Shown: piece by piece, positions 1 through 64,000 of the stretch | Numbering within the stretch: position 1 is the first letter of the stretch | Layout: each line of letters begins with the position of its first letter | From: an uncultured Candidatus Bathyarchaeia archaeon | Lineage (GTDB): Archaea > Thermoproteota > Bathyarchaeia > Bathyarchaeales > Bathyarchaeaceae | Length of the DNA: 64,000 bases | Reading direction: 5' to 3' | Assembly (NCBI GenBank): GCA_964623205.1 | Contig: CAZUQX010000006.1 | Location: forward strand, 45,354-109,353 | Notes under the pieces: model-generated | Told to the model about the DNA's origin: nothing | Databases searched by the model: none | What the model saw: the letters and a program-made list of their open reading frames with translations, nothing else | Position numbers and translations under genes: made by a program

Positions 1-751
1 TCTAGCATCAAAAGCAGACATTTGCTTTAGGGTATTTCATACCGAATGGAGAGGATTGGGGTATGTAAGAGACTTAGTGGTTAAAGAAACTAATGGAAAA
101 TATATTGTTTGGGTCGATGGAGACATGATTTTACCACCGGATCATGTACGGAAGCAGGTTGAGTTCATGGAAAGAGAACAGAAAGTAGGAATTGCCAAGG
201 CCAGATACGGGACTCAATTTCAAGAAAACTTTGTTGGTTTCTTGGAAAATGCCGCAAGTTGGGCGATTGACTTCAAATACGGAGGACGGGAAACCACTAT
301 GCCTCTTGGCACTGGAGGGTGTATCTATAGGGTGGACGCTATTAGGCAAGTAGGTGGTTTTGACGAACACTTGAAGGGTGTGGGTGAAGATCAAGACGTT
401 GAATTCCAAATCAGAAGGGCGGGCTGGTTACTTTACCGTGGAGCATCAGCCTTTTTTTATGAAAAGCGTAGGGAAACTTGGAAGTCTTTGTGGAAAGAGT
501 ATTTTTGGCACGGTTATGGAGGACATTTTCTTTTCAAGAAGAATAGCCGTTTAATCCCATTATATAAGCTAGTTCCTCCAGCAGGTTTTTTGGCTGGTGT
601 ATGGTATTCCATGTTTGCGTATAGAGCAACTGGTCGGAATCTAGTGTTCTTGCTACCAATACAATATTCTTTCAAACGAACAGCTTGGTTCTTTGGTTTT
701 ATTAAGAGTCAAATAGATGACTTTTTCGGTCGTCTGAAAAAAGGGTTGTAA
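1..751 (+). CDS. Family-2 glycosyltransferase, 5'-truncated at the window edge
   Basis: Frame 2 is open from nt 2. The upstream residues 'RVFHTEWRGLGYVRDLVVKETNGKYIVWVDGDM' align with the downstream paralogue 'KIFHTSWKGLGHVRNIVAENAKGEFILWVDGDM'. A GT2 'GEDxD' motif (GVGEDQDVEF) is present, followed by C-terminal TM helices. Confidence 0.8.
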   Translation, partial: LASKADICFRVFHTEWRGLGYVRDLVVKETNGKYIVWVDGDMILPPDHVRKQVEFMEREQKVGIAKARYGTQFQENFVGFLENAASWAIDFKYGGRETTMPLGTGGCIYRVDAIRQVGGFDEHLKGVGEDQDVEFQIRRAGWLLYRGASAFFYEKRRETWKSLWKEYFWHGYGGHFLFKKNSRLIPLYKLVPPAGFLAGVWYSMFAYRATGRNLVFLLPIQYSFKRTAWFFGFIKSQIDDFFGRLKKGL

Positions 752-781
752 CAAGTCTCCAAGAAGCGTGAGTGCTCTACA

Positions 782-1690
782 ATGAAGCCCAAGGTTACCA
801 TCGGTATTTGTGTAAGAAATTGTGAGGATTTAATTGGAGAGAGTGTCGAAAGCATTATGAACCAGGATTTTCCCCACGAGCTCATGGAAGCGATTTTTGT
901 AGATGACGGTAGCGAAGATAAAACCTTATCAATTATCCAAGAACTTGTTTCGAATATTGGAATTCAGTCTAAGATTTTTCACACCTCTTGGAAAGGTTTG
1001 GGCCATGTACGAAACATAGTAGCTGAAAATGCTAAAGGTGAATTTATTCTTTGGGTTGACGGTGACATGGTTCTTGAGAAAGATTTTGTAGGAAAGCAAG
1101 TTGAATTTATGACGCAGCACCCTGAAGTAGGAATAGCAAAAGGAAGACAAGCCTTAGAACCTGGAGGCAATTTACTCAGCACTTTAGAAACATACGCACG
1201 TGCTGCGGGCAGAAATATAGATTACAAATCAAAAAAAGCTCGATCAAAGGCTCTCGGAACAGGCGGGGCCATCTATCGAACTAAAGCTCTTAGGAAAGCA
1301 GGCGGCTTTGATGGAAACTTGAAAGGTTACGGCGAAGATTTTGACCTTGAACTTAGAGTCAGAGGAGCCGGTTATTCTTTAAGTACAATTGACGCAAAAT
1401 TTCTTGATTACGAGAGATATGGATTAACGTGGAAAGGTCTGTGGAATAGATATTGGCTTCGGGGATACTACATTTATTCTTTTTTTCAAAAAAATAGAGG
1501 AATACTTAAGCATTACAGATTGTTTCCTCTTGCTGCCTTTCTATTAGGGCTTATTCACGCTTGTGCTCTATTTAAACTAACGCGTAAGAAGGCGGTTTTT
1601 TTATTGCCCCTTCAGTACGTATTTAAAATGACGGCTTGGTATTTTGGTTTTATAAGACATTGGATGGATTCCCAGGAGCATAGAATCTGA
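782..1690 (+). CDS. Family-2 glycosyltransferase (tandem paralogue of the preceding gene)
   Basis: GT2 hallmarks are present: 'VTIGICVRNCEDLIGESVESIMNQ', 'FVDDGSEDKT', 'WVDGDM' and 'GYGEDFDLELR'. A C-terminal membrane segment follows. Confidence 0.85.
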   Translation: MKPKVTIGICVRNCEDLIGESVESIMNQDFPHELMEAIFVDDGSEDKTLSIIQELVSNIGIQSKIFHTSWKGLGHVRNIVAENAKGEFILWVDGDMVLEKDFVGKQVEFMTQHPEVGIAKGRQALEPGGNLLSTLETYARAAGRNIDYKSKKARSKALGTGGAIYRTKALRKAGGFDGNLKGYGEDFDLELRVRGAGYSLSTIDAKFLDYERYGLTWKGLWNRYWLRGYYIYSFFQKNRGILKHYRLFPLAAFLLGLIHACALFKLTRKKAVFLLPLQYVFKMTAWYFGFIRHWMDSQEHRI

Positions 1691-1846
1691 AGGATATATC
1701 TTCCGAAGTTTGTACCTTTAGAATTGTGGCAGGAAGACACCAGAACTTTGAAGTGCGTATATTTGTTTATCAAAAACTTGTAAGCGCCATTAATGGCATT
1801 AATTTGCGGAATTTTATATGTTAATGAAAAATGGGGGAAATTTGGT

Positions 1847-2557
1847 ATGAAGAATAGAGTTGTTGTATTTGCCCCTCATCCTGATGATGAAATTTTGGGT
1901 TGTGGGGGAACAATAGCTAAGAAAATAAGCGAGGGGTATGAAGTCATCATTGTTTTCTTGACCGATGGTAGATATGCATTTTCTGAAATGCTAAATATAG
2001 ATACAGACCCGACACCAAGTGAACTGAAGGAAATTAGAAAAGAAGAAGCGAAACGAGGTACAAAGCTTCTTGGCATATACCCAGAAAATTTAATCTTTTT
2101 AGATATAGAAGATGGCAAACTCGGAGAAAATGAAGAAGTAGCTGGAAAAAGAATCGCTGAAATATTAAGTAAAAGTTTACCTAAGGAGGTCTATTTCCCC
2201 CAAGAAAGGGAGTTCAATCATGATCATGTCGTCACAAATAGATTGGTAAAACGCGAGATTAGCGGATTTCATCCTCGTCCGGTTGAATATCAATACGTAA
2301 TTGGTTGGGTATATCCGCTTAACTTAGTGGCAAATGTTCTGCCAAAATATCTAAATGAATTAATCTTTTCTAAATTTCTAAAACTTGATAAATGTCACAT
2401 TGATATTTCGGATTTTCTCTTTGTAAAAAAAGCAGCATTGCAGGAATATCAAAGTCAGATAAACATATTCTCAAATAAACAAAGAGGGCCCGTGTTAGGG
2501 AGGTCTTTTCTTAAGAGGTTTTTGAAGACCGAAGAAGAGTTTTTTATTCATCAGTAA
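1847..2557 (+). CDS. PIG-L/LmbE-family N-acetylglucosaminyl deacetylase
   Basis: 'VVVFAPHPDDEILGCGGTIAK' is the PIG-L signature. I place the start at ATG 1847, behind GGGGGA; the ORF itself opens at 1793. Confidence 0.8.
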   Translation: MKNRVVVFAPHPDDEILGCGGTIAKKISEGYEVIIVFLTDGRYAFSEMLNIDTDPTPSELKEIRKEEAKRGTKLLGIYPENLIFLDIEDGKLGENEEVAGKRIAEILSKSLPKEVYFPQEREFNHDHVVTNRLVKREISGFHPRPVEYQYVIGWVYPLNLVANVLPKYLNELIFSKFLKLDKCHIDISDFLFVKKAALQEYQSQINIFSNKQRGPVLGRSFLKRFLKTEEEFFIHQ

Positions 2558-2638
2558 CCGAGAAACGCTTGCACTGGGTTTTAATGGTTTAGTAAGATGT
2601 TGTTTGAAAATACAGATGAACGAGCATCTGCTAAAGTA

Positions 2639-2650
2639 ATGCGCGCGCAT
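2639..2650. repeat. Intergenic alternating-GC palindrome
   Basis: ATGCGCGCGCAT, a perfect 12-bp palindrome, lies 82 nt after the stop at 2557. Confidence 0.8.
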
Positions 2651-2729
2651 GGTAATCGTGCTTGCCAAGACAACGTTATGTCAACAAAAACACTGTTAGT
2701 CTGTTTGTAAGTTAAATGGAGGAAAAAAC

Positions 2730-3782
2730 TTGAAGATAGGTATAATAGGTTGTGGTGGAATCGCTCCTCTTCACCTGCGAGCATATCAAAAACTGAAAGA
2801 TGTCAAGGTTGTAGGGTTATGCGATCTAAATCTAGAGAAGGCTCGGAATCTCGCAGCACAGTTCAAAATCGAGAAGACCTTTAGAGGCTACTGGGAGATG
2901 TTTGAAAAAGAAGAATTAGATTTGGTTGATATATGTACTCCGGTTATGACCCATGCTCAAATAGTCTGTGATGCAGCTAAAGCCGTTCCAGCAATTCTAG
3001 TGGAAAAGCCAATGGCGCTCAATGTCCCTGATTGTGATAAGATGATAAAAGAAGTGGAAAAGCATGGAAGTAAACTTTGCATAGGTCATAACCAGATTTT
3101 CTCTCCGAATGTTCAAAAGGCAAAATCTATAGTAGACTCAGACGCGTTTAATTTGTTTTGCTTCAGAACTACCCAAAAAGAAAGTTATGAGATACTTAAA
3201 GCACAAAAGTTAGCGCCAGCATGGAATGTTTCACCTACCCATGGTGGAATTCTATGGGAGGTCTGCTGTCACCTAGCCTATCTTCAGCTGCATTTCTTGC
3301 CGGATATCAAAGAGGTCTATGCAGTTGGCAACAAAGTAAAGTATCCAGTCTACGATGATTTTGCGGTACTTCTGCGAACAACAGAAGAACGTTTTGGCAT
3401 AATTGAACTTTCATGGCTGTCACACGAGACTGAAACAGTTTATGAACTAAGGGATACTAGTGGAAGAAGAATGCAAATTCACTGGGAATATGACTATTTC
3501 TTAGAGAACAATGGAAAGCCTCCCTACACTGTTGGTAATGTAATAAGAGGTTTTTGTGCAGATGAAAAACGGAATTTGCATAAATGGTACAATTTTGTAT
3601 CATGTTATCTTCATAAGGGGAAGTTATTACCTACATCTAATCTTATTAGTAGCTACATCAATTCCATAAAAAGGGATTTACCTTCACCCGTTTCACCAGA
3701 ACATGGAAGAAACACTGTAAATCTCCTAGAGTGTATCAAAAAGTCTTTAGATGAGAAGCGATCTGTGACAGTGAAGGGGTAA
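2730..3782 (+). CDS. Gfo/Idh/MocA-family NAD(P)-dependent (sugar) oxidoreductase
   Basis: N-terminal Rossmann motif 'MKIGIIGCGGIAPLHLRAY' and 'ILVEKPMA'. The TTG start sits behind GGAGG. Confidence 0.8.
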   Translation: MKIGIIGCGGIAPLHLRAYQKLKDVKVVGLCDLNLEKARNLAAQFKIEKTFRGYWEMFEKEELDLVDICTPVMTHAQIVCDAAKAVPAILVEKPMALNVPDCDKMIKEVEKHGSKLCIGHNQIFSPNVQKAKSIVDSDAFNLFCFRTTQKESYEILKAQKLAPAWNVSPTHGGILWEVCCHLAYLQLHFLPDIKEVYAVGNKVKYPVYDDFAVLLRTTEERFGIIELSWLSHETETVYELRDTSGRRMQIHWEYDYFLENNGKPPYTVGNVIRGFCADEKRNLHKWYNFVSCYLHKGKLLPTSNLISSYINSIKRDLPSPVSPEHGRNTVNLLECIKKSLDEKRSVTVKG

Positions 3783-3810
3783 GGTGCTGTTTCATTCGTT
3801 AAAAAAAGAG

Positions 3811-3820
3811 GTGCGCGCAC
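3811..3820. repeat. Intergenic alternating-GC palindrome
   Basis: GTGCGCGCAC, a perfect 10-bp palindrome, lies 29 nt after the stop at 3782, between convergent genes. Confidence 0.8.
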
Positions 3821-3883
3821 GGTTGTGGGTGGGGATATTATCCATGTTGTGAATAATATAATTATCGAATCATTTATTTCATC

Positions 3884-5188
3884 TTAAGGCGTTAATTCGA
3901 GTGTTAAAGGATGAGGATAAGGATAAGGCGTAAAAATAAATCCGTCATCTTCCATGTTTGGTGCACGAAGGAAGTAGTCAACATTTTCAACATAATCCAA
4001 GCTAATCCCCCAATTTTCACTGTTACCCCAAATATAACTGTCATGGACTAAACATTTAGTTGGTTCTGGATTGTCCCAACTTCCACCAACAAGAGTCCAA
4101 TATGAACCATCATTTGTGTTACCAGTGATTATTGATGCTCCACCACGTTGACGAATAGCCTCATAGTTATATCCATCTTCGCAGTTAAGAAATGTGTTAC
4201 CGTAAACTTCTATTGCTCTGGTTCCAACAGCATCGTATGTTCCGTGAGCGTCTACGTCACCGAAACCGAAACTTGAATCAATAGTATTGTATCTGAAAAC
4301 ATAATGATAACCGTCACCTGAAGCAACACAATGTCTCCATTTGCTGAAGTAGTTGTCTTCAATGAATGTTGTGTAGCTAGTATAATGACCAAAAACGTTA
4401 GTTACATCATCATCCCAATATTCCGCATGAACTTTACCAAGCTGGATAGCATAATCAACCATTCCTGATGCACCATACGGCTCAGGAACACTGTTTGTTG
4501 TAACGAACCTATTGTGGTCAATGACTCCATTGCAGTAAGTTCTTCCTGCACCGTCTACATCTCCGTACCATCCAGCCCAAATGCCTCCGCCAGAAAGCTC
4601 ATAGAATCCACAATGGTCTACTCGATAGTCCATAACATCAGAAAAGATTACTCCTTTTGAACACATATAATCAATGGAATAATCATGCACTCTTTCTCCA
4701 ATAATGCGTATGTTAGCAAACCGTGTCGTTATACTTGAATCGGCATCTCCATAAAAGTAGAACCATGATGAACCTTGAATACTTGGGTGCAATTCTGGAA
4801 TAAGCCATGAACATCTAAGAGTTGTAGCCCAAGATGTAGGTATCCCATCTGAGCCTAACGTTGGCGATGCACCAATAATATTTACTCCAGCAGGAACCAT
4901 AACAAGTCCATAATCTCCCACACCATACCACTGACCCACAGGAGTAAAATCGAAAGTTCCAGCAGGAATATACACTGTGCCTATACCGCCATGTGCTACA
5001 ATCCAGTCTACTGCCTCTTGAATGTCTCTTGCTGAACCACTTGCTGCAGTCACACTCGCAATTGATATTTGACCACTACTTGTCAGAATGATACTGCTTG
5101 TCAACGAAGAGACCACAGGATGTATGAAAAGAGTCCCAGCAAGTACCGTTAAAACCACGATTATCGGCCAAAACTTGCTTTTACGCAA
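3884..5188 (-). CDS. Secreted right-handed beta-helix (pectate-lyase-fold) protein, probable glycan-active enzyme
   Basis: N-terminal signal or anchor 'FWPIIVVLTVLAGTLFI'. 'IQEAVDWIVAHGGIGTVYIPAGTFDF' is typical of pectate-lyase-superfamily N-termini. The protein is rich in Gly/Asn/Asp repeats. Confidence 0.5.
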   Translation of the reverse strand: MRKSKFWPIIVVLTVLAGTLFIHPVVSSLTSSIILTSSGQISIASVTAASGSARDIQEAVDWIVAHGGIGTVYIPAGTFDFTPVGQWYGVGDYGLVMVPAGVNIIGASPTLGSDGIPTSWATTLRCSWLIPELHPSIQGSSWFYFYGDADSSITTRFANIRIIGERVHDYSIDYMCSKGVIFSDVMDYRVDHCGFYELSGGGIWAGWYGDVDGAGRTYCNGVIDHNRFVTTNSVPEPYGASGMVDYAIQLGKVHAEYWDDDVTNVFGHYTSYTTFIEDNYFSKWRHCVASGDGYHYVFRYNTIDSSFGFGDVDAHGTYDAVGTRAIEVYGNTFLNCEDGYNYEAIRQRGGASIITGNTNDGSYWTLVGGSWDNPEPTKCLVHDSYIWGNSENWGISLDYVENVDYFLRAPNMEDDGFIFTPYPYPHPLTLELTP

Positions 5189-5510
5189 TAACCTCGTTTC
5201 TCCAATATTCTCTTATAACCTAAGGGTTAAACTTTTTCGATTCTGTGTAATAATGTTCACATGTTCTTCAAGTAAATATACACTATGGTATATAATAAAT
5301 ATTTTGTCTTAAGAGACCATAAATGAGTGGGATGACCAAAAAATTATTAGCAAAGATAGCCAACTCGCCTTTCAGAGATTATTCTTACAATGTAATACTA
5401 CGTATCGGGGCTAGAATATTTACAAAAATATTTTCAAGTCGCGGGAATAGCTAGCTAACTTGTTATTTTCCCACATTTAGTAATTTTGACGATGCCAAAA
5501 GGGCGTTGAG

Positions 5511-6713
5511 GTGAAACAGAGCTTGCGTGTTCTTTTTCTTTCGGTTGGTGATCCTTTTGCGGGTGGATCTGGCGTGGGGACACATCTAAGTGGTCTTTCT
5601 CGATCTCTTAGCAAGTTAGGTTGTGAAGTACATATATTGGCTTTGAACTCGAGAAACACTGATCGGATTGTTAATGGAGTTCATATGCATTATCTTAATC
5701 CTTTTTTTAACATACCTCTTAACATTCCATTAGTTAAAGGCTTAATTTTTAATTTTCTGTGTTTTAGAGAAGTTAATAGGTTATGCAGTAAATATAAGAT
5801 AGATATTGTTCATGGTCAGAGTCCTTCAAGTTACGGATACGCAATATTACGTAGAGGTGATGTACCGTTTGTTGTTACTCTACATGCCACATCGTTCGGT
5901 GAAATCGAAGCATGCCTTGATGTACATCTTTCGTTCTTAAACAAAAATTTTATCATTGAAGCTGTATCTGAAATGTTATTGACTTTTCTAACTTATATAG
6001 AGTATAAATGCGCTGACAAGGTTATAGGGGTCAGCAAAGCTACTGCTGAGGAAGCAGCAAGATTTTACCATTTATCTAAAGAGCGTATTGTGGCTATTTA
6101 CAATGGAATAGATTTGCCAAGTTTTACTGATTTTCGAGTAGAAAATGAAAAAGAAGAGCATACAATTTTGTCTGTGGGCAGGTTTACATGGAGGAAGGGG
6201 TTTAAGTATTTGATCGAGGCGATACCTAATGTTTTGTCAGAATATCCCGATGCCAAACTACTTTTAGTTGGTGATGGTGACCAAAGGCCGTCTTTGCAAC
6301 GGCATGTTAGGAAGCTTGGAGTCGAAAATTCTGTGCTTTTGTTGGGCAAGGTTTCATTACAAAAACTTTATTCCTTGTATTGTAAGGCAAGTGTATACGT
6401 TCATCCAGCCATATACGAGCCCTTAGGTATCACAATTCTGGAGGCGATGAGTATGGGAAAGCCAGTCGTAGCAACAAAGATTGGAGGGATACCCGAAATA
6501 GTCACAGATGGAGTGGAAGGGTTATTAGTTGAGCCTGGGAACAGTTTGCAGATTGCGAGGGCTATAAATAATCTTTTTTCAGATTCATCGTCCAGAAGAA
6601 GATTTGGAGTAAATGCGAGGGAAAGAGTTGAGACCGAGTTTACATGGGAAGCAATTGCCCAAAAAACCCTTGAATTTTACACGAAGTTACTAAATGATGG
6701 GAAAAATGACTAG
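5511..6713 (+). CDS. GT4 (group-1) glycosyltransferase
   Basis: 'EPLGITILEAMSMGKPVVATKIGGIPEIVTDGVEGLLVEP' is the GT4 E-x7-E region. An alternative TTG start at 5523 lies 8 nt after GAGGTGA. Confidence 0.85.
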   Translation: MKQSLRVLFLSVGDPFAGGSGVGTHLSGLSRSLSKLGCEVHILALNSRNTDRIVNGVHMHYLNPFFNIPLNIPLVKGLIFNFLCFREVNRLCSKYKIDIVHGQSPSSYGYAILRRGDVPFVVTLHATSFGEIEACLDVHLSFLNKNFIIEAVSEMLLTFLTYIEYKCADKVIGVSKATAEEAARFYHLSKERIVAIYNGIDLPSFTDFRVENEKEEHTILSVGRFTWRKGFKYLIEAIPNVLSEYPDAKLLLVGDGDQRPSLQRHVRKLGVENSVLLLGKVSLQKLYSLYCKASVYVHPAIYEPLGITILEAMSMGKPVVATKIGGIPEIVTDGVEGLLVEPGNSLQIARAINNLFSDSSSRRRFGVNARERVETEFTWEAIAQKTLEFYTKLLNDGKND

Positions 6714-6754
6714 CGTGCTCACCAAGGTTTATTTGCGTGCACACCTTGCAGCTG

Positions 6755-6768
6755 CTGCGCGCGTGCAG
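6755..6768. repeat. Intergenic alternating-GC motif
   Basis: CTGCGCGCGTGCAG lies 42 nt after the stop at 6713. Confidence 0.7.
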
Positions 6769-6827
6769 ACTGTAACAACTTGATATACGCACTGATTTGC
6801 TAGACGATAGGTGGGGATAGAGAAGCT

Positions 6828-8078
6828 TTGGATATTCTTCACGTGGTCGCTTTATATCTCCCCTCAGTTGGTGGAACAGAAATTCACACTCGTGAATTGT
6901 CCATTGAGCTTGCAAGGCTTGGGCATCAGGTTTCAATTTTCACAACCGATGCAGTATATCTTAGTGACATGTTTCCTAAAATCGGATATAAAACCCAATG
7001 CTTGGGAGAAGCAGTCTTCACTGATTCCAACACTGTTGTTTACCGCTTCCATATAACCAACTCTTTGTTTGTAGCTTTTGTTATAAAGTGTTTGAGTGTA
7101 GCTTGTGATAGCATTGGAAATTTAGGACTATTCCAGTCAGATGTCTCCAATTATGTTACGGCTTTGCAAAACTCACCTTTTGTTCCAAAACTGTACTTCA
7201 AGTTGATCAAATCAACCCACATTGATGTTGTTAATAGTACACCGTTTCCTTTTGGTTACTTGCTGTTTCTGAAAAAAATATGCGAAAGAAAGCGGATTCC
7301 TTTCATAGTAACTCCAAGGGCACATACTATGTCATGGCTTTACGCACAGTCTTTTTTGTTGAAAACAGCGAGAGAATCAAACGGGGTAATAGCTTTAACG
7401 GAACATGAAAAGGCGTTTTTCGTTGAAAAAGGAGTATCCAATGATAAGATTTTTGTTACAGGTATTGGTATTCACCCCGAAAGTTATCAGAAAGGTGATT
7501 CTGTCTCATTTAAGGCAAAATACGGAATTTCTCAGGATTCTAAAATTATATTGTTTATTGGAAGAATAGATGAAGGTAAGGGCGTTGGGCTTTTACTTCG
7601 AAGCATGGAAATTGTTTGGAAAAGAATACCAGATGTTTATCTCGTTCTTCTAGGCAGATCTACAGAAGGAACATCAATGATAAGAGATCTTGTTCAGGAT
7701 GAGAAGAGAATTATAATCTTACCCGACGCTAATGAAAGAACAAAAAACGATGCGTTGTCTTCCTCGGATTTTCTTGTCCTTCCGTCAATTTACGAGTCTT
7801 TTGGAGGAGTCTTCTTAGAGGCATGGTCAGCAGGAAAACCTGTCATAGGCTCTAGAACACCAGCAATAAGCTGTGTTGTGGACGATATGGTTGACGGATT
7901 ATTAGTGTCTCCAAAAGAGAAGAGTGAATTAGCAGAGAAGATAATTTATCTTTTGGAGAATGAGGATGAAGCTAAGAGAATGGGCGAGAGAGGCAAAGAA
8001 AAGGTTCTAAGAAACTATACATGGGAGATTATAGCCAAAAAAACACTCGAAGTGTATGAACATGTATCCAAGAAGTGA
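6828..8078 (+). CDS. GT4 (group-1) glycosyltransferase
   Basis: 'YESFGGVFLEAWSAGKPVIGSRTPAISCVVDDMVDGLLV', plus the N-terminal 'MDILHVVALYLPSVGGTEIH'. Confidence 0.85.
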   Translation: MDILHVVALYLPSVGGTEIHTRELSIELARLGHQVSIFTTDAVYLSDMFPKIGYKTQCLGEAVFTDSNTVVYRFHITNSLFVAFVIKCLSVACDSIGNLGLFQSDVSNYVTALQNSPFVPKLYFKLIKSTHIDVVNSTPFPFGYLLFLKKICERKRIPFIVTPRAHTMSWLYAQSFLLKTARESNGVIALTEHEKAFFVEKGVSNDKIFVTGIGIHPESYQKGDSVSFKAKYGISQDSKIILFIGRIDEGKGVGLLLRSMEIVWKRIPDVYLVLLGRSTEGTSMIRDLVQDEKRIIILPDANERTKNDALSSSDFLVLPSIYESFGGVFLEAWSAGKPVIGSRTPAISCVVDDMVDGLLVSPKEKSELAEKIIYLLENEDEAKRMGERGKEKVLRNYTWEIIAKKTLEVYEHVSKK

Positions 8079-8153
8079 TACACGTAGCGAGAGCATAGAA
8101 TAGGGAGAAGACAAAGAATTGGTCAAACAGTTTGCATCAAGAGGGGTTAATTG

Positions 8154-9221
8154 ATGGAACTCGATAGAAATATTAGAGTTTCATATTTCACACATCCAGT
8201 CGCCTTTAACATCTTCGGCGGGGCTGAAATCCAGATACTGAAGACAAAAATGTATCTGGAAAAGTTGGGAAATTCGTCTATTAAACTGTTTGATGCCTTC
8301 CATGATAACATAGAAGATTATGATATACTTCATAATTTCCAAATGAGTTCAGAATCTCTTCCCTTGTTCAGACTAGCTAAGCTAAAAGGGAAAAAAACTG
8401 TTCTTTCGCCTATTTACTGGGAGTCATCTCCTCCGATTTTGCATAAAATTGGTCCTACAGCTTTTTTCCGACTTTATTCGAATTGGAAGACCTACAGAAT
8501 TCCTGCATTTTACGAATTGTATCCATTTAAAGATTTCCTTGAATTGGCAGACATTGTGCTGCCGAATTCTCGAATCGAGGCTGCACTCCTATCAGTCAGA
8601 TTTCGCGTGAATCCAAAAAAGTTTTTTGTTGTTCCTAACGGGGTAGACAAGAGATTCTTGGAAGCAAAACCTGATTTATTCGTTGAAAAATATGGTGTGA
8701 AAGACTTTATATTATATGTAGGCAAAATAGAAGAGAGAAAAAATGTGTTAGCACTTCTGAAAGTTTGCAAAGAAATTGAACTACCAACAATAATAATCGG
8801 GGATGGGCATCCATTTAAAATAGATTACTTTATGAAATGCAGAAAGATCATCGAATCCAGTCGTAGCATACAATTTATTAGTTCTCTTTCGCATGATTCT
8901 GAAGAACTACGTTCAGCTTATGGCGCTGCAAAGGTTTTTGTTTTGCCAAGCCTCTATGAAACACCTGGTTTGTCTGCTTTGGAAGCTGGATTGGCGGGCT
9001 GTAATTTGGTCATCACTAGGGGAGGATCCACTACAGAATACTTTAAAAATCATGCGTTATATATAGATCCAGCTTCAAAAGAAGATATAAAGAAGAAAAT
9101 TTTGGAAGCCTACGAGAGACCAAAGAATAACGTACTCAAGGAACATATACTAAATAACTATACGTGGGAAAAAACGGCTAAAAGAACTCTGGATGCGTAT
9201 AATTTAACGCGCGCGCAATAA
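8154..9221 (+). CDS. GT4 (group-1) glycosyltransferase
   Basis: 'YETPGLSALEAGLAGCNLVITRGGSTTEYF'. The ATG at 8154 sits behind GAGGGG. Confidence 0.8.
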   Translation: MELDRNIRVSYFTHPVAFNIFGGAEIQILKTKMYLEKLGNSSIKLFDAFHDNIEDYDILHNFQMSSESLPLFRLAKLKGKKTVLSPIYWESSPPILHKIGPTAFFRLYSNWKTYRIPAFYELYPFKDFLELADIVLPNSRIEAALLSVRFRVNPKKFFVVPNGVDKRFLEAKPDLFVEKYGVKDFILYVGKIEERKNVLALLKVCKEIELPTIIIGDGHPFKIDYFMKCRKIIESSRSIQFISSLSHDSEELRSAYGAAKVFVLPSLYETPGLSALEAGLAGCNLVITRGGSTTEYFKNHALYIDPASKEDIKKKILEAYERPKNNVLKEHILNNYTWEKTAKRTLDAYNLTRAQ

Positions 9222-9243
9222 GGCATTAAATGCGCGCGCGCAT
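9208..9243. repeat. Pair of (GC)n tracts able to form a 9-bp all-GC hairpin across a stop codon
   Basis: CGCGCGCGC (9208-9216) and GCGCGCGCG (9232-9240) are separated by 15 nt. The second tract lies inside the 14-bp palindrome ATGCGCGCGCGCAT (9230-9243). The stop codon is at 9219-9221. Confidence 0.8.
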
Positions 9244-9390
9244 AAAAGTAGGCGCCAAAGTCTTTATCTTTGTATAAGAATCTGGAAAAATTTTATAAAT
9301 TTTCAATAATTAAACTACTGTTAAGTTAATATGTTCAACGGTTATGTTGTCTAAATGGTTTCGTTAGATTGTAAAAGGGGTTAAAAATTA

Positions 9391-12282
9391 ATGCGAAAAA
9401 ATAGGTTAAAAAGCGTCCTACCTCATCTTGTTGTGTCATTGTTGATTTTAACTTCTTTGAGCGTTTACTATTCTCCATTGGGAATAGCAATAAGAGAAGT
9501 TGAGGCAAGTCAATCCGTTTCAGTCAACTGGTATTATAGTGGATGGCAATATCGAAAAGAACATAACATCATCATGGGTGCGAACGTTACGGGTGACCCT
9601 CTTTTCTATGATGTTTCTAATAGTTGGACAACGATCCAGGGGAATCCTGCTGAGAGGCATAATTTCCAACCAGTTCACAATACGGCGATTATGGAGGTCA
9701 ACAAAGTGGTTGACGGGGCAACCCGAAAATATTTGGCATATGACTCTGATCCCGATGGTTTAGAAATAAGACTTTACTTCACGAATGACATTGATGGTTC
9801 TTGGACGGCTTATTCGGGAAACCCAATTCTAGGATCAAGTTCGTATCTTTATAGGTGGCCTTCGGTTGCTTATGTTAATGGAACTTTTCATATGTTCCTA
9901 ACAGATCGAACAAGCAATACCATAGAAAGATGGACAAGTACTGATGGAATTAACTTTAATTTTCAAGAAAATGTTCAATCGGGAACTACAGGAGAAAACA
10001 CTAAAAATCCCTTTATATGGCTTAATCCTAATGATAACAAATGGTACCTATATTGGCATGATGCACGCGGGGCGCAAAGGGATCTATACGTTAGAAACGC
10101 CACAAATATTGAGGATTTAGACGCAGCAAACGATACCACAATTCTTAGCCGAAGCATTCCTTTTGGTGGACCATCCATAATGTATTACAACAACCAATAC
10201 TGGTTGCTAGCAGAAATTTTGCAATACGGAAAATGGAAAACAGCAGCATACTATTCGACGACATCTCCATCCTCAGGATTTATTGAATGCGATAACTCGC
10301 CTATTCTGAGCGATGACGAATGCTGTCCAATGCTTCTTTTAAATCCAAATCAAACTCGAGCCTACTTGTTCACTACCAGAGATAGTTCGAGATGGTATCA
10401 AGATACTCGAGAAGTTTACATAAATAAGACAGAGGCGCCAGACCTTCTTGACTATCAGATTAGAATCATGGCTTATTATGGAAGCGGAACTGACAGCGGA
10501 GAAAAAGTTTACTTAAATGGGCATCCAAGAACAGATTTTGGTGATGTCCGTTTCACATGGTTCAATTCTTCATCCGGCTTAGAGGTTGGATGTGATTATT
10601 GGATTGAGGAGTTGAAAATGAGTGAAAGTGCACTGTTTTGGGTTAAAGTTCCAAAAATATCCGGTAAAGGCAATAGCACAATATACATTTATTATGGGAA
10701 AAGTGATACGGCAACAACAAGTAATGGAAATAACACATTCGACTTTTTTGACGATTTTAGCGGAACTCTAAGCAAATGGGTAGTGATAGATGGAACGTGG
10801 CAAATAGAAAACGGAGAACTCAGTTCCCAAACCACTACTTTTGGTCAGCGCATCAGAGCTAGTGGGTTCACTTTTGGCAATCACAGTGTTCATGTTAAAA
10901 TAAAGTGGATTTCTGGCTCATATTTTGAGTCCGCCATAGAAGTGAGAGGACAGTCGCCAAGCGAGCAAAGTGATGGGTATTTTACATTTCTGAGTGCATA
11001 TCCTTATTTAGACAGGTATAGAATAGCTAAAATGTCAGGTGGTTCAGAAACAACTATTGAGGGTACAGGAGCTACGAATCCTTCAAAAGATTTTTGGTAT
11101 AATTGCGTGTTCAAACTTTATGGAAATACACTGAAAGGGAGTGTCGATCCGCTTTACTCAACGCAAATCGCAGGAACTGATAGTGCCTTCCGTAGCGGTA
11201 CTCTATGTCTTCTTCACTGGTCTATGTATGCGGAACATGTGCATTACGATGATTTATTTGTTTGCAAATACTTCGATCCCGAGCCCGCTCATGGCAATTG
11301 GGGAAGCGAAGAAACAGGTGAGTACGTTTTAATAGATCAAACATTTGTTAGCGATGAAAGAGCAGATATAGGCAGTATTCAAACGATTGGATTCCATGCT
11401 AAATGGAACAATATTGGTTCTGACGTGGTTGGAGGCAACATTTACGTTAATGGTACTAACTACGTTACAAATAGCACAGGATGGGTAGCCTTCAACGTCA
11501 ACTCACCCCTCGTCGGAAAAGACATTTGGATCGTCACAGAAGTCAACTGCAGCGGCATAACCATGTACATGCAAACAGCCCAGCCTCCAAGCATAATCTG
11601 GGACCGAATAAAAATCACAGAAGGAGAAACCACAAAAGAATCCCTAACCTTAGGCGAAACCGCAACTATTTGGTTCAAAGCCATATACGAATACGACAAC
11701 ACCGCCTTCACCAGCACAAACGGAACCCTCTACCTAAATGGATCCCCAATGACATGGTCCGCTACCAACACACGATGGGAATATACATACACCGCAACCT
11801 CCGCCGGAACAGCAACCTTCACAATCTCAGAAGTCTATGACAGTTCCCAAGGCTTAACAACAATCAACGACACAGTAGGAACCCAAACCATAACAGTCTG
11901 GTCAACACCATTCTCAATAATTACTAACTCAACGATCTCCGAATTAACTTTCAACTCCACAAGCAAAACAATAACCTATATAGTAAGCGGACCAACAGGA
12001 ACCATAGGTCACACAAACGTAACAATAGTAAAAACCCTGATAGAAGACATAAACGACTTAAAAGTTTACATCGATGGAAACGAAATAAACTATACAATCA
12101 TCGACACAGTATCTTCATGGCTAATACACTTCACCTACACGCACAGCACACACAAAGTTATCATGGAGACAGGGTCGTTGCATACCAACGCATCATATGC
12201 ACTTTTACCTTACTCAGCTATAATCTTTATAATAGTTGTAATACTGCTAGTTCGTAAAAGAATTACTCGAAAGATACGCTAA
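9391..12282 (+). CDS. Large membrane-anchored surface protein: beta-propeller GH-like N-domain + DUF2341 + LamG/DUF1080-like + Ig-like repeats + C-terminal TM anchor
   Basis: An N-terminal signal peptide is present. The DUF2341-like stretch is 'DVRFTWFNSSSG...DYWIEE...ALFWVKVPKISGKGNSTIYIYYG'. The LamG-like stretch is 'FDDFSGTLSKWVVIDGTWQIENGEL'. The C-terminal half has many N-x-S/T sequons. The C-terminus is 'AIIFIIVVILLVRKRITRKIR'. Confidence 0.7.
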   Translation: MRKNRLKSVLPHLVVSLLILTSLSVYYSPLGIAIREVEASQSVSVNWYYSGWQYRKEHNIIMGANVTGDPLFYDVSNSWTTIQGNPAERHNFQPVHNTAIMEVNKVVDGATRKYLAYDSDPDGLEIRLYFTNDIDGSWTAYSGNPILGSSSYLYRWPSVAYVNGTFHMFLTDRTSNTIERWTSTDGINFNFQENVQSGTTGENTKNPFIWLNPNDNKWYLYWHDARGAQRDLYVRNATNIEDLDAANDTTILSRSIPFGGPSIMYYNNQYWLLAEILQYGKWKTAAYYSTTSPSSGFIECDNSPILSDDECCPMLLLNPNQTRAYLFTTRDSSRWYQDTREVYINKTEAPDLLDYQIRIMAYYGSGTDSGEKVYLNGHPRTDFGDVRFTWFNSSSGLEVGCDYWIEELKMSESALFWVKVPKISGKGNSTIYIYYGKSDTATTSNGNNTFDFFDDFSGTLSKWVVIDGTWQIENGELSSQTTTFGQRIRASGFTFGNHSVHVKIKWISGSYFESAIEVRGQSPSEQSDGYFTFLSAYPYLDRYRIAKMSGGSETTIEGTGATNPSKDFWYNCVFKLYGNTLKGSVDPLYSTQIAGTDSAFRSGTLCLLHWSMYAEHVHYDDLFVCKYFDPEPAHGNWGSEETGEYVLIDQTFVSDERADIGSIQTIGFHAKWNNIGSDVVGGNIYVNGTNYVTNSTGWVAFNVNSPLVGKDIWIVTEVNCSGITMYMQTAQPPSIIWDRIKITEGETTKESLTLGETATIWFKAIYEYDNTAFTSTNGTLYLNGSPMTWSATNTRWEYTYTATSAGTATFTISEVYDSSQGLTTINDTVGTQTITVWSTPFSIITNSTISELTFNSTSKTITYIVSGPTGTIGHTNVTIVKTLIEDINDLKVYIDGNEINYTIIDTVSSWLIHFTYTHSTHKVIMETGSLHTNASYALLPYSAIIFIIVVILLVRKRITRKIR

Positions 12283-12302
12283 CATTCGGTCTCAAAATGC
12301 TG

Positions 12303-12312
12303 TGCGCGCGCA
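12303..12312. repeat. Intergenic alternating-GC palindrome
   Basis: TGCGCGCGCA lies 21 nt after the stop at 12282. Confidence 0.8.
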
Positions 12313-12478
12313 GCTTATTTATTCGGTAGTTGAGTCCAGATTTTTAGAAAAAGAAAACCGTGAAGGCAATCGACCTCTTGTCATGGCCCCTTTTCCAAAT
12401 CGCTTCACTGCCATGCTACACTTTATGTCCAGAAGATTGCCTGCACAAATGCTGGATCCATTCGAGTATTTGCTGGAA

Positions 12479-12487
12479 GTGCGCGCT
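12479..12487. repeat. Intergenic alternating-GC motif
   Basis: GTGCGCGCT, in the 12283-12569 spacer. Confidence 0.6.
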
Positions 12488-12569
12488 CAAAAACTTAGGC
12501 ATGATGCAAACCGAGTAGAAACACGCTCAGCAAGCGCAACAAGAATACCGTGGAAAAGAAGTGTATAAC

Positions 12570-13676
12570 ATGAAAATTGCGATTGTGCTTGGAACAAGAC
12601 CTGAGATCATCAAGTTCTCTCCGATAATTCGCGAATGTACTCGGTTGGATCAAGACTTTTTCATCCTCCACACGGGACAACATTACTCTTATAAAATGGA
12701 CAAAATCTTTTTCGAGCAACTTGAACTGCCTGAAGCCAAACACAACCTTGACATAGGCTCTGGAACGCACGCGGAACAGACAGGAAAGATACTTATCGGG
12801 ATAGAAAAGGTCCTCGTCAAAGAAAAACCCGAAGTGGTTTTGGTTGAGGGCGACACCAATACTGTCCTCGCAGGTGCCCTAGCCGCAGCAAAGCTCGGCA
12901 TCAAAATTGGCCACGTCGAAGCCGGCTTAAGAAGTTATGACAGGCAGATGCCTGAAGAAATAAACAGAATCCTTGTAGACCACTGCTCAGACTTACTGTT
13001 TGCCCCTACCCAAAAGTCAAAGAACACACTACTAGCTGAAGGAGTTCCAGAAAACAAGATATTCGTAACTGGCAACACCATCGTAGACGCTGTCTGCCAA
13101 AACATAGAACTAGCTACAAATAAGGGAATAATACATAGCAAGCTTGACTTGAAGCCCAAGAATTACTTCCTAGTCACCATTCACCGCCAAGAAAGCGTCG
13201 ACAACAAGCGAAGGTTTCAAGGCATATTGAAAGGACTAGAAAGAGTCAGCGAAAAATTCGCCTTTGACGTTATCTATCTAATCCATCCAAGAGCCAAAAA
13301 AAGACTTATAGAATTCAAGCTCGAAGCGAAAGGTATAAGAATTATTAGCCCTCTCGACTACATGAGTTTCCTTTACCTTGAAAATAACGCGGAACTTGTT
13401 TTGACGGACTCTGGCGGTGTTCAAGAGGAAGCATGCATCCTAGGTGTTCCATGTGTAACCTTAAGATACAATACAGAAAGACCCGAGACTATAGAGGTTG
13501 GAGCGAATGTTCTAGCAGGCGCAGATCCTGATGAGATTGTCAAAAAAACAGAACTTATGCTGAACAGGAAGAATAAATGGAAAAATCCTTTTGGCGACGG
13601 CCAAGCCGGGAAAAAGATAATTCAAATATTGTCGAAAGAAACTAATGAATCAACTGAAACCACTTGTACGCTCTAG
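12570..13676 (+). CDS. wecB: UDP-N-acetylglucosamine 2-epimerase (non-hydrolysing)
   Basis: 'MKIAIVLGTRPEIIKFSPII', 'HVEAGLRSYDRQMPEEINR' and 'TDSGGVQEEA' are classical WecB/MnaA motifs. Confidence 0.9.
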   Translation: MKIAIVLGTRPEIIKFSPIIRECTRLDQDFFILHTGQHYSYKMDKIFFEQLELPEAKHNLDIGSGTHAEQTGKILIGIEKVLVKEKPEVVLVEGDTNTVLAGALAAAKLGIKIGHVEAGLRSYDRQMPEEINRILVDHCSDLLFAPTQKSKNTLLAEGVPENKIFVTGNTIVDAVCQNIELATNKGIIHSKLDLKPKNYFLVTIHRQESVDNKRRFQGILKGLERVSEKFAFDVIYLIHPRAKKRLIEFKLEAKGIRIISPLDYMSFLYLENNAELVLTDSGGVQEEACILGVPCVTLRYNTERPETIEVGANVLAGADPDEIVKKTELMLNRKNKWKNPFGDGQAGKKIIQILSKETNESTETTCTL

Positions 13677-13823
13677 TTTTGGTTAGTCCATGCTCAATCG
13701 TGGTGCGTGCACAGGACGGACTCAGACTTACAAACAATAGCTCAAACAATTAGCAATAAATATAGTTAGGACAACGCACAGAGCCACTTGAGTATTCAGG
13801 GGAAATAAGCGAGGATAAGCAAA

Positions 13824-15962
13824 ATGTCTGCAAACCGTAGTTGGAAGTCACACAGTTTCTTAGCGCTAGTGTTGATTTTGCAGGTCATGGTTTTTTTAGT
13901 GGTATATGCAAACATTCCAATTGCTCGAGTGGTCGTTTGTTTTCTTTACCTTCTGTTTGTTCCAGGTGTTGTTATCCTTAAACTTTTTGCGCTGAAGACT
14001 CTGGACATCTCTGAGAAAATTCTCTTTTCTGTAGGTCTAAGTATAGCTTTTCTAATGTTCATAGGCGTCGCCATAAACGAAATAGGAAAACTAGTTGTCT
14101 CCAATCCCCTATCGCTTAATCTACTACTACTAGCTATTAACTCTGTCTTATTGTTTGCTGCCTTTATAGGCAACAGTCGGAGCACTGACTCAAGTTTGGC
14201 AAATACACAGCAAACAAAATTTTCGAGATATGTATTTCTGATTCTGCTATTTATTTCACTTTCACTATTGGGTTCGTTTGGAATTCTAAACGTTAATTAT
14301 TCCGGAAACAACTTCTTAATTCTTCTTTTGATAGTCGCATTTTGTATTATTGTTTCTTTGGCCCTTTTCAGTGAAAAATTTGTTCCTTCTAACATTTATT
14401 CGCTCCTTTTGTTGGTTATATTCATCTGCCTACTGCTTTTTGTGGGAAGTGCACTGGTCACACCCTATATTACTGGAACAGGAGACACAACTATTGAATA
14501 TTATGTTTTTAGACTAACTGACCAGCGTTGGAATTCTCAATTTCCAAGCAACTTCGCTTATTATTTTAGAACTGACACTTACTACTCTATGATAAGCATA
14601 ACAATTCTGCCTACAATATTCTCAACCATTACTGAGATGGACCCTATTTTTCTCTTTAAATGTCTTTATCCAATTGTTGTCTCTTTCACAGTAATAGGAA
14701 CCTACAAATTATATCAAACCCAAACAGACAAGAAGACAGCATTCTTGGCAACTTTCTTTTTTATTGCTATCTCGTTCGGAAAAGGAATGGGCTCATCAAA
14801 GCAGCTAATTGCAGAGCTGTTTTATGTTCTACTATTCTTAACACTACTTAAGAAGGACATCCCTCTTCTAAAAAGAAACCTTCTGCTCATAATTTTCGGC
14901 ACGGCGCTAGTACTATCCCATTACAGCCTAGCATACATTTTCCTTTTCAATATTTTTGTTTCATTTCTTATTTTCGTGTTCTTGCATTATAGCAAAATTG
15001 GTAGCACTAATATTTGGCAAGCAAAAATACCATTGACTTTTATCGCGCTCTTTTCAATAATTACGTTTGCTTGGAATGTTTACATCAACAGGTCAGCAGC
15101 TTTCTATCCCTTAGTTGAGACGTTTGATATAGTAACAAAAAACTTAGGGCAATTTTTCAATCCTGCCTCTAGAGGTACAGCTTTGACAGGTTTGGGTGTG
15201 GTTCAAACTCCTACGATTTTTTACAGGATTAGCAGTATTCTGTTCATATTTACAGAGATCCTGATAGTAATCGGTTTCATTAAACTCCTAATCAGCAAGA
15301 ATAAAACTTCAAAATTTGGAATCAACTATAAGGTTCTTGCTACTATAAATATGGCTATTATCGCAACAAATATACTGCTCCCAAGTATTGCAGATACTTT
15401 ATTAATGGCGAGATTTTACCAGATAACACTTATTATACTTGCTCCTTTGGCGGTTATAGGCGGAAAAGCAATTCTTGACTTATTACTGAAACACCGCTTC
15501 CAAAAATTCTATACGGTTGCTCTTGCTCTTTTGATATTTATTCCCCTCTTTATGTTTCAGACACAATTTGTATATGAGGTCACTGGAGACCAAAGCTATT
15601 CTCTTGCTCTAAGTGGGTATAGGTGGAATTCAACACAACTATATTATAACACTATTTCTACTCAAAAAGTGGCCGGCGCCCAATGGATAACAGACAACGC
15701 TAATTCTTCATCAAATATCTTATATTCAGACCGTTCTTCGCTTTCAGGAGTTCTAATAGCCCACGGCATGAAAACAGGGCGTGACATATATGATTTATTA
15801 GGCACGACAGCACTTGCTTCGAATGCTTTCATATATATTGCTGATGCGGAATTAGTAGATGAAGGATACATTCTCAACACGACTCTAGTGTCACCAATTC
15901 TTGAAAAACAAAATAAAATTTACTCAAATGGCGAAAGTGAAATCTATAATAGTTACGGTTAA
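13824..15962 (+). CDS. Large polytopic membrane protein (DUF2206-like; possible GT-C glycosyltransferase or glycan polymerase)
   Basis: The 712-aa protein has roughly 15 or more hydrophobic helices followed by a soluble domain of about 120 aa at the C-terminus. It sits inside the glycan cluster. I found no AglB WWDYG motif. Confidence 0.5.
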   Translation: MSANRSWKSHSFLALVLILQVMVFLVVYANIPIARVVVCFLYLLFVPGVVILKLFALKTLDISEKILFSVGLSIAFLMFIGVAINEIGKLVVSNPLSLNLLLLAINSVLLFAAFIGNSRSTDSSLANTQQTKFSRYVFLILLFISLSLLGSFGILNVNYSGNNFLILLLIVAFCIIVSLALFSEKFVPSNIYSLLLLVIFICLLLFVGSALVTPYITGTGDTTIEYYVFRLTDQRWNSQFPSNFAYYFRTDTYYSMISITILPTIFSTITEMDPIFLFKCLYPIVVSFTVIGTYKLYQTQTDKKTAFLATFFFIAISFGKGMGSSKQLIAELFYVLLFLTLLKKDIPLLKRNLLLIIFGTALVLSHYSLAYIFLFNIFVSFLIFVFLHYSKIGSTNIWQAKIPLTFIALFSIITFAWNVYINRSAAFYPLVETFDIVTKNLGQFFNPASRGTALTGLGVVQTPTIFYRISSILFIFTEILIVIGFIKLLISKNKTSKFGINYKVLATINMAIIATNILLPSIADTLLMARFYQITLIILAPLAVIGGKAILDLLLKHRFQKFYTVALALLIFIPLFMFQTQFVYEVTGDQSYSLALSGYRWNSTQLYYNTISTQKVAGAQWITDNANSSSNILYSDRSSLSGVLIAHGMKTGRDIYDLLGTTALASNAFIYIADAELVDEGYILNTTLVSPILEKQNKIYSNGESEIYNSYG

Positions 15963-16054
15963 GTCCACTTTTATATCTATCAAAAATGAGTAATGTCATA
16001 TAATCATCTAGTTGTTATTTACTATTGATCCTGAATATTGGGTAGTGGTGAATT

Positions 16055-16765
16055 GTGAAGGACAGGAGTGTGATTGCTGACTGGGAGAAATATGCGGAAA
16101 GATATATTAAAAATAAACCTGTGGATGATCCAGTGCACAAGGATAGACTTAGGATTCTGAAAAATTTTTCTGATAATAAATCAGTTATTGATATTGGATG
16201 TGGACCGTTTGAGCCTCTATTGATTGCAAATAATTCAGGAGTTGTTGCCACGGATGTGAGTCATAAAGCTCTTTTACATCTAAAGAGGGAGGGCTTCAAA
16301 GGTGAACTGGTTTTGTGTGATGGCAGGGAGCTCCCATTCAAAGAAGGATCTTTTCAGATGGCTGTATGCTCAGAAGTTATTGAACATATCGATTCTAAAG
16401 ATTTTAAACGTTTAGTGAAGGAGAGTACTCGCGTATCCTTATTTGTTGTTTTAACAACTCCTAATTGCAGTTACGGACTAAAAATTATGGATTCAACACA
16501 CATAATGTTTTATACGGTGAGAACTCTTCGGGAAGCGCTTGGATCAAACTGGGAAGTATGTGTTAATAATAAAATGTTCCCGGATCCGTTACTACAATTT
16601 ATGGAAGGCGTTTTCGGTATTCCATATAACAGTCCTACATTGCAAAAAAATAAATTTGGCCAACTTATTTATTATTTGTTTTATTTTTTTGATACGGTAG
16701 TAGCATATAGACTTTTCAGGAGATTAGTTAGAGGAACTTATTTGTTTGCAATCTACAAGAAATAA
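16055..16765 (+). CDS. Class I SAM-dependent methyltransferase
   Basis: Motif I 'VIDIGCGPFEP' and post-I/II 'LPFKEGSFQMAVCSEVIEHI'. Confidence 0.8.
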   Translation: MKDRSVIADWEKYAERYIKNKPVDDPVHKDRLRILKNFSDNKSVIDIGCGPFEPLLIANNSGVVATDVSHKALLHLKREGFKGELVLCDGRELPFKEGSFQMAVCSEVIEHIDSKDFKRLVKESTRVSLFVVLTTPNCSYGLKIMDSTHIMFYTVRTLREALGSNWEVCVNNKMFPDPLLQFMEGVFGIPYNSPTLQKNKFGQLIYYLFYFFDTVVAYRLFRRLVRGTYLFAIYKK

Positions 16766-17072
16766 TTAAAAGTAAAAAAATGCTTTCACATATTACTATC
16801 TGCTTTCGAGAAAGGATTCTCAGTTCTACGTGTGAAATCATTAGGTCATTAATTTAGGCAATAAACTACTAGAAAACGCGAAATATAGAATTTACTTGAG
16901 AATCACTTTTAATCTTTCTGACTTAGAAATGAGAACTACAAAAAATGAAGAATATATAAACTCCTTCAGGATTCTTCAACTTATTATTAGGAATTAGAAT
17001 CAACAACATGCATTCTGGATGCAACCCAAACAATTTTAAATTTTGTCGGAAGTCAATCATAGGAGAAAGATT

Positions 17073-18017
17073 ATGCGTAAACTATTGCTAACATTTGATA
17101 TTGAAGATTTCATCAATACCAACGCAATATATGCGCTAAGAACTGTCTTGGAGCTGCTAGAAAAACACAAATTGAAAGGACTGTTTTTTATTACTGGGCA
17201 CATGGCTGAAAAACTCACAAACTTCCCAGACATTCTAGACCTACTCATGAATCATAAAATCGGCTTCCACTCATCCGCTCACTCGGTTCGACCAATAATT
17301 CCAGAGTACACTGACGTCAAGAATTATCGTCAAGCCTATTCAGTTTCTTTAGAGAGAGAAACAGCACATATCAACCCACTAACTGGGAAAGTCGAAGGAG
17401 AAGGCGGAATTTACTTTCTTCGAGACCTCTTTTCTCCTAAAAAAATAGAAGCCTACCGCGCTCCTGGAAACTGTTGGACCCCGCCACATTTAGAAGCATT
17501 GGTTGACCTAGGCATAAAATTCGATTTTTCTTCCAATATCATAACCTCAACACCAGTCAATTATAGAAGAGTTACTTTCTTCCCTTACCCCTTTATTCAA
17601 GAATGGGAAGGCGACCTATCACAGTATAAATGCTTCTTATGGGCAATCTTAAAGCATAAAATTACCGTTTTTGACTTGCATCCCACGTTAGATGTAAACG
17701 AAGATTTATGGGATTCGATTTACTTCAGAGGAAACCCGCCAACTCTTCTAAAAGTTCGCAAAAAACCTCTCAAAGAAGCTATGTCACTTTTCGCGAGATT
17801 TGAATTATTATTGAAGCAAATCAATTTTCTTCGACATACCAGATTAATGGAAGCGGATACCAATCTAAGCACATCAAATAGAGACTTAACTATGAATCAA
17901 AATGATGTACAGAAATGTTATATGAGGAGCATTGTATGGCCAAAAAAATTTTTTAACTATCGCCCAAAATTCATTCGTAATCATTTTTACGAGTTTTTTG
18001 AATCTGCTTGTTACTAG
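17073..18017 (+). CDS. Divergent polysaccharide deacetylase (CE4-like)
   Basis: 'LLLTFDIEDF' resembles CE4 motif 1 and 'GFHSSAHS' matches the H-S/T-x-x-H motif 2. The ATG at 17073 sits behind AGGAG. Confidence 0.55.
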   Translation: MRKLLLTFDIEDFINTNAIYALRTVLELLEKHKLKGLFFITGHMAEKLTNFPDILDLLMNHKIGFHSSAHSVRPIIPEYTDVKNYRQAYSVSLERETAHINPLTGKVEGEGGIYFLRDLFSPKKIEAYRAPGNCWTPPHLEALVDLGIKFDFSSNIITSTPVNYRRVTFFPYPFIQEWEGDLSQYKCFLWAILKHKITVFDLHPTLDVNEDLWDSIYFRGNPPTLLKVRKKPLKEAMSLFARFELLLKQINFLRHTRLMEADTNLSTSNRDLTMNQNDVQKCYMRSIVWPKKFFNYRPKFIRNHFYEFFESACY

Positions 18018-18073
18018 GAAATGAATGGGAATTTTTCGTTGACGAAAGTAGACCATTTTCAGAAGGTATAATC

Positions 18074-19198
18074 TTGCGAGTAATCATGGTTACCCCGTGT
18101 TACTATCCAGTTAAAGGCGGTACAGAAATCGTTGTTCAAAATCTCTCAAAATTACTCAACGAAAAAGGTATACACACAGATGTCATGACTTTTAACATGG
18201 ATCAAAAATGGTATCCTAAATGCACAGGAAAGATAGAAAGGGTCGATGGAATCACTGTTTTTAGAATTCCTGCGATAAACTGGTTACCTATTACGCATTC
18301 GCCTAGAATTAGTTTAGGAGTGAACCTAATTCCCGGAAGATTTAGGCATATATTCAAAGAATACGACATTATTCATTTTCATGAAGCAGACTTCAGCTTT
18401 CCATTGTTTTCGGTTTCTACTAGAAAACCAAAAATATTTCATTTACACGGAATTAATGCTGACTTCTTTAAAAGGTATCATCTAAACAGATTTATATTAA
18501 AACATACTGCGGATTTATATCTCTCAATATCCAAGCAGATGATCAAGGATCTAATCGATTTAGGCATACCCGAAGGAAAAATCGCTTATTTGCCCAATGC
18601 AGTGGATGTTAAATTTTTTACTCCTAAAAAAGAGAAAGAAGACAACCTACTTTTGTTCGTAGGAAGAATAGAACCTAACAAAGGTTTACATGTTCTGATA
18701 GACTCTTTACGTTATCTCAAAAAATCAATTCATTTGGTTATTATCGGCCCTATAGCTTGGAGTCGTGATTATTTTCACGATTTATTCGACAGAAGTATAA
18801 AAAAAATAAATCAGGAAGGAATACACAAAATAACATATTTGGGTCCTCGGAATCATGAAGATTTATTAGAATGGTATCAAAAAGCATCAATCTTGGTTTT
18901 GCCCTCATTTACAGAAGCATTCGGCATTGTGCTTCTAGAAGCCCTCGCATGTGGAACACCCGCAGTATCAACACGGGTAGGAGGAATCCCTGAAATTGTT
19001 CAAAACCATGAAAATGGAATCTTGGTTCCACCAAATAATCCGTTGAAATTAGCTGATGCAATACAGTATCTAATAGATAACAAAGACGTAAGAAATAGAA
19101 TGGCCAAGAAAGGCAGAATATGGGTTGTAAAAAATTTTTCATTAGATGTTATCACAGAGAGACTCTGCAATATCTACCAAAATATGCTTAATCAATAA
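18074..19198 (+). CDS. GT4 (group-1) glycosyltransferase
   Basis: 'FTEAFGIVLLEALACGTPAVSTRVGGIPEIVQNHENGILV'. The N-terminus is 'RVIMVTPCYYPVKGGTE'. The start is TTG 18074 or ATG 18086. Confidence 0.85.
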   Translation: MRVIMVTPCYYPVKGGTEIVVQNLSKLLNEKGIHTDVMTFNMDQKWYPKCTGKIERVDGITVFRIPAINWLPITHSPRISLGVNLIPGRFRHIFKEYDIIHFHEADFSFPLFSVSTRKPKIFHLHGINADFFKRYHLNRFILKHTADLYLSISKQMIKDLIDLGIPEGKIAYLPNAVDVKFFTPKKEKEDNLLLFVGRIEPNKGLHVLIDSLRYLKKSIHLVIIGPIAWSRDYFHDLFDRSIKKINQEGIHKITYLGPRNHEDLLEWYQKASILVLPSFTEAFGIVLLEALACGTPAVSTRVGGIPEIVQNHENGILVPPNNPLKLADAIQYLIDNKDVRNRMAKKGRIWVVKNFSLDVITERLCNIYQNMLNQ

Positions 19199-19239
19199 TA
19201 TCAGTAAGAATTTGGCTGACATTCACTATAAAAAGTACA

Positions 19240-20172
19240 TTGCTCGAATATATAGCTGCTGAGAGGAACCCTAATTTGAGTTTGGTTAGTTTTGTTAAAA
19301 TTCGAAAAAACACAATAGATTCATTGAGGCAATCTGTTCTTGAATCATTAAACCTGATAGGCTACTCATTCAAAAAGGAAATTAAGAATGTTGTTATTAA
19401 ACCTAACATGTGCTATTACTGGGACTACACAACAGGACAGACCACAGACCCAAAATTCGTAGCCGCACTAATCGACGTAATCCGAGATCAGATTTCAACC
19501 AATGTAAATATCTCTATTGTGGAAGCAGATGCCTCAGCCATGAGGTGTAAATATGCATTTAAAATACTCGGTTATGAAAAGATGGCAAAAGAGTATAATG
19601 CAAAACTAGTGAATCTATCGAAAGATAAGAGCGAAAACGTCGATGTTTCAGTTGACGGGCAAAGCTTCCAGTTTATGTTGCCTCAAACCATTCGAAACGC
19701 TGACCTGCGCATTAATGTCCCAAAAATCAAATATATGATGATTACAAAAATTTCAGGTGCACTAAAAAATATTTTTGGTTGCAATCCAGTTATATCGAAA
19801 TATCAATTTCATCCACGAATAGACGAAACAATAGTCGCCCTCAACAAAATCATGAACTTTAACCTCTGTATCCTAGACGGCATAATCGTCGCGGGAAGGA
19901 AGCCTTCTAAACTTGACTTAATACTAGCTAGCCAAGATACGGTATCACTTGATGTAGCAGCAACAAAACTAACAGGCACAAATCCGAAATCGGTTCGACA
20001 TATCATGCTGGCCAACAAGGAAGGATTAGGGAATGCCTCGTTCATAGCAAAAGGAGAAAATCCAAAGTTTTTTGAAAAAAGATTTCCAAGAAAAAGATTG
20101 AAGGATAAAGTCTTACTTTCTGGATATAAATTTGCCTTGCGGACTGGTTTATTAGACTCTGAAATGTTGTAG
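19240..20172 (+). CDS. DUF362-domain protein
   Basis: 'VVIKPNMCYYWDYTTGQTTDPKFVAALIDVIRD' and 'LDGIIVAG' match my recollection of the DUF362 pattern. The start is uncertain (TTG 19240 or 19282). Confidence 0.5.
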   Translation: MLEYIAAERNPNLSLVSFVKIRKNTIDSLRQSVLESLNLIGYSFKKEIKNVVIKPNMCYYWDYTTGQTTDPKFVAALIDVIRDQISTNVNISIVEADASAMRCKYAFKILGYEKMAKEYNAKLVNLSKDKSENVDVSVDGQSFQFMLPQTIRNADLRINVPKIKYMMITKISGALKNIFGCNPVISKYQFHPRIDETIVALNKIMNFNLCILDGIIVAGRKPSKLDLILASQDTVSLDVAATKLTGTNPKSVRHIMLANKEGLGNASFIAKGENPKFFEKRFPRKRLKDKVLLSGYKFALRTGLLDSEML

Positions 20173-20186
20173 AGGAGCAAAATCAA

Positions 20187-21179
20187 ATGAATAAAATAAG
20201 ATTAGGCTTGATTGGTTTAGGATACATAGGTAAAGTTCACCTTCGAAACTGTCTAAAGCTAGATTCTGTTAAGCTCGTAGCAGTTTCAGATGTCTCAAAA
20301 AAAGCCCTAAACCTTGCTAAAAAAAAGGGAGTAAAAAAAACCTATAGCGATTACAAAATGCTCTTAATCGACGACAGTATTGATGCTGTCATAATAGCTT
20401 TACCCACTTTCCTTCACTTTCCTTGTGCTATAGAAGCCGCAAAAGCAGGGAAACACATAATGCTAGAAAAACCATTAGCTAAAAACGTAGCAGAAGGAAA
20501 AGAAATTATATCAACAGCCAAGAAGAACAATGTCAAACTAATGGTTGCATATCCCTTCAGATTCTCTTCTCCCTTTCAAGCTCTTAAATACAGAATCGAA
20601 AAAGCTGAATTTGGAGAAATACCGATCGCATACGCAACGAACATAGCATCGGGGCCATTTTTCCACAGAGCTGAGAGACACATACCCCGTCCAATCCCCG
20701 AATGGTGGTTTAAAAAAGAATTCACAGGCGGGGGGGCTCTCATCGACCTAGGTAGCCACATGATAAATTTGGTACGCTGGTATTTCGGCGAAGTTAGCAA
20801 CGTAAAAGCACATCTTGGGCACAAATTCGGATTTGACTTTGAAGATCACGCAAGTTGCATTGTCCAATTCACTTCAGGAACAAAAGCCATCATTAACGTA
20901 GGCTGGTTTTCCCAAAAAACCACGTTAGAAATCGAACTTTTCGGAACCGTCGACCATGCCTTTGCAAATCACACTCCACCAAGTAAAATTATCGCAGCAA
21001 TCAAGCTTATTTTTAGGAGGACTCCGGAATATTTTAAGCCGCATTTTAAAGAAATATCACACTTTATTGACTGTATACAAAAGAATTCACAGCCATTACC
21101 ATCAGGCGACGACGCACTCAAAGACTTAAAAGTAATTGAACAAGCATACAAAAACCAGATATATTTAGATTCCAGTTGA
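20187..21179 (+). CDS. Gfo/Idh/MocA-family oxidoreductase
   Basis: 'IRLGLIGLGYIGKVHLRN' and 'HIMLEKPLA'. GAGGAG lies upstream of the ATG. Confidence 0.8.
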   Translation: MNKIRLGLIGLGYIGKVHLRNCLKLDSVKLVAVSDVSKKALNLAKKKGVKKTYSDYKMLLIDDSIDAVIIALPTFLHFPCAIEAAKAGKHIMLEKPLAKNVAEGKEIISTAKKNNVKLMVAYPFRFSSPFQALKYRIEKAEFGEIPIAYATNIASGPFFHRAERHIPRPIPEWWFKKEFTGGGALIDLGSHMINLVRWYFGEVSNVKAHLGHKFGFDFEDHASCIVQFTSGTKAIINVGWFSQKTTLEIELFGTVDHAFANHTPPSKIIAAIKLIFRRTPEYFKPHFKEISHFIDCIQKNSQPLPSGDDALKDLKVIEQAYKNQIYLDSS

Positions 21180-21299
21180 CTCACAGAGCTCATTAGTGCG
21201 AACATAACTTTCTCCTTTCTTCGAACAATACCAAAAACCAGAGGTAGCTGAAGCTCCAAGATTTCATGCAATATGTCCCAATGTAGGTGGAAAACATCC

Positions 21300-22904
21300 A
21301 TGGAAAAAGCGTTGAAAATGGGAAAAGTCTCAGCAACCGGAAGTTTTCAACTGTTTGTTGGTGTGGCAACGTCCAGTGTAATAATGGCCGTTGGAGCAAT
21401 AATTTTGGCAAGACTGTTGTCACCTGCAGAATACGGGCTTTACACAGTGGCTTTGATTCCTTCAATGATGATAAATCTCTTCCGAGATTGGGGAGTGAAC
21501 TCCGCTATGGCAAAATACGTCGCACATTCTAGGGCGGCAGAAAAGAAGGAAAATGTACGCGACATAATAGCTGCAGGACTGATTTTCGAAATCTCAACCG
21601 GACTGGCCTTGTCGCTTCTATCAGTATTCCTCGCAGGCTCCATTGCCTCAACAATCTTTCATAGACCAGAGATAGCACCTCTAATATCCATAGTTTCCAT
21701 CACAATATTCTCAGGCTCATTATTAACAGCGGCTCAATCGAGCTTCGTTGGCTTCGAAAGAATGGAATTGCAAAGCATTACTCTCATCTGCCAAGCCGTA
21801 ATAAAAAGCGTGCTGGCACCACTACTAGTACTCCTAGGATTCGGAGCCCTAGGAGCAGTTCTAGGTTACACCCTCTCGTTTTTAGTCGCCGGTATCATCG
21901 GTTCTACCATACTATACTTCATTCTATTTAGGAATCTGAAAATAACCAAAATCAACCGATCCAAAACATTGAAAACCCTAAAGACCATGTTACATTACGG
22001 AGTTCCCCTTTCAATTTCATCTATCGTAGGAGGATTCCTACTACAGTTCTACGGTTTCATGATGGCATTCTACTGTAGCGACATAATGATAGGAAATTTC
22101 CAAGTCGCAACCAATTTTGCAATCCTCCTAACCTTTTTTACAATTCCAATATCAACCGTACTCTTCCCCGCCTTCGCAAAACTGGACCCACAAAACGAAC
22201 CCCAACTTCTCAAAACAGTCTTCACGTCCTCCGTGAAGTATACAACCATGCTTCTTGTACCCGCCACAGCAGCTATAATGGTCTTGTCAAAATCAATGGT
22301 TAGCACATTGTTTGGGGAACAATGGATTCATGCACCATTCTTCCTCACCTTATACGTTATAGGCAATCTGTTCTCAGGTTTCGGCAATCTAAGCATGGTA
22401 AACCTCTTAACCGGTCTCGGAGAAACCAAAACGCTAATGAAGCTGAGCTTGTTGACGCTGGTAATCGGTCTTCTACTAGCCTTTCTGCTGATCCCTCACA
22501 TGGGGATCGTAGGTGTCATACTTGGAAGTTTTTTTTCTGGTTTACCCAGTATGTTTTTGGGACTTCATTGGATCTGGAAATGCTATAAAGTCAAAGCAGA
22601 TTGGGAATCATCTGCAAAGATATTTGCAGCATCAATGATCGCAGCTGCAACCACCTATCTATTCCTAAACTTACTCAATACTGCTGAATGGTTAAGGCTT
22701 ATGACTGGTGGAATCGTTTTCTTAACCTCCTATATCATCGTAGCCCCGTATATAAGAGCAATCGTCCAAGATGACATCACCAATCTAAAACTCGCATTCT
22801 CCGGTCTGGGCTTCATTTCTAAGATAGCAAATCTGTTACTCGGCGTAGCAGAAAAAGTGGCTGGAATTAGTTCTGTGAGGAAAAAGAGTGAAAATATTAA
22901 ATGA
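21300..22904 (+). CDS. Oligosaccharide/polysaccharide flippase (MOP superfamily, Wzx-like)
   Basis: The protein has about 14 TM helices and an N-terminus of the type 'KGKVSATGSFQLFVGVATSSVI', typical of polysaccharide-biosynthesis (PST) transporters. The ATG at 21300 lies 9 nt after AGGTGG. Confidence 0.75.
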   Translation: MEKALKMGKVSATGSFQLFVGVATSSVIMAVGAIILARLLSPAEYGLYTVALIPSMMINLFRDWGVNSAMAKYVAHSRAAEKKENVRDIIAAGLIFEISTGLALSLLSVFLAGSIASTIFHRPEIAPLISIVSITIFSGSLLTAAQSSFVGFERMELQSITLICQAVIKSVLAPLLVLLGFGALGAVLGYTLSFLVAGIIGSTILYFILFRNLKITKINRSKTLKTLKTMLHYGVPLSISSIVGGFLLQFYGFMMAFYCSDIMIGNFQVATNFAILLTFFTIPISTVLFPAFAKLDPQNEPQLLKTVFTSSVKYTTMLLVPATAAIMVLSKSMVSTLFGEQWIHAPFFLTLYVIGNLFSGFGNLSMVNLLTGLGETKTLMKLSLLTLVIGLLLAFLLIPHMGIVGVILGSFFSGLPSMFLGLHWIWKCYKVKADWESSAKIFAASMIAAATTYLFLNLLNTAEWLRLMTGGIVFLTSYIIVAPYIRAIVQDDITNLKLAFSGLGFISKIANLLLGVAEKVAGISSVRKKSENIK

Positions 22905-22981
22905 TTACCATTATATATACAGTATAATGAGCTCGCGCCTTTTATATTATCAACTCTACTAAAATATGCAAGTGTGGAACT

Positions 22982-23491
22982 ATGAGTAGAATCCGTTCCT
23001 TCATCGATTTTTTTAGATCTTTGGATAAAAAAGTATTGTTACTATTAATTGTCACTTTATCATCTATTGCCATCACTACTATAATACCTATATTATTAGT
23101 CAAGCACACAGATATATACATCCCAAGCATCGGAACCATAAAGACAATAGGTGTCGAAGCTTACTGGGACCGCGACAATGAAAACAAAACAGAAACAATA
23201 GACTGGGGCACAATCTGGATTAGGACATCAAAAAACATGACACTTTACATACGCAGTGTCAGTAACTATGAAGTAACTCTAAAGCTTAATGCGACAAACT
23301 GGATCCCCGCCAGAATTGCAGATTACATGACCTTATCTTGGGACTACAATGGAATGTCCATCAATCCAGGCGAAATTATCCAAGTAACACTGATTTTGTC
23401 AACTTCTTTTTCCGGTTCTTTCGTTAACTATCTGATCATCAACGATGTACAAAGCTTCTCCTTCGACATTCACATCGTCGCTTATGAATAG
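22982..23491 (+). CDS. Small exported/anchored beta-sandwich protein, paralogue A
   Basis: An N-terminal hydrophobic helix is present. The core 'GTIKTIGVEAY...IDWGTI...YIRS...NWIP...LSWDYNGMSINPGEIIQVTLIL...FSFDIHIV' aligns with the protein at 28627-29088. Confidence 0.6.
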   Translation: MSRIRSFIDFFRSLDKKVLLLLIVTLSSIAITTIIPILLVKHTDIYIPSIGTIKTIGVEAYWDRDNENKTETIDWGTIWIRTSKNMTLYIRSVSNYEVTLKLNATNWIPARIADYMTLSWDYNGMSINPGEIIQVTLILSTSFSGSFVNYLIINDVQSFSFDIHIVAYE

Positions 23492-23493
23492 AT

Positions 23494-23504
23494 TGCGCGC
23501 GCGG
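23494..23504. repeat. Intergenic alternating-GC motif
   Basis: TGCGCGCGCGG lies 3 nt after the stop at 23491. Confidence 0.75.
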
Positions 23505-23611
23505 ATCTAGAGAGTGGCACCTATAGAAGTTTCTTCTAGTTCCAATTTCCTTAAATGCTTAAATATACATACACAATTCTTAAGTTTCCATGGGCTTTAT
23601 GGGTATGTAAG

Positions 23612-24463
23612 ATGAAAAAACGTTTATCCTTCCTTCTCATTATTTTAGTCTTAATACTTATAGTCTCAACCAATATTATAAATGTGACTGCAGTTCAATT
23701 TTGGCATAAAGATACAACTACCAAAGGCAACTGGATTGAAAACGTTGGTGGCACATGGGTTAAAAATTATGGCCAAGACGGTTACATATTGTCCGCATTT
23801 GATTCACAGGGCCACAACAATGACGAATGGCAACAGAGCTTTGATAGAAAGAGCCTGCCACCCTACATAACCAATTACACGGTTTCAGGAACTGGAGGAG
23901 CGAGCCCATTGTCACCAGGAACCGCTGGAGTATACACCGTAGCTGCCCCAACCTCAGACGAGAGGGCTTTGATAGACCCAGATATTCTAGGCCACCCAGA
24001 CGTTCTAGACAAGAGAAGGGACACACACTGGTTCACCACCCCCAACGACCACCCAGACACAGTGCTCACAGTGGAATTGGAATTTTCAGGGACTGCACCT
24101 GAAAAAGTTTTCCACCTGTCGCTTTATTTCTTGAACACTGATCAAAACAATAAACTTAACGTCACAGTATCTGACGAAGAGCCTTTCGGTGCTCCACAAT
24201 CGTGGTCAGTAGTGATCGAACCTGATGAGGCAAAGACAGGGGTATACCTAGTGTTCACGGTCTATGGCCCCACAAAATTAGAAATAAGACTGTTTCCTGA
24301 AAATAATTACAATCCCTGCATTTCCGGAATATTCATTGATTCAATAACCTTGCCGTCCCACGTTATTCCCGAAGTTCCCTTAGGCACAGTATCAGCATTA
24401 ATTGCATGTTTTATACCGCTAATGCTGCTGAAAAAAATAAAAAGAAAACATGCAAGTGAGTAG
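23612..24463 (+). CDS. Secreted protein with HVIPEVP-type (PEF-CTERM-like) C-terminal sorting signal
   Basis: The signal peptide is 'MKKRLSFLLIILVLILIV'. The C-terminus is 'SHVIPEVPLGTVSALIACFIPLMLLKKIKRK'. Confidence 0.7.
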   Translation: MKKRLSFLLIILVLILIVSTNIINVTAVQFWHKDTTTKGNWIENVGGTWVKNYGQDGYILSAFDSQGHNNDEWQQSFDRKSLPPYITNYTVSGTGGASPLSPGTAGVYTVAAPTSDERALIDPDILGHPDVLDKRRDTHWFTTPNDHPDTVLTVELEFSGTAPEKVFHLSLYFLNTDQNNKLNVTVSDEEPFGAPQSWSVVIEPDEAKTGVYLVFTVYGPTKLEIRLFPENNYNPCISGIFIDSITLPSHVIPEVPLGTVSALIACFIPLMLLKKIKRKHASE

Positions 24464-24539
24464 TGACTCCAATTTCGAAAAAGCCATTGTTGTTAGTCAC
24501 TTTCTATAAGTTAAACCTAAGGAGGGAATAATAAACGAA

Positions 24540-26579
24540 ATGTCTAGCGTATTTCGAAGCATACTCTTAAAATTTAAGAAACATTATCTTCTTGTACTCT
24601 CAGCTATTCTAATTCCGCTAATGATTTTGATTGTATATTCGCAGGACCTTTCTATCCTAGTCAACGAAGCTTTGCATAGTGAAGCAGTAAGCCATGTCGT
24701 TCTTGTTCCATTTTTAATTTCTTATATCGTGTACAGGAAAAGAGATGTAATCAGGGCTACTTCTGAATTTGAGAAGCTACGGCAGCGTTCAAGAACATCT
24801 GTCTTAACTGAGGTTGTCGGCATAAGTTTCTGTCTCTCTGCTTTTCTAATATATTGGTACGGCTCATCTACCTTCAATCCACTAGAATATCACCTTATCT
24901 CTCTTCCCATATTCCTTACAGGCATATTGCTCATCCTTTTTAACCTGAAAATGGTCATTATACTCATCTTTCCAATTCTGTTTCTGTTGTTTCTCATACC
25001 AATCCCCACGGAAATAACATACACAGCAGGAGCGTCAATTGGAAACTTTGCCACACAAGCCTCTTACACATTACTCAACACGTTTGGTCTGCCCGTAGCT
25101 CTGCAATCTGCTTATGGACCTCCAACAATTACAGTCAACACTCCTTCTGGCGCACCAATGCTATTTGCCGTAGATTTAGCATGTTCAGGAATCTATTCAT
25201 TAATTGCGTTCATAACGTTTGCCACTTTTTTAGCCTATATCATTCAAGGTTCACTCCTCAAAAAGGCTGGTTTATTTCTTCTTGGTTTCATAATATTGCA
25301 ACTACTAAATGTCATTCGAATATCCACAATTGTGGCGGTTGGCTACTGGTTTGGCGAAGAAATTGCCATGGCAATATTCCATGTGGCAGCAGGATGGATT
25401 CTCATCTTCGGTGGAATATTGCTGCTCCTACTGATTGGTGAAAAGCTTTTACATCTCAAAATATTTCGCGGTTCAAATGAAACCCCCTCATGCTCCAAAT
25501 GCATCACCAGCCTCCAAAAACAAGAACTATTCTGCTCATACTGTGGAAAATTTCTTAAAAACTTGAAAGTTCCAATAAAAATTTCAGGACGATTTTGGGT
25601 AAAGGTTACGGCTCTGCTGGTTGGTCTATTTCTAGTTGCTTCGAGCATACAAGCGCCAGTATTCGCTTTTGCCCAAGGATTAACGTTTACAAATCCCAAC
25701 TTGGAAGATAGTACTGAAGTTTTCCCAGAGTTTACAGGCTACCAATTGATTTTTCTTTATCGAGACGCTGAATACGAAAAACTAGCTAACCAAGATGCTT
25801 CACTCCTCTATGCTTACATACCTCTAAACATGTCCACACCAACAGTTTATGTTGACATAGGAGTTGCAGATTCGATAACTAATCTCCATAACTGGGAAGT
25901 ATGCTATGTTACCATGCAAATTTCGCAGGGACGTCAACCATTGGTATCAGTGCTCGATTCTAGGGACATTCAAATTGTGGAAAACCCTCCTATAATCGCC
26001 CGCTACTTCGTCTTCGACAGCCTTGAAAATTACACTCAAATTACTCTCTATTGGTACGAAAAAGCGTTGTTCAACACAGGCCTCACTGTTGAATCAAAAT
26101 ACGTTAGAATAAGCCTGCTAATTCTAGCACCAGATTCAACAACATACCCCATACATGAGGAAACATTACTGCAATTTGCGCTGTCAATTTCAACATTTTG
26201 GGAACCGCTAAAAACACAATCCATTCTTTCTCTAAGCGTTCCTCTTCAGCAATTGCTCCTTGGTGCCTCAATACTTTCCATAATTGTCATCGGGACTACC
26301 CAATACACGCAAAAAGGGAGAAAAAAAATGAGCAACCTAAAGATTTTTGAAAGATTCATTCAGCCGAGTGAAAAGATGCTATTTCAAATTGTAAAGAAGG
26401 CAAATGAAAGAACTGGAGCTTCAACTAGAGAAATTGCTCACGCTCTTGAACAAGCCACAAGCAAACCCGTTGAATCAGAGGAGTTAATTCGTATGTTAAA
26501 GCATCTGCAAGAAAATGGGCTTGTAGAAATTGATATCATAACCAAAAATGATGAGCCGCAACTTGTTTGGAAGCCCTAA
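24540..26579 (+). CDS. Archaeosortase-family protein fused to a zinc ribbon, an EpsI-like ectodomain and a C-terminal wHTH
   Basis: The signature residues appear in context: 'VDLACSGIYS' (Cys215), 'LLNVIRIST' (Arg260) and 'FHVAAGW' (His281). These are followed by 'CSKC-x10-CSYC', a TM helix, the EpsI-like 'SITNLHNWEVCY', another TM helix, and a tail containing 'GASTREIAHALEQ...NGLVEIDI'. AAGGAGGG lies upstream of the ATG. Confidence 0.8.
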   Translation: MSSVFRSILLKFKKHYLLVLSAILIPLMILIVYSQDLSILVNEALHSEAVSHVVLVPFLISYIVYRKRDVIRATSEFEKLRQRSRTSVLTEVVGISFCLSAFLIYWYGSSTFNPLEYHLISLPIFLTGILLILFNLKMVIILIFPILFLLFLIPIPTEITYTAGASIGNFATQASYTLLNTFGLPVALQSAYGPPTITVNTPSGAPMLFAVDLACSGIYSLIAFITFATFLAYIIQGSLLKKAGLFLLGFIILQLLNVIRISTIVAVGYWFGEEIAMAIFHVAAGWILIFGGILLLLLIGEKLLHLKIFRGSNETPSCSKCITSLQKQELFCSYCGKFLKNLKVPIKISGRFWVKVTALLVGLFLVASSIQAPVFAFAQGLTFTNPNLEDSTEVFPEFTGYQLIFLYRDAEYEKLANQDASLLYAYIPLNMSTPTVYVDIGVADSITNLHNWEVCYVTMQISQGRQPLVSVLDSRDIQIVENPPIIARYFVFDSLENYTQITLYWYEKALFNTGLTVESKYVRISLLILAPDSTTYPIHEETLLQFALSISTFWEPLKTQSILSLSVPLQQLLLGASILSIIVIGTTQYTQKGRKKMSNLKIFERFIQPSEKMLFQIVKKANERTGASTREIAHALEQATSKPVESEELIRMLKHLQENGLVEIDIITKNDEPQLVWKP

Positions 26580-26779
26580 TGTCGAAGGTCCATGTCAAAA
26601 AGACGCTACCTCTTTGTGCTTTGTCTATTCGTATGGAATTATTCGGTGACGGTACATCCATATAGAAAATCGGAATACCTTACTCGAAAACTATTCTATA
26701 ACATTGAGGCCACTTTTCTATATATCTTAAAATACTCAAAGTTTCGTAGGATACACAAAGCAAAAACAGAGATAGAAAA

Positions 26780-27235
26780 ATGAAGAAAATAATGTTTCCA
26801 TTAGTTACGCTATTACTGGCGTCCTTTCTGCTGATAGGCATGGCTCAAGCTGTGTCTGTTGTAGTTACCACTCTCCCAGAGACGATGATCTCTGGAGAAT
26901 CAACAATAATAACCGTCACTTGTGATGTAGAAGCTTCCGGGTCAATAACGGTCTATACCCCTTCTGGCGATCCATACGCAGTACCCATAGCAGTATCAGC
27001 AGGGGGTTCAGATTCAGCAACGTATCCCGATGACTTCCTAGGCGCAAGCTCAAGTGAGATTGGAGAATATGAGGTTACCGTCGTCCTCAGTGGGGAAGAA
27101 TTCAAAGCGAGTTTCTGGGTATCCTTTGGAGTGCACATGGTGCCTGAGATTCCGATAGTTGGAACGGTTGGTGCCATAGCAGCTATGTTGTCAGGCCTCG
27201 GACTTTTCATAGTCAGAAAAAGAAGACCAAAATAA
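26780..27235 (+). CDS. Small secreted protein with HMVPEIP-type C-terminal sorting signal
   Basis: The signal peptide ends '...LLIGMAQA'. The C-terminus is 'VHMVPEIPIVGTVGAIAAMLSGLGLFIVRKRRPK'. The core 'YPDDFLG...EIGEYEV' is shared with the protein at 33811-34416. Confidence 0.7.
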   Translation: MKKIMFPLVTLLLASFLLIGMAQAVSVVVTTLPETMISGESTIITVTCDVEASGSITVYTPSGDPYAVPIAVSAGGSDSATYPDDFLGASSSEIGEYEVTVVLSGEEFKASFWVSFGVHMVPEIPIVGTVGAIAAMLSGLGLFIVRKRRPK

Positions 27236-27435
27236 GCTGCAACTAAGTTAGTGTTACTACTTCCCACTGGAATTTTCTATAAGCACACGCTTTTTTTCTG
27301 ACATATTAGACTACCGAAGGCTTAAACTTATTCTCCTCACAATAAAGTCTTTAATATCTAAGGGACTATCAGATTCTCCAGAAGCCGTAACATTAAAAAT
27401 TAGAGATTACAATATACAATCAAGGATGCGTTTCA

Positions 27436-28332
27436 ATGACCCCCTCTGCTACTAAAGCTTTAGAAGATTCACAGAAAGAAAACGAGCGGTTAAAGCATGA
27501 AATGCTGAGGTCCAAAAAAATTCCTTCTAACAAAATCGGAATTGCATTACTAATCATTGGAGCACTGCCGCTCTCCCTTTCCATCATAGCTTCATCAACG
27601 ATTCTGCTTCCCGCTTCCATCATAGCTTCCTCAACGACTCTTACTTTTATCGGGTTAGCACTGACATTCTGGGGAATCCTATTCCTCTTCGCTAGACCAA
27701 CTAAATTCGTAAGAAGTAATCTCTTGGATTCCACCGCCATCTCATCCTACACCACAATCGATCGAATAATAGATGACCTGAACTACAAGGGAAAATGCAT
27801 ATACATACCGCCATATCCCAAGGAAGCATACATCCCAGAACACATGAAAGGACTAAAAGAAATGATCGTCTTCATTTCAGCTAAAAAAACCACAGGCATC
27901 CCCACTATAGAAGAAATGGCAAAAAAGCAATTTTTAGTCAAAAATCCTAAAGGAATATGCATTACACCTCCAGGTTCGGGTCTCGTAAGCCTTTTTGAAA
28001 GTGAATTGAAAAGGAACTTCACAGAGATCATTCAGGAGAGCCTTTACGAGAGTTTACAAACAGTCATCGTGAACAATTTAGAATTAGCTAGCAACTTTGA
28101 GGTCAATCCTGAAAACGAACTAATTCACGTAACAATCACCAATTCAGTCTACAACGACCTCTACTCCAAAGAACAGAAACTGAAAAGCGTTAACACTGTT
28201 GGATGCCCATTAACAAGCGCCATAGCATGTGCCCTAGCCAAAACAACTGGAAAATCTGTGACCATAAACAAGAATAACATTTCTCCGGATTTAAAAACCG
28301 TTGAAGTATGGTATCAAACCTTAGAAGGTTAG
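27436..28332 (+). CDS. Membrane protein of unknown function (N-terminal coiled segment, 2-3 TM helices, soluble domain of about 200 aa)
   Basis: ATG start. The TM region contains an in-frame 36-nt tandem duplication ('SIIASSTILLPA' / 'SIIASSTTLTFI'). I recognise no family motif. Confidence 0.5.
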   Translation: MTPSATKALEDSQKENERLKHEMLRSKKIPSNKIGIALLIIGALPLSLSIIASSTILLPASIIASSTTLTFIGLALTFWGILFLFARPTKFVRSNLLDSTAISSYTTIDRIIDDLNYKGKCIYIPPYPKEAYIPEHMKGLKEMIVFISAKKTTGIPTIEEMAKKQFLVKNPKGICITPPGSGLVSLFESELKRNFTEIIQESLYESLQTVIVNNLELASNFEVNPENELIHVTITNSVYNDLYSKEQKLKSVNTVGCPLTSAIACALAKTTGKSVTINKNNISPDLKTVEVWYQTLEG

Positions 28333-28336
28333 ACTA

Positions 28337-28543
28337 GTGGAATTTCCTCTTTCTATGTCAGACATTAGCCTTTGGATAGCAGTCATGGCAATAATTTTGC
28401 TTATAACCTCCGAACTCATAGCTCAACACTCAGATACCTTCGGAGACTTCGCCATAGACAAGACACGACTGCGCCTAGTAGCTCTTATACTAGGCGCCTC
28501 ATTCTTGGTCACAGTGATAATGCGAATATTTTCACCATTTTAA
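28337..28543 (+). CDS. Small 2-TM membrane protein
   Basis: The GTG start lies 5 nt after the previous stop. The two hydrophobic helices are 'LWIAVMAIILLITSELIA' and 'LVALILGASFLVTVIM'. Confidence 0.4.
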   Translation: MEFPLSMSDISLWIAVMAIILLITSELIAQHSDTFGDFAIDKTRLRLVALILGASFLVTVIMRIFSPF

Positions 28544-28552
28544 TCCCAAATC

Positions 28553-28562
28553 ACGCGCGCAC
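28553..28562. repeat. Intergenic alternating-GC motif
   Basis: ACGCGCGCAC lies 10 nt after the stop at 28543, between convergent genes. Confidence 0.75.
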
Positions 28563-28626
28563 TAAAGTATGATTTACCAATTAAAAAAAATATCAGGAGG
28601 GAGTTCGACGCATGGAACTCCTACAT

Positions 28627-29088
28627 TTAGCCGCTTCCAACTATTGTGATGTCGAAACTAAAGGTTGTTATACCCTCAATGCTTGCTGACACAATTAACG
28701 TGAACGTAACTTGGATCACATCATCCGGGTTGAGTGTCTGCCCGCCGTAGTCCCAGCTGAGTTCTAGGTAACCTGAAGCAGCTGAGGGGTTCCAGTTCGA
28801 GGTGTACATCGATAGCGTCGATGGACCGGTTCCTTCGCATCTAATGTAACATACAAAATTTTGGCTTGATCCTGGCTCGAGTGTTCCCCAAGGAATGGAA
28901 GTTACTGGAGTTGTGCACGCGGCATTCGAATAGACACCGACTCCAATAGTCTGTATCGTTCCTGAACTCGATAATGTTTTAGTCGTTTGGAGTGCAGGGA
29001 ATGCTTGACCCACTAAAGTTATAACCAATGTGTAGGCAGCGATTATGACTATGGAGCCTGTGAGTATTGCTTCCTTCTTTTGCATCAA
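28627..29088 (-). CDS. Small exported/anchored beta-sandwich protein, paralogue B
   Basis: 'GTIQTIGVGVY...IPWGTL...YIRC...NWNP...LSWDYGGQTLNPDDVIQVTFTL...FSFDITIV' aligns with the protein at 22982-23491. Confidence 0.6.
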   Translation of the reverse strand: MMQKKEAILTGSIVIIAAYTLVITLVGQAFPALQTTKTLSSSGTIQTIGVGVYSNAACTTPVTSIPWGTLEPGSSQNFVCYIRCEGTGPSTLSMYTSNWNPSAASGYLELSWDYGGQTLNPDDVIQVTFTLIVSASIEGITTFSFDITIVGSG

Positions 29089-29420
29089 CTACACCTTTTG
29101 TTATAATATATATTAAGACTTAATAAACGTTTTTGTGTAAATGGGCTACACATATACAGATCTTTTCACATTCCAAAAAATCAGGCACTATACATTAAAA
29201 AAGAGTTAATACGTGGATAAATTCGATTTCAGCATATCTAGTAAATTTATTGGTTAAGGGAGGTTAAATTAAACCGTAGTTTCCATTAATTTCCTTACAA
29301 CTTTCCAAAATTATTCTCGGTATTTTCAATTCCATACGGAAATCACACTTTGGCCGCGCAGTAGTGTTAATATTTGTCAACAAGAATAGGTGAGCATTAA
29401 GATGATTGAGGAAACAGTTT

Positions 29421-30020
29421 ATGTATGCTGTTGGACACTTTGCTCTAGGCTACCTAACCGGAAAACTCACATCCAAATCATTAAATGTCAACATTAATCT
29501 CCCATTGGTGTTCCTCGCATCCGTTTTTCCTGACATCGATCTTCTGATACCTGGTTTGTATCATCGAGGACCCCTTCATTCTGTGATAGTTTATTGCCTC
29601 CTCTTCCTTCCTATATTTCTACTCTACAGAAAAAGAGCCGCCCCTTATTTTGTGGCGGTAATCCAGCATCTCATCATCGGAGACTACATAACAGGCGGCA
29701 CACAATTACTATGGCCTGCATCCAATTACATGTATACCTTGGACATTGGAATAGAAAGTCTAACCAACATTGCCCTTGAATGGGTTCTCTTCCTCGTTTC
29801 CATTACGTTTATGTTCAAAACAAAGGACGTTTTGTCACTATTCAACCACCATTCATCAAACCTGATCCTATCCGTGCCAGTCTTGACCGTTCTCTTGCCT
29901 ACAGTCATAAGTTTCCCCATGTACGTTCCCTTAGCATTGTTCATCCCCCACCTTGTCTATCTAACTCTTTTTAGCTACTCCATTCTCTTAGATTGGAAAG
30001 AAATTCTGAAAAAAACCTGA
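29421..30020 (+). CDS. Membrane-bound metal-dependent hydrolase-like protein (DUF457/YdjM-like)
   Basis: 'MYAVGHFALGYLTG', 'FPDIDLLIPG' and 'HRGPLHS' sit between TM helices. The ATG lies 8 nt after GAGGAA. Confidence 0.5.
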   Translation: MYAVGHFALGYLTGKLTSKSLNVNINLPLVFLASVFPDIDLLIPGLYHRGPLHSVIVYCLLFLPIFLLYRKRAAPYFVAVIQHLIIGDYITGGTQLLWPASNYMYTLDIGIESLTNIALEWVLFLVSITFMFKTKDVLSLFNHHSSNLILSVPVLTVLLPTVISFPMYVPLALFIPHLVYLTLFSYSILLDWKEILKKT

Positions 30021-30268
30021 AAAATAATTAGCCGACATTTTACAACACTAACCAACTATTACTGGCTAATTTTGCTTCATCTTTTCTAATTGGTAAGTAT
30101 CTCCGGGCTACTCTGCCCTAAACAAGACGGCGACCGGCGATACTCCAGTGGAAACGCTAAATTTTTTCTGAGCGATAACCAAGCACGTTAATTCAATATC
30201 TACCAACGTTTATTAACACTAACGATCAAATCTACCGTGCGGAAACCTAACCATTTCAGGAGACCAAG

Positions 30269-31234
30269 ATGATGATTAAAGTCGGTGTCGTCGGACTTGG
30301 GTTCATGGGCTCTGCCCACGCTAGGGTTTACAGCCAACTGAAAGGATGCGAGTTAGTCGCTATTTGTGATAACAATCGAGAGAAAAAGCACCTGGCAAAA
30401 ACGTACAACTGCAAATTTTTTGAGAATATTGAAGATTTTTTCGGGGAGAATTTAGATGCAATGAGTGTCTGTACCCCAACCTCCACACACAAAGAGGTGG
30501 TCATAGGAGCTTTAGAGAACGGAAAACATGTACTCGTCGAAAAACCCTTAGCCGACAGCTTGAGAAACGGCGAAGAAATTGTGAAAAAAGCGGCCAAACT
30601 GGACAGGTTATTGGCTGTAGGATACATTGAAAGGTTTAATCCCGCGGTTAGTAAGCTAAAGGAAATTGTGGATTTTTCTGAAGTGTATTCCACAGTTTCT
30701 ATCAGGTTCGGTCCATTTCCGCCAAGAATTAAGGATATAGGCGTATTTTTAGATTTGGCATCACATGAAATAGACATGTTAAGTTATCTCACAAAAATTC
30801 AACCAGAGGTTCTCTATACTCACGTTTCCAGCAGTTCAAACAGCATTTTTGAAGATTATGCGTATATTTCGTTGAAGTACGGGCATATACATAGTCACAT
30901 TGAGACAAGCTGGCTCCCTAACTATAAACTGCGTTTTATTCATCTATATGGAAACGAAGAGTTTTACACCCTAAATTATGCTCAACAAAATCTAAAAACC
31001 AATAGACCTCCACCAGAAGCCAAAATGGAACATGGAAACTGGAAAGATATCTTGTGGCTATCCAGAAACGTTGAAGAAGACATACCAGTTTCATCAAATG
31101 AACCACTAGAGCTGGAATTGAACTGCTTTATCGAATCCGTAAAAAGGAATGAAGTGTTGGACCCGCTTTGTAATACGCAGGACGGGCTTCAAATATTAAA
31201 AATTGCAGAAAGCGCATTCAGTAAACTTAAATGA
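30269..31234 (+). CDS. Gfo/Idh/MocA-family oxidoreductase (sugar-nucleotide dehydrogenase-like)
   Basis: 'IKVGVVGLGFMGSAHARVY' and 'HVLVEKPLA'. Confidence 0.8.
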   Translation: MMIKVGVVGLGFMGSAHARVYSQLKGCELVAICDNNREKKHLAKTYNCKFFENIEDFFGENLDAMSVCTPTSTHKEVVIGALENGKHVLVEKPLADSLRNGEEIVKKAAKLDRLLAVGYIERFNPAVSKLKEIVDFSEVYSTVSIRFGPFPPRIKDIGVFLDLASHEIDMLSYLTKIQPEVLYTHVSSSSNSIFEDYAYISLKYGHIHSHIETSWLPNYKLRFIHLYGNEEFYTLNYAQQNLKTNRPPPEAKMEHGNWKDILWLSRNVEEDIPVSSNEPLELELNCFIESVKRNEVLDPLCNTQDGLQILKIAESAFSKLK

Positions 31235-31351
31235 GAAACAAAATGGGTAACAGTAGGCTTCTGCAGTCAAATAGGGAATTTTCAATCTTCAAGCTTAGTA
31301 GTTATCAAGCGCTTAACTATCTTCGTATCTTCTCAAAAATTTGGATTCTGT

Positions 31352-32515
31352 CTATTGTTTCCAACCTTTCTTGAAGGGTGATATTTTTCTTAATCGTTCT
31401 ACTGCTTTTGGTACTACTTCCAGAACGTAATTAACGTCTTCTTTTGTAGTGTATTTTCCTAAAGAGAGTCTTAGGGAGCCGTGGGCTTCTTGGGGCTTCA
31501 GTCCTATAGCCAGCAAGACATGACTTGCTTCGAGGGAATCAGAAGAACACGCTGAACCTGTTGAAGTGGATACACCTACCATATCTAGCTGCAAGAGTAA
31601 AGATTCTCCCTCGATATAACCAAACCAGAAACTGGTGTTGTTAGGCAGCCTTTTTGTTAAATGGCCATTCAGATGTGTATCCTCTATCTTCAAAAGACCC
31701 TTTATCAGCTTGTCCCTGAGGATGATCTGTTTTTTAGCATCCGAAGCCATCTCTTTCTCTTGGATTCTAACCGCTTCCGCGAAGCCAACAATTCCGGCAA
31801 CGTTTACTGTTGATGATCTACTTCCGAACTCATGTCCTCCTCCATGCAACAGGGGCTCAATTTTTGAGCCTTTCCGCACATACAGTCCACCAACCCCTTT
31901 TGGGCCATACATTTTGTGGGAGTTAATGGATAACAAATCAATGTTCATCCCCTTAACATCGATGGGAAGCTTGCCGAAACTCTGGGCAGCGTCTGAGTGA
32001 AAGTATACGCCTTTCTCTCTGCAGAGTTTTCCTATTTTTGCGATGTCCTGTAATGTGCCTATTTCGTTGTTGGCATGCATTATCGAAACTAAGATCGTGT
32101 CTTTTCTTATCGCGATTTCTAACTGGGTTAGATTGACAAATCCAAATTTGTCTACTGGGAGACGGGTGATTTCGAATCCTTGCTTTTCCAACCAACGAGC
32201 AGGTTCGAGAACAGAGTGATGCTCTATCGAGGACACTATTATGTGCTTTCCTCGCTTTCTATTAGCGAATGCGACTCCCTTCAATGCCATATTGTTGGAT
32301 TCTGTAGCGCTACCCATGAATATAATTTCATTAGGTTCAGCGTTCATCATTGCTGCGACGACATTTCTGGATTCGTCTAAAGCTTTTTTTGCTTCTCTGC
32401 CCTGTGTGTGCAGAGACATCGTGTTTCCATATTTTTCACTGAAGTAAGGTCGCATGGCTTTGAGAACTCTAGGATCAACTGGTGTAGTTGCGGCATAGTC
32501 CATGTATACGTTCAT
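31352..32515 (-). CDS. Cysteine desulfurase (NifS/IscS, class V aminotransferase)
   Basis: 'MDYAATTPVDPRV', the PLP-lysine region 'SINSHKMYGPKGVGGLYVR', and the active-site loop 'STGSACSS'. Confidence 0.9.
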   Translation of the reverse strand: MNVYMDYAATTPVDPRVLKAMRPYFSEKYGNTMSLHTQGREAKKALDESRNVVAAMMNAEPNEIIFMGSATESNNMALKGVAFANRKRGKHIIVSSIEHHSVLEPARWLEKQGFEITRLPVDKFGFVNLTQLEIAIRKDTILVSIMHANNEIGTLQDIAKIGKLCREKGVYFHSDAAQSFGKLPIDVKGMNIDLLSINSHKMYGPKGVGGLYVRKGSKIEPLLHGGGHEFGSRSSTVNVAGIVGFAEAVRIQEKEMASDAKKQIILRDKLIKGLLKIEDTHLNGHLTKRLPNNTSFWFGYIEGESLLLQLDMVGVSTSTGSACSSDSLEASHVLLAIGLKPQEAHGSLRLSLGKYTTKEDVNYVLEVVPKAVERLRKISPFKKGWKQ

Positions 32516-32751
32516 GGTGTAACACGTAGAGACATAACACCGTTATAGCTATTTAAATTTACCTTGGCGACAAACATCACCAACTAAAGTTTCTGTAATA
32601 TCTATCCTACCGGTAATTCTGTCGGAATAATCAGAAGAACCCGACTATCGGCGGATACCTAGTGAATACCATGATGTATTCCCTGTGGCGTCTGTTTTCT
32701 GGGGTTTATGGTCACTGTTAAATCGTATGATGTCCCTAATACTTCTGTAGG

Positions 32752-33234
32752 TTGTTGGTTTTGAGGTTCATAGCTGATGGCATGCTCGGCAAATTAACCC
32801 GATGGCTTCGCATGCTCGGGCACGATGTCAATTACTTCAGGTCCACTGATGACAAAAAACTTGTTGAAATGGCAAAATCTGAGAAACGGGTTCTACTGAC
32901 ACGCGACCTCAAGCTCTACCAGCAAGCTGCTACCCAAGGAGTAGAAGCAATCTTGGTTGAGGCAACAGATGAAGCTGAAAAACTCGCTGATCTCGCTAAC
33001 CGATTCAATTTCAAATTGGAAATTGACTTAAGCGTTTCCCGTTGCCCAAAATGCAATACAACAATCAAACCTGTTTCTAAAGAGACAGAGATGCATCAGA
33101 TACCCGAAGCAACATCCACGCACTACAACAATTTCTGGAAGTGTCCACAATGCGGTCAGGTATATTGGCAAGGGGCTCACTGGAAGAAAATAGAAAAAAC
33201 TCTAAAAGAAGCAAACGACAGGCTTCTAGTCTGA
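32752..33234 (+). CDS. Mut7-C (DUF82) PIN-like RNase-domain protein with C-terminal zinc ribbon
   Basis: 'FIADGMLGKLTRWLRMLGHDV', followed by 'CPKCN...CPQCGQVYWQGAHW'. Confidence 0.75.
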   Translation: MLVLRFIADGMLGKLTRWLRMLGHDVNYFRSTDDKKLVEMAKSEKRVLLTRDLKLYQQAATQGVEAILVEATDEAEKLADLANRFNFKLEIDLSVSRCPKCNTTIKPVSKETEMHQIPEATSTHYNNFWKCPQCGQVYWQGAHWKKIEKTLKEANDRLLV

Positions 33235-33631
33235 GCCGTCGTTTCACAATATTTGAAATCCCGTTTTATTAGCTGTTCTTCTTCTACGTAATGCTTATTT
33301 GAATCTCCTCTGATTCTCTCAAAGATATCAATGCTGAAACACAAAGAATGGGGAGGTGAAACCGTTTGATTGAGGAAGACTGGGGAGAAGATAAAGATGA
33401 GGAGGACGAGGAGGACGAGGAATGGTGAAAAAGGACAGAGACAAGCAGATTATTTCAAATTTTTTAATTTACAATATCTCTTTTCGCCGTTTGAACGAAA
33501 TCAAGAAACGGACGATTTGTTCCTGCAGCATTCTTTTCTCTTGCGTCTGTGTATAGAACCGTTATAAAAGAGCGTTGTTCTGTAATGAAAATTGTTAAAA
33601 TTTGATCCATTAGTTGTAACTTCTAGTCCCC

Positions 33632-33640
33632 CGCGCGCAC
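33632..33640. repeat. Intergenic alternating-GC motif
   Basis: CGCGCGCAC, in the 33235-33810 spacer. Confidence 0.7.
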
Positions 33641-33751
33641 ATTAACAGAAACTTTGGTTTAGGGGATTAAAAATTAATTTTTTTCTCTCTGTCTGTTTCT
33701 CTGTATGTCTGTCAAAAAATAGTGTTTGAACTCTTCGGGATTGTACAGAAG

Positions 33752-33761
33752 GTGCGCGCAG
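33752..33761. repeat. Intergenic alternating-GC motif
   Basis: GTGCGCGCAG lies about 50 nt downstream of the minus-strand gene that ends at 33811. Confidence 0.7.
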
Positions 33762-33810
33762 AATATTCATTAGAAATCAGCAGGAATACCAGTTTAGCAA
33801 TAGCAATCCT

Positions 33811-34416
33811 CTACTTGGATTTCACTCGTTTTATGACTGCTAGCGCTGGAATTGCACTAATCATTCCCAATAATGAAACTATTGTACCTACAGGAACTTC
33901 AGGTATGACATGAACAAGAAATAGAGTACAATCGAACGCTGTTTCAAAGAGGCAGCAACATTCTCCATCTTCCCAAGAGATGAAAGCAAAAATTACTTTA
34001 TATTCACCCATTAATTCTGTGCTTGGCCCCCCATTGATACCATTGAAATCATCCGGAAAAACCACGGTTTCACTTCCTCCTCCTGCATCAGGAAAGCTAA
34101 CTACCTTAAAAGAAACAATTTTCCCTCCTATCTTATCCGCGAGCTCTGTCTGAATATTACTTGGTAAATTGTTGTACAACGCTTTAAGAGCCGGATGAGC
34201 GCCGAGAAAGTCCATCCAAGGTGTTCCTTCAGCTGGTTGAACAACAATTAATATCCCGATTCCCCTTTCGTTTGCCATGACAGTTATGTTCTGATCTTCA
34301 AGTGGCATAATCTCAGTATTTTCGACACTAACATCAACATCTAAAGAAGCGTATGCTACAGAAGAGAATATGAGAATTAATAATGGAATAGCTGCTGCTA
34401 AATATCTTGCTTTCAT
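33811..34416 (-). CDS. Secreted protein with HVIPEVP-type C-terminal sorting signal
   Basis: The signal peptide is 'AAAIPLLILIFSSVAYA'. The C-terminus is 'VHVIPEVPVGTIVSLLGMISAIPALAVIKRVKSK'. Confidence 0.7.
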   Translation of the reverse strand: MKARYLAAAIPLLILIFSSVAYASLDVDVSVENTEIMPLEDQNITVMANERGIGILIVVQPAEGTPWMDFLGAHPALKALYNNLPSNIQTELADKIGGKIVSFKVVSFPDAGGGSETVVFPDDFNGINGGPSTELMGEYKVIFAFISWEDGECCCLFETAFDCTLFLVHVIPEVPVGTIVSLLGMISAIPALAVIKRVKSK

Positions 34417-34644
34417 CCTATTATCCCAATTTAACGTTATATGTTCTTAATCGGTATTTAAATGCCAATAGTGAAATCTTCTAGAAAATCATGTGCAAAA
34501 ACTATCGCATTCCTTGGTTTGCTTTTGCGTTAGGCGATCATTCATGTTAAGCATAGAAAATTAGTCTATATTTTCTATAAACAAAATCCATTAAAAGTTA
34601 CATATAAAAAATAAATAAACTGGAAGTAAGGACGGAGAGAATTT

Positions 34645-35226
34645 ATGAAAAAATTTGCCGGTTTATTGATTATTCTGGCGTTAGCCGTAACAGTGTTTGC
34701 TGGAATATCAACTTCAGTTAATGCTGTGGTGATAGATGGTGACTATAAAGTCGAGCTTGTTAGTGTAGTTTACAATCCAGGCACAAACCTACAAAATTGG
34801 ACATACAACATATCCTGTATAAATAGCCCTGGAATAAGCCACATTATCTTTGAATTCAAAGAGATTTGCGACCCCCCGCTTTCAGCAATAGATGATGCTG
34901 GTCCTCCTCCTGTAGAAATCTCAGAAGATTATGACGACGACGATCCGACGACTGGCAAAGTTGGAATAAAGTTTGACGAACTCGAAATGGAACCTGGTGA
35001 ATGGACATTAGTGTGGTTCACTTTGGTAGGAGAATGGCCTGTTGGATCAATTGAAGTGTGGGTTAAAGCAGCAAATGACGTTTTAGTATCCGGTATAGTT
35101 GACGGACCAGAATGTATTCCTAACCATGTTATTCCTGAAGTACCCTTCGGTGCTGTCATGGCAAGCGCGTCAATGCTGGTTGCGTTAGTAGCTTATTCGA
35201 TATTGCGCAAAAGAAAAATTCAATAA
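34645..35226 (+). CDS. Secreted protein with HVIPEVP-type C-terminal sorting signal
   Basis: The signal peptide is 'LLIILALAVTVFAGISTSVNA'. The C-terminus is 'NHVIPEVPFGAVMASASMLVALVAYSILRKRKIQ'. Confidence 0.7.
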   Translation: MKKFAGLLIILALAVTVFAGISTSVNAVVIDGDYKVELVSVVYNPGTNLQNWTYNISCINSPGISHIIFEFKEICDPPLSAIDDAGPPPVEISEDYDDDDPTTGKVGIKFDELEMEPGEWTLVWFTLVGEWPVGSIEVWVKAANDVLVSGIVDGPECIPNHVIPEVPFGAVMASASMLVALVAYSILRKRKIQ

Positions 35227-35240
35227 CCGCATCCTATTTT

Positions 35241-35250
35241 TCGCGCGCAT
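35241..35250. repeat. Intergenic alternating-GC motif
   Basis: TCGCGCGCAT lies 15 nt after the stop at 35226 and is preceded by TTTTT. Confidence 0.75.
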
Positions 35251-35370
35251 AGGGCGATTAAATGGGAATGTGGTTTTTTTCCGGATATATTGTTCAATAA
35301 TGTTAATTCAATTCTCTTGATGCTAAACTAAATGGGAATATAGTAAAAAGTGTGGGGTAAAGAGAAAAAA

Positions 35371-35646
35371 TTACCCTGGCAGTAGCCATTTGAGGGGTAT
35401 GTCTTGGTATGTTCCGTCTGGGAGGGTTCTTCGGATAGTGAGAGGAAGTGTCTTCGTATCTAGCTCCAAGAGCGCGATGTCAATAGGACCGGCGCGGGCT
35501 TCTGGAGACTGGATAATGATGGGAGCGCCCATAGCAATCTGTAGGGCCCTAGCTCCTACTATCCGAGCTCTCTCAAACCGAGTCAGTTTAGAAGGCCCGA
35601 TGGAAACTTCGGTCTTCTCGCTCGTTTCTCTAGAACGCTCCTGCAC
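35371..35646 (-). CDS. rpoK: DNA-directed RNA polymerase subunit K (Rpo6)
   Basis: '[23 protein letters not shown]' is the Rpo6/RpoK core. The only in-frame starts are GTG 35646 and GTG 35691, and both overlap the thermosome 3' end. Confidence 0.85.
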
Positions 35647-37306
35647 CTGGAGGTCCCATTCCCATTCCGCCCATTCCTCCCATTCCACCACCGCCTGGTG
35701 GCATTGGAGGAGTCTTCATTTTTCCTGAAGCTATTACATCATCAATCTTTAGGATCAAAGTCGCGGCTTCGGTACAGGATTTGATAATCTGCTTTTTAAC
35801 CACTATGGGCTCGAAGACACCAATTTTTTCCATGTCTCCAGCTTTGCCAGTGTTGACGTCAACTCCTGCCCAAACTTCTCCCTTCTCATGGTGAGCTCTT
35901 AATTCAGATATAATGTCAATAGGATCAAGTCCAGCGTTCTCGGCTAACGTGGTGGGTATTGCTTCAAGAGCCTCGGCGAACTGCATGACCGCGAGTTGTT
36001 CTCTTCCAGGAAGCGACTCGGCGTATTCCCTGAGAACTTTTGCGACCTCCATTTCTGGTGCACCGCCTCCAGCCATAATCTTTGGTTCCTCAACCACATC
36101 TCTTACAACACAGAGGGCATCATGTAATGAACGTTCTGCCTCGTCAACTATTCTCTCGGTTCCTCCGCGTATGAGAATTGTGACCGCCAGCGGATTTTTG
36201 CATCCTTCTACGAAGGTCATCTTGTCGTCGCCGATTTTCCGTTCTTCTACGAGTTGGGCGTAACCTAGGTCTTTCGCGTTCAAGTCATCTATGTTTGTGA
36301 CAACTTTTGCGCCTGTTGCCTTAGCTAAAGCTTCCATATCTGATTTTTTTACTCGGCGAACCGCTAAAACATTCTTCCTAGAGAGGAAGTGTTGAGCTAG
36401 GTCGTCAATGCCTTTTTGGCAGAGGATGACTGTTGCGCCTTTGGCGACAAGCTTCTCCACCATATCTTTTATCATATTCTCTTCTTGTTTGAGGAAAGCG
36501 TCCATTTGCTCTGGGCTTTCAATATTTATTTTTGCGTCGAACTCGGTTTTCTCAATCTCAAGGGCAGTATCTATCAAAACGATTTTTGCTTTCTCCACCC
36601 TTTTTGGCATGCCGGAGTGAACAACCTCTTTGTCAAGAACTATGCCGTTTATGAGTTTTGTATCTGTAAGGGACTCACCAGGTTTTTTCTCCACATTGAC
36701 GTTGTCAATATCCACTTTATAGCCGCCTCCAGTCTTTACGGCAACTTGGAGAATCGCCGAAGTAGCAATCTCACCTAGATATTCCCTACTTCCTGCCACC
36801 AGCTTGCTAGCCATGGAGGTCATGGCAACTTTCTCGATGGCCTTTTTGTCGGTGGGACTGATTGTTATCGCGATTTTTTCTAGAGTTTCTAGCGCTTTGT
36901 CAGCGGCTTTTCGGTATCCGTCGATGATGACTGTTGGATGAACATTTTTGTCTATGAGAGTTTCAGCTTTTGAAAGAAGTTCTCCTGCTATTATTACAGA
37001 ACTGGTTGTGCCGTCTCCCACTTCGTCGTCTTGGGTTTTGGCAACCTCCACCATCATCTTGGCGGCGGGGTGTTGAATATCCATTTCGTCTAGAACTGTG
37101 CGTCCGTCGCTGGTTATAGTTACGTCTCCGAAACTGTCTACCAGCATCTTGTCCATTCCTCTTGGTCCAAGGGCGCTCTTTACTGCTTCAGCTACTATTT
37201 GCGCAGCCATTATGTTGGCGTGCTGGGCTTCTTGCCCTCTTGACCGGGATGCTCCTTCACGGAGTATGAGAACAGGTGTTCCAGCTAATCCAGAAGACAA
37301 TCTCAA
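35630..37306 (-). CDS. ths: Thermosome subunit (group II chaperonin)
   Basis: '[39 protein letters not shown]', 'VGDGTTS' and the C-terminal '[11 protein letters not shown]' tail. The TTG start sits behind AAGGAG. Confidence 0.95.
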
Positions 37307-37349
37307 TCATTTCTCCTTATTTTGTTTCGGAACACTAGAAAATGCCTTG

Positions 37350-37359
37350 TAAATATAAA
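37350..37359 (-). promoter_or_regulatory. Candidate TATA box of the thermosome promoter
   Basis: The minus strand reads TTTATATTTA about 45-50 nt upstream of the TTG start. This spacing fits a leader of roughly 20 nt that carries the SD. Confidence 0.4.
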
Positions 37360-37372
37360 CATTGCTGTGGAG

Positions 37373-37423
37373 GGAACTGTTTCGTCTGCGTCGGATTGGT
37401 AATCTGGTTTTTTTCGTCGGATA
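37373..37423. repeat. Left terminal inverted repeat of the IS
   Basis: GGAACTGTTTCGTCTGCGTCGGATT... The first 25 nt are identical to the reverse complement of 39774-39798. Overall about 46 of 51 positions match. It contains two CGTCGGAT sub-repeats. Confidence 0.85.
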
Positions 37424-37657
37424 GTTGGGTTACGAAGAGTCTTTATTGTTAACACAAGTTTTAAGCTGTAAAATGGGTATAGAGAAATTAGTGAGCAAAA
37501 AGGGGGATAATTAAGTTGGGTGAGAAAATTAAAAACACTTTGTCAAAAATAGAAGCAGAAATTAAAAAAGAATCGAGAGTAGCACGTGGTTATGGATATT
37601 ATCAAAAAGTAATTTTGGTTGATAGAGTTATGGAAATTATTGAAAAACACTTTGAAA

Positions 37658-38800
37658 CTATCTAAGTCCTTTTTTACTTGCATTCTGGATTAGAGTTTTC
37701 CACTTGTTCTTGCCTTCTATCTTTATTCCGCATGCATCGGCAGGTGTTTTCCCATCTAGTCCTTCGTGTTCTCTAATAAAATTGTGGTATATTTGATAGC
37801 CTCTAAGAATTGGCGTATCTTTGTTTTTCAATCCTCTCATGACCTTTTCTCTGTCTCGGATTTCACCGTTTAGGCGTTCCATTTTGTTGTTGTTCATGTC
37901 ACCTTGAATCTTGATATGACGAATATGCTTGGTTCTTGGGTAGCGAAGAGTTCTAAATTCTTTTTTGTATGCGATATTGTAAGACCTGAGTCCATCGGTT
38001 ATCAGGGTTTCAGGTTTCTTTCCAGTTACCTTTTTGGCTAGTTGAAAGAGTGTTCTTGCGTCATGTTTGTATTTGGTTTCAGCAACTTCTTGAGCAATCC
38101 AGTAACGAGTTTCATCATCCATTATGGCAAAGACGTATTTCATGTCGCCTTTGAATTTCATCCAAAGCTCATCTGCTCTCCAAGTGTCAGACACATTAGG
38201 AGTTAGTTTCTCGATGTATTTTTCCATTAGTCCGATGTACTTCTTTATCCACTTGTAAACTGTAGAATGAGCAACTTCTACTCCAAGAAGCCTAAGCGAT
38301 TTCTGAGTATTCCTAAGTGATTCTCCGCTAAAATAAAGTTGCATAGCTGTCGTTATCGCCTGTGGGTTGTGCTTCATGCGTTCAAATCCAACATTGAAGG
38401 AGAAGTATTTCCTACAGTTTCGGCAATAGAACTTCTGTATCTCTCCATGCTTGTTATGGCGAACCCCATCCTTCACTATGTCGGTTGATTTACAGTAAAT
38501 GCAAGAAGAAACAGTCGTTATTGGAGTTATCCGCTTGGACTCAACCTTTTTCCTTAACGCTAAACTAAATTCCACTGCAAAGATGTGTTTGCACTTGACA
38601 TGGCGGTAAATGTGGTCGGGGCAACTGCACATCCAACCAATGCTAGATTTCAAAACTTCGTATTTGCCGTTACCCGATTGGCTCTTAACCTCAAAAACAG
38701 ACTCCTCAAAAATCGCCACTTGACCACGAAGATGAGCTATCTCTTTTCCCCGTTCTTCACGAGCTTTAAGTTGTGCAGTTGTTATCATTCCATTCACCAC
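37658..38800 (-). CDS. DDE transposase, IS6-family-like, with N-terminal SWIM-type zinc finger
   Basis: The SWIM-like motif is 'CSCPDHIYRHVKCKHIFAV'. The DDE core comprises 'WRADELWMKFKGDMKYVFAIMD', 'LITDGLRSY' and 'NNNKMERLNGEIRDR'. Confidence 0.8.
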   Translation of the reverse strand: MVNGMITTAQLKAREERGKEIAHLRGQVAIFEESVFEVKSQSGNGKYEVLKSSIGWMCSCPDHIYRHVKCKHIFAVEFSLALRKKVESKRITPITTVSSCIYCKSTDIVKDGVRHNKHGEIQKFYCRNCRKYFSFNVGFERMKHNPQAITTAMQLYFSGESLRNTQKSLRLLGVEVAHSTVYKWIKKYIGLMEKYIEKLTPNVSDTWRADELWMKFKGDMKYVFAIMDDETRYWIAQEVAETKYKHDARTLFQLAKKVTGKKPETLITDGLRSYNIAYKKEFRTLRYPRTKHIRHIKIQGDMNNNKMERLNGEIRDREKVMRGLKNKDTPILRGYQIYHNFIREHEGLDGKTPADACGIKIEGKNKWKTLIQNASKKGLR

Positions 38801-38921
38801 ATATCTCTCTATCTCTATAAATACACAAGTAAGTATATAAGCTTTCCCCTATATCTCCACAAACCTAAAACTTTATATGTGGATAGCTATACAAGTGTTA
38901 ATGGTGATAGATTTGGGAAAG

Positions 38922-39077
38922 ATGAATATAGTGCTAAGTGATGAATTGGAAGAAAAATTCCGAAAAGTTGTCTTTCAAAGAAAAGGAATGAAAAAAGGCA
39001 ACATCAGCAAAGCATTGGAAGAAGCAATTAAACAATGGATGGACTATTTCCCATCAGAAAAATGCAAGAGGGAATAA
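38922..39077 (+). CDS. Ribbon-helix-helix (CopG-like) small protein, IS passenger
   Basis: 'MNIVLSDELEEKFRKVV...KGNISKALEEAIKQWM' fits a beta-strand plus two helices. I take the internal ATG at 38922 as the start. Confidence 0.5.
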   Translation: MNIVLSDELEEKFRKVVFQRKGMKKGNISKALEEAIKQWMDYFPSEKCKRE

Positions 39078-39078
39078 T

Positions 39079-39570
39079 GTGAAAAACAATGGTAAAGAGA
39101 TTAAACCTGAGGCGACCAAATCAGGCACATCCCAACAACAAGAGAACACTCTCTTTTCTGCAAAAGAAGTTAAGGTGATAGTAAAAGATTTTGTAGCAGC
39201 TTTTATTTCTGGGCAAGTTAAAATCAACTTTCCTGATTCAAAAAGCATTTTTGATTTGCGCAAAGAAAAAGGAGAAAAAACGACTTCGGAAGAGGCATGT
39301 AAGCAAATGTTAGAAATTAAGACATATTTTCTTAAAAATGTTGGAATATGTGCCGGAACTACGAAGGCTACTCCAGAGGAACAGGAAAAGGCTCTTAATG
39401 AGGTGTTTTCAGATTTAATCGCATATCGTATCAGTAATCGAATAGATGGTGTCTTTATTGAATATGCATTGGAAGCTAGAATAAAGAGACTTGAAGAGGG
39501 CATAGATAAAGTAAACAATCTCGTAAAGGAAATTGTCGAGTGGATTATGAACCAAGTTGTTGACAAATAG
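39079..39570 (+). CDS. Hypothetical protein, IS passenger
   Basis: The GTG start lies 1 nt after the previous stop. The composition is K/E-rich and looks like a real protein. The antisense ORF 39054-39599 is S/L/F-rich and was rejected. Confidence 0.5.
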   Translation: MKNNGKEIKPEATKSGTSQQQENTLFSAKEVKVIVKDFVAAFISGQVKINFPDSKSIFDLRKEKGEKTTSEEACKQMLEIKTYFLKNVGICAGTTKATPEEQEKALNEVFSDLIAYRISNRIDGVFIEYALEARIKRLEEGIDKVNNLVKEIVEWIMNQVVDK

Positions 39571-39829
39571 ACTCTTTTGTCCAGAATGCAAATCTCCATT
39601 AACCCGTTATACTCGTGGAGATTATATAGAAAAAATCTGCTGGAACTGTGGGTACTATATATCTAATTCCCCAGCCTATCAGTCCAATCCAGAAATGTTC
39701 AGAAACCTAGTTCGAGATAATCCGACAAAATTTTTAAAAAAATTTCTTATCCGACGGAAAAAACCATATTTTAAATCCGACGCAGACGAAACAGTTCCCT
39801 GTGGAGGGTTCTGTAAAGTCTTCGGCTGA
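39557..39829 (+). CDS. Small zinc-ribbon protein, IS passenger; its 3' end reads through the right TIR
   Basis: 'CPECKSPL...CWNCGYY'. The ORF continues across the TIR and TSD to a stop at 39829. Confidence 0.4.
   Translation: MLTNRLFCPECKSPLTRYTRGDYIEKICWNCGYYISNSPAYQSNPEMFRNLVRDNPTKFLKKFLIRRKKPYFKSDADETVPCGGFCKVFG
39748..39798. repeat. Right terminal inverted repeat of the IS
   Basis: This is the reverse complement of the left TIR, ending ...AATCCGACGCAGACGAAACAGTTCC. Confidence 0.85.
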
Positions 39830-40046
39830 CGGGAATTCCTGTGAAAATCGGTTCATTGAAAATTTTTGTAAAAAAGGACTTAACAGAATCCGTTAGTAAC
39901 AAGGGTCATAATTACAAACAGAAATGTACATTCAATGGTTAAAACAAAAATAGTCAATTTGTTGTCTGAAAAACTTTTTCCAAAAATAATGTGCGGTTTT
40001 TGGATTAAATCTCTCCAGAATATCCTAAAAGTTTTCCAGATGTATC

Positions 40047-40054
40047 TGCGCGCA
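40047..40054. repeat. Intergenic alternating-GC palindrome
   Basis: TGCGCGCA lies about 25 nt downstream of the minus-strand gene that ends at 40078. Confidence 0.7.
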
Positions 40055-40077
40055 TAAAAATTTAAGTGAATGGGAAT

Positions 40078-40719
40078 TCAGATCAGGACCTCGGTTATCG
40101 GTTTAAGTAATTTTTTGAAATATTTTTTCCAAGCTAATTGCAGTTGAGCCTCTGTCTCATTAACCGGCTGTTCTACTAGAGGTAACTTTCCCTTGATGCT
40201 TGTTCCGGCTACCGCTGCTAAGTCGAACGGATCAAAATCATACTTTTTAGCCAAGTGTTCTAGTCTAAACTGTCTAAGGTCCTTTGCCCGAATCTCCCTA
40301 CCTAATAAAGGAGACAAGTTTTCACGAATTATCTTATTTATCGTTACGCGAGTCAAATCAAACTCCAATTTCTTATTTCTTAGTTTGCGTTTCGCCAGAT
40401 CGCGGGTCCATGGTTCAAAACTTGGATGGGTAGGCAAAGCAATTATCTTGTAAGAAGGAAAACTTTGGCGTCTCATTGCAAGAGCTAGAGCGATGAGTAG
40501 AACGTCTTGCTTTTTTTTGAATTTGGAAAGCCAAGACCTCATAAATATTCCATAGGGTTTTGTGGTTTGGTTCTGCAGCTCTGATGGTGTAGTTCTTGTG
40601 CATATCTCGCTAGGTCTAGCAGCTGTTAAATACAACAATTTAATAAGCTCCCCATCGCGTAGACCCAACACATGATCAACCGCCTCCCGAAACCTACAGA
40701 AATCAACAGCTTTAACCAT
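40078..40719 (-). CDS. Divergent tyrosine-recombinase-like (integrase catalytic-domain-like) protein
   Basis: 'LLYLTAARPSEI' resembles integrase box I (Arg). 'DLRQFRLEHLA' resembles a degenerate H-x-L-R-H. The canonical GH...Y region is not clear. Confidence 0.4.
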   Translation of the reverse strand: MVKAVDFCRFREAVDHVLGLRDGELIKLLYLTAARPSEICTRTTPSELQNQTTKPYGIFMRSWLSKFKKKQDVLLIALALAMRRQSFPSYKIIALPTHPSFEPWTRDLAKRKLRNKKLEFDLTRVTINKIIRENLSPLLGREIRAKDLRQFRLEHLAKKYDFDPFDLAAVAGTSIKGKLPLVEQPVNETEAQLQLAWKKYFKKLLKPITEVLI

Positions 40720-41473
40720 CTCCTGCCCCTTAGCCTATTCTTTTTTCCTTATTGATAAATATTTGCCAGTTAGATACTGACTGGCATTTCCTTATCATTT
40801 ATCGAGAAGAAAAGCCCAAAATGGAGAGAACTCGAGTATATAACTAAGTATCTATAAAGGGAGGGAAACGTTGTCTCTAAGCCAATTTTCATGGAAACCC
40901 AGAGAAAAATAAGCTACAAGGTCATCTATTGATGTAGATAGGCCTTCAGGTTTGTTGGTCTATCCCCTTATCTTTAATAATTAAATTGATATTGAAAGAC
41001 CTATAGTTTAGGCAGGGGTTTAGGTTAGGCTTCTGTTGTAAAAAGAGTGAGATGAAGTCTTTATGCAATAGAACTAGTGTGGCAAAGTAGATAGGTGCAA
41101 GTCTAGGATGTTTTTTTGATCTAGTTGAAAGGTAACTCTTCTTAGTTGGATTGTCCATTGAAAAAGATAGTGTTTGAATGGTTGCGCGTGTTGTTTGTAA
41201 AATAGTTAGGAAAGAATAGAGCATCTTTCTGTGCTTCCACAGGTAAGGCACCAACCGTTAGTTAGATCGTTTGAAATGCTGTAGTATGGGTATGTCCCGA
41301 GGTTAAACGCAAATAATTGTTTGATGGTGTGAACTTCTCCTTTTTGGTGAAGATTGTTTGAAGAAATTTGAAGCCGTGGAGAATGTTTCAATTAGAATAA
41401 GCTTATGACCGTGCGGTTCTCATTATAGTTACTTAGAAAATGAGCTGACCAGTGGGTATATCTAGACCTGAAA

Positions 41474-42820
41474 TCACTCCACGCGCTCCAACTCGAACTT
41501 CAAAGCTTTTCGTTTCTTTTTTATGCCTTTCTTTTGGTCAAGTTTTTTCTTGGCTTTGAACAATGCTTTCACGACATCCGGTTCCCGCTTGGTGAAGAGA
41601 AAGACCCCCTTAGTACGAGTTTTAGCTCCTGTCATTTCCATGCCGTATGCATGTAGATCTTCCTTCTCTACAGATTTCATGAGATCTAAAAAGGGGTCCA
41701 GTTTTTTCTGCATCTCATTTAACTGCGTTTTCACTTCATTGATTTCCTTGTCTCTATCCATCAATTTCTTCTGTGCCTCATCCAGTTCTTCTCTAAGATC
41801 TCTGATTTGCCCTACAGTTTCGCTTGAGGTTTTGGTTTCGATACTGAGATGAGGAGCTGCCAATTCTGCATACTGTTTTCTGTGGTGTTCTGGATCCATG
41901 GCTCGGTAGTGATCCTGAACTCCGACTTTGTGTCCCATCCAGAACTCGGAGAACTCTTCTCCTGCATTATGGGCATACTTCTCGAAGAATTTTCTGAGAC
42001 TGTAAAGCCTTAATTCGCTTGGCTTGCCTTCCCGAACTTCAAACTCTAATACTCCGGTTTTTTTAAGTTTTCTTGCAGTCTTATTGAATTGAGATGAAAA
42101 GGCTGCAGTTTTCAATGGAGTGTTTTTGGACCCTGATCTCACGAAGAGGTAACTGTCTCGAGTGACATTTCTGGTTTTTAAGTAGGACTTCAAATTTTGA
42201 ATGGCTTCTAAGCCAATGAAGGAAAAGTAACTATGGTATCTTCCCTTGGCTATTTCACGTGGAACATCAATTTTAACAGGACTTTCTTCCATCAAGAGCC
42301 TTTGATATTCAATATGCTTGATCTGCAACCTGCACAAGGTAACAGGTCTGAGTCCACTCTGAGCCATTACAGCATAGAATGCTCGGTCCTTTGGCAGAGA
42401 GATACTCATGATAGCAGAGATCTCTTCTCGCCTGATATCACGATTATGATACTCGAAATGTCCCTGGGCTGTTGGGATAAAACCGATGTCTATTCTGTTA
42501 TGCTTATAAAAGCTCTGCGGCACCCCCACCATGCTTCTGATTGTGCTGTCAGCTAAGCCCCTTTCTCTCAATGAGATTATCCACTCTTTAATCTCGTCTG
42601 CAATCTTGTCCCTGAATTTTCGAAGTTCATTAAAATCCTGTATGCCCTTATACTCGGCTAAAATTTCCTCTGCAGTCCTGCCAATAAACTTGAGGTATAG
42701 GTCAATGCACCGACGATAGTTGACTTCCGTGGCTTTAGACCCGCTGCCCGAATAGGCTACACTAATCAGCCATTTTTCGATCGGATCATGCTTTAGTTGC
42801 GTCAAATCGTCCTGACCCAC
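41474..42820 (-). CDS. Tyrosine recombinase / phage-type integrase with C-terminal coiled-coil extension
   Basis: 'SGLRPVTLCRLQIKHI' (Arg), 'LYSLRKFFEKYA' and 'FWMGHKVGVQDHYRA' (His/Tyr region). The C-terminal tail is K/E-rich. Confidence 0.75.
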   Translation of the reverse strand: MGQDDLTQLKHDPIEKWLISVAYSGSGSKATEVNYRRCIDLYLKFIGRTAEEILAEYKGIQDFNELRKFRDKIADEIKEWIISLRERGLADSTIRSMVGVPQSFYKHNRIDIGFIPTAQGHFEYHNRDIRREEISAIMSISLPKDRAFYAVMAQSGLRPVTLCRLQIKHIEYQRLLMEESPVKIDVPREIAKGRYHSYFSFIGLEAIQNLKSYLKTRNVTRDSYLFVRSGSKNTPLKTAAFSSQFNKTARKLKKTGVLEFEVREGKPSELRLYSLRKFFEKYAHNAGEEFSEFWMGHKVGVQDHYRAMDPEHHRKQYAELAAPHLSIETKTSSETVGQIRDLREELDEAQKKLMDRDKEINEVKTQLNEMQKKLDPFLDLMKSVEKEDLHAYGMEMTGAKTRTKGVFLFTKREPDVVKALFKAKKKLDQKKGIKKKRKALKFELERVE

Positions 42821-43065
42821 CTAAATGTAATGAATGGGGAGGAATGGGATATATAAAAGTTTACTGCAAAGCAAAGATAAGATATAAAGTTTACTGGTGC
42901 AATTTCTTTTCCAAAGTGGAATATCGGCAAAAAACGGCGAGAAAGAACACATGAGTCATAACCCTTACAAACTGCATTGCGTGGTGGGCATATTTTTGGT
43001 GAATAATTGGGTAATAAAAGCTAATAGGAACAATAGCAAAAATTAATCAAGAACGGGTGTCTGTT

Positions 43066-43434
43066 ATGAGTATTTCTCGTATACCCATCAGATTCGTTGT
43101 AGAGGGCATAGGTAAGGCGGAGGGGGAACTTGTTCGTATTCGCTCTCCGAGGACTGTAGATGCTATAACCAGAGCGCTTCCGATTGAAGGTCTGGCAGCC
43201 CTGTGGCAAGAAGAAGTTTACTTTGATATCCCTGTGAAGATGGGGAGTGAAAAGGCTTCACCTACAGTGGAGAAGGGAGCCCTTGCTTACTGGCCAATGG
43301 GAAAGGCTTTCTGCATCTTCTGGGGTGAAACACAGCCTTACAGTCCCGTCAACATTATTGGTAACGTAACCAAGAATCTAGAATTGTTCGAACGTGTGAA
43401 GAGTGGAACAAAAATCATTGTAGAAAAAAGATAG
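43066..43434 (+). CDS. Cyclophilin-like-fold protein (TM1367-like family)
   Basis: 'IPIRFVVEGIGKAEGELVRIRSPRTVDAI...GALAYWPMGKAFCIFWGETQPYSPVNIIG' matches my recollection of the small cyclophilin-like archaeal family. Confidence 0.55.
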   Translation: MSISRIPIRFVVEGIGKAEGELVRIRSPRTVDAITRALPIEGLAALWQEEVYFDIPVKMGSEKASPTVEKGALAYWPMGKAFCIFWGETQPYSPVNIIGNVTKNLELFERVKSGTKIIVEKR

Positions 43435-43642
43435 TTGCCCCTCTCAAGAAGGCGGATTGGCTGAGATCACAGTTCTTGCATATGCTGTCTAATACTTGTA
43501 CAATGTCATTTGACTGGTTGATCGTAACGTTTTTTATTTAATATCTACTACTTGTAGTATTACGATAACTATTACTTTTACTGGTGCAATTACTTGTAGT
43601 ATTAGTTTTAATATTTGATATTTTTAGTGAATTGTCTTTTTC

Positions 43643-43650
43643 CGCGCGCC
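43643..43650. repeat. Intergenic alternating-GC motif
   Basis: CGCGCGCC lies about 10 nt downstream of the minus-strand gene that ends at 43660. Confidence 0.7.
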
Positions 43651-43659
43651 CCCATTTAG

Positions 43660-44430
43660 CTAATCGTCAATGGGATACTGTGGCGAGTCCAGGGCTGTGA
43701 TCCACAATATTTCAAAATAATCTTGGAGTGCTTCTACTAAAGCGGTGTTGTTTGACCATAAAACAGAAGCTGATTTCATAGCCAATGATGGCGTGGCGTT
43801 CATGTACAAGTCTTTCCTATCATATATTCCCATGCGAAATCTGGGAACAGTTGGAACATATCTGACATGGATGGAGAAATTTTTCTGCACACGCAAGCAC
43901 GCGCGTGCTGATTGCTCGTCTTCAAGTTTATCAAGGATTACCCGTATTTTCACACCTCTCCCCAAGGCTTCTTTGAATAATTTCTCTTGATTAATCAGCC
44001 AAGGACAAAAATTACTGCTTGAAGAAATATAATCAATGCTCTTTTGAGCGTTCTCAGTTGCCCTTACTGCACAGGTGACTAATGCTTCTTTTCCGGAAAG
44101 CAAAGAGAAATGAGCCGCCTCTTGCTGAACTGTCGGTTTTCCGCTATCCGCGAGATTTTGGATTATTTCTTTTGTTAGCGCCCGCAATTCGTTAGTTTCT
44201 TCAACTTTCCTTTCCAGCAAAATGGATAACCCTTCATCTATTGGGATTGCTCTGAAGCTAACTGGCCTAGAGATTATTTTTTCAACCAAACCCAATTTTT
44301 GAAGACTGTCTGCTAACCTGTAGATATCCTGCCTAGAAACCTTTGAAACTTTTGATATTGCATTTACCGTGGAAATCCCTGATTGAACAAGGGTGAGGTA
44401 AACTCTAGCTTGGCAAGAAGTAAGTCCCAA
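43660..44430 (-). CDS. TrmB-family transcriptional regulator
   Basis: 'LGLTSCQARVYLTLVQSGISTVNAISKVSKVSRQDIYRLADSLQKLGLV' is a TrmB wHTH. The C-terminus 'YFEILWITALDSPQYPIDD' parallels that of the protein at 62070-62894. See the finding on the start codon. Confidence 0.8.
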   Translation of the reverse strand: MGLTSCQARVYLTLVQSGISTVNAISKVSKVSRQDIYRLADSLQKLGLVEKIISRPVSFRAIPIDEGLSILLERKVEETNELRALTKEIIQNLADSGKPTVQQEAAHFSLLSGKEALVTCAVRATENAQKSIDYISSSSNFCPWLINQEKLFKEALGRGVKIRVILDKLEDEQSARACLRVQKNFSIHVRYVPTVPRFRMGIYDRKDLYMNATPSLAMKSASVLWSNNTALVEALQDYFEILWITALDSPQYPIDD

Positions 44431-44810
44431 ATTAGTTAAGGTTTCAACGGTTTCTTTCTGAACTTAAAACACCCTCCTAGATTGCTCTTTAATATATAAT
44501 TCGCAGTAGGCAGGTTTAAATTTTTCGAGTATTGTCAATCGGAGTTCGACGTACTAACATCATTGAATGAAAAATCTCATGAAAATAGTCCGCAGAATAT
44601 GCGGATTTTTTAATGTTTATTTGAATCTGTGAAAAAAAGTAAAGGGCATCTACCGATACATATCTACGAAGTCGGCGAATACGCAGGGATTTTCATATAT
44701 GGAGATTGCCCATCGAGATTGTGCCAACTGCTATCGCTGGCGGCTATCTCGTGGGCTATGATGTTGGTAAGGTATTCATCAGTATACTAGGATGTGTCGT
44801 CAGTTTTACT

Positions 44811-45152
44811 CTAAGCACCATTTAGAATGATGTTTTTTAGGAGGTCTATGATTGGTCCATTTGCCTTCATTAAGGATTCTAACGTGTGTTCTCCAGTTTC
44901 GGTTAGCTCATAAACTCTTTTCTTTGTGCTCCATGTGCCTTTTATCAATCCGTCTCTCTCTAGGGAATATAGGAGGGCATAAACTGTTCCTGAGCTTACC
45001 AGGATTCCGAATTTTTTGTGAATGTAACCGATGGCGTCATAACCGCTCATTGGACCGTTTCGTAGTTCGGATAGTATTAGTAAATCCATGAATGATTTGA
45101 CAGTGCGTTTCTCTAGCTTCTTCACGAGGCTGTTTTCCATTTTAAGCTCCAA
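44811..45152 (-). CDS. PadR-family transcriptional regulator
   Basis: 'DLLILSELRNGPMSGYDAIGYIHKKFGILVSSGTVYALLYSLERDGLIKG'. The TTG start lies 7 nt after AGGAGGTGA. Confidence 0.85.
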   Translation of the reverse strand: MELKMENSLVKKLEKRTVKSFMDLLILSELRNGPMSGYDAIGYIHKKFGILVSSGTVYALLYSLERDGLIKGTWSTKKRVYELTETGEHTLESLMKANGPIIDLLKNIILNGA

Positions 45153-45353
45153 AACTAATCACCTCCTTTTTTTGACGGATGTGTTTTTTTCTCCATATTT
45201 GATACTTCCATAGTTTTTGCGTTTTTTACCGTTTTTACGATATTAATTGCGAAACTTAATAAGTGTTATGAATTTGGAATCAAGTTCTGATCAGAATAAA
45301 TCTAAAACTGCGATTCCCGACTTTAATTTCGGGATCAGCTGGGGTTTATTGGG

Positions 45354-46049
45354 TTAAAGCCGTTTGCAAATATATTCACAGTATGGGGTAGCGTTCGCCA
45401 TACACTTCGTCCGGATAATTTTCATCTTTCCCCTAGTAACATTAGCAAGTCCTTCATGAACGCCTTCGTGAAACACGTCACAGATTATTTCTGGCCACAT
45501 TTTCGCTAGTTCAAAGAGAACACAATTGTGGACACGATAAACTATCTTATCGCTGTCGATCTCCATGATTTCTGGCTCATAACCAGATTCTTCAAGATAT
45601 TTTGCAATATAAAAATCTTTGATATCCTTCAATGACCACGTTTTCAGTTGGTTTTCTAATTCTATTTGCTTAAATAAGCGCTCGCCGCTTTCAACTCCAA
45701 GCTTCCTATACGTTTCTTTAATTAGGTCTAATTCAAGCGGGGATTGCTGGATTGCTTTCATTAACAATTTGGAGAATTCGAGATAGTTGCGTTTGGGGTA
45801 TCCGACTTGGTGTCCGCTTTTGGAGAGCTCATAGTAGCTTTTTGGTCTTCCTCCGGTTCCCATTCTTCTTTCTTTTAATTTGATGAATCCTGCTCTCTCT
45901 AGGGTGTGTATGTGTTGGCGAATGGAGGTGGGTTGAAGACCTAGGAGGTCCGAAATCTCTTGGATAGTTAAGGATTTCCTCAGTAATAGCTTTAAGATTT
46001 CGAGACGGTTTTTGTTTGCTAGAGCTTGGTATTCTATTATTTGGTTCAT
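45354..46049 (-). CDS. ArsR-type wHTH regulator with a Cys-containing C-terminal sensor-like domain
   Basis: 'ALANKNRLEILKLLLRKSLTIQEISDLLGLQPTSIRQHIHTLERAGFI'. The C-terminal part, '...CDVFHEG...CMANATPYCEYICKR', is unassigned. Confidence 0.7.
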   Translation of the reverse strand: MNQIIEYQALANKNRLEILKLLLRKSLTIQEISDLLGLQPTSIRQHIHTLERAGFIKLKERRMGTGGRPKSYYELSKSGHQVGYPKRNYLEFSKLLMKAIQQSPLELDLIKETYRKLGVESGERLFKQIELENQLKTWSLKDIKDFYIAKYLEESGYEPEIMEIDSDKIVYRVHNCVLFELAKMWPEIICDVFHEGVHEGLANVTRGKMKIIRTKCMANATPYCEYICKRL

Positions 46050-46390
46050 TGTTTGGTTCTGTGTAGACTACTCTAGTTTTAACTAATATTTCTTTTTCTC
46101 ACAAGCCTAATTTTTCTATGATTCATAGACACATTGCAATCGATTTCACGCGTATCTTTGATCTGCTAATGGAGAAACTGAACCTGCGCATCTGTAAAAG
46201 GTAATTTGAAACAACTAAAATGTTGCCACAATACTATGATCAGTTTGATGTGCCCCGCAAGTATTTTTAGTAACTAGGAACATATCGCTATATCGCGCTA
46301 GTCCGATCTGAAATTTCATGTGTATAGAAAGTTAATTTGAAGTAGGAGGGGGTATGAACGTTACGTCCAGATCAACAAGAACTTAGGAAA

Positions 46391-49300
46391 TTGGAAGAGA
46401 GATACTGGAAGCTGTTTGATGAGGCGCTAGATGCTATTTTTGTGGTTGATGCTGAAACAGGGATTTTGGTTGATTGTAACCGTGCAGCAACAAAATTGGT
46501 TGGTAGAAAGAAGTCAGAGATAATTGGTAGGCATCAGCGTACTCTTCATCCTCAAAAAGGAACCAAGGATGGTTTCACCAGAGGTTTCAAAAAGCTTCGT
46601 GACGAAGATCCATCACAGGTTCTTGAGGCACAGGTCATTACCAAAAACGGAGAAATCAGAGAAGTTGCGATCAAAGCTAGTGTCTTCGAACTTGAAGGAA
46701 AGAGATTTCTACAGGGGACATTCCGGGACATCACTGAACGCAAAAAAGCAGAAGAGAAACTTAGAGAATCTGAAGAGAAGTATAGTAACTTAGTTGAGAA
46801 CTCCCAAGATTCCATTGCGATAGTGGATTTTATGGGGAATGGTTTGTTTGCCAACGAAACAACAGAAAGGTTAACGGGTTATACACCGGCAGAGGGGAAG
46901 GGAATGAACATAAGAGCGCTCATTCCCAAGAAGTTATGGCCAAAGACTGCCGCGCTGCTACTTAAAGCGAGAAGTGGAAAGCCAATCCCCTTTTTTGAGT
47001 ATGAGTTGAAGAGGAAAGACGGAACAGTTGTTCCAGTTGAGACTGGAGGTCAGGCGATCTTCAAAGATGGGAAACCTGTGGCTGTACAAATCATAACCAG
47101 AGATATTACAGAACATAAGAAGGCAGAAGAATCTATTCGGATATCAGAGGAAAAATTCAGGAAGATTTTTGAGAACGCAAGTGATTGCATAGTATATTTG
47201 GATAAGTCAGGCAGAATTCTTGATGCAAATAGAAAGGCTTTGCAGGTTTTTGGTGGATCTAGAGAAGAAGCACTAGGGAAGCACTTCACCAAATTGGCAA
47301 TAATCTCTCTTGAAGAGGTCCCGACACTCCTGAGGAACTTTGAAAACATTCTTTCTGGAAAAAAAGTTACTCTAGATGTAACCATCAAGAACAAAAAGGG
47401 CCAAAAGATACCGCTAGAATGTTCAGCTTCTGTTACTAAAATGGGTAACACATCCACGATAACAGTCATTGCAAGAGATGTCACCGAACGTAAAAGAGCG
47501 GAAAAAGCTCTTGCAGAGAGTGAGTTGCAGTATCGGAGTCTTGTTGAAAATGTGGGTGCAGGGGTAGCTATAACAGACTTGGAAGGCAGATTTGTTTTTG
47601 TCAATAGGGCTCTCTGTAAAATGATTGGTTACTCTAAAGAGGAAATGGTTGGCAAACCCTTCGCTGACTTTCTTCATCCAGAAGATAGGAAATGGATACA
47701 ACAGATATTTTTGGAGAGTTGGAAAAACCCTGGCCGAACACTTGCAATTGAATTTCGTGTGATACATAAGAGGGATCACGTTATCCACATGTATTCCTGC
47801 CCAACCGCGACTATTGATAACAACAAAATCGTTGGATTCAACGCTATCATCTCAGACATCACAGAACGCAAAAATGCAGAGGAGGCTCTCAGGAAGAGAG
47901 AAAGTGATTTACGTAGGGCTCAGCAGATTGCTCGCTTCGGAAGCTGGGTTTTTGATCTGAAGACTGATCGTGTAGAATTTTCTGATGAGATATTCAATAT
48001 CCTTGGAATAACAAAAGAACAGTTCAACGGTACACTTGAGTGTGCCATCAACCTCGTCAAACCTGAAGACCGAACGAGAGTGCAGAAGTGCTATGAAGAC
48101 TTAGTAATTCGACACAAACCCGTGTCAATGGAGTACTCGATTATACGTCCAGATGGCTCTGTGCGCCATCTTTGGGGAAACGGTGAAGTTGAGTTTGATA
48201 AAAAGGGCGATCTACGATACATAATCGGCACGGTGCGGGACATCACAGAGCGCAAGAAAGCAGAGGAAGCGGCGGAGAAAGAGCGGCAGGAGCTTGACCG
48301 AATTATTGATTCTTCGCCAATCATAATTTTCTACAAAGATAACGAAGGAAAATTCTTACGCGTTAATCAAGCGTTTGCTGAAGCGCTCGATTTAAGTAAA
48401 GAAGAATTTTTGGGAAAAACAGTTTTTGACTTCTATTCTCCCAAGATTGCACAAAGCATGACAAAAGACGACACAGAGGTTTTTGAGTCAGGGCGTCCCA
48501 AACTTGGCATAATAGAGCAGTATGAATCCGCAAGGGGTATTAGATGGGTTCAGACAGATAAGATTCCTATAGTTAAAGAAAACGGCAGTGTAATCGGTCT
48601 CGTAGGCTTTGCACAAGACATTACGGAACGCAAGAAAATAGAAAATAGATTGAGGATAAGCGAGTTTAAGTTTCGCACGGTCGCGGATTTTACCTATGAT
48701 TGGGAATATTGGCTGGCCCCTGATGGTACTTTCGTTTATATGTCTCCTTCATGCGAGAGAATAACTGGATACAAGCCTAAAAAGTTTATTAAAAACCCGA
48801 GACTGCTACAACAGATAGCCAATCCCGAAGACGCAGCAGCCGTTGACGCCCATTTTGACTTGTTCAACTCAGAAGAAGTGAATGAACTTGAATTTCGAAT
48901 CAAACATCGAAATGGCGAAACCCGCTGGGTTCACCATCTTTGCCAGCCCGTTTTTAATCATGAGGGCAAGTTTTTGGGACGGCGAGCCTCAAACCGAGAC
49001 ATAACTGAACAAAAAAAAGCTGAAAAAGAAAAAACTAATTTGCTGCATGAACTGGGCGACTACGTCAACAAACTTGGTTGCCTTTACGAAATCTCAAAAC
49101 TTGCTGAGGATCCAAACATCTCGCTAACAAAATTTCTTACACAAACAGCTAATCTGCTACCTTTGGCATGGCAATGGCCAGCCATTACACGCGCAAGAAT
49201 CGTCTGGAAAAAAGATGAATACAAATCACGAGACTTCAATGAAAGTAAGTGGAAACTAGAATCTAAAATCAAGATACAAGGAAAAAATGTTGGAAGCGTT

Positions 49301-50197
49301 CAAATATATTACCTAGAAGAAAAGCCAATGTCTGATGAAGGCCCATTTCGCATGGAAGAGAGGGAATTAATGGATGTTGTCGCAGAAAGGCTTGGAAAAA
49401 CGATTGAACGCCACGAACTGAATGAAACCATCAGGAAATACTCTGAACACTTAGAAGAGTTGGTTAGAGCAAGAACCAAGAAACTTGTGAAGACCCAGAA
49501 ACAACTCTTCAGGTCTGAGAAACTGGCTGCTATGGGCGAATTATCTGCTATGGTGGGACACGACCTGAGGACTCCCATGCAATCAATAATGGTTACCTCA
49601 AGCTACCTCAACGAAATAATCCCCCAATTAAGCGATTCAAAACTAAATCGCGAAAAAGCAATTGAAGTACTTAAACATCTCAATGATTCAGTGCAATACG
49701 CAGACCAAATAATCATGGACATGCAAGAGTTTTCGCCACGCAGAAAACCAAAAATCCACAAAATTAGTTTAAACACAACAATCAAAAAAGTTATTGCACA
49801 AACTAAAGTACCCAAAAAAACATTAATTATAACTGAGCTAGCCCGCCTTCCACGAGTAGAAACAGATAAGGAAATGATACAGAGAGTTTTCACGAACTTA
49901 ATCACAAACGCAATACAAGCAATGGATGAAAAAGGAACGCTTACAATTTCAACCAAAAAAACGGACAAATCCGTTGAAATAAGTTTCAAAGACACAGGCT
50001 CTGGCATCCCAAAAGAACACCTCAAAAAAATCTTCTCAGCACCATTCACCACAAAAACAAAAGGCATGGGCTTCGGTTTACTCATTTGCAAGAACTTCGT
50101 TAAGATTCTTGGCGGCAACATCATAGTAAAAAGTAAAAAAGGAAAAGGATCAACATTCAAGGTTAAATTGCCCATTCGCCAGAAGGAGAAGAGGTAA
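46391..50197 (+). CDS. Multi-PAS sensor histidine kinase (7 PAS/PAC modules + GAF-like + HisKA + HATPase_c)
   Basis: There are seven modules, each ending in '(R/S/Q)D(I/V)TE(R/H/Q)KxxE'. The H-box is 'MVGHDLRTPM'. The N and G boxes are 'NLITNAIQAM', 'DTGSGIP' and 'GMGFGL'. Confidence 0.9.
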   Translation: MEERYWKLFDEALDAIFVVDAETGILVDCNRAATKLVGRKKSEIIGRHQRTLHPQKGTKDGFTRGFKKLRDEDPSQVLEAQVITKNGEIREVAIKASVFELEGKRFLQGTFRDITERKKAEEKLRESEEKYSNLVENSQDSIAIVDFMGNGLFANETTERLTGYTPAEGKGMNIRALIPKKLWPKTAALLLKARSGKPIPFFEYELKRKDGTVVPVETGGQAIFKDGKPVAVQIITRDITEHKKAEESIRISEEKFRKIFENASDCIVYLDKSGRILDANRKALQVFGGSREEALGKHFTKLAIISLEEVPTLLRNFENILSGKKVTLDVTIKNKKGQKIPLECSASVTKMGNTSTITVIARDVTERKRAEKALAESELQYRSLVENVGAGVAITDLEGRFVFVNRALCKMIGYSKEEMVGKPFADFLHPEDRKWIQQIFLESWKNPGRTLAIEFRVIHKRDHVIHMYSCPTATIDNNKIVGFNAIISDITERKNAEEALRKRESDLRRAQQIARFGSWVFDLKTDRVEFSDEIFNILGITKEQFNGTLECAINLVKPEDRTRVQKCYEDLVIRHKPVSMEYSIIRPDGSVRHLWGNGEVEFDKKGDLRYIIGTVRDITERKKAEEAAEKERQELDRIIDSSPIIIFYKDNEGKFLRVNQAFAEALDLSKEEFLGKTVFDFYSPKIAQSMTKDDTEVFESGRPKLGIIEQYESARGIRWVQTDKIPIVKENGSVIGLVGFAQDITERKKIENRLRISEFKFRTVADFTYDWEYWLAPDGTFVYMSPSCERITGYKPKKFIKNPRLLQQIANPEDAAAVDAHFDLFNSEEVNELEFRIKHRNGETRWVHHLCQPVFNHEGKFLGRRASNRDITEQKKAEKEKTNLLHELGDYVNKLGCLYEISKLAEDPNISLTKFLTQTANLLPLAWQWPAITRARIVWKKDEYKSRDFNESKWKLESKIKIQGKNVGSVQIYYLEEKPMSDEGPFRMEERELMDVVAERLGKTIERHELNETIRKYSEHLEELVRARTKKLVKTQKQLFRSEKLAAMGELSAMVGHDLRTPMQSIMVTSSYLNEIIPQLSDSKLNREKAIEVLKHLNDSVQYADQIIMDMQEFSPRRKPKIHKISLNTTIKKVIAQTKVPKKTLIITELARLPRVETDKEMIQRVFTNLITNAIQAMDEKGTLTISTKKTDKSVEISFKDTGSGIPKEHLKKIFSAPFTTKTKGMGFGLLICKNFVKILGGNIIVKSKKGKGSTFKVKLPIRQKEKR

Positions 50198-50203
50198 TAA
50201 CCG

Positions 50204-50773
50204 ATGAAAGACAAAACCAGCATCCTAATAGTAGAGGACGACCCAAGCTTGCGAAAAGTTTGGAAAGTCTTCTTTGAAAATAAAGGATATATTGTTGAAA
50301 CTGCAGAAAACGGAAAAAATGCAATCCAAAAATCAATGCTCAAATTTTATAATGTCGCACTTATAGACATCAAATTGGGAGACATTGAAGGCACAGAAGT
50401 ACTTACAAGCATGCACAAGAAATGGCCAAAAATGGTGAAAATCATCGTCACCGGATATCCAAGCCTAAGAAATGCTGTTAAATCATTAAACTATGGAGCC
50501 CACGCATATTTAATCAAACCATTCAAACCCGAAAAGCTAATGGCGATTATAGAAGAAAAACTGGAAGAACAAAGCGCTTTAATTCGTGCAGAGGAGGCAC
50601 TTTATCAGCTTACCTCGAGAGGACACTTGGCGATACTAGTAGATCGACTAGAGACAGATAACATCCTCGAAAAAGCAGATGAAACTACAATTCAAGAACT
50701 TTTGTCAGCCTTAAAAAAGGCACTATCAAGTATTGAAGAACAAATCTCAGACCAGAAAAAACCAGAACATTAG
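50204..50773 (+). CDS. Response regulator (REC domain plus a helical tail of about 65 aa; no recognisable output domain)
   Basis: 'ILIVEDDPSL', 'ALIDIKLGDIEG' and 'KIIVTGYPS...AYLIKPF'. The start lies 7 nt after the kinase stop. Confidence 0.9.
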   Translation: MKDKTSILIVEDDPSLRKVWKVFFENKGYIVETAENGKNAIQKSMLKFYNVALIDIKLGDIEGTEVLTSMHKKWPKMVKIIVTGYPSLRNAVKSLNYGAHAYLIKPFKPEKLMAIIEEKLEEQSALIRAEEALYQLTSRGHLAILVDRLETDNILEKADETTIQELLSALKKALSSIEEQISDQKKPEH

Positions 50774-51369
50774 GTACCCTAAGTAAAAAGTCCAATACTT
50801 TAAGTTAAGTTATCTCTACTATCTTACAAAACTTAATGCACACACAATACTTGTCAGACGAGGAAAAAAATAATCGCTAAAGGTGCATTGAAGCTTTATC
50901 CAGAACTGGAATCCCCAATAAGATCAAGCCGGTGAAGGGTCGGTAAAACATAGAACTGGGAAGCAAACAAGCTAAGAAGTCAAGTTGAGCCATTAAAATT
51001 CAACAGTTATATAGATCCTCAAAAATGGTTGTTCACTAAACGTTGGAGACATCACCACATCTCCCGCAAATCCCCTTTTCTTTCTCAGGGTTGTTGATAG
51101 CTTCTCCAAGCGTCAGGGTTTTGATATTTTACCTTGAGGCTATCGTAGGCAAACATTGAATGTAGCCATTCTTGGAACGCTTTGTTTGAGCGCTTCATTG
51201 ACGACATTTTAGATCAGCAATTAAAGGTTTTCATGATGAATATATGGATTAACTCGAACACAGAAATATATCAAAAAGCAGAATATGTTCATAGGCTAAC
51301 TCTTAACAGAAGTTTTGGCAGCCTTCGCAGCTCCACAAATAAAGAAACTCAAAGACAATAGTGAAAACG

Positions 51370-51843
51370 TTATGGAAATGGTTGTTCTTTCCATTTTTTT
51401 AGGTTTTCTTCACATTTTTTCTTTATGTTTTGGTCGTTGCTTTTGTCTTTTAGGGCTTCAATGAATTCGATACGCTTGTTTACAGCCCGCACTTCTCCAG
51501 TCTCGTAGTAAAGCCTTCCCTCAATAAAGTCCTTCATCTGCTGAGCCTTCTGAATAATAAACCCAGCATCATCAATAGGGTCATCGAGAGCTTTCACGTT
51601 AAACCATACAGCTACCTCCTGCTCGCGAAGCTGACTTAACCCATCGATCTCACGGATAGTCCTAATATAGGCCCGCAGAAAATCGTAGTACCCCGCAGTT
51701 TTAATCAGTTCTAAGGCTTCCTCAACCTTACCCACAAAATCTGAACTTCCATCCACCCTTAAATCATGCTTGTAGCCCTTCTCGATAAGGGCGCGAGCCT
51801 TCCTCACTTCTTCAACAGTGTAAACTCTCTCTGGAAAATCCAC
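51370..51843 (-). CDS. Hypothetical protein
   Basis: The GTG start lies 7 nt after GGGGTGG. The composition looks coding. I recognise no motif. Confidence 0.5.
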   Translation of the reverse strand: MDFPERVYTVEEVRKARALIEKGYKHDLRVDGSSDFVGKVEEALELIKTAGYYDFLRAYIRTIREIDGLSQLREQEVAVWFNVKALDDPIDDAGFIIQKAQQMKDFIEGRLYYETGEVRAVNKRIEFIEALKDKSNDQNIKKKCEENLKKWKEQPFP

Positions 51844-51866
51844 TTTTCGTCCACCCCGATAATTAA

Positions 51867-52193
51867 TCAGCTTAGAAGCTTGTAAATCTTAAGGTTCTTT
51901 CCTCCAGAGACGTACTCAACCATCTTTCGCCGCTCTAACTCTTTAAGGAAATTTTTTGCTAAGCTCAAACGTATGTTAAAGCGTGCAGCCACAACGGAAG
52001 GAGTAAGAACCTTCATCCCTTTCAGGTCTCCCAATACTTTTTTGCTATTGATATCGGGCATAGTCAAGCCAACGCTCTTCTTTGCTGGGGGTGGTGCGCC
52101 TGTCTTGCGTTCTTTTCGTTTCTCTTCTTTAGGAGCCTTTGGTTTTGTCATTTGCTTGAGGGACTGTTTCTTTTTTCCACTGCCCATGATCAT
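51867..52193 (-). CDS. rps25e: 30S ribosomal protein S25e
   Basis: A Lys-rich N-terminus ('GSGKKKQSLKQM...KEEKRKERK') is followed by the wHTH 'LTPSVVAARFNIRLSLAKNFLKELERRKMVEYV'. Confidence 0.8.
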   Translation of the reverse strand: MIMGSGKKKQSLKQMTKPKAPKEEKRKERKTGAPPPAKKSVGLTMPDINSKKVLGDLKGMKVLTPSVVAARFNIRLSLAKNFLKELERRKMVEYVSGGKNLKIYKLLS

Positions 52194-52241
52194 TTCACCA
52201 AAGTTTTGAAGAAGAACCGCTCCTTATAGCCTTTCCTCCTT

Positions 52242-53729
52242 CTAGGCTACAGCGCCAATATCGATCTTATGCTTCTCTCGCCACTCTTTCAGGGGCGTCC
52301 CCATCTTTTCCTCAACTTTCGTTCTGTGAATAGAGTTCATGGTACAGAAGGGAATAATTCTGCCATCAGGCACGGCATAGTGGATACAGCATCTTTGAAC
52401 TCTTTCCAAATCGAAGTTGTAGGGATCCATGAAATGCATAGAGGAGATTAGAAGCATTTTTCTGTGAAGGGTTCCCAAGGATTCGTAGGAACCAGTTCTC
52501 AGAATAGGCAAGAGATATTTTCTCAGCAAACCAAACTTAATATGACGAAGGGCTCCTATCAAGCGTAATTTTGCTTTTCTCTTGTGCCCCTTCGCAGCTT
52601 CCTCGTAGACCTTTTCCATGCTCTTTATGAACTTTTCAACATTGCCGTATCGGTTGATTGGAATCATATCGTCGCCTTCAACAAAGGCGTAGGTTGCCAT
52701 ACCACAGTGAGGGTGGGCGGTAAACTCTACGTATCGTTTATCCCGCAGGGAGCCAACTGCTCGAGATATTGGGACAACACTGGGCACTGGAAAGAAATCG
52801 GAGACCTTTATCTTTCCATCTGTCTGTTCTTCAACGAGCTTCATGAAGTCGGGGATCGTTATTCTCATTTTTTCTCGTTCCTCTTCAGGGATTCTGCCGC
52901 AGATGGATACGGGTTGAACGTTCACGCATCGAATCAAATCGAAGTTCTTGATCGCGAATCGAATAATGTCTCCCAGCTGATGGTCATTGACACCCTTAAC
53001 CAATGTGACGACTAATACTATGCTGAGTCCAGCTTCACGGCAGTTTTCAAGAGCCTTCATTTTAACGTCAAGAAGGTCTACTCCTCGCGTGAACTTGTAG
53101 ACATCCGAGGTTAAACCGTCAAACTGGAGATACACTGTGCTCACTCCAGCCTCAAGCAGACCACGACAATAGTCCACGCTCTGAGCCAGCCGGAGACCGT
53201 TAGTGTTAACCTCTACATGATGAAATCCCAGTTCTTTGGCTTTCCGTACAAGATCGAAAAGGTCTTGCCGAATTGTAGGCTCGCCTCCCGAAAACTGTAA
53301 TGCTGGAGGCGGAACTGGGTCGTTGCTTCTGAGGTTTTCAAGCATCCCAACGATTTCCTCTTTCGATGGTTCATAGACGTATCCTGCTGCTGCTGCGTTG
53401 GCGAAACAGACTGGACATGTCAAGTTGCATCTGTTGGTTATGTCAATGATGGCGAGGGCTGTGTGGGATTTGTGTTGGGGGCAGATGCCGCAGTCGTAGG
53501 GGCAGTCAAGTTTCGTTTCAGTTCGAGGATTTAGAAGTCCATCACCGTCGCACCTGAGTTTTTCAGCTCGTTGATATTGTTCGTAGTCCGACCAGTAAAT
53601 TTCCCTGAACTTTCCGTGTTCCGGGCATTCCTTCTCGATGTAAACCTTGTTGTCTTCTTCGAATATGATGGCGTCTAAGACTTGTAGGCATTCTGGGCAT
53701 ATGCTTTTTGTCTCTTTGATGACTCGCAA
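52242..53729 (-). CDS. Radical SAM protein, MJ0619/Tes (GDGT-MAS / tetraether-lipid synthase)-like
   Basis: The N-terminal rubredoxin-like motif is 'CPEC...CPEHG'. An auxiliary cluster motif 'CPYDCGICPQH' is present. The radical SAM motif is 'CNLTCPVC', followed by 'LQFSGGEPT'. The length is about 495 aa. Confidence 0.65.
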   Translation of the reverse strand: MRVIKETKSICPECLQVLDAIIFEEDNKVYIEKECPEHGKFREIYWSDYEQYQRAEKLRCDGDGLLNPRTETKLDCPYDCGICPQHKSHTALAIIDITNRCNLTCPVCFANAAAAGYVYEPSKEEIVGMLENLRSNDPVPPPALQFSGGEPTIRQDLFDLVRKAKELGFHHVEVNTNGLRLAQSVDYCRGLLEAGVSTVYLQFDGLTSDVYKFTRGVDLLDVKMKALENCREAGLSIVLVVTLVKGVNDHQLGDIIRFAIKNFDLIRCVNVQPVSICGRIPEEEREKMRITIPDFMKLVEEQTDGKIKVSDFFPVPSVVPISRAVGSLRDKRYVEFTAHPHCGMATYAFVEGDDMIPINRYGNVEKFIKSMEKVYEEAAKGHKRKAKLRLIGALRHIKFGLLRKYLLPILRTGSYESLGTLHRKMLLISSMHFMDPYNFDLERVQRCCIHYAVPDGRIIPFCTMNSIHRTKVEEKMGTPLKEWREKHKIDIGAVA

Positions 53730-53814
53730 TTTGACACCACTGATAGGGGTAATATTTTTAAGCTGTTGCAGAGCCTATAAGAACATTTCCAAACTTTTCA
53801 GAAGGTGAAAAAGG

Positions 53815-54579
53815 TTGTCTACGCCTGTCAGCGAAGATGCAAAAAAAGCTCTGCGCCAAGTCGGATTAACAGAATATGAGACCAGAGCATATTTGATCTT
53901 GCTTGAACGTGGTGTCATGACAGCCAGCGAGGTTAGCGAATACAGTGGCGTTCCATATTCCAAAGTTTATGAAACACTAAATTCCCTTGAGAGAAAGGGC
54001 TGGATCGAAGCTGAGCGTGGTAGGCCCAGCCGCTATTTTCCAAAAGCTCCTTCTGAAGCGTTGGAAGCTGCTAGACTACGCTTGGAAGACATGGTGAACG
54101 GTTGGAAGCGTGTTGTTTTGGGAGAGCTTCAGCCTCTGTATGAAAGGCGGGAGCTACTGGAGAAGCCTGACATCTGGATTCTGCGAGGCGAATTCAGCAT
54201 CTTGGCAAAGTTGAGGGAGATGCTGGGCGTTGCCCGAAAAGAGTTGATGATAGCTGCGCCTGCTTTTGCGAAAGATTTTGTGGATGCTTTTGCTGCCGTT
54301 TTGGGTCAGCTGCGGGATAGTGGGGTTAGTGTTCAGGTTATGATGGCTGGGGATTGGGATGTTAAGAAAATTGCGGAGGTTGGGGAGACTAGGGTGCGGG
54401 ACGGTTTGTTTGGTGGAGGAGTGATCGTGGATGGCAAGGAGGCACTTCTCTTTCTGGGCGAGGCAGAGACTGGAGGTAGTTATTCAGGTTTGTTAGTTAT
54501 CTGGAGCAAACATATAGGACTAGTGAAATTTGCCCGAGAATACTTCCAACTCCTATGGGACACAGCACAACCAACCTAA
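53815..54579 (+). CDS. TrmB-family transcriptional regulator
   Basis: 'LRQVGLTEYETRAYLILLERGVMTASEVSEYSGVPYSKVYETLNSLERKGWI'. The TTG start sits behind AAGGTGA. Confidence 0.85.
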   Translation: MSTPVSEDAKKALRQVGLTEYETRAYLILLERGVMTASEVSEYSGVPYSKVYETLNSLERKGWIEAERGRPSRYFPKAPSEALEAARLRLEDMVNGWKRVVLGELQPLYERRELLEKPDIWILRGEFSILAKLREMLGVARKELMIAAPAFAKDFVDAFAAVLGQLRDSGVSVQVMMAGDWDVKKIAEVGETRVRDGLFGGGVIVDGKEALLFLGEAETGGSYSGLLVIWSKHIGLVKFAREYFQLLWDTAQPT

Positions 54580-54739
54580 CACATTTAACTTCACATATTA
54601 GGAACCTAATAATACTTCATTGTTGAAAACTAGCTTTTTTCTGTTTTTCCAAGCAAGTTAATGATTTGTTGTCTTAAAGGTTGTTGATAAAAGAAAAGAA
54701 TTTAATAGTTGGACGTAAGGAATTGACGGAGAAACTGCG

Positions 54740-55093
54740 GTGAGTATGATGGATTTTTGTCCAGACTGTGGAACTCGTTTGATTTCTAAACGTGAAGGAG
54801 AAGGAACGAAGGGCGCCCTCCAGATTGTATGTCCCAAATGTGGTTATAAAAAACCGGGGAAACACCAACCTGTTGTTACACCCAAGAGCATAAAACGTCC
54901 TCGCAAAGAATCAATAACAGTGATTGGAAAAGAACATCAAATACGAACTCTACCAACCGCTAGAAAAACCTGTCCAAAATGCGGCAACAACCTTGCTTAT
55001 TTCTGGCAAGTGCAAACTAGAGGCGGCGATGAAGGCTCAACACTATTTTTCAGATGCACAAAATGTGAACACACATTCCGAGAATACACCTGA
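54740..55093 (+). CDS. tfs: Transcription factor S (TFS; RpoM/TFIIS-type)
   Basis: The N-terminal zinc ribbon is 'FCPDCGTRL...CPKCG'. The C-terminal ribbon is 'CPKCGNNLAYFWQVQTRGGDEGSTLFFRCTKCEHTF', which carries the acidic DE loop. Confidence 0.9.
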   Translation: MSMMDFCPDCGTRLISKREGEGTKGALQIVCPKCGYKKPGKHQPVVTPKSIKRPRKESITVIGKEHQIRTLPTARKTCPKCGNNLAYFWQVQTRGGDEGSTLFFRCTKCEHTFREYT

Positions 55094-55137
55094 ACACTGG
55101 AGAAAGTCGTAGTTTTAAAAATGGAGAGCGTTTCTGG

Positions 55138-55386
55138 GTGGGAAGAACCGACAGCCAAAACGGGCAACGATTAACCCTGAGATGCCCATCTTGTAAGCGT
55201 GTCCTCAGAATCTACTACCAGAAAAAAACTGTTGCTTCTCCCGCCAAACTGGTTGTACTCAACGGTTCTGTGCATCAAACAGAACAGACCAGCAGAATTC
55301 ATGTTCGCTGTAAATGTGGCAGCAAAGCGATTTTTGAGAGGCAATCACCTGACATAAGCAGATATGGATGGAGACGTATTTTATAG
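55138..55386 (+). CDS. Small zinc-ribbon-like hypothetical protein
   Basis: 'CPSC...(x36)...CKCG'. GTG start. No other support. Confidence 0.3.
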   Translation: MGRTDSQNGQRLTLRCPSCKRVLRIYYQKKTVASPAKLVVLNGSVHQTEQTSRIHVRCKCGSKAIFERQSPDISRYGWRRIL

Positions 55387-55440
55387 CTTCAGGTCAAAAA
55401 GACTTAACATCATGACTATAAAATCAATGAATGATGTGAA

Positions 55441-56379
55441 ATGAGCAGAAAAGTTGCTGCTTTCCTAGCTGTTTTACTTATTGTTTCTTCCACCAGCATC
55501 TGGCTCGCATCTACTGCAACATCCCAAAACTCGACAAATGTTACAGTGCACTTCATCGATGTTGGGCAAGGCGACTCGATATTCATTGACACGTCAAACA
55601 TGGACGTGTTGATAGATGGTGGCTCCGCATCAGCATCTTCGATAGTTCTCAATTATCTCGATAGCTTAAGCATAACGCACATACACCTGATTGTTGCAAC
55701 ACACGCGCACGAAGACCACATTGGCGGGCTCGTTGGCGTCCTAGAATCCACCATAACCGTGGATAAGATACTAGTCAACAACCAAACACACACTTCCGCT
55801 ACATACACAAACTTCATGACTTTGGCGCAGAGTCACACGGTAACAGTGGCGCAACGAGGACAAACCTTCACATTAACTGAGACTGCAAACTTAACCGTGT
55901 TCAACCCAGTTCAACCCCTAGAATTTACAGACCACAACGACAACAGCGTCGTAGTTAAACTTCAAGCAGGCAGCACGAACTTCTTGTTCACAGGAGACGC
56001 AGAAGCAGACGCTGAGCAGAGCATGCTTGATGCTGGTTTAGCCCTTCAATGTGACCTATTGAAAGTTGGGCATCATGGAAGCGACTCCTCTACAACCCAG
56101 GCTTTTCTTGATAGCGTAGAACCATCACACGCCATTATAAGCGCAGGAGAAGGCAACTCCTATGGTCATCCACACAATGAAACAATACAGAAACTGCTTT
56201 CGAAAGGTGTGACAATTTATGGAACCCACGTTTCAGGAACAATAATAGCCTCAACAGATGGAACAACAGTAACATTTCCAGATAACCCGCAACCCATACC
56301 AGAGTTCAACATAAGCCTGATCCTGCCAGTCTTTATGATAATGACACTACTGGTAGCAACAATCTACAGAAAAAAATAA
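55441..56379 (+). CDS. Exported MBL-fold (ComEC-type beta-lactamase domain) hydrolase with PEF-CTERM-like anchor
   Basis: 'VHFIDVGQGDSIFI', 'ATHAHEDHIGG' and 'LKVGHHGS'. The C-terminus is 'PIPEFNISLILPVFMIMTLLVATIYRKK'. Confidence 0.8.
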   Translation: MSRKVAAFLAVLLIVSSTSIWLASTATSQNSTNVTVHFIDVGQGDSIFIDTSNMDVLIDGGSASASSIVLNYLDSLSITHIHLIVATHAHEDHIGGLVGVLESTITVDKILVNNQTHTSATYTNFMTLAQSHTVTVAQRGQTFTLTETANLTVFNPVQPLEFTDHNDNSVVVKLQAGSTNFLFTGDAEADAEQSMLDAGLALQCDLLKVGHHGSDSSTTQAFLDSVEPSHAIISAGEGNSYGHPHNETIQKLLSKGVTIYGTHVSGTIIASTDGTTVTFPDNPQPIPEFNISLILPVFMIMTLLVATIYRKK

Positions 56380-56437
56380 TTTTGTATGTCATTCACACTA
56401 TTTTCGTATAACTTAAATTAGCGAGTGCCATAATCTT

Positions 56438-57082
56438 TTGGCTATGAGTTCCAGTAGATCGCGTAGACGTAGACCCCGCAAAAAGAAAAGCCACAAGAAA
56501 ATAATGCTAATTGCAGTTTTTCTGGTTGTCGTTGCTGTGATAATTGTGGTAGCCAGTATTATGGGCAATACCGAACCAGTAACTACCGAAACAGAACAAC
56601 CAATGAAAGTTCGGCTTGTAACAAGTAAGGGAGACATCGTGATCCAGTTGAGAGATGACATGCCAATCACAACAGAAAATTTCAGGAATCTGGTTGACGA
56701 AGGAGTTTACGACCACACAATTTTTCACAGAGTAATGGATGGTTTTATGATTCAAGGGGGGCAAGTAAACCAGTCGGTACCTTCGATACAGGATGAATTT
56801 TCGAACGATAACCGGAATCTTAGGGGCACCATAGCTATGGCAAAAAAAGCTGATCTAACCACTGGACAGGTTGTGCCAGACTCGGCAAGCAGCCAATTCT
56901 TCATTAATGTCGTAAACAACAGCAACGAAAATTTTGACGGAGACTACTCCGTTTTTGGGACAGTAACCGAGGGGATGGATGTTGTCGACGAAATCGCAAA
57001 AGTCGATGTAATTGTAGATGCAGAGAATGATCATAAGCCAGTAGAAGACGTTATAATATATGTAGCAACACTTGAAGAATAG
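56438..57082 (+). CDS. Membrane-anchored cyclophilin-type peptidyl-prolyl isomerase
   Basis: A basic N-terminus and a TM helix ('IMLIAVFLVVVAVIIVV') precede 'FHRVMDGFMIQGG' and 'SQFFIN'. Confidence 0.85.
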   Translation: MAMSSSRSRRRRPRKKKSHKKIMLIAVFLVVVAVIIVVASIMGNTEPVTTETEQPMKVRLVTSKGDIVIQLRDDMPITTENFRNLVDEGVYDHTIFHRVMDGFMIQGGQVNQSVPSIQDEFSNDNRNLRGTIAMAKKADLTTGQVVPDSASSQFFINVVNNSNENFDGDYSVFGTVTEGMDVVDEIAKVDVIVDAENDHKPVEDVIIYVATLEE

Positions 57083-57250
57083 AACCCACACACGTTGTTA
57101 ACTCGTCTAGTATAACTTTAAAAATAGTCACTGTCAGCTTTCAGTTCTCTGAACTACCGTTTCCCCAAAATTGCCACACTATGTTTAACGAAAGTTTATA
57201 TGCATCAATTTCAAGTATGGACAGAAGTTTAACAATAAGAGAAGAGTATA

Positions 57251-57829
57251 ATGGTTGATAAACTGGCCAATCCAGCGCCTCTAGGGCTATTGGGTTTCGG
57301 AATGACAACAGTGCTTCTGAATCTGCACAACGCAGGCTTCTATCCCCTAGGCAGCATGATACTTGCCATGGGACTGGTATATGGTGGGTTAGCGCAGGTA
57401 ATCGCTGGAATAATGGAGTACAAAAAGGGCAACACATTCGGCACCCTTGCTTTCAGTTCTTATGGCTTATTCTGGTGGTCCCTGATTATCCTAATATTGC
57501 TTCCCAATGTCACAATCTTTTCTCCTGCAGTTTCAGCTGCCACGGACGAGGCTATGGCTGCATATTTCTTCATGTGGGGCATGTTTACTCTAGTGATGTT
57601 CTTTGGTACATTGAAAACCAATCGGGGGCTACAGTTCGTCTTCAGCAGCTTAACTGTGCTGTTCTTTTTGCTGACGATTGTACGACTCACCGGCAACGCA
57701 GACATAACAATGATAACTGGATATGAAGGAATAATCTGTGGAGCAAGCGCCATCTACACAGGCTTGGCGGAAGTTTTGAATGAAATTTATGGAAGAACAG
57801 TTCTGCCGTTATGTCCAGTAAAAAAGTAA
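57251..57829 (+). CDS. satP: GPR1/FUN34/YaaH-family succinate-acetate channel
   Basis: The family signature '[23 protein letters not shown]' is present, along with 6 TM helices. Confidence 0.85.
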
Positions 57830-57921
57830 AGACGTGCACTAGACAAGTTTTTTACATGTTTACTCCCATTTGTTACGTAGGGAGCCAAAGATTCGGTTAA
57901 TCTTTCAGGTAGGTTGTAGAT

Positions 57922-58458
57922 TTGGATAGATTTCTGTACAAAAAAGAAATTTTGATTGATGACTCCGGATGGGGCGACCTAATTTTAGGCGTTGTGATAG
58001 GTGCTCTGAAACTTCCAGACCGCAAATACATGGAACGTAGGATTCCCATTTCCTCCTTTCAGGCCCCTAACTTCCAGAACAAAAAGTATCTGGATGATGC
58101 AGCGAAAATTGCAGAGGAAATCGTTGAGGTGATGCAACCCGACAGGGAGACTGTCTTCAGGGTCTGTTCAGGATATGTCCTCATCAGTATACGTAAATAC
58201 TTGAGGAATCAGGGATTCAGGGTTGAGGAAATTGAAGTTACCGGCGAACTTCAGGAGATGGTTGAAAGAAGCTTCGTTCACTGGTGTAAAGAGGTTGGAG
58301 CACCTGCGGAAAGTCTGAAGGGAAAACGAAGCTTCAACACATTTTTTGAGTGGGTTGCGGAAAAGCCTCATCTCAGAGAGAAACTTGTGAAGACAGGGTG
58401 GAAGAGCTGGAACCAAAGATGGCGCGAAAAGGCTTACCGGATCCATTTTGGAAAATAA
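57922..58458 (+). CDS. Hypothetical protein
   Basis: TTG start. The N-terminal 'ILIDDSGWGDLILGVVIGAL' is reminiscent of the RNase HII 'IDEAGRGPVIGPLV' motif, but I found no further catalytic motifs. Confidence 0.45.
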   Translation: MDRFLYKKEILIDDSGWGDLILGVVIGALKLPDRKYMERRIPISSFQAPNFQNKKYLDDAAKIAEEIVEVMQPDRETVFRVCSGYVLISIRKYLRNQGFRVEEIEVTGELQEMVERSFVHWCKEVGAPAESLKGKRSFNTFFEWVAEKPHLREKLVKTGWKSWNQRWREKAYRIHFGK

Positions 58459-58476
58459 ATGAATGTGAATACAATC

Positions 58477-59184
58477 CTATTCAATTAATGTCAAGAAATC
58501 TTCCCTGATATAGTTGATGAGTTCGTCTTTAGTGCTTTTGCTGAAAAGGGTTACTACGCTGTTTCGTGTGATTCCCATAGTGAGTCCACGTTTTTGTGCC
58601 TCAAAGACAACATACCATATTTGCCCGTGTTCAAGATAGTCTTGGTAGAGCTGAGTGTCAGCAATGTCTGATCCAGCTAAACAGAGCTTCTCTACTCCAG
58701 GTATGTCGATTTGGTCAAACCATATGAGCCTTGTTGCCTGCGGATTTGACTCATGAAGCTCCTTAAGCGTTTCATGCGGAATCCTTACCTCCACTATCGC
58801 TCTTGCCGTTATGAAAAGAATCTTGCTGAGCTTGTTAGCCACATGGCTCGTCAACAGCTTTTTGACTCCCCGAGCCACCGAAGGCGCTACCACAATCAAG
58901 AAAGTTCGGTTCTCGAAACGGGTTATCCAGAAAAGAGCCTCCTCAGTAACAGGAGCCTCAACTAACTTGCGGCGGTAGTAACGTCCCCGCACAAAATCCG
59001 TGCTGAAAACCCCAGACACCAAATTTTCTTTCAGGCTAAGGTCCAAAATTTCCGTTACCAAACTCACTGTTTCTCCGTCACTCTTTTCGTAGCTCTCCTC
59101 TTCACGGAAATCTTTCAACTTCTGAATCATCAAGCCAAAATTGGCTTCTTCTTTGATCTCGAAGACTTTAGCGGGTAGAACCAT
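58477..59184 (-). CDS. Hypothetical protein
   Basis: ATG start. The composition looks coding. I recognise no motif. Confidence 0.45.
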   Translation of the reverse strand: MVLPAKVFEIKEEANFGLMIQKLKDFREEESYEKSDGETVSLVTEILDLSLKENLVSGVFSTDFVRGRYYRRKLVEAPVTEEALFWITRFENRTFLIVVAPSVARGVKKLLTSHVANKLSKILFITARAIVEVRIPHETLKELHESNPQATRLIWFDQIDIPGVEKLCLAGSDIADTQLYQDYLEHGQIWYVVFEAQKRGLTMGITRNSVVTLFSKSTKDELINYIREDFLTLIE

Positions 59185-59615
59185 TTTTTAATTAACTCCT
59201 ATCTTAACTTTTATTGTTGAATTTACTTCCACTTATTACATAACATATTTACAACATCTAATTTTTCTCTATATGGGGGGGAGGGGTTGTAAGTAAATAA
59301 AAGGTGAAAAACCTTTCTAAAAAGCCTTTTTCATTTTCGCCTAGCAAGTTCTTTATCCAAGTTGCTTTTCACCCTTAATTATACAAAAAAATGTGCAGAT
59401 TTCAAATAGGGTACTAGTCAAATCGTTTTTCCCCTAGATAATGAAAGAAAGGGGGTTTGCTGAGGCTCCTTCACGGGCAAACTAGGAGATAAAGAAAATG
59501 AAAAATCCCAAGCAATTGCTTTTGGGTAAGTTTCATTTTTCCGTGATGGAACCTTTTCAGCCCCTCTTTTTCTTCCGATGCATTACTCCCAATAAAAAAA
59601 GGGAGGGAAATTGGT

Positions 59616-61862
59616 TTATTTTCGTTTTTTGAGTATCCAGTAGGCTGCTATGCCGATGACTGCGACGACTGCGACTGCTGCTATGATGGCTACTTCTGTG
59701 CTGATCAAAGGTGCTTCTGGTTCAGGCTCGATTGGCCCTGCTGGTTCTGCTGCTGGTCCCACTCCTACTGCTGTTGCGTCGTATGATGAATAATATGATT
59801 CGGTGCCTGCGAAGGATGCAATTATGGAGTACGCGCCTTCCTCTGTCGGTGTCCACAGTTTGATGTATATGCCGTTCGCGTCGCTTGTTACTGTGCCAAG
59901 GTCAACCCATTCACCATCTGTACGCACAGCCGTCAAATGGACTGGAACTCCTGTTAGGTCGCTTGGGCATGGTTTTTGCATGTATAGGTATTCCATCCAC
60001 TCGCTCATGTATTCATCAGCTATTGCTGGAGTGCCTGCAGCAGGAATACCGAGGCAAGTATCTCCGGGAGACTGGTCGGTTACAGTGCCTTCAATCAATA
60101 CGGTTGATCCCTTTGCAGTAACTTTGGGTGAAGCTGTGACTGTGGTGGCGGTTTTACCCTTGCCGAAGCAGTATAAGGACCCGTCGTACTCATTGGAGCT
60201 TACGAGATAGCCATCCGCGATGAGCTTTTCTGATCCGCCCCCGAAAGCTATACTCCATATTTCATCGCCTGTTTCAGCATTGAGAGCATAGAGCTTATTT
60301 CCTCTCAGGTATGGTTGAGTGGGGGTGTGTTCACTTGTGCCCGCATAGATCTTTCCGTCGGCAATAGCAGGGTAACCCCAAAACGCCCAGTGACCGTAGG
60401 GGGTTTCGGTAGTGTCTCCACTGTAGAACTTCCACACTGTTTTTCCTGTCTCAGCATCGAACGCATAGACGTGTCCATCGTAGCTCAGTCCGTAAACTTT
60501 GCCGTAAGCGACGCCTGTGGCATAAGCCCAGAAACCACCCCAAGGATAGTCTGCAGGCTCACTTTCCCATACCACGGCTCCTGTATAGACATTGTAGGCT
60601 TTGAATGTACGGTGGAAAGCATCAGCCCAGAAAAATTTTTCATATCCAGCTGCTCCGGTACTCATAAATTGGTAGTCTCGTGTTATGTTCCACAGAATTT
60701 CCCCTGTGGTCGCGTTAACAGCGGAACTCCAATACTCCCCAAGATACGCTAAAGTAAGTACGTCTCCTTGAGCCAAGACGCTCATGCGATTCACTGTTGT
60801 GTTCCAAACTATGTTACCTTCAAAGGTCTCGCTGCGCCCGTTTAAATCCCACTTAATTAGATGTCCAATAGGACTGGCCCATGTTCTATCTGTCAACACC
60901 ATGTAAAGGTAATCATCATGAATAATTCCGCCAGGTGAAGCGCCAGAAAACGAAAAGGGTGACGGTATGCCCGTAGTACGCTTCGTCTCTAGTCCTGTTT
61001 CCGCACTATACCGTACAAAATTTCCACCAAGTGCCCATATGTGGGCTTGCCCGGTACCGGGTGGTTTTTGAATATATAGTCTTCCTGAAGCAGGCACAAC
61101 CCATAGCTCTTCTCCAGTACGCAAATCCAAGCAGTGCATCCCGTCCGCTTCAATGTAATAAACTCTTCCAGCCACGATCATTGGAGCAGCGCCTTGACTG
61201 TAACTTAAACTACCAGACTCCCCTCCGATGAGACCTGATATGCCTATCGGCTTTTTCCATACTATGTGGGCACTGTTTGGCGCTTTGCTGTATGGTTGGT
61301 AACAAGAGCTATTTGAATTGCCACGTGTCATGAGCCAGTCTCCTCCTAGCACATTCCATTCTCTGTTTTCTGGGTTTATCGGTCGCTCCCAGTAACCCTC
61401 TGGAAGTTCGACTGCTGGGAATGCGGGGGGCACCATTTCCGTCTGTACGGTGAATTTGAATGGTGGACTATCGGCGCCTTTGTGGTATTCGTCTCCAGCC
61501 CAGCTCAACATGGCACTCCATGTGCCGGTTTGGTCGGGGGTGTACACTACCCAGATCGTTCCGGACGCATAGGAGTCGTAAGGCCCTAGGGTTTCGGTAG
61601 TTCCGGTGGGCTTTGTTATGGTAACATAAAAGTCATGGTAGATAAAATCCCTAGCTTCGTCTGGATGGGGGATAATCCATGCGTTAATCAAAACGTTCTG
61701 ACCAAGCCCTATAGTTTCAGGATTTACATTCATGTAGGCGAAGCTATCTTCCTTCTGCTGAGCAACAGCGGTTGGCAAAGCAACAAATGTAGCAGCAAAT
61801 GTTAACGTTAGAATTAAAGCGATTGTAGTAACCTTTGCTTTATTTGTTGAGTGTTTCATCAT
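59616..61862 (-). CDS. Secreted PQQ-like beta-propeller repeat protein with C-terminal TM anchor
   Basis: A signal peptide is present. Repeats occur of the type 'KLYALNAETGDEIWS', 'HVYAFDAETGKTVWKF' and 'MHCLDLRTGEELWVV'. The C-terminus is 'PEPEAPLISTEVAIIAAVAVVAVIGIAAYWILKKRK'. Confidence 0.8.
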   Translation of the reverse strand: MMKHSTNKAKVTTIALILTLTFAATFVALPTAVAQQKEDSFAYMNVNPETIGLGQNVLINAWIIPHPDEARDFIYHDFYVTITKPTGTTETLGPYDSYASGTIWVVYTPDQTGTWSAMLSWAGDEYHKGADSPPFKFTVQTEMVPPAFPAVELPEGYWERPINPENREWNVLGGDWLMTRGNSNSSCYQPYSKAPNSAHIVWKKPIGISGLIGGESGSLSYSQGAAPMIVAGRVYYIEADGMHCLDLRTGEELWVVPASGRLYIQKPPGTGQAHIWALGGNFVRYSAETGLETKRTTGIPSPFSFSGASPGGIIHDDYLYMVLTDRTWASPIGHLIKWDLNGRSETFEGNIVWNTTVNRMSVLAQGDVLTLAYLGEYWSSAVNATTGEILWNITRDYQFMSTGAAGYEKFFWADAFHRTFKAYNVYTGAVVWESEPADYPWGGFWAYATGVAYGKVYGLSYDGHVYAFDAETGKTVWKFYSGDTTETPYGHWAFWGYPAIADGKIYAGTSEHTPTQPYLRGNKLYALNAETGDEIWSIAFGGGSEKLIADGYLVSSNEYDGSLYCFGKGKTATTVTASPKVTAKGSTVLIEGTVTDQSPGDTCLGIPAAGTPAIADEYMSEWMEYLYMQKPCPSDLTGVPVHLTAVRTDGEWVDLGTVTSDANGIYIKLWTPTEEGAYSIIASFAGTESYYSSYDATAVGVGPAAEPAGPIEPEPEAPLISTEVAIIAAVAVVAVIGIAAYWILKKRK

Positions 61863-61913
61863 TTTCTTTTTTCTCCTTTTGTTGATAACCGTGTTTTAGT
61901 TATTGTTCCTCTT

Positions 61914-62006
61914 AAAGTTTAGCATGTGATAATGATACAGACAAAAAGTTTAGTATGTGATAGTCACACAGACAAAAAGTTTAGCAAGTAATAGTCACAC
62001 AGACAA
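61914..62006. repeat. Three tandem 31-bp direct repeats in a divergent promoter region
   Basis: The units are at 61914-61944, 61945-61975 and 61976-62006. The consensus is AAAGTTTAG(C/T)A(T/A)GT(G/A)ATA(ATGAT/GTCAC)ACAGACAA. Units 2 and 3 carry GT(G/A)A-TAG-TCAC inverted half-sites. A T/A-rich box (TTTTTTATATTAG) follows. Confidence 0.9.
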
Positions 62007-62069
62007 CTTTTTTATATTAGTTATGAGAAACACATCACTAAGGAGACAGGACTATAAGAGGGTGTCTTT

Positions 62070-62894
62070 TTGTTTGAGCAAGAGGCGGTTGAAACGCTGT
62101 GTGGTTTGGGTTTAACGTTGAATGAGGCAAGGGTTTACTTTGCGCTTATTCAATGCGGCGTGTCATCGGCAAAGACTGTTTCAAAGTTTTCAGGCGTTAT
62201 CCGACAAGACGTTTATCGCGTGATGCCGAAGCTGCAGCAGAAGGGGCTGGTTAACCGGGCATTGACGATTCCTGCAGTGTTCGACGCAATTCCCCTTGAA
62301 GATGGCGTCTCAATTTTGATGGAAAAAAGAAGAAAAAGAACAGAGGAGCTGCAGCAAAAAACAGCAGTACTAGTCGATAATCAAAAAAATAACCACCGAA
62401 AATTTTCTGGGGGGGAACTGGAGCCGGAGTTTGTTGTAATTCCCGGTGATGAAGCGTCTATTAAGAGAAAGAAAATGGCGATTGATGCTGAAAGATATGT
62501 AGATAATGTAATTTCTAGGAAGCGTTTTGTGTCTGGGCTCTCCTATTATGGTGAACTGACATTGAAGAGGTTAGAGAGGGGTGTAAGGTACAGGCTGATC
62601 ACAGAGATGCCTGGAGACGGGGAGATTTTGCCGAAGATTTTCCAGGATTTGAGGGAGCATCCACTGTTCAGGTTGAGGTATGTTACAGCGTCGCCTAGGG
62701 CATTTATGTGTGTTATTGACAACCGGGAGGTGCTTTTCAGCGATCCTGCAGCGTCACCTTTGGAGTATACGTGTTTGTGGTCTAAAAACCCAAGTTTGCT
62801 CGCAGTACTCCATGATTACTTTGAGTTAATGTGGATCACGGCAATGGAGACTCCGCACTACAGCGTCGACGATGAGCAGACAGCTCAACTTTGA
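62070..62894 (+). CDS. TrmB-family transcriptional regulator
   Basis: 'LGLTLNEARVYFALIQCGVSSAKTVSKFSGVIRQDVYRVMPKLQQKGLV'. The TTG start lies 5 nt after GAGGGTG. Confidence 0.85.
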   Translation: MFEQEAVETLCGLGLTLNEARVYFALIQCGVSSAKTVSKFSGVIRQDVYRVMPKLQQKGLVNRALTIPAVFDAIPLEDGVSILMEKRRKRTEELQQKTAVLVDNQKNNHRKFSGGELEPEFVVIPGDEASIKRKKMAIDAERYVDNVISRKRFVSGLSYYGELTLKRLERGVRYRLITEMPGDGEILPKIFQDLREHPLFRLRYVTASPRAFMCVIDNREVLFSDPAASPLEYTCLWSKNPSLLAVLHDYFELMWITAMETPHYSVDDEQTAQL

Positions 62895-63091
62895 AGTCCC
62901 TTTTCTGCTTTTTTCACTGCCTCTGTCTCAGCAATGTAATTTAATGAATTATTTGGTGCGCGGGCGCATCACCTGAAGTTTAAATTACTATTTCCACCTA
63001 CAAACACTTTGTGGTCTAGACTTTAAAGGTTCTGCGCAGGTTTACAAGTGACATGTGCAGAAGATGAAAAGCAGCTATGAATAGAGGGGGA

Positions 63092-63280
63092 TTACCTGCG
63101 TCTTCTTCTGCGTCTGCTACCGGGTTTATATTGACCGCTGTCCCTGCTTAAGATGAAGCGTTTATAGTAAGAACTGCGGTTGTTAACTCTTGGAACTGAA
63201 GAATGCCTCTCCCTTGCTTCTAGTTTAGGAGTTATGGATCTGACTTTGCCCGCCTTAGACAATGAACCGTGTGATGGCAC
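63092..63280 (-). CDS. rps30e: 30S ribosomal protein S30e
   Basis: '(V)PSHGSLSKAGKVRSITPKLE...PRVNNRSSYYKRF' matches the eS30 core (compare eukaryotic 'HGSLARAGKVRGQTPKV...RRMQYNRRF'). I use the internal GTG at 63280 rather than the ORF-track ATG at 63340. Confidence 0.7.
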   Translation of the reverse strand: MPSHGSLSKAGKVRSITPKLEARERHSSVPRVNNRSSYYKRFILSRDSGQYKPGSRRRRRRR

Positions 63281-63416
63281 AATCTCACATCCTCTTGATT
63301 TTCGGTAAAAAATACTAGAGGTAGAGGTTCTTATAAACATTCACAACTCTAAGCTCTACTAAACATATATCTTTGAGAAAAATAATTCATAACCACAGCA
63401 CTAAGGGTGAACCCGA

Positions 63417-64000
63417 TTGAGAGAAGCGATAATCTTAGCTGGAGGAGAAGGATGGCGACTAAAACCCGCAACGTGGGTTCCAAAACCCCTCCTGAAAATA
63501 AACAAGAACACCTTGATTGACCACCAGATAGAGTGGCTTCGTTCCCACGGCTTCGACAATGTAATCGTGGCATCCAACAGAACAGACCTCACAAAGCAAC
63601 CAGTCATCTATTCCTTGGAAAAAGAGAATTTGGGAACTGGAGGTGCAACAAAAAAAGCCTTTGAGCATATCAAGGGAAAAGTAGCTTATGTGATGAATGT
63701 GGATGACCTTGTCTTCTATGACCCCAACGAACTCTTCGACTACGCTGGTAAGGGAGCTGGATTACTTCTGGCGAAGCCCCAAATACCCTTCGGTAAAGTA
63801 ACCCTTCAGAACGGCATAAATGTCATCAGATTTCAACAGAGGGAAACCCTTGACTTCTACGTCAGCACGGGCCATTACGTCTTCAAGAGGAGTGTAGTTG
63901 AAAAAATCTTTCCAGACAATGGCGACTTCGAATTTACCGCTATGCAGCGTTTGGCGGACAAAAAGATGCTTCAGGGCTACACATACCATGGAATGTGGTT
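63417..64000 (+). CDS. Sugar-phosphate nucleotidyltransferase (NTP_transferase family), 3'-truncated at the window edge
   Basis: This gene is not in the ORF track because it has no stop in the window. The TTG at 63417 follows an in-frame TGA. The translation 'REAIILAGGEGWRLKPATWVPKPLLKI...NLGTGGA' contains the G-x-G-x-R-L nucleotidyltransferase motif. Confidence 0.75.
   Translation, partial: MREAIILAGGEGWRLKPATWVPKPLLKINKNTLIDHQIEWLRSHGFDNVIVASNRTDLTKQPVIYSLEKENLGTGGATKKAFEHIKGKVAYVMNVDDLVFYDPNELFDYAGKGAGLLLAKPQIPFGKVTLQNGINVIRFQQRETLDFYVSTGHYVFKRSVVEKIFPDNGDFEFTAMQRLADKKMLQGYTYHGMW

Follow-up and report, generated by a model that had tools for sequence, protein, structure and literature searches.

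Comparison of the window, a 64,000-nt stretch of DNA from an uncultured Candidatus Bathyarchaeia archaeon, with related loci leads us to favor, at a probability of roughly 55%, the reading that its (GC)3-5 tracts mark the places where, in certain Bathyarchaeia lineages, gene-scale DNA rearrangements were joined (loci L081-L159 are metagenome loci whose taxonomy is not established). The relatives suggest that the tracts mark the joins left by deletions and insertions rather than transcription stop signals. From the aligned sequences we conclude that they would be lineage-specific filler at gene-scale insertion and deletion junctions of a mosaic surface-glycan island, and probably also re-usable microhomology. 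In this window, the tracts appear to punctuate a mosaic island of surface-glycan and archaeosortase genes as well as other strain-specific insertions. The window's own 14 tracts are putative junctions by extension from the relatives, since the closest ones found reach only ~67% amino acid identity (DUF2341 protein) or ~90% nucleotide identity (in conserved stretches that lack tracts).

Alternating-GC tracts in the window

Fourteen tracts of 6-10 nt are intergenic or overlap a stop codon; a further one is within a gene. The 14 GCGCGC loci listed in the first-pass annotation were recovered, shifted by 1-3 nt in the case of overlapping hexamers, as were all the palindromes quoted there: ATGCGCGCGCAT, GTGCGCGCAC, ATGCGCGCGCGCAT, TGCGCGCGCA and TGCGCGCA. 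Two independently assembled Logan assemblies (L160 and L161, run SRR14802572) match the window at 100% identity, also in the tracts, and a third contig of the same run (L163) encodes a DUF2341 protein identical to that of the window.

With gene calls that are mostly ORF heuristics, non-coding DNA makes up ~16% of the window, close to the ~15% estimated previously. Over the whole window there are 20 overlapping GCGCGC hits, compared with 3.3 ± 1.95 in dinucleotide-preserving shuffles. Intergenic tracts number 13 against 0.87 ± 0.91 expected (maximum of 5 in 500 such shuffles), a 15-fold excess. The claims of strong intergenic enrichment and of a palindromic motif hold; we also agree that the motif matches no described archaeal element. 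The accompanying idea of purging from genes does not stand: the coding count is 2 tracts versus 3.9 ± 1.95 by codon permutation (P = 0.24). The scarcity of tracts in genes is what codon usage predicts, and the anomaly is the intergenic excess, not a coding depletion.

A compositional accident, in which codon usage bars CG-rich hexamers from genes and slippage makes the repeats in spacers, would indeed fit the coding scarcity. As a source of the intergenic excess, however, it is refuted by the shuffles, and we give it almost no probability: none of the other dinucleotide repeats (AT, AC, GT, AG, CT) is enriched in the window, and the intergenic lengths, 6-11 nt overall, bunch at 6-9 nt (mode 8) instead of decaying geometrically. 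Another of the proposed roles starts from GCGCGC being the recognition sequence of a type II enzyme, and regards the tracts as a restriction-modification or methylation target (BssHII-type), with selection on the site and purging from genes. GCGCGC-containing tracts do outnumber CGCGCG-only tracts. However, the coding count equals the codon-permutation expectation, a 15-fold intergenic excess is the opposite of avoidance, the lengths spread over 6-11 nt, and the CGCGCG-only tracts in relatives are intergenic as well; we consider this role very unlikely.

The leftmost tract, (GC)4 in ATGCGCGCGCAT (2641-2648), lies in the tandem spacer between a PIG-L deacetylase gene (end 2557) and a GFO/IDH/MocA oxidoreductase gene (start 2730), and GCGCGC in GTGCGCGCAC (3813-3818) occupies the convergent spacer 3783-3883, 30 and 65 nt from its two stop codons. 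GCGCGCG (6757-6763) separates two GT4 glycosyltransferase genes, 43 nt past a stop. As had been described, a tract overlaps the final codons of the glycosyltransferase gene 8151-9221, namely CGCGCGCGC at 9208-9216; it can form a hairpin with (GC)5 at 9232-9241, 10 nt past the stop at 9221 (-25 kcal/mol versus a shuffle mean of -20, z = -1.9). The next (GC)4 (12304-12311) is located 21 nt past the stop of the 963-aa DUF2341 gene and is the sole tract in a terminator-like context. It is followed by GCGCGC at 12481-12486, ~95 nt upstream of the UDP-GlcNAc 2-epimerase ATG and within an 88-aa ORF (12302-12568) that has no Pfam match and was skipped by an independent gene caller. The degenerate version TGCGTGCA occurs twice, at 6734 and 13704, and is likewise intergenic: the first copy, an alternating purine-pyrimidine run TGCGTGCACAC (6734-6744), lies 21 nt past the stop at 6713, and the second, GTGCGTGCACA (13703-13713), lies 27 nt past the epimerase stop and is the point from which the gene order of the window departs from L081, L084 and L086.

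Further to the right, GCGCGCGCG (23495-23503) begins 3 nt past the stop at 23491, and CGCGCGC (28554-28560) lies in the convergent spacer 28333-28626. A two-gene segment (33811-35226) that is missing from L006, L012 and L005 has CGCGCGC on its left side (33632-33638) and on its right side (35242-35248), the latter 15 nt past the stop at 35226 and also 122 nt past the stop of an rpoK-like gene (35371, minus strand). GCGCGC in the context TGCGCGCA occurs at 33754-33759, 51 nt past the stop of the gene 33811-34416 (minus strand), and at 40048-40053, 24 nt past the stop of the gene 40078-40719 (minus strand) and within a 5.6-kb segment missing from L001 and L002. CGCGCGC at 43643-43649, 10 nt past the stop of a TrmB-like gene (43660-44430, minus strand), is near the left end of a 7.9-kb segment missing from the same two relatives. 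Inside this TrmB-like ORF lies the lone coding (CG)3 tract, which had been placed near 43903: CGCGCG in CACGCGCGTG (43900-43905), the only tract wholly inside a gene and consistent with chance. It is the rightmost of all, and 44-64 kb contains none. Eleven of the 13 intergenic tracts lie within 85 nt of a stop codon, in line with the proximity reported earlier.

The tracts of the window are found in segments that relatives lack and in the glycan island, where relatives have the genes in shuffled order. The tract-free right-hand 20 kb includes stretches conserved in L001 and L002, and where it aligns with relatives (~51.4-59.2 and 63-64 kb) the sequence is conserved.

Deletion joints and homology breakpoints

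Comparison with relatives adds two observations to the first-pass annotation: tracts arise de novo at deletion junctions and coincide with homology breakpoints. In three independent locus pairs with flanks ~94-99% identical, 0.9-2.3 kb of gene sequence is swapped for (GC)n of ~6-11 nt, and the longer allele of every pair has no tract at either boundary. In the first pair, L106 has exactly GCGCGC where L092 has 2314 bp (7056-9369) with one PMT_2 gene, one GT2 gene and the first (5') half of a 146-aa ORF, between flanks of 98.7% and 96.9% identity; the leftover of the 146-aa gene in L106 is truncated and frameshifted. In the second, L013 7655-8588, i.e. most of a four-CBS-domain gene, is replaced by GCGCGCGCG(C) in L015, which retains the final 33 nt of that gene. 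In the third, whose flanks are 98% identical, L107 has GGCGCGCGCGC in place of the ~1.1 kb that in L090 includes a gene for a 335-aa NAD-dependent epimerase. All three joints, the only polarised events found, hold bases that are missing from both boundaries of the unrearranged allele, as is characteristic of end-joining filler, and their flanks contain no template for it. The ancestral alleles have no sites at the deletion boundaries, and therefore cutting and religation at restriction sites cannot have made these joints. About ten similar indels from lineages poor in tracts are free of (GC)n.

The ends of BLAST homology point in the same direction. Homology ends within -1 to +3 nt of 11 of 129 intergenic tracts, versus 1.95 ± 1.32 expected from random placement within the same spacer (none of 2000 permutations gives as many as 11). 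For example, a gene of L083 that is 92% identical to its L082 counterpart has tracts on both sides, 1-2 nt from the homology ends, homology between L083 and L084 begins at a tract, and that between L053 and L048 ends at one. L083 also has two tracts that closely enclose a HicA/HicB toxin-antitoxin cassette. Against the junction reading, some junctions in the window itself are tract-free, namely both ends of the IS element (37372, 39803) and three other boundaries (43010, 43435, 51357).

Distribution among relatives

Tract density varies across lineages from about zero to almost one per spacer, and tracts are absent from the close relatives L001-L003 and from Ca. Bathyarchaeum tardum (L017). 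In tract-rich relatives, they occupy convergent, tandem and divergent spacers at 3.4, 2.5 and 2.0 per kb, respectively, with a weak bias toward stop codons; in tandem spacers, 40 are stop-proximal versus 23 (p = 0.04). The 3'-proximal position noticed in the window therefore survives as a mild bias, but divergent (5'-5') spacers carry tracts too (18 of 49 in tract-rich loci), which speaks against the proposed terminator or 3'-end element. Six of eight tracts fold as RNA no more stably than shuffles (z -0.4 to +0.7), and a hairpin-plus-T scan of window positions 1-20000, which covers 7 of the 14 tracts, matches only 12299-12314. We rejected an intrinsic transcription terminator, as the tracts scanned and folded have no consistent T-run or hairpin and tracts are not limited to the 3' ends of transcription units.

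A broader functional reading is that the tracts are punctuation between transcription units, kept by selection in each spacer as a site for an abundant dimeric protein, a Z-DNA-prone torsional insulator or a terminator aid. At least one tract is found in ~30% of spacers in tract-rich loci and in nearly all spacers of L083. At 74-92% identity, L081, L083 and L084 share a tract 30 nt ahead of the epimerase ATG, one tract is common to L013 and L015 although its flanks diverge, and two tracts separate the DUF2341 gene from the epimerase gene in the window and in L082 alike. The tracts shared in position (L081/L083/L084 and L013/L015) look like maintenance or re-use, not like a decaying neutral scar. 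The mild stop-codon bias also fits, and so does the sequence, which is palindromic and belongs to (GC)n, a classic Z-DNA former. As for the suggested dimeric-protein or Z-DNA role, the palindrome is real, and all tracts have the alternating purine-pyrimidine sequence, ideally (CG)n with n of 3-4 or more, that could adopt the Z form in vivo. Positive evidence for that role was not found, however, and the flanks are featureless except for the adjacent base. Selection for punctuation leaves the de novo tracts at deletion joints that cut through genes unexplained; tract length varies, flanking determinants are absent and there is no consistent hairpin or T-run. A general function would also not be dispensable, yet the right-hand 20 kb of the window, L001-L003 and L017 have no tracts. 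On balance we regard functional punctuation as unlikely.

Sequence and structure around the tracts

Little is shared beyond the core. BLAST of the ±100-nt flanks returned orthologous matches only, and base composition stays flat along the flanks apart from position ±1, where alternating runs are often one base longer, with T before and A after the tract. We rejected a MITE or REP-like repeat family, since the flanks share nothing past the core and lack terminal inverted repeats. An archaeal promoter element of the BRE/TATA box type was rejected as well: the TATA/BRE test gave no positional signal or TATA spacing and no A/T box at a fixed offset, and at least 7 of 8 A/T bases on the better side were found for 27% of tracts versus 17% of random spacer positions.

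Tract ends are G...C in 60 cases and C...G in 15. Together with the palindromic sequence and the modal length of 8, readable as 4 + 4, these mostly G...C ends would suit excision footprints of a cut-and-paste transposon with inverted terminal repeats starting GCGC, in which the bases left from both ends make the palindrome. Footprints of Tc1/mariner and hAT transposons are palindromic, and the tracts are lineage-specific and associated with rearrangements. However, no tract pair is extended inward by an inverted repeat, and no resident (GC)n-ended element was found in ~2 Mb of loci. The IS element of the window has unrelated terminal repeats, GGGAACTGTTTCGTCTGCGTCGG, and the deleted segments are without element-like ends, so that insertion, adjacent deletion and excision would be needed each time. 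We consider transposon footprints improbable.

Possible course of tract formation

If the tracts are join marks, they might form and spread as follows. A break would be repaired, or a foreign gene cassette joined, with a short self-complementary alternating G/C run added at the joint; such filler is seen at deletion joints, and we infer it at insertion joints. We suggest that both ends could gain (GC)n 3' tails that anneal like universal sticky ends, and the excess of G...C ends is expected if both DNA ends carry the same tail. No enzyme known to us adds alternating GC to DNA ends in vivo. Existing tracts, which are all identical in both orientations and therefore able to act as microhomology, may then serve for more cassette exchange; this re-use is proposed because some breakpoints fall exactly on a tract common to both genomes. 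Finally, junctions within genes would be selected against, and tracts would gather in spacers with a mild 3' bias, presumably because a junction may directly follow a stop codon but must spare promoter room before a start.

Comparison with known systems

The joints themselves resemble end-joining filler and N-nucleotides (Ku/LigD NHEJ, polymerase-theta end joining and TdT in V(D)J), where the joint bases are foreign to both flanks. Ku/LigD NHEJ is present in bacteria and in a subset of archaea. The fillers known so far vary in sequence, are copies of DNA close by or have no more than a G/C bias, whereas the tracts are one defined self-complementary (GC)3-5 that recurs over many junctions and lineages. 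In the loci compared, no Ku, LigD or polymerase gene is linked to the tracts.

Integron cassettes resemble the arrangement in that single genes or small modules such as HicAB are enclosed by a recurring palindromic mark at which homology breaks. attC sites, however, are imperfect palindromes of 57-141 bp recombined by an adjacent IntI integrase at attI, whereas the tract mark is 6-11 bp, occurs in every orientation and spacer type, arises at gene-cutting deletions and has no linked integrase. An integron-like cassette array was rejected, as there is no structure or sequence past 6-11 nt, and the only tyrosine recombinase gene of the window (41474-42820) adjoins no tract. Mobile GC clusters of yeast mitochondria and bacterial REP/BIME or MITE elements are likewise short, GC-rich, lineage-specific palindromes in AT-rich intergenic DNA, but they span 30-150 bp with family-specific sequence and structure, and the tracts share the (GC)n core only. 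Archaeal oligo-T intrinsic terminators are comparable in that window tracts often lie shortly past stop codons; in contrast to them, the tracts have no associated T-run or hairpin and are found in the divergent spacers of relatives.

The tracts belong to the same sequence class as Z-DNA-forming (CG)n fragile sites. (CG)n reportedly causes breakage and deletion of DNA in bacteria as well as in mammalian cells, and such break-proneness fits the clustering of rearrangements at tracts. Across the prokaryotic genomes surveyed, (CG)n-type tracts are generally suppressed (PMC4060949). Unlike these fragile sites, the tracts described here are 15-fold enriched in spacers and appear to be created at joints, not merely broken there.

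Results

Alternating-GC tracts are concentrated in the spacers of the window. GCGCGC gives 20 overlapping matches where dinucleotide-preserving shuffles of the window predict 3.3 ± 1.95, a pattern search finds 14 matches of CGCGCG, and the matches merge into 15 maximal alternating-GC tracts of 6-10 nt. On a greedy ORF map (a heuristic yielding 59 genes and 84% coding DNA), 13 of the 15 are intergenic, against 0.87 ± 0.91 expected and a maximum of 5 in 500 dinucleotide-preserving shuffles of the intergenic DNA. The other two are a tract at 9208-9216, which overlaps the final codons of a gene that ends at 9221, and one at 43900-43905 inside a TrmB-like gene. The tracts stand at the positions given in the first-pass annotation, whose observation of recurrent intergenic GCGCGC is confirmed. 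An independent gene caller applied to the identical Logan contigs gave the same picture, leaving uncalled an 88-aa ORF that spans 12481. Degenerate copies, TGCGTGCA, at 6734 and 13704 both lie just 3' of stop codons, and no tract occurs past 43.9 kb in the window.

It had been proposed that the motif, as a methylation or restriction target, is purged from genes. The two coding tracts, however, fit codon usage (3.9 ± 1.95 expected by codon permutation, P = 0.24), so that the anomaly is an approximately 15-fold intergenic excess with the genes unpurged. General dinucleotide slippage was rejected because AT, AC, GT, AG and CT repeats show no enrichment in the window. General purine-pyrimidine alternation was likewise rejected, since the excess of alternating runs in spacers (about 2.6-fold for runs of 10 nt or longer) is mostly due to the GC tracts.

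Tract density depends on the lineage, being close to zero in the related loci L001-L003 and in Ca. Bathyarchaeum tardum (L017), high in bin1445 (L018, L053), Bin52 (L015, L048) and Kmv02 (L013, L068), and very high in the metagenome loci with the nearest relatives of the epimerase gene of the window. In two of the latter, L082 and L083, 14 tracts fall within 2-3 kb of non-coding sequence, many of them 0-20 nt away from a stop codon. The taxonomy of the metagenome loci (L081-L159) is not established; the L082 contig carries a DUF2341 homologue, other members of whose family are annotated as Bathyarchaeota.

In a pool of 23 tract-rich loci, the density is 0.15 tracts per kb in coding DNA and 2.5, 3.4 and 2.0 per kb in tandem, convergent and divergent spacers, respectively. 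The coding sequence of the short rpoK-like gene contains ATGGGCGCGCCC in some relatives and yields false intergenic tracts if short genes are missed. Within tandem spacers of the pool, 40 tracts lie closer to the stop codon and 23 closer to the start codon (p = 0.04). The suggested link to gene 3' ends is therefore real but weak, and the tracts are not confined to these ends. Intergenic tracts pooled from tract-rich loci number 33, 27, 36, 17 and 6 at lengths of 6, 7, 8, 9 and 10 nt, a non-geometric spectrum with a hump at 6-9 nt and a mode at 8; G...C ends outnumber C...G ends 60 to 15 (4 to 1).

The functional roles offered in the first-pass annotation, among them a terminator, a dimeric-protein site and a Z-DNA mark, are mostly unsupported. 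As hairpin or oligo-T terminators the tracts were rejected because six of eight local RNA folds do not exceed shuffled sequences in stability; in a scan of 1-20000, the hairpin-plus-T pattern is matched at 12299-12314 alone, and the 9208/9232 pair forms a strong stem, yet with z = -1.9 only. The motif should be labelled neither a terminator nor a restriction-avoidance signal in annotation. A BRE/TATA promoter element was suggested by a tract in L081, L083 and L084 that precedes the epimerase ATG by 30 nt. A/T-rich octamers do stand beside tracts more often than in controls (27% versus 17%), but with no fixed spacing and no general TATA signal. A MITE or REP repeat family is excluded by the ±100-nt flanks, which match only at orthologous sites; flank composition is flat except for the adjacent base, which tends to extend the purine-pyrimidine alternation (T before, A after). 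Nor are the tracts the ends of a resident transposon, since tract pairs in about 2 Mb of loci lack inverted-repeat extension and the terminal repeats of the window's IS element are unrelated. Neither Rfam families nor tRNAs were found in the window.

The window is archaeal, with a thermosome gene (35630-37306, minus strand), rpoK-like, archaeosortase and TrmB-like genes, and a large glycosyltransferase/DUF2341/DUF2206/flippase island at about 0.8-30 kb. All thermosome relatives are from Bathyarchaeia MAGs, the nearest at 95% amino-acid identity. Nucleotide synteny with L001 and L002 identifies 37368-43010, which holds an IS element and an integrase gene, and 43435-51357 as insertions between conserved genes, while two small genes at 33.5-35.3 kb are missing from the related loci L006, L012 and L005. 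Every tract of the window falls within the glycan island or these variable segments, and 44-64 kb, of which about 51.4-59.2 and 63-64 kb are conserved with relatives, has none. Several junctions in the window are without tracts.

Several features of this setting are recorded in their own right. The glycan island (0.8-30 kb; L163-L168) contains GT2/GT4 glycosyltransferases, DUF2341, DUF2206, UDP-GlcNAc 2-epimerase, flippase, archaeosortase and DUF7982 genes, and its content is kept while gene order differs in every relative examined. The IS element at 37372-39803 is complete, and its terminal inverted repeats are 23 bp long (GGGAACTGTTTCGTCTGCGTCGG / CCGACGCAGACGAAACAGTTCCC). Besides three small ORFs it has a gene for a DDE transposase of the IS240/IS6 type (37658-38800, minus strand), and synteny with L001 and L002 breaks off at its left end (37367). 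The 7.9-kb segment at 43435-51357, missing from L001/L002, lies between a cyclophilin-like gene and a gene ending at 51370 and carries genes for a TrmB-like regulator and for a multi-PAS histidine kinase of 1268 aa (46391-50197); neither boundary has a tract or repeat. Directly downstream of the thermosome gene is a small conserved rpoK/Rpo6-like gene (35371-35610, minus strand), with T-rich stretches 3' of it that are conserved across relatives. Unrelated to the tracts, a radical SAM protein whose N-terminus is a zinc ribbon of the HMPTM type (PF23545) is encoded at 52242-53729 (minus strand), in a conserved stretch that L001/L002 have in common with the window.

In an all-against-all BLAST of the loci, ends of homology cluster at tract edges: 18 ends lie within ±3 nt of a tract edge and just 15 further within 4-20 nt. 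A homology end abuts 11 of 129 tracts, against 1.95 ± 1.32 expected when each tract is re-placed randomly inside its own spacer, and none of 2000 such permutations reached 11. An L083 gene 92% identical to its L082 counterpart has a tract on each side, 1-2 nt from the homology ends; L083/L084 homology starts at the tract upstream of the epimerase gene, and L053/L048 homology stops at a tract. In L083, two tracts closely bracket a HicA/HicB cassette that L084 lacks.

This toxin-antitoxin pair ends an insertion of about 800 bp relative to L084 (L083 11207-12004), which starts with a duplicate, diverged to 74% identity, of the 5' end of the flippase-like gene that lies downstream, and has a degenerate GCGCGTGCGC at its left junction. 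Another insertion, of 75 nt, lies directly 3' of a stop codon (L013 733-806 versus L015 6277-6282); 16 nt in from its left end is a (GC)4 tract. The TAG on both sides of this insertion looks like a target-site duplication but may be due to chance.

Polarised tract-creating events number three only, all in relatives' loci. L092 and L106 share 98.7% identity across 6.9 kb, and in place of L092 7056-9369, which spans a PMT_2 and a GT2 gene together with the 5' half of a 146-aa ORF, L106 has GCGCGC. Neither boundary of this segment carries a tract in L092, and the truncated, frameshifted remnant of the 146-aa ORF in L106 identifies L106 as the derived deletion. Similarly, L013 7655-8588, most of a four-CBS-domain gene, is replaced by GCGCGCGCG(C) in L015, which keeps the last 33 nt of the gene. 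In L107, GGCGCGCGCGC replaces a stretch of about 1.1 kb in L090 that includes the gene for an NAD-dependent epimerase, and the joint fuses a small, truncated gene to the sequence downstream of it. Tract-poor lineages have about ten comparable indels, none of them with (GC)n, and one L013/L015 deletion has plain microhomology of 9-11 nt instead of a tract.

Discussion

In the relatives' loci, (GC)n tracts mark gene-scale insertion/deletion junctions and can arise de novo there. We consider it somewhat better than an even bet (roughly 0.55) that the tracts in general are filler at junctions, specific to certain lineages, and mark the recombination by which gene cassettes turn over. Those of the window itself are putative junctions, as no relative is close enough for a direct comparison. 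Their spacers are too diverged to align with L006, L012 and L005, the best DUF2341 homologue of the window protein is only 67% identical, and exact-protein look-ups of window proteins returned only same-sample Logan contigs, with two look-ups giving no match. L164, L165 and L168, reached through DUF2341 homologues, are tract-poor and added no junction cases.

If incoming cassettes were joined by the same process as the deletion joints, genes with tracts on both sides would be accounted for. All tracts are mutually identical in either orientation and could thus be re-used as microhomology, which would account for breakpoints exactly on tracts present in both genomes and for a tract staying in place although its neighbours differ. 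Two ends bearing the same short (GC)n 3' tail would fit both the modal length of 8 and the symmetry of the G...C form, and selection against junctions inside genes or promoter-gene gaps would lead to the spacer location and the mild stop-proximal bias. Some positional conservation, as of the epimerase-upstream tract, leaves room for a maintained function of the tracts.

A more specific mechanism is proposed only tentatively, and we regard it as rather doubtful: some Bathyarchaeia may possess a dedicated end-joining activity that tails broken or incoming ends with self-complementary alternating GC, so that any two ends anneal and ligate, leaving (GC)3-5 at each joint as portable microhomology that drives cassette shuffling. 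Such GC tailing, if true, would be a new mode of archaeal genome plasticity and horizontal gene integration.

To our knowledge, how genes are gained, lost and shuffled in uncultured archaea such as Bathyarchaeia is largely unknown, and archaeal end joining is poorly characterised. A filler of defined sequence that recurs at rearrangement joints would be a scar from which gene-scale indels could be dated and mapped directly in the sequence. It would also account for the cassette-like mosaic of surface-glycan islands and point to an enzyme that synthesises a specific sequence at DNA ends, apparently without a template.

(CG)n is a classic Z-DNA former. Its general suppression in prokaryotic genomes (survey, PMC4060949) makes the enrichment here unusual. 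Our literature searches returned no description of this motif or mechanism. The nearest known counterpart is the filler, or added N-nucleotides, seen where ends have been joined, from which the tracts differ in being a single defined self-complementary sequence that recurs across lineages. The cassette-like outcome is similar to that of integron arrays, although the tracts have neither attC structure nor a linked integrase, and the likeness to mitochondrial GC clusters and REP elements is limited to GC-rich palindromes in AT-rich spacers. GC-tailing end joining, if real, would be a natural analogue of linker tailing.

Follow-up and report, generated by a model that had tools for sequence, protein, structure and literature searches.

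The PEP-CTERM/exosortase system of exopolysaccharide loci comprises the exosortase XrtA/EpsH together with EpsI (Haft et al. 2006, PMC1569441). In this system EpsI is fused or adjacent to the exosortase, the locus is linked to polysaccharide biosynthesis genes, and the substrates end in VPE(P), a transmembrane (TM) helix and a basic cluster. The VPLPA-CTERM exosortase XrtD (TIGR04152), also bacterial, carries EpsI in the same chain: an eight-TM Cys/Arg/His core is followed by one TM helix and an outer EpsI domain, after which the protein stops (~510-540 aa). The archaeosortases ArtA to ArtG (e.g., ArtA/PGF-CTERM of Haloferax volcanii) bear the superfamily signature TIGR04178 and presumably perform Cys/Arg/His transpeptidase chemistry on tripartite C-terminal signals of the PGF or PEF type; as far as we know, neither an EpsI domain nor a zinc ribbon or winged helix occurs in them. 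To our knowledge, no function has been assigned to EpsI since 2006. Few archaea are as abundant in sediments as Bathyarchaeia, which are essentially uncultured, and we know of almost nothing that has been established about their cell envelope.

We analysed a stretch of 64,000 nucleotides from an uncultured Bathyarchaeia archaeon (contig CAZUQX010000006.1), hereafter the window, in which a single gene joins an exosortase core, a zinc ribbon, an EpsI-like ectodomain and a winged helix (Table 1). By comparison with XrtD, the protein keeps the order of core, TM helix and outer EpsI-like domain, but XrtD lacks the ribbon, the tenth TM helix and the winged helix, and the match of the window protein to the 486-position XrtD model is confined to the core (positions 3-246). 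The signals also differ, VPLPA in a bacterial host against VPEVP in an archaeal one. The XrtA system shares with the window system the link to polysaccharide genes and the general layout of the substrate tails, although its signal is P-E-P and that of the window clade is P-E-[VIY]-P. Moreover, XrtA-type EpsI is devoid of the His/Cys motif present in the window ectodomain, the regulators PrsK, PrsR and PrsT of the XrtA system were not seen at the window locus, and the window protein differs from XrtA in its archaeal host and in its extra cytoplasmic modules. With ArtA-ArtG the protein has in common the superfamily signature and the presumed chemistry, while its signal is neither PGF nor PEF. 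Taken together, this locus probably represents the Bathyarchaeia version of the PEP-CTERM/exosortase sorting system, built as one polypeptide. If so, the system of these archaea would be of the bacterial PEP-CTERM/exopolysaccharide type and not of the archaeosortase type.

Table 1. Features of the exosortase gene and its surroundings; coordinates refer to the window.
Feature	Coordinates	Strand	Description or basis
Wzx-type polysaccharide flippase	21273..22904	+	last gene of upstream glycan-synthesis island; Pfam Polysacc_synt_3, E 5e-31
Ig-like protein, 169 aa	22982..23491	+	N-terminal TM anchor and Ig-like domain; conserved neighbour
Candidate substrate, 302 aa	23555..24463	+	ends HVIPEVPLGT, TM, KKIKRKHASE; 77 bp upstream of exosortase gene
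Whole gene, 679 aa	24540..26579	+	core, ribbon, TM9, ectodomain, TM10 and winged-helix tail in one ORF
Eight-TM exosortase core, aa 1-305	24540..25454	+	PF09721, TIGR04178 signature, hhalign, residue conservation
Predicted catalytic Cys215	25182-25184	+	position in ORF
Predicted catalytic Arg260	25317-25319	+	position in ORF
Predicted catalytic His281	25380-25382	+	position in ORF
Cytoplasmic zinc ribbon, C318-x2-C321-x10-C332-x2-C335	25491..25544	+	Cys conservation
TM helix 9, aa 350-372	25587..25655	+	outward to ectodomain; hydropathy, helix 350-371 in model
Divergent EpsI-like ectodomain, aa 381-560	25680..26219	+	hhalign to XrtD EpsI
H450-x-W452-E453-x-C455 (HNWEVC, aa 450-455)	25887-25904	+	motif in ectodomain
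TM helix 10, aa 566-590	26235..26309	+	back to cytoplasm; hydropathy, AlphaFold2 model
Predicted cytoplasmic winged helix, aa 607-679	26358..26576	+	AlphaFold2 model, Foldseek
Candidate substrate, 151 aa	26780..27235	+	N-terminal signal peptide; ends HMVPEIPIVGT, TM, RKRRPK; C-terminal signal
DUF7982 protein, 298 aa	27436..28332	+	TM hairpin and ~210-aa predicted cytoplasmic domain; conserved downstream partner
Membrane protein, 68 aa	28337..28543	+	conserved after DUF7982; in 52/82 related loci
Paralog of 169-aa Ig-like protein	28627..29088	-	likeness to 22982..23491
Candidate substrate, 201 aa	33811..34416	-	ends HVIPEVPVGT, TM, KRVKSK; C-terminal signal
Candidate substrate, 193 aa	34645..35226	+	ends HVIPEVPFGA, TM, RKRKIQ; C-terminal signal

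Exosortase core and integrity of the fusion

The core matched PF09721 over residues 28-300 (E 6e-36; 124.6 bits, cut-off 25.7) and carried the TIGR04178 signature (63.1 bits, cut-off 23), and hhalign aligned it with the bacterial XrtA/XrtD cores with 99.7% probability (E 4.7e-27). Cys215, Arg260 and His281 are placed in the expected order on successive TM helices and were found in 96%, 100% and 100% of 92 homologs, respectively. The exosortase/archaeosortase core with its Cys/Arg/His signature, recognised in the initial annotation, was thus recovered by family models, and by homology the core is an exosortase with the triad intact. It was called an archaeosortase there; judging by the scores, it is nearest to the bacterial enzymes XrtA and XrtD, and no named archaeosortase comes as close, the best-scoring named family being XrtA (E 1.4e-27) and the best archaeosortase ArtC (E 2e-6). 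The cut-off of the individual family was missed by XrtA (96.7 bits against 208), 8TM_EpsH (89.4 against 105.55), XrtW (86.8 against 425), XrtD (69.7 against 400) and ArtC (27.6 against 100). Foldseek against the PDB gave no match at E <= 1e-3 for either model, and no solved exosortase was found.

The gene is a single ORF of 679 codons without interruption, as had been described, and the motif positions quoted at that time (C215, R260, H281, C318-x2-C321-x10-C332-x2-C335, HNWEVC at 450-455 and Met597 at nt 26328) were all correct. Its upstream region contains a TATA-like element as well as a GGAGG that resembles a Shine-Dalgarno sequence. The AlphaFold2 model of the full protein had a pLDDT of 77.8 and a pTM of 0.74. 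The identical protein was recorded in two sources, NCBI and Logan.

An ORF of this composition could have arisen by an error of assembly or gene calling in which independent genes further downstream were merged with that of an exosortase. A small number of database entries, ~310-350 aa long, do begin at TM9 (e.g., P0136) and might be split genes; most of them, however, start without Met and are therefore probably fragments at contig edges. Against such a joining, at least 120 clusters at 90% identity matched the protein, most of them of ~675-690 aa and almost all spanning 93-100% of the query. Searches for the same domain order recovered residues ~1-678 in at least 80 species-level Bathyarchaeia genome loci from independent assemblies, with identity down to 35%, and 66 of the 68 ORFs taken from these loci had a length of 650-799 aa. 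The same continuous architecture was also present on hundreds of metagenome contigs, and purifying selection acts on all modules of the fusion. With full-length homologs so common in clusters and genome loci, a frameshift or fusion artefact was rejected and is exceedingly improbable. The four-module architecture is genuine, and the enzyme is the regular exosortase across the class Bathyarchaeia and no rarity.

This regularity bears on the novelty suggested in the initial annotation. No published description of the architecture was found, and literature searches returned nothing on Bathyarchaeia exosortases, on exosortases with a winged helix or a zinc ribbon, or on DUF3485. As far as these searches show, the four-module protein is undescribed, and we know of no other exosortase with a zinc ribbon and a winged helix; its rarity, on the other hand, did not stand.

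EpsI-like ectodomain and its possible relation to the catalytic cysteine

The ectodomain follows the core and TM9 and is external in the predicted topology, which is the placement of EpsI in bacterial XrtD and in XrtA-EpsI fusions. Its kinship with EpsI, proposed earlier from the motif, was found by hhalign against the EpsI domain of XrtD (probability 84.5%, E 6.9e-6, 138 of ~180 columns), with HNWEVC (HxWExC) set on HSPxxC and the strand LYWY on YYWF. The XrtD templates used were verified as TIGR02914 EpsI (E 1e-35 to 1e-43), and none of 22 reversed or shuffled controls scored above 19.5 or reached a probability above 1.6%, while the real alignment scored 41.9. Only profile-profile comparison was sensitive enough for this likeness. 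The EpsI models PF11984 and TIGR02914 matched neither the window protein at E <= 1 nor any of 29 close C-terminal regions, hmmsearch with the ectodomain profile found no match in 120 bacterial exosortase loci, tblastn with the core against plasmids, aimed at annotated EpsI genes, found none, and a profile search of PDB sequences with the C-terminal region gave noise only. When 65 diverse ectodomains were isolated from their TM helices, PF11984 was the only family that matched more than two of them (5/65, best E 0.0011), and TIGR02914 matched one (E 0.099), both below cut-off. The likeness thus stands at the level of the profile alignment, with His and Cys in register, and not at the Pfam/TIGRFAM cut-offs.

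The model of this domain is an alpha/beta sandwich with pLDDT of ~85-95, whose nearest solved folds in Foldseek were 3lyd, PsbP, Apa and SciW, all weak (TM <= 0.5). It would be conceivable that an unrelated sandwich of the PsbP/Mog1/DcrB type occupies the same position and that the HxWExC likeness is due to chance, a reading with which the missed EpsI cut-offs, the unmatched 120 bacterial loci and the identity of these folds are all in agreement. Nevertheless, such a coincidence would have to account for an alignment well above its controls, for two separate motifs falling in register, for a position and topology equal to those of EpsI in XrtD and for PF11984 being the sole recurrent family, and we regard it as unlikely. 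The ectodomain is a remote homolog of EpsI.

Among 92 close homologs, H450, W452 and E453 of the motif were invariant, together with R260, H281, C321, C332, C335 and W677, while C215, C318 and C455 were kept in 96-97%. The two cysteines of the core and the ectodomain varied in concert: residues 215 and 455 were C/C in 233, S/S in 10 and mixed in 2 of 256 non-identical members. A Fisher test of this pairing ignores phylogeny, and the S/S members fall into three lineages. All of them keep R260, H281, H450, E453 and C98, and almost all the zinc-ribbon cysteines (one has lost C321). From this co-variation it is suggested that the EpsI domain takes part in catalysis; alternatively, a shared pressure against exposed thiols could produce the pairing with no joint mechanism. 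The paired Cys-to-Ser change offers a concrete, testable hypothesis, namely that EpsI contributes to the active site.

Membrane topology and cytoplasmic modules

Hydropathy and the AlphaFold2 model place the two TM helices that follow the core at ~350-372 and 566-590, in agreement with those recognised before. The zinc ribbon noted between the core and TM9 was upheld by its four cysteines, conserved in 97-100% of close homologs, and zinc-ribbon Pfam families matched 24, 13 and 10 of 65 diverse members below cut-off. The ribbon loop and the juxtamembrane stretch after TM10 are both basic (median net charge +4 in each case), whereas the ectodomain is acidic. This distribution agrees with the positive-inside rule and with the topology put forward initially, in which the ribbon and the tail are inside and the EpsI-like domain is outside.

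The tail, read from the sequence as a winged helix-turn-helix (wHTH), was predicted to fold as such. The model has the order H-H-H-E-E (helices 609-620, 629-640 and 646-658; strands 663-669 and 672-678; pLDDT 82-88), and Foldseek matched it to PerR/Fur and PadR-type winged helices with probability 1.00 and an rmsd of 2.2 Å over 69 columns. No wHTH family reached its cut-off; the weak matches were MCM4_WHD (E 0.017-0.049), Cdc6_C (E 7.5e-4, in one member) and MCM_C.

The same fold had led to the proposal that a DNA-binding tail couples protein sorting to gene regulation. The tail would act as a membrane-tethered regulator, in place or after its release, with transcription controlled by the enzyme or by a sensing EpsI ectodomain. 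Its best solved matches are indeed transcription factors that bind DNA, it is mildly basic in the closer homologs of the window protein (median pI 9.2, net charge +2.5), and the order of ectodomain, TM helix and wHTH recalls one-component membrane regulators. Regulators of the ToxR/CadC type likewise consist of one chain with a cytoplasmic winged helix and an outer domain on either side of a single TM helix, but in the reverse order, since the winged helix of the window protein is C-terminal. This winged helix shows no OmpR-type sequence signature, its surface is acidic to neutral and acidic at the wing tip, and it belongs to the same chain as an enzyme; the likeness is only topological. In a set of 65 diverse members, the domain had a median net charge of -1 and was positive in only 29%; helix 3 mostly started with acidic residues (positions 645 and 647), and the wing tip was D in 85% and acidic in 88%, with E/D next to it in 52%. 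The conserved positions were the core hydrophobics and the terminal P-x-L-x-W-K, while the surfaces of helices 2 and 3 were variable; a basic, conserved recognition helix and wing fit for DNA contact were not found in this set. An internal start at Met597 was also considered and rejected: 60% of diverse members have K/R at position 597, and since Met597 is not conserved, the family has no common internal start from which a winged-helix protein could be made on its own, and no separate soluble tail product is expected. With these features and without an HTH family at the Pfam cut-off, the tail does not resemble a regulator that binds DNA, and the proposal, which we hold to be rather improbable, was not sustained.

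A related idea is that the EpsI ectodomain and the winged helix form a transmembrane signalling arm, which would report on surface-protein or polysaccharide assembly through nucleic acid or a recruited regulator. Were this the case, the enzyme would be bifunctional and envelope maturation would directly control gene expression in Bathyarchaeia, but we give the idea little credence.

W677, within the terminal motif, was kept in 97-100% of close homologs. In catalytically degenerate paralogs it was retained in 13/13, and the zinc ribbon in most. This retention suggests that the winged helix and the zinc ribbon have a role independent of catalysis, and it points to scaffolding.

Candidate substrates, gene neighbourhood and possible mechanism

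Four ORFs of the window, two of them flanking the exosortase gene, encode secreted proteins with a PEP-CTERM-like tripartite signal at the C-terminus, in which [HN]-V-[VI]-P-E-[VI]-P-x-G precedes a TM helix and a cluster of basic residues comes last. The same or related signals (VVPEVP, VIPDLP, VVPEYP) were found beside homologs in the locus flanks of dozens of genomes, and canonical VVPEP tails beside homologs in divergent Bathyarchaeia loci; the signal of the product encoded just upstream of the exosortase gene also recurs next to homologs in other genomes. Curated CTERM models, including TIGR02595, gave no match at E <= 1 for the candidate substrates. The products of the flanking genes with a VPEVP-type signal are likely the substrates of the enzyme.

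The exosortase gene stands at the end of a glycan/polysaccharide synthesis island, which holds upstream genes for a UDP-GlcNAc 2-epimerase, a GT4 glycosyltransferase, a deacetylase, a methyltransferase and the Wzx flippase. The flippase gene was present in 25/82 related loci, and in P0163 and P0158 Wzx and the exosortase are in one ORF. Downstream, DUF7982 was encoded in 56/82 related loci, mostly directly after the exosortase gene and on the same strand; the DUF7982 protein encoded in the window shares 65% identity with the one whose gene comes immediately after the exosortase homolog in the related locus L001.

In the mechanism that we propose from these data, the enzyme would cut the VPEVP signal on the outer side of the membrane by way of an acyl-enzyme on Cys215, and the mature protein would then be passed to an acceptor, which may be a lipid or a glycan from the adjacent island. 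His450 and Cys455 of the EpsI motif would work with the catalytic Cys, in line with at least three lineages in which both cysteines have changed to Ser jointly. On the cytoplasmic side, the zinc ribbon and the winged helix would serve as a docking or scaffolding module and not as a DNA-binding output, a role suggested only by the composition of the surface and by the neighbouring genes. Likely partners of this module would be the membrane-tethered DUF7982 protein or the basic cytoplasmic tails of the substrates. On this basis Bathyarchaeia would gain a defined sorting enzyme, a signal (VPEVP-CTERM) and a conserved cassette of exosortase, DUF7982 and the 68-aa protein. Enzyme and signal are named by no curated model, and therefore genome annotation would benefit from their description.

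The 169-aa Ig-like protein was 55% identical to its counterpart in L001 and was present in ~45/82 loci. In P0157 and P0196 it was fused to a degenerate EpsI-like domain.

Architecture and exosortase core

The residues quoted in the initial annotation (C215, R260, H281 and C318/C321/C332/C335) were all found where it had placed them, as were HNWEVC (residues 450-455) and Met597 (nt 26328), and hydropathy showed the eight-helix core and, beyond it, TM helices around residues 350-372 and 566-590. Upstream of the ATG lie a TATA-like and a GGAGG element. The proposed union of all the modules in one gene is not an artefact: the same full-length order is seen in Bathyarchaeia genomes, and NCBI and Logan both contain an identical protein. 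At least 120 clusters (90% identity), mostly of about 675-690 aa, were recovered, nearly all aligning over 93-100% of the query with 51-80% identity. The profile of the C-terminal 299 residues matched 342 clusters at 50% identity (1.84 billion representatives searched), and among the best 150 of these 342 the ectodomain, TM helix and tail occurred together in every full-length match. A GTDB scan with one genome per species gave 102 relatives, from which 80 loci were kept; these match residues ~1-678 with identity down to 35%, 66/68 ORFs recovered from them are 650-799 aa long, and all are Bathyarchaeia MAGs except one contig in a 'Sulfotelmatobacter' bin. Since full-length homologs recur across its genomes, the four-module protein (core, zinc ribbon, ectodomain and winged-helix tail) is the regular exosortase across the whole archaeal class Bathyarchaeia. 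The exception, locus L046 (DATGZD010000171.1), is a family member whose 5-kb contig was placed in the bin of an acidobacterium, 'Candidatus Sulfotelmatobacter'; because every other match is from Bathyarchaeia, it is probably a binning error and not a horizontal transfer. Some genomes hold two family loci (e.g. L043/L044 and L028/L048).

Pfam Exosortase_EpsH spans residues 28-300 (E 6e-36), and the core passes the NCBIfam superfamily signature TIGR04178 (63 bits vs cut-off 23). Among 92 homologs, R260 and H281 never vary and 96% keep C215. The window protein reached the cut-off of no named NCBIfam family; the top ones are bacterial (XrtA, 96.7 vs cut-off 208; 8TM_EpsH, 89.4 vs 105.55), and the best-scoring archaeosortase model, ArtC, gave 27.6 vs 100. 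The core-family profile matched bacterial XrtA/XrtD cores with 99.7% probability (E 4.7e-27). The earlier archaeosortase call is thus sustained at the level of the exosortase/archaeosortase superfamily but not in its label: considering that the scores favour XrtA/8TM_EpsH, together with the XrtA/XrtD profile match, 'exosortase' is judged the more accurate name, and the protein belongs to an unnamed exosortase subfamily.

Ectodomain and the Cys215/Cys455 pair

The ectodomain had been proposed to be EpsI-like. EpsI HMMs gave no match in the window protein or in 29 close C-terminal regions. When 65 diverse ectodomains were scanned after removal of the TM helices, PF11984 (DUF3485/EpsI), the sole family matching more than two members, hit 5/65 (best E 0.0011), and TIGR02914 and EpsI_type_B matched one each (E ~0.1); in all these scans the defining EpsI HMMs stayed below cut-off. 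Bacterial exosortase loci were then drawn from metagenomes with a DNA pattern encoding EACSG[LIV]RY (encoded in 119/120 loci; proteins mostly 500-540 aa), and NCBIfam assigned example proteins to XrtD or XrtA with a C-terminal TIGR02914 EpsI (E 1e-30 to 1e-43). Many of these exosortase-fused EpsI domains carry ...YVAYYxSQRKGxSxHSPxxC[IL]PGGGW, the motif to which the initial annotation referred with its H-s-P-e-v-C core. By hhalign, the Bathyarchaeia ectodomain profile matched 35 bacterial EpsI domains with 84.5% probability (E 6.9e-6, 138 columns), H450 and C455 standing opposite the His and Cys of HSPxxC and the LYWY strand opposite YYWF. The score was 41.9, and the controls (reversed alignments, 20 column shuffles and unrelated profiles) did not exceed 19.5, or 1.6% probability. 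With the motifs in register and the match far above controls, we conclude from these profiles that the ectodomain is probably a divergent EpsI, even though HMM cut-offs are not reached. Its AlphaFold2 model is a confident alpha/beta sandwich (pLDDT 82), whose best matches to solved structures are weak (3lyd, PsbP, Apa, SciW).

Two motif types occur in the bacterial EpsI domains of loci L084-L203: HSPxxC[IL]PGGGW, XrtD-like, and ...ELvSSxNxL, without His/Cys, XrtA-like. The Bathyarchaeia ectodomain resembles the former.

Residues 215 and 455 were tabulated in 256 non-identical full-length members: 233 are Cys/Cys, 10 Ser/Ser, 2 mixed, and 11 lack both cysteines. The Ser/Ser relatives form three lineages (the P0069/85/91/93/111/117 clade; P0134; P0253/265/269), and the only mixed ones are P0140 (Ser/Cys) and P0239 (Cys/Ser). 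Because Ser/Ser members retain R260, H281, H450, E453 and C98, and nearly all the cysteines of the ribbon (C321 is missing from one member), the swap is specific to the 215/455 pair. By parsimony over a neighbour-joining tree, position 215 changed 10 times and position 455 changed 8 times; the Fisher p-value for the association, 1e-29, ignores phylogeny. The paired state is a new clue to EpsI function. Several of the 11 members without both cysteines also lost R260 or H281, and they are apparent pseudo-enzymes. When these 11 are joined with the 2 mixed members, all 13 still have W677 and 9-11 of them have the ribbon cysteines, which suggests a catalysis-independent role for the cytoplasmic modules. 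The catalytic Cys is gone, often with Arg or His, in relatives P0209, P0217, P0219, P0222, P0236, P0243, P0254, P0256 and P0257, apparent pseudo-enzymes that all still have W677 and mostly the zinc ribbon.

Zinc ribbon and winged-helix tail

The predicted zinc ribbon, C318-x2-C321-x10-C332-x2-C335, has four cysteines that are 97-100% conserved in close homologs. It is mostly retained in diverse members, with sub-threshold double-zinc-ribbon matches in 24/65, and its basic loop (median charge +4) fits a cytoplasmic side.

In both models of the tail, helices at 609-620, 629-640 and 646-658 are followed by a hairpin (663-669 and 672-678), with pLDDT 82-88. Foldseek gave probability 1.00 to PerR/Fur and PadR-type winged helices (e.g. 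rmsd 2.2 Å, 69 columns), with weak E-values, as expected for a domain of 70 residues; Pfam winged-helix matches (Cdc6_C, MCM4_WHD, MCM_C) were all sub-threshold. The modelled fold therefore agrees with the winged helix first proposed. It had also been postulated that this tail is a DNA-binding output coupling sorting to regulation. Among close relatives of the window protein the tail is mildly basic (median +2.5, range -9 to +11). Over 65 diverse members its median net charge is -1, and a positive value occurs in only 29%. Acidic residues prevail at positions 645 and 647, where helix 3 starts; the wing tip carries Asp in 85% of members and an acidic residue in 88%, and Glu/Asp comes next in 52%; and conservation is limited to core hydrophobics and a terminal P-x-L-x-W-K (W677, 97%), leaving a variable surface. 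Considering this neutral to acidic charge, the acidic wing tip and the confined conservation, the pattern is unlike that of a conserved sequence-specific DNA binder, the DNA-binding output is not supported, and we lean slightly towards a non-DNA-binding role for the tail.

Sorting signal, gene neighbourhood and proposed mechanism

Four ORFs of the window share a tripartite end formed by H-[VM]-[IV]-P-E-[VI]-P-x-G, a TM helix and a basic cluster; none of them is recognised by the curated CTERM models. In the gene flanks examined in many other genomes, the same signal or a variant (NVVPEVPFGT, NVIPELP, VIPDLP, VVPEYP) lies close to the homolog, at most some hundreds of bases away, and more divergent family loci have canonical VVPEP / VPEP PEP-CTERM-like tails.

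Features of the window surrounding the exosortase gene
Feature	Coordinates	Strand	Remarks
DUF2341 surface-type protein	9391..12282	+	963 aa; TM helix and basic cluster end, without VPEVP
TM anchor + Ig-like domain small protein	22982..23491	+	type present in ~45/82 loci
Candidate substrate	23555..24463	+	tripartite C-terminal signal; directly flanks exosortase gene
Four-module exosortase ORF	24540..26579	+	single uninterrupted 679-codon reading frame
Candidate substrate	26780..27235	+	tripartite C-terminal signal; directly flanks exosortase gene
DUF7982 protein	27436..28332	+	65% identical to annotated one in locus L001
68-aa membrane protein	28337..28543	+	downstream cassette with DUF7982 gene
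TM anchor + Ig-like domain small protein	28627..29088	-	type present in ~45/82 loci
Candidate substrate	33811..34416	-	tripartite C-terminal signal
Candidate substrate	34645..35226	+	tripartite C-terminal signal
Thermosome (Cpn60/TCP-1) gene	35630..37306	-	adjoins IS240-type transposase
IS240-type DDE transposase	37658..38800	-	N-terminal zinc-ribbon-like segment; adjoins thermosome gene
MBL-fold, ComEC-C-terminal-like protein	55441..56379	+	TIGR00361, E 9e-41; ends ...PIPEFNISL + TM + RKK
PQQ/beta-propeller-like surface-type protein	59616..61862	-	748 aa; TM helix and basic cluster end, without VPEVP

The DUF7982 gene accompanies 56/82 related loci and the 68-aa membrane protein 52/82, mostly immediately adjacent and on the same strand. 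Pfam gave no DUF7982 match for the protein at 27436..28332 itself, whose L001 ortholog is annotated as such. A glycan-synthesis island lies upstream (UDP-GlcNAc 2-epimerase, DUF2206, methyltransferase, deacetylase, GT4, DUF362, GFO/IDH/MocA oxidoreductase and Wzx flippase); on the thermosome side, the adjoining transposase indicates that a mobile element bounds the surface-protein island. Bacterial PEP-CTERM is associated with exopolysaccharide loci (Haft et al. 2006, PMC1569441), an association mirrored by the Bathyarchaeia exosortase and its glycan island.

Two relatives, P0163 (1209 aa) and P0158 (957 aa), have a complete four-module exosortase joined to a Wzx-type polysaccharide flippase in one apparent ORF; these putative fusions would be a Rosetta-stone link from glycan export to protein sorting. 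Relatives P0157 and P0196 (~345 aa) fuse a TM anchor and a 'GVEAYWD' Ig-like domain, the counterpart of the small protein encoded upstream of the exosortase, to an EpsI-like domain with a decayed His/Cys motif (LHDWEEVL, LLALESLY), and this fusion suggests that Ig-like proteins and the EpsI domain act together.

The exosortase-EpsI fusion has an intact catalytic triad, co-encoded VPEVP-type tails and a polysaccharide-locus link. In the proposed mechanism, Cys215 would attack the sorting signal at the outer face, acting together with the EpsI His450/Cys455 motif, and a lipid or glycan would then accept the mature protein. On the cytoplasmic side, the zinc ribbon and winged helix may serve as a docking platform, for which the DUF7982 cytoplasmic domain or the basic substrate tails are the best candidate partners. 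Taken jointly, the enzyme and substrate assignments are held with good confidence.

Fusions of an exosortase to EpsI are familiar from XrtD, XrtW and XrtA-EpsI. The models and literature searched do not describe the addition of a zinc ribbon, tenth TM helix and winged helix, nor the VPEVP variant, the conserved DUF7982 cassette or the Bathyarchaeia restriction.

The tail of the MBL-fold protein is PEF-CTERM-like and differs from the VPEVP signal; it could be a sign of another sortase system in this genome.

Follow-up and report, generated by a model that had tools for sequence, protein, structure and literature searches.

The question raised by this locus is whether the 2,426 bp at 37373–39798 of the window (the whole 64-kb stretch of DNA that was analysed) form a single mobile element, and what the genes inside it do. 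We conclude that this region is an intact unit transposon, among the smallest of a large archaeal clade that is distantly related to IS6/IS26. A sequence-only reading of the same DNA had described 51-bp inverted ends, two sub-repeats in each end and an 8-bp flanking duplication, and recomputation returned all three. The terminal inverted repeats (37373–37423 versus the reverse complement of 39748–39798) match at 46 of 51 positions, the first 25 nt being identical, and a repeat search of the window stretched the end-to-end match to 53 nt at 91%. The five mismatches between the two ends would fit an element of some age. The terminal 25-mer occurs at two sites only in the window, both of them element ends, against 0 expected from 100 shuffles. 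Each end contains CGTCGGAT twice, spaced 26 nt (left, 37389 and 37415; right, 39749 and 39775 as the reverse complement). The transposase-distal repeat (plus strand) is composed of an outer part at 37373–37397, GGAACTGTTTCGTCTGCGTCGGATT, and an inner part at about 37403–37423, CTGGTTTTTTTCGTCGGATA, and the repeat on the side of the accessory operon (minus strand) of an outer part at 39774–39798 and an inner part at about 39748–39768. The element has GGAACTGTTT, in which the GG tip and the cTGTt motif are present as in IS6/IS26, and its flanks are the perfect direct repeat CTGTGGAG, at 37365–37372 on the left and 39799–39806 on the right. An apparent direct repeat does run on beyond these 8 nt (37365–37404 versus 39799–39838, 70% over 40 nt), because the sequence from 39807 on is the end of a related element; the 8-mers are therefore not part of a longer native repeat of the host, which the sequence-only reading had named among the findings that would together speak against it.

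The transposase gene lies on the minus strand (37658–38800) and encodes 380 aa from a GTG start, and the database copy of the protein starts at ATG 38788 and has 376 aa. This protein is a DDE transposase, with an HTH and DDE core that is a distant relative of IS6 and stands behind a zinc-finger N-terminus of about 135 aa. The layout is an N-terminal helix, a SWIM-like C58xC60...C70xH72 finger, a four-Cys ribbon (C100, C103, C126, and C129), the HTH and the DDE core, with the triad D210, D269, and E308 followed by R315/R317 (K/R after E, as in the IS240/IS6 type). The IS6-type core proposed earlier was thus recovered: besides the triad, PF13610 (DDE_Tnp_IS240) matches at 56.5 bits against a gathering cut-off of 27, and the core (residues ∼137–367) is 24–31% identical to annotated IS6 transposases. 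The whole NCBIfam model NF033587 (transpos_IS6, 1–202) aligns with residues 139–343 (E 2e-34), at 119 bits and thus below its cut-off of 125. The SWIM signature C58-x-C60-x9-C70-x-H72 is present; the PF04434 model, with a cut-off of 19.6 bits, gives it 14.2, and a match to this model is precomputed for several homologues. The best plasmid matches are clostridial IS6 elements (30–31% identity), no relative was found in the PDB, and viral contigs yielded one partial relative only. The NCBI name of a close homologue is only “DDE-type integrase/transposase/recombinase,” and Harmer and Hall have suggested that archaeal “IS6” elements may merit a separate family (PMC6807381).

The sequence-only reading had proposed a search for further copies and empty sites, and neither was found for this element. 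The 64-kb window contained no second copy and no transposase remnant, and the exact sequence of the transposase is a singleton in the protein collection. The unoccupied site expected for a simple insertion is ...AACATTGCTGTGGAGGGTTCTGTAAAG..., and a scan of metagenome contigs with the left flank plus the duplication (AAATATAAACATTGCTGTGGAG) returned no empty or filled homologous site. Sixteen metagenome matches to this query were rejected as empty sites, all being in unrelated genes; the 22-mer, read in frame, gives KYKHCCG, which we take to be a SEC-C-type motif. The argument for mobility is therefore made from the family.

This family is large. We found 5,507 transposase homologues, mainly in Bathyarchaeia, Methanoperedens, and Nitrososphaeria, and collected 78 genome loci; no description of the clade was found in the literature searched. 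Fifty relatives were delimited, 2,192–5,701 bp in length, with GG-tipped ends and perfect 8-bp duplications (tip consensus, GGTTCTGT; end-site consensus, GGTTCTGTnAAGTCTTCGTnnGAT). In one of the loci (L079), deletion of the element and one copy of the duplication in silico restores a 457-aa pyruvate kinase ORF. The family ends are bipartite and about 50 bp long, each with two tandem copies of a ∼20-nt site, the second copy being 26–28 nt inward in 62 of 100 ends. The 11-nt outer core matches the inner region of its own element at ≥ 9 positions in 29% of ends, versus 4.7% for the inner regions of other elements, and this greater likeness within elements than between them supports the bipartite structure. 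The ends of the window copy had been called unusually long, and they are indeed far longer than the 15–20 bp described for IS6 (PMC7986276), but this is the norm of the family, in which ends have two parts, and not peculiar to this copy.

We then considered the remaining genes. Non-transposase genes lie within the same repeats and duplication as the transposase gene, which is the arrangement of a passenger-carrying IS (tIS) or unit transposon. The first gene of the plus-strand operon (gene A, 38922–39077) encodes a 51-aa ribbon-helix-helix (RHH) protein, as had been read from the sequence, and matches PF16762 (RHH_6, E 6.6e-5). Homologues occupy the same position in loci L015, L043, L047, L067, L069, and L076, and a small ORF is found there in 45 of the 50 relatives, at least 26 of these matching MazE/AbrB, RHH, or zinc-ribbon families. 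A small DNA-binding protein holds this position in nearly all relatives. The RHH protein, whose gene diverges from that of the transposase, most likely represses a shared control region. Its presumed operator is the divergent intergenic region (38801–38921), which may have a regulatory role and contains A/T-rich TATA-like boxes and short repeats (CTCTATCTCTATAAA and CTATATCTCCACAAA at a distance of 42 nt, together with an inverted repeat of 8 nt, CCACATAT / ATATGTGG). A sigma-70 promoter scan was set aside as inapplicable to an archaeon.

The two distal genes are the 163-aa and 90-aa ORFs noted earlier. Gene B (39079–39570, plus strand) encodes an all-helical protein with no match in Pfam, NCBIfam, PADLOC, or PHROGs and no sequence relatives in the PDB or on viral contigs. 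Its AlphaFold model (pLDDT 89.6) has a disordered N-terminus, a four-helix core and a long C-terminal helix, and Foldseek found no fold neighbour in the PDB or BFVD for either a shallow or a deep model. The family comprises 217 cluster representatives, all of about 160 aa, is remotely related by hhalign (probability 81%, E 1.3e-5) to the gene in second place in AbrB-type elements, and adjoins the transposase gene in every case with known context. Gene B thus founds an uncharacterised family with a confidently predicted fold that has no known neighbour. Gene C (39557–39829, plus strand) encodes a zinc-ribbon protein (CPEC...CWNC) and leaves the element through the right end, its stop being 31 nt past the boundary. 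It has no match in PADLOC or PHROGs and matches only generic zinc ribbons, weakly, in Pfam and NCBIfam; structure and HMM searches of the cargo, which had been recommended, accordingly gave RHH_6 for A and a weak zinc ribbon for C, but nothing for B. Homologues of C are found in L015, L060, and L076. Its conserved residues are 1 to ∼63, and its tail is read from the terminal repeat, on through the duplication and into the neighbouring solo end. An outward ORF of ≥ 70 aa crosses the operon-side end in 25 of 50 elements and the opposite end in 4 of 50. A cluster of last genes (“C1”) was rejected as homology, being partly held together by the tail that the terminal repeat encodes.

A further 49-codon ORF had been listed between the left end and the transposase stop. 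It is present (37516–37665, plus strand) but doubtful as a gene, with no homologue in 84 related loci and no family match. The slot in which it lies, downstream of the transposase gene, is unrelated between elements even where the transposases are 85–89% identical. There was no Rfam match in 37200–40000, and RNA structure in 37424–37660 (237 nt) was no better than in shuffles (z +1.0 and +1.5 for the two strands).

The description of the element as a cargo-carrying IS holds in that extra genes are carried, but these are not arbitrary cargo. The RHH/163-aa/zinc-ribbon operon recurs, divergent from related transposase genes, in L015, L060, L076, and L101–L103, and an equivalent three-gene layout is found in about half of the 50 relatives. 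Elsewhere in the family, this slot is filled by restriction-modification (RM), GmrSD, or ParB-DUF488 genes and the duplications are retained, and L002 has no upstream genes at all, yet a perfect duplication. The presence of RM and GmrSD genes in this slot indicates that the two distal genes are dispensable payload, and the perfect duplications made without B and C indicate that neither is required. From these comparisons, B and C appear to be a co-inherited pair that is dispensable for transposition. Since RM and GmrSD genes fill the same slot elsewhere, we favour a selfish maintenance role for the pair, addiction- or defence-like, with an optional helper function in transposition a close second.

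The helper function would make the operon an accessory system for end synapsis, target capture beside resident ends, or cointegrate resolution, comparable to TnpR/res of Tn3 or to helpers of the TniQ/TnsC type. We consider this possible but doubtful. The A+B+C-sized layout is the commonest occupant of the slot, the operon genes overlap and, as tnpR does in Tn3, run divergently to the gene of the transposase, the B superfamily is present in both RHH-type and AbrB-type elements, and B adjoins only this transposase wherever the flanks are known. However, the elements described above, with RM/GmrSD genes instead of B/C or with no upstream genes, have perfect duplications, the 8-bp junctions described below involve elements of every accessory type, and B has neither recombinase or ATPase features nor a fold neighbour. 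The fusion of the last gene to the terminal repeat in half of the elements might also suggest a functional link, but the frame of the C tail varies among elements, so the fusion looks like compaction.

It is also unlikely, and somewhat more so, that the plus-strand genes are a classical toxin–antitoxin (TA) cargo, an idea close to that of the sequence-only reading, possibly a three-component system like omega-epsilon-zeta with an RHH repressor. First genes throughout the family have folds typical of antitoxins and TA repressors (MazE/AbrB in 11, RHH in at least 9, and a single Omega_Repress match), varied DNA-binding folds are combined with one B superfamily, B and C diverge fast, and the pair is the positional equivalent of addictive RM systems. 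A TA module would have a DNA-binding first gene, here the RHH gene, together with a partner of a recognised toxin family or fold. In contrast, searches of Pfam, NCBIfam, PADLOC, and PHROGs matched neither B nor C to a known toxin, antitoxin, or defence family, the helical fold predicted for B is novel, and B was not seen apart from the transposase in the available contexts, unlike promiscuous TA modules.

The right-hand neighbour of the element bears on how it reached its site. The stretch 39807–39856 (plus strand) is a solo end, likewise bipartite, that belongs to another member of the family (GGTTCTGTAAAGTCTTCGGCTGAC ... CTGTGAAAATCGGTTCAT). Its tip faces that of the element across exactly 8 bp, so that the right copy of the duplication doubles as the spacer. 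The position-weight-matrix score of this solo end (31.2) is higher than that of the element's own ends (26.2). The window contains no partner for this end and no second transposase gene or remnant, and the genes of the right flank (40078–40719 and 41474–42820) have no relatives in the family loci. When family ends were located with the matrix in 85 loci, 221 were detected, versus 5 in shuffles. All 31 tip-to-tip junctions had a spacing of exactly 8 bp, and the next smallest spacing was 65 bp. The neighbours at these junctions are heterologous, one 8-mer is repeated at successive junctions (three times in L051 and twice each in L023 and L057), and such junctions were seen for elements of every accessory type. 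The uniform spacing, a feature of static genome structures, implies that insertion may be targeted to the 8 bp beside resident family ends. If so, the 8 bp flanking a resident tip would be the preferred target of the family, and the window copy would have landed on the 8 bp just outside the tip at 39807. Sequential insertions would build heterologous arrays that repeat one 8-mer, and loss of inner ends in such arrays could capture neighbouring genes, for example RM systems.

The two copies of CTGTGGAG might instead not derive from the element's own insertion, but represent the shared spacer of a former array, left by recombination or deletion, or an 8-mer hot spot; we regard this as quite improbable. 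In arrays, one 8-mer flanks several different elements, so a pair need not mark one event; reverse-complement 8-mers in L045 point to rearrangement, and the right-hand neighbour in the window is reduced to a solo end. Against this, sequential insertion still gives each element of an array its own duplication, and the window element is bordered on its left not by another end but by unique host DNA from upstream of the thermosome. A hot spot is opposed by the target 8-mers themselves, which vary widely between arrays and follow only a weak Y-N-W4-N-R pattern across the family. That the interval is not a unit at all, but a chance enclosure of host genes by two solo ends or a two-element composite, can be practically dismissed: the family does include composites and elements with extra internal ends (L079 has one at 7521, and there are spare ends in L001, L022, and L024), but the matrix scan found no internal family end in 37373–39798, the element's two ends resemble each other far more than any other end, and the same gene order recurs inside matched ends and duplications in many unrelated genomes.

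Canonical IS6 elements are among the closest known systems. They are 0.7–0.9 kb long, with ends of 14–20 bp, GG tips, the cTGTt motif and an 8-bp duplication (PMC7986276). The earlier reading of an IS6-like element with such a duplication is supported, although the window element is far larger. The archaeal family shares with IS26, IS257, IS6100, and IS240 the HTH and DDE core (PF13610, transpos_IS6), the GG tips, the CTGT motif and the 8-bp duplication, and like IS6/IS26 it tends to insert next to copies already in place. Unlike these single-gene elements, it has two-site ends (51–53 bp in the window copy), extra genes (three supported ones in the window copy) and a size of 2.2–5.7 kb, and the window transposase differs in the zinc-finger N-terminus, in the core identity given above and in a score just under the NCBI cut-off. 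In the targeted mode of IS26, molecules are joined at the IS with no duplication, whereas in the archaeal family whole elements lie tip to tip with a duplicated 8-mer between them. The transposases of IS6 clades h and i, from Clostridia, are 340–450 aa long with a CxxC zinc-finger N-terminal extension (PMC7986276, PMC6807381) and similarly have one or more zinc-finger domains ahead of an IS6-type core. However, these clades are bacterial, 1.2–1.8 kb in size, and carry the transposase gene only, and a SWIM-like finger (CxCxnCxH), ends with two sites and an accessory operon are absent from their descriptions. ISDsp3, the sole tIS listed for the IS6 family (PMC7986276), is likewise an IS6-type element with a passenger gene of unknown function. 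It is one bacterial case with one passenger, whereas passengers, RM and GmrSD genes included, are the rule in the archaeal clade.

Two other groups offer partial parallels. Members of the Tn3 family transpose replicatively and have 38-bp terminal repeats, cargo slots and a regulator or accessory gene that shares its control region with the divergent transposase gene. The window element resembles them in its long terminal repeats, its predicted divergent regulator with a shared control region and its cargo slots. In contrast, Tn3 has an unrelated and much larger transposase, a 5-bp duplication and recombinase-based resolution, and its target immunity is the opposite of the clustering in the archaeal family. 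For IS30 and IS911, insertion is directed to resident ends, with abutted ends and a spacer of duplication length (cited in PMC4471558; PMC9333248), as in the archaeal junctions. Those families transpose by copy-out-paste-in, in which a single kind of IS forms circle or dimer junctions with spacers of 2–3 bp, whereas the archaeal junctions involve heterologous neighbours, an 8-bp spacer and an IS6-like transposase.

Taken together, the locus is very probably best explained as an IS6-like unit transposon with end-adjacent insertion, an RHH repressor and a dispensable B/C payload. Each end may be bound by two transposase protomers. If the mechanism resembles that of IS6/IS26, the 3′ ends would be joined to the target at bonds with an 8-bp stagger, and replicative copy-in would give a cointegrate intermediate that is resolved later; the reverse-complement 8-mers of L045 are compatible with intramolecular replicative events, although only suggestive of them. 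More tentatively, and with somewhat less than even confidence, the clade is IS6-like yet arguably a family of its own, characterised by two-site end reading, by insertion beside any resident member, and by the RHH/AbrB-B-C operon as a new transposon-borne system.

Cargo-carrying DNA transposons are a class that has been listed as undetected in archaea (PMC6563490). The clade described here, whose transposase homologues number in the thousands among Bathyarchaeia, Methanoperedens, and ammonia-oxidising archaea, moves RM and other defence genes, and its size and cargo make it a plausible vehicle of gene flow in poorly cultivated, ecologically important archaea. The 163-aa protein adds a confidently predicted new fold to which no function is assigned, and if the operon proves to be a transposon-borne system, it could serve element maintenance or target choice. 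A tip-to-tip spacing that is always 8 bp provides a clear signature, open to experimental test, of insertion targeted to resident ends. Such end-adjacent targeting could account for the way in which IS6-type enzymes locate copies already present, a behaviour that is clinically important in IS26, and could reveal how transposons arrive at “safe” sites and gather cargo.

The IS6-like element occupies positions 37373–39798 of the window (2,426 bp) and has a G+C content of 37.2%, compared with 40.6% for the window. Its left end (37373–37423) agrees with the reverse complement of 39748–39798 at 46 of 51 positions, the first 25 being identical, exactly as the sequence-only reading had described, and a repeat search extended this match to 53 nt at 91%. 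The 25-mer tip occurs twice in the 64 kb, both times as an end of the element, and none is expected in shuffled sequence. The two sub-repeats noted in each end were likewise recovered, with CGTCGGAT present twice per end at a spacing of 26 nt, and CTGTGGAG forms a perfect 8-bp duplication on both sides (37365–37372 and 39799–39806). Weak matches to the tip motif were also seen at 46055–46069 (GGTTCTGTGTAGACT, one mismatch to a degenerate pattern) and at 20262–20286 (matrix score 14.5); these are probably due to chance, because both lack a partner end and a second site. To the left lies an archaeal thermosome subunit gene (35630–37306, minus strand) with the start codon TTG at 37306, so that the element is 66 nt upstream of it (37307–37372 intervening). 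A TATA-like sequence, TTTATATTT, is found at 37350–37359 (minus strand), and the element begins about 13 nt beyond; the core of the thermosome promoter seems to have been spared, with a transposon end now as its upstream context.

The transposase gene (37658–38800, minus strand) encodes 380 aa, and the proposed DDE enzyme with an IS6-type core was borne out: Pfam DDE_Tnp_IS240 scored 56.5 bits against a threshold of 27, and the catalytic residues D210, D269, and E308 are readable. The NCBI IS6 model aligned in full over residues 139–343 with 119 bits, narrowly missing the curated cut-off of 125. The best matches on annotated plasmids are genes named “IS6 family transposase” (Clostridium, Cetobacterium, IS257, and ISCpe7), with 24–31% identity over residues ∼137–367. 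An N-terminal extension of ∼135 residues contains a SWIM-like motif (C58xC60-x9-C70xH72) and a four-Cys ribbon that matches the N-terminal zinc models of IS1/IS1595 and IS256. The SWIM-like finger suggested earlier is therefore present as a motif, although its Pfam SWIM score is below the threshold; several homologues carry a SWIM hit. No solved structure related to the transposase was found.

A protein search returned 5,507 transposase homologues, the best non-self match being 89% identical, and Bathyarchaeia bins supplied the nearest relatives of the proteins encoded by the element; with the thermosome gene, this points to a Bathyarchaeia-type archaeon as the probable host. A genome scan yielded 78 loci, mostly from Bathyarchaeia, Methanoperedens, and Nitrososphaeria (Nitrosopumilus, Nitrosotalea, Nitrososphaera, and Nitrosocosmicus). 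By seeking, at each locus and in four added metagenomic relatives, inverted-repeat pairs flanked on each side by one and the same 8-mer, we delimited 50 elements of 2,192–5,701 bp. Nearly all of them start with GGTTCTGT, in agreement with the GG tips and cTGTt motif of the IS6 family (PMC7986276). One relative of 5,150 bp (L079/L080, 4944–10093), whose transposase is 89% identical to that of the window element, lies inside a pyruvate kinase gene with the duplication TATCACCG. When this element and one copy of the duplication were removed in silico, an uninterrupted 457-aa kinase ORF resulted, and this restoration serves as a computed empty site for a close relative. The same element also carries an N6_N4 methylase/NmeDI_C gene (805 aa) and, at 7521, a spare inner end belonging to another subfamily; it recurs in L081 with a different right flank. 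Two loci with family elements of the usual type, L007 and L017, come from bins labelled bacterial (Pirellulales and Saccharibacteria, respectively). They are probably mis-binned archaeal DNA, and transfer between domains is a possible explanation.

The exact transposase sequence occurs once in the protein collection, no second copy of the element was found in the window, and a scan of metagenome contigs found no empty site of this very element. That search was defeated by the 22 nt left of the element (37351–37372, AAATATAAACATTGCTGTGGAG), which are identical to a coding stretch in 16 unrelated metagenome contigs. The stretch encodes KYKHCCG there, which we take to be a SEC-C-type motif; it is intergenic in the window, and the match looks coincidental. 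The earlier description of a cargo-carrying IS is supported by the enclosed extra genes and by the perfect duplications seen across the family. Because its relatives are bounded in the same way and the kinase gene in L079/L080 could be restored, the element in the window qualifies as a genuine mobile element, though it is single-copy.

The sequence-only reading had called the long ends unusual. When 100 ends were aligned, an outer site with the consensus GGTTCTGTnAAGTCTTCGTnnGAT was followed by a second, tip-less copy (TGTnAAnnTTCG...GAT), which lies 26–28 nt further in for 62 ends and 36–37 nt further in for 12. The two CGTCGGAT sub-repeats first noted in each end correspond to these two sites. 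The variable positions covary: of the outer site's 11-nt distal core, ≥ 9 of 11 positions recurred within the element's own inner region in 29% of ends, compared with 4.7% when paired with other elements (clear examples are L002, L006, and L013). Based on this second copy and its covariation, long bipartite ends are the family norm, in contrast to the 14–20 bp ends of canonical IS6 elements (PMC7986276, PMC8477213). Most simply, each end is predicted to contain two transposase-binding sites.

Upstream of the transposase gene, and divergent from it, is an operon of overlapping genes: gene A (38922–39077; a 51-aa RHH protein, RHH_6, E 6.6e-5, in line with its first description), gene B (39079–39570; 163 aa), and gene C (39557–39829; a 90-aa zinc-ribbon protein). 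All the ORFs named in the sequence-only reading exist, but the 49-codon ORF downstream of the transposase gene, listed there as a possible further passenger, has no homologue in related elements. This downstream slot is hypervariable even among near relatives, and no RNA signal was found in it. L015 (Bathyarchaeota), L060, and L076 (Nitrosopumilus) each carry the A-B-C trio, with its gene order unchanged, beside a related transposase gene, and the trio also appears in all three contexts of P0125; the nearest relatives (L079–L084) have the same small/medium/medium layout with different sequences. A small ORF occupies position A in 45 of the 50 elements; the proteins encoded there include MazE/AbrB-type proteins (at least 11), RHH-type proteins (at least 9), and zinc ribbons (about 4). 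In 25 of the 50, the last gene continues outward through the terminal repeat to a stop codon in the flanking DNA, whereas this occurs at the opposite end in 4 of 50. Since the repeat is read in different frames in different elements, we attribute the read-through to compaction and not to a conserved peptide.

The B family comprises 217 cluster representatives of ∼160 aa each, with near-invariant residues F38, F110, R117, R121, G124, F126, and E139. Protein B had no match in Pfam, NCBIfam, PADLOC, or PHROG. AlphaFold, run on a 100-sequence alignment, confidently predicted (pLDDT 89.6) a core of four helices preceded by a disordered N-terminus and followed by a long C-terminal helix, and the model had no neighbour in PDB or BFVD (best E 0.95 and 0.24, TM-scores < 0.3); it may be a new fold. 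A profile–profile comparison linked protein B to the second gene of AbrB-type elements (probability 81%, E 1.3e-5, 111 columns), which points to one B superfamily pairing with either kind of first gene.

Other elements carry different genes in the slot behind A: a type I/IIG N6-methylase with a specificity subunit (L017 and L068), an N6_N4 methylase fused to Mrr (L023, N6_N4_Mtase+Mrr_cat), a BsaWI-type endonuclease (L014, RE_BsaWI), GmrSD-HNH (L018), or ParB-DUF488 (L005). All of these are enclosed by the same ends and perfect 8-bp duplications, and the six loci are defence-gene transposons in archaea. Restriction-modification domains seen in larger members are N6_Mtase+HSDR_N, Methylase_S, N6_N4_Mtase+Mrr_cat, and RE_BsaWI. 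In L079, the extra 805-aa methylase gene flanks the transposase gene on its opposite, downstream side. Gene A is a near-universal companion of the transposase gene, and its product is best read as a putative repressor of the divergent control region (38801–38921), which contains short repeats. Elements with other genes in the slot keep perfect duplications, and upstream genes are entirely missing in L002; we conclude that B and C are dispensable for transposition. We favour a putative selfish maintenance payload for these two genes, given that they occupy the position held elsewhere by addictive or defence systems, that their partners have antitoxin-type folds, and that B and C diverge rapidly. 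An optional helper of transposition is a serious alternative. No family match supports a textbook toxin–antitoxin assignment; a toxin–antitoxin-like module was one of the options originally offered.

The 50 nt directly right of the element (from 39807) form the bipartite end of a different family member, for which no partner end or transposase gene was found in the window; exactly the 8-bp duplication separates the two tips (39798 and 39807). Further right are two minus-strand genes (40078–40719 and 41474–42820), a 213-aa ORF without a Pfam match that resembles a recombinase fragment and a tyrosine recombinase of the Phage_integrase family (448 aa), respectively. The pair points to an unrelated second mobile element or to a rearranged island, which may have truncated the element's neighbour.

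Using a position weight matrix derived from the outermost 25 nt, we detected 221 ends in 84 loci and the window, compared with 5 in shuffled sequence. With junction spacings from −1 to 40 allowed, all 31 tip-to-tip junctions were at exactly 8 bp, and the next smallest end spacing was 65 bp. These junctions were found in the window and in L002, L011, L012, L017, L023, L040, L042, L043, L045, L048, L050, L051, L053, L057, L059, L062, L063, L066, L067, L069, L071, L074, L075, L077, and L078. The neighbours are heterologous (two adjacent L051 elements align only over ∼1.1 kb at 73% identity), their relative orientation varies, and many have their own transposase genes. The same 8-mer is repeated at successive junctions in L051 (TGCTTTTG, three times), L023 (TTGAATAT, twice), and L057 (CCCAAACA, twice); in L045 the 8-mer on one side is the reverse complement of that on the other, suggesting an inversion. 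Because the target 8-mers vary from array to array and have only the weak pattern Y-N-W-W-W-W-N-R in common, a sequence hot spot is unlikely. The simplest reading is that new insertions would target the 8 bp next to a resident end, with the same 8-mer re-duplicated each time. Under standard DDE chemistry, the tip bond under attack would, on the strand concerned, be the very one cut by the transposase of the resident. Spare internal ends are common (L001, L009, L022, L024, L043, L049, L078, and L079), suggesting that cargo is captured when arrays form and then lose their inner ends. Insertion targeted to repeats has precedents in IS30 and IS911, and IS26 favours resident IS26 copies (PMC4471558, PMC9333248, PMC7986276), but their products differ from the 8-bp heterologous junctions of this clade. 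No description of this junction pattern or of the clade was found in the searchable literature.

The element works like an IS6-type transposon, sharing with that family the core enzyme, the tip motif, and the 8-bp duplication, but it departs from the family's short ends, small size, and single gene. The place of archaeal “IS6” elements in the family has already been questioned by Harmer and Hall (PMC6807381). A single element of this kind is ordinary in principle; it is the features of the clade that are undescribed and cleanly testable.
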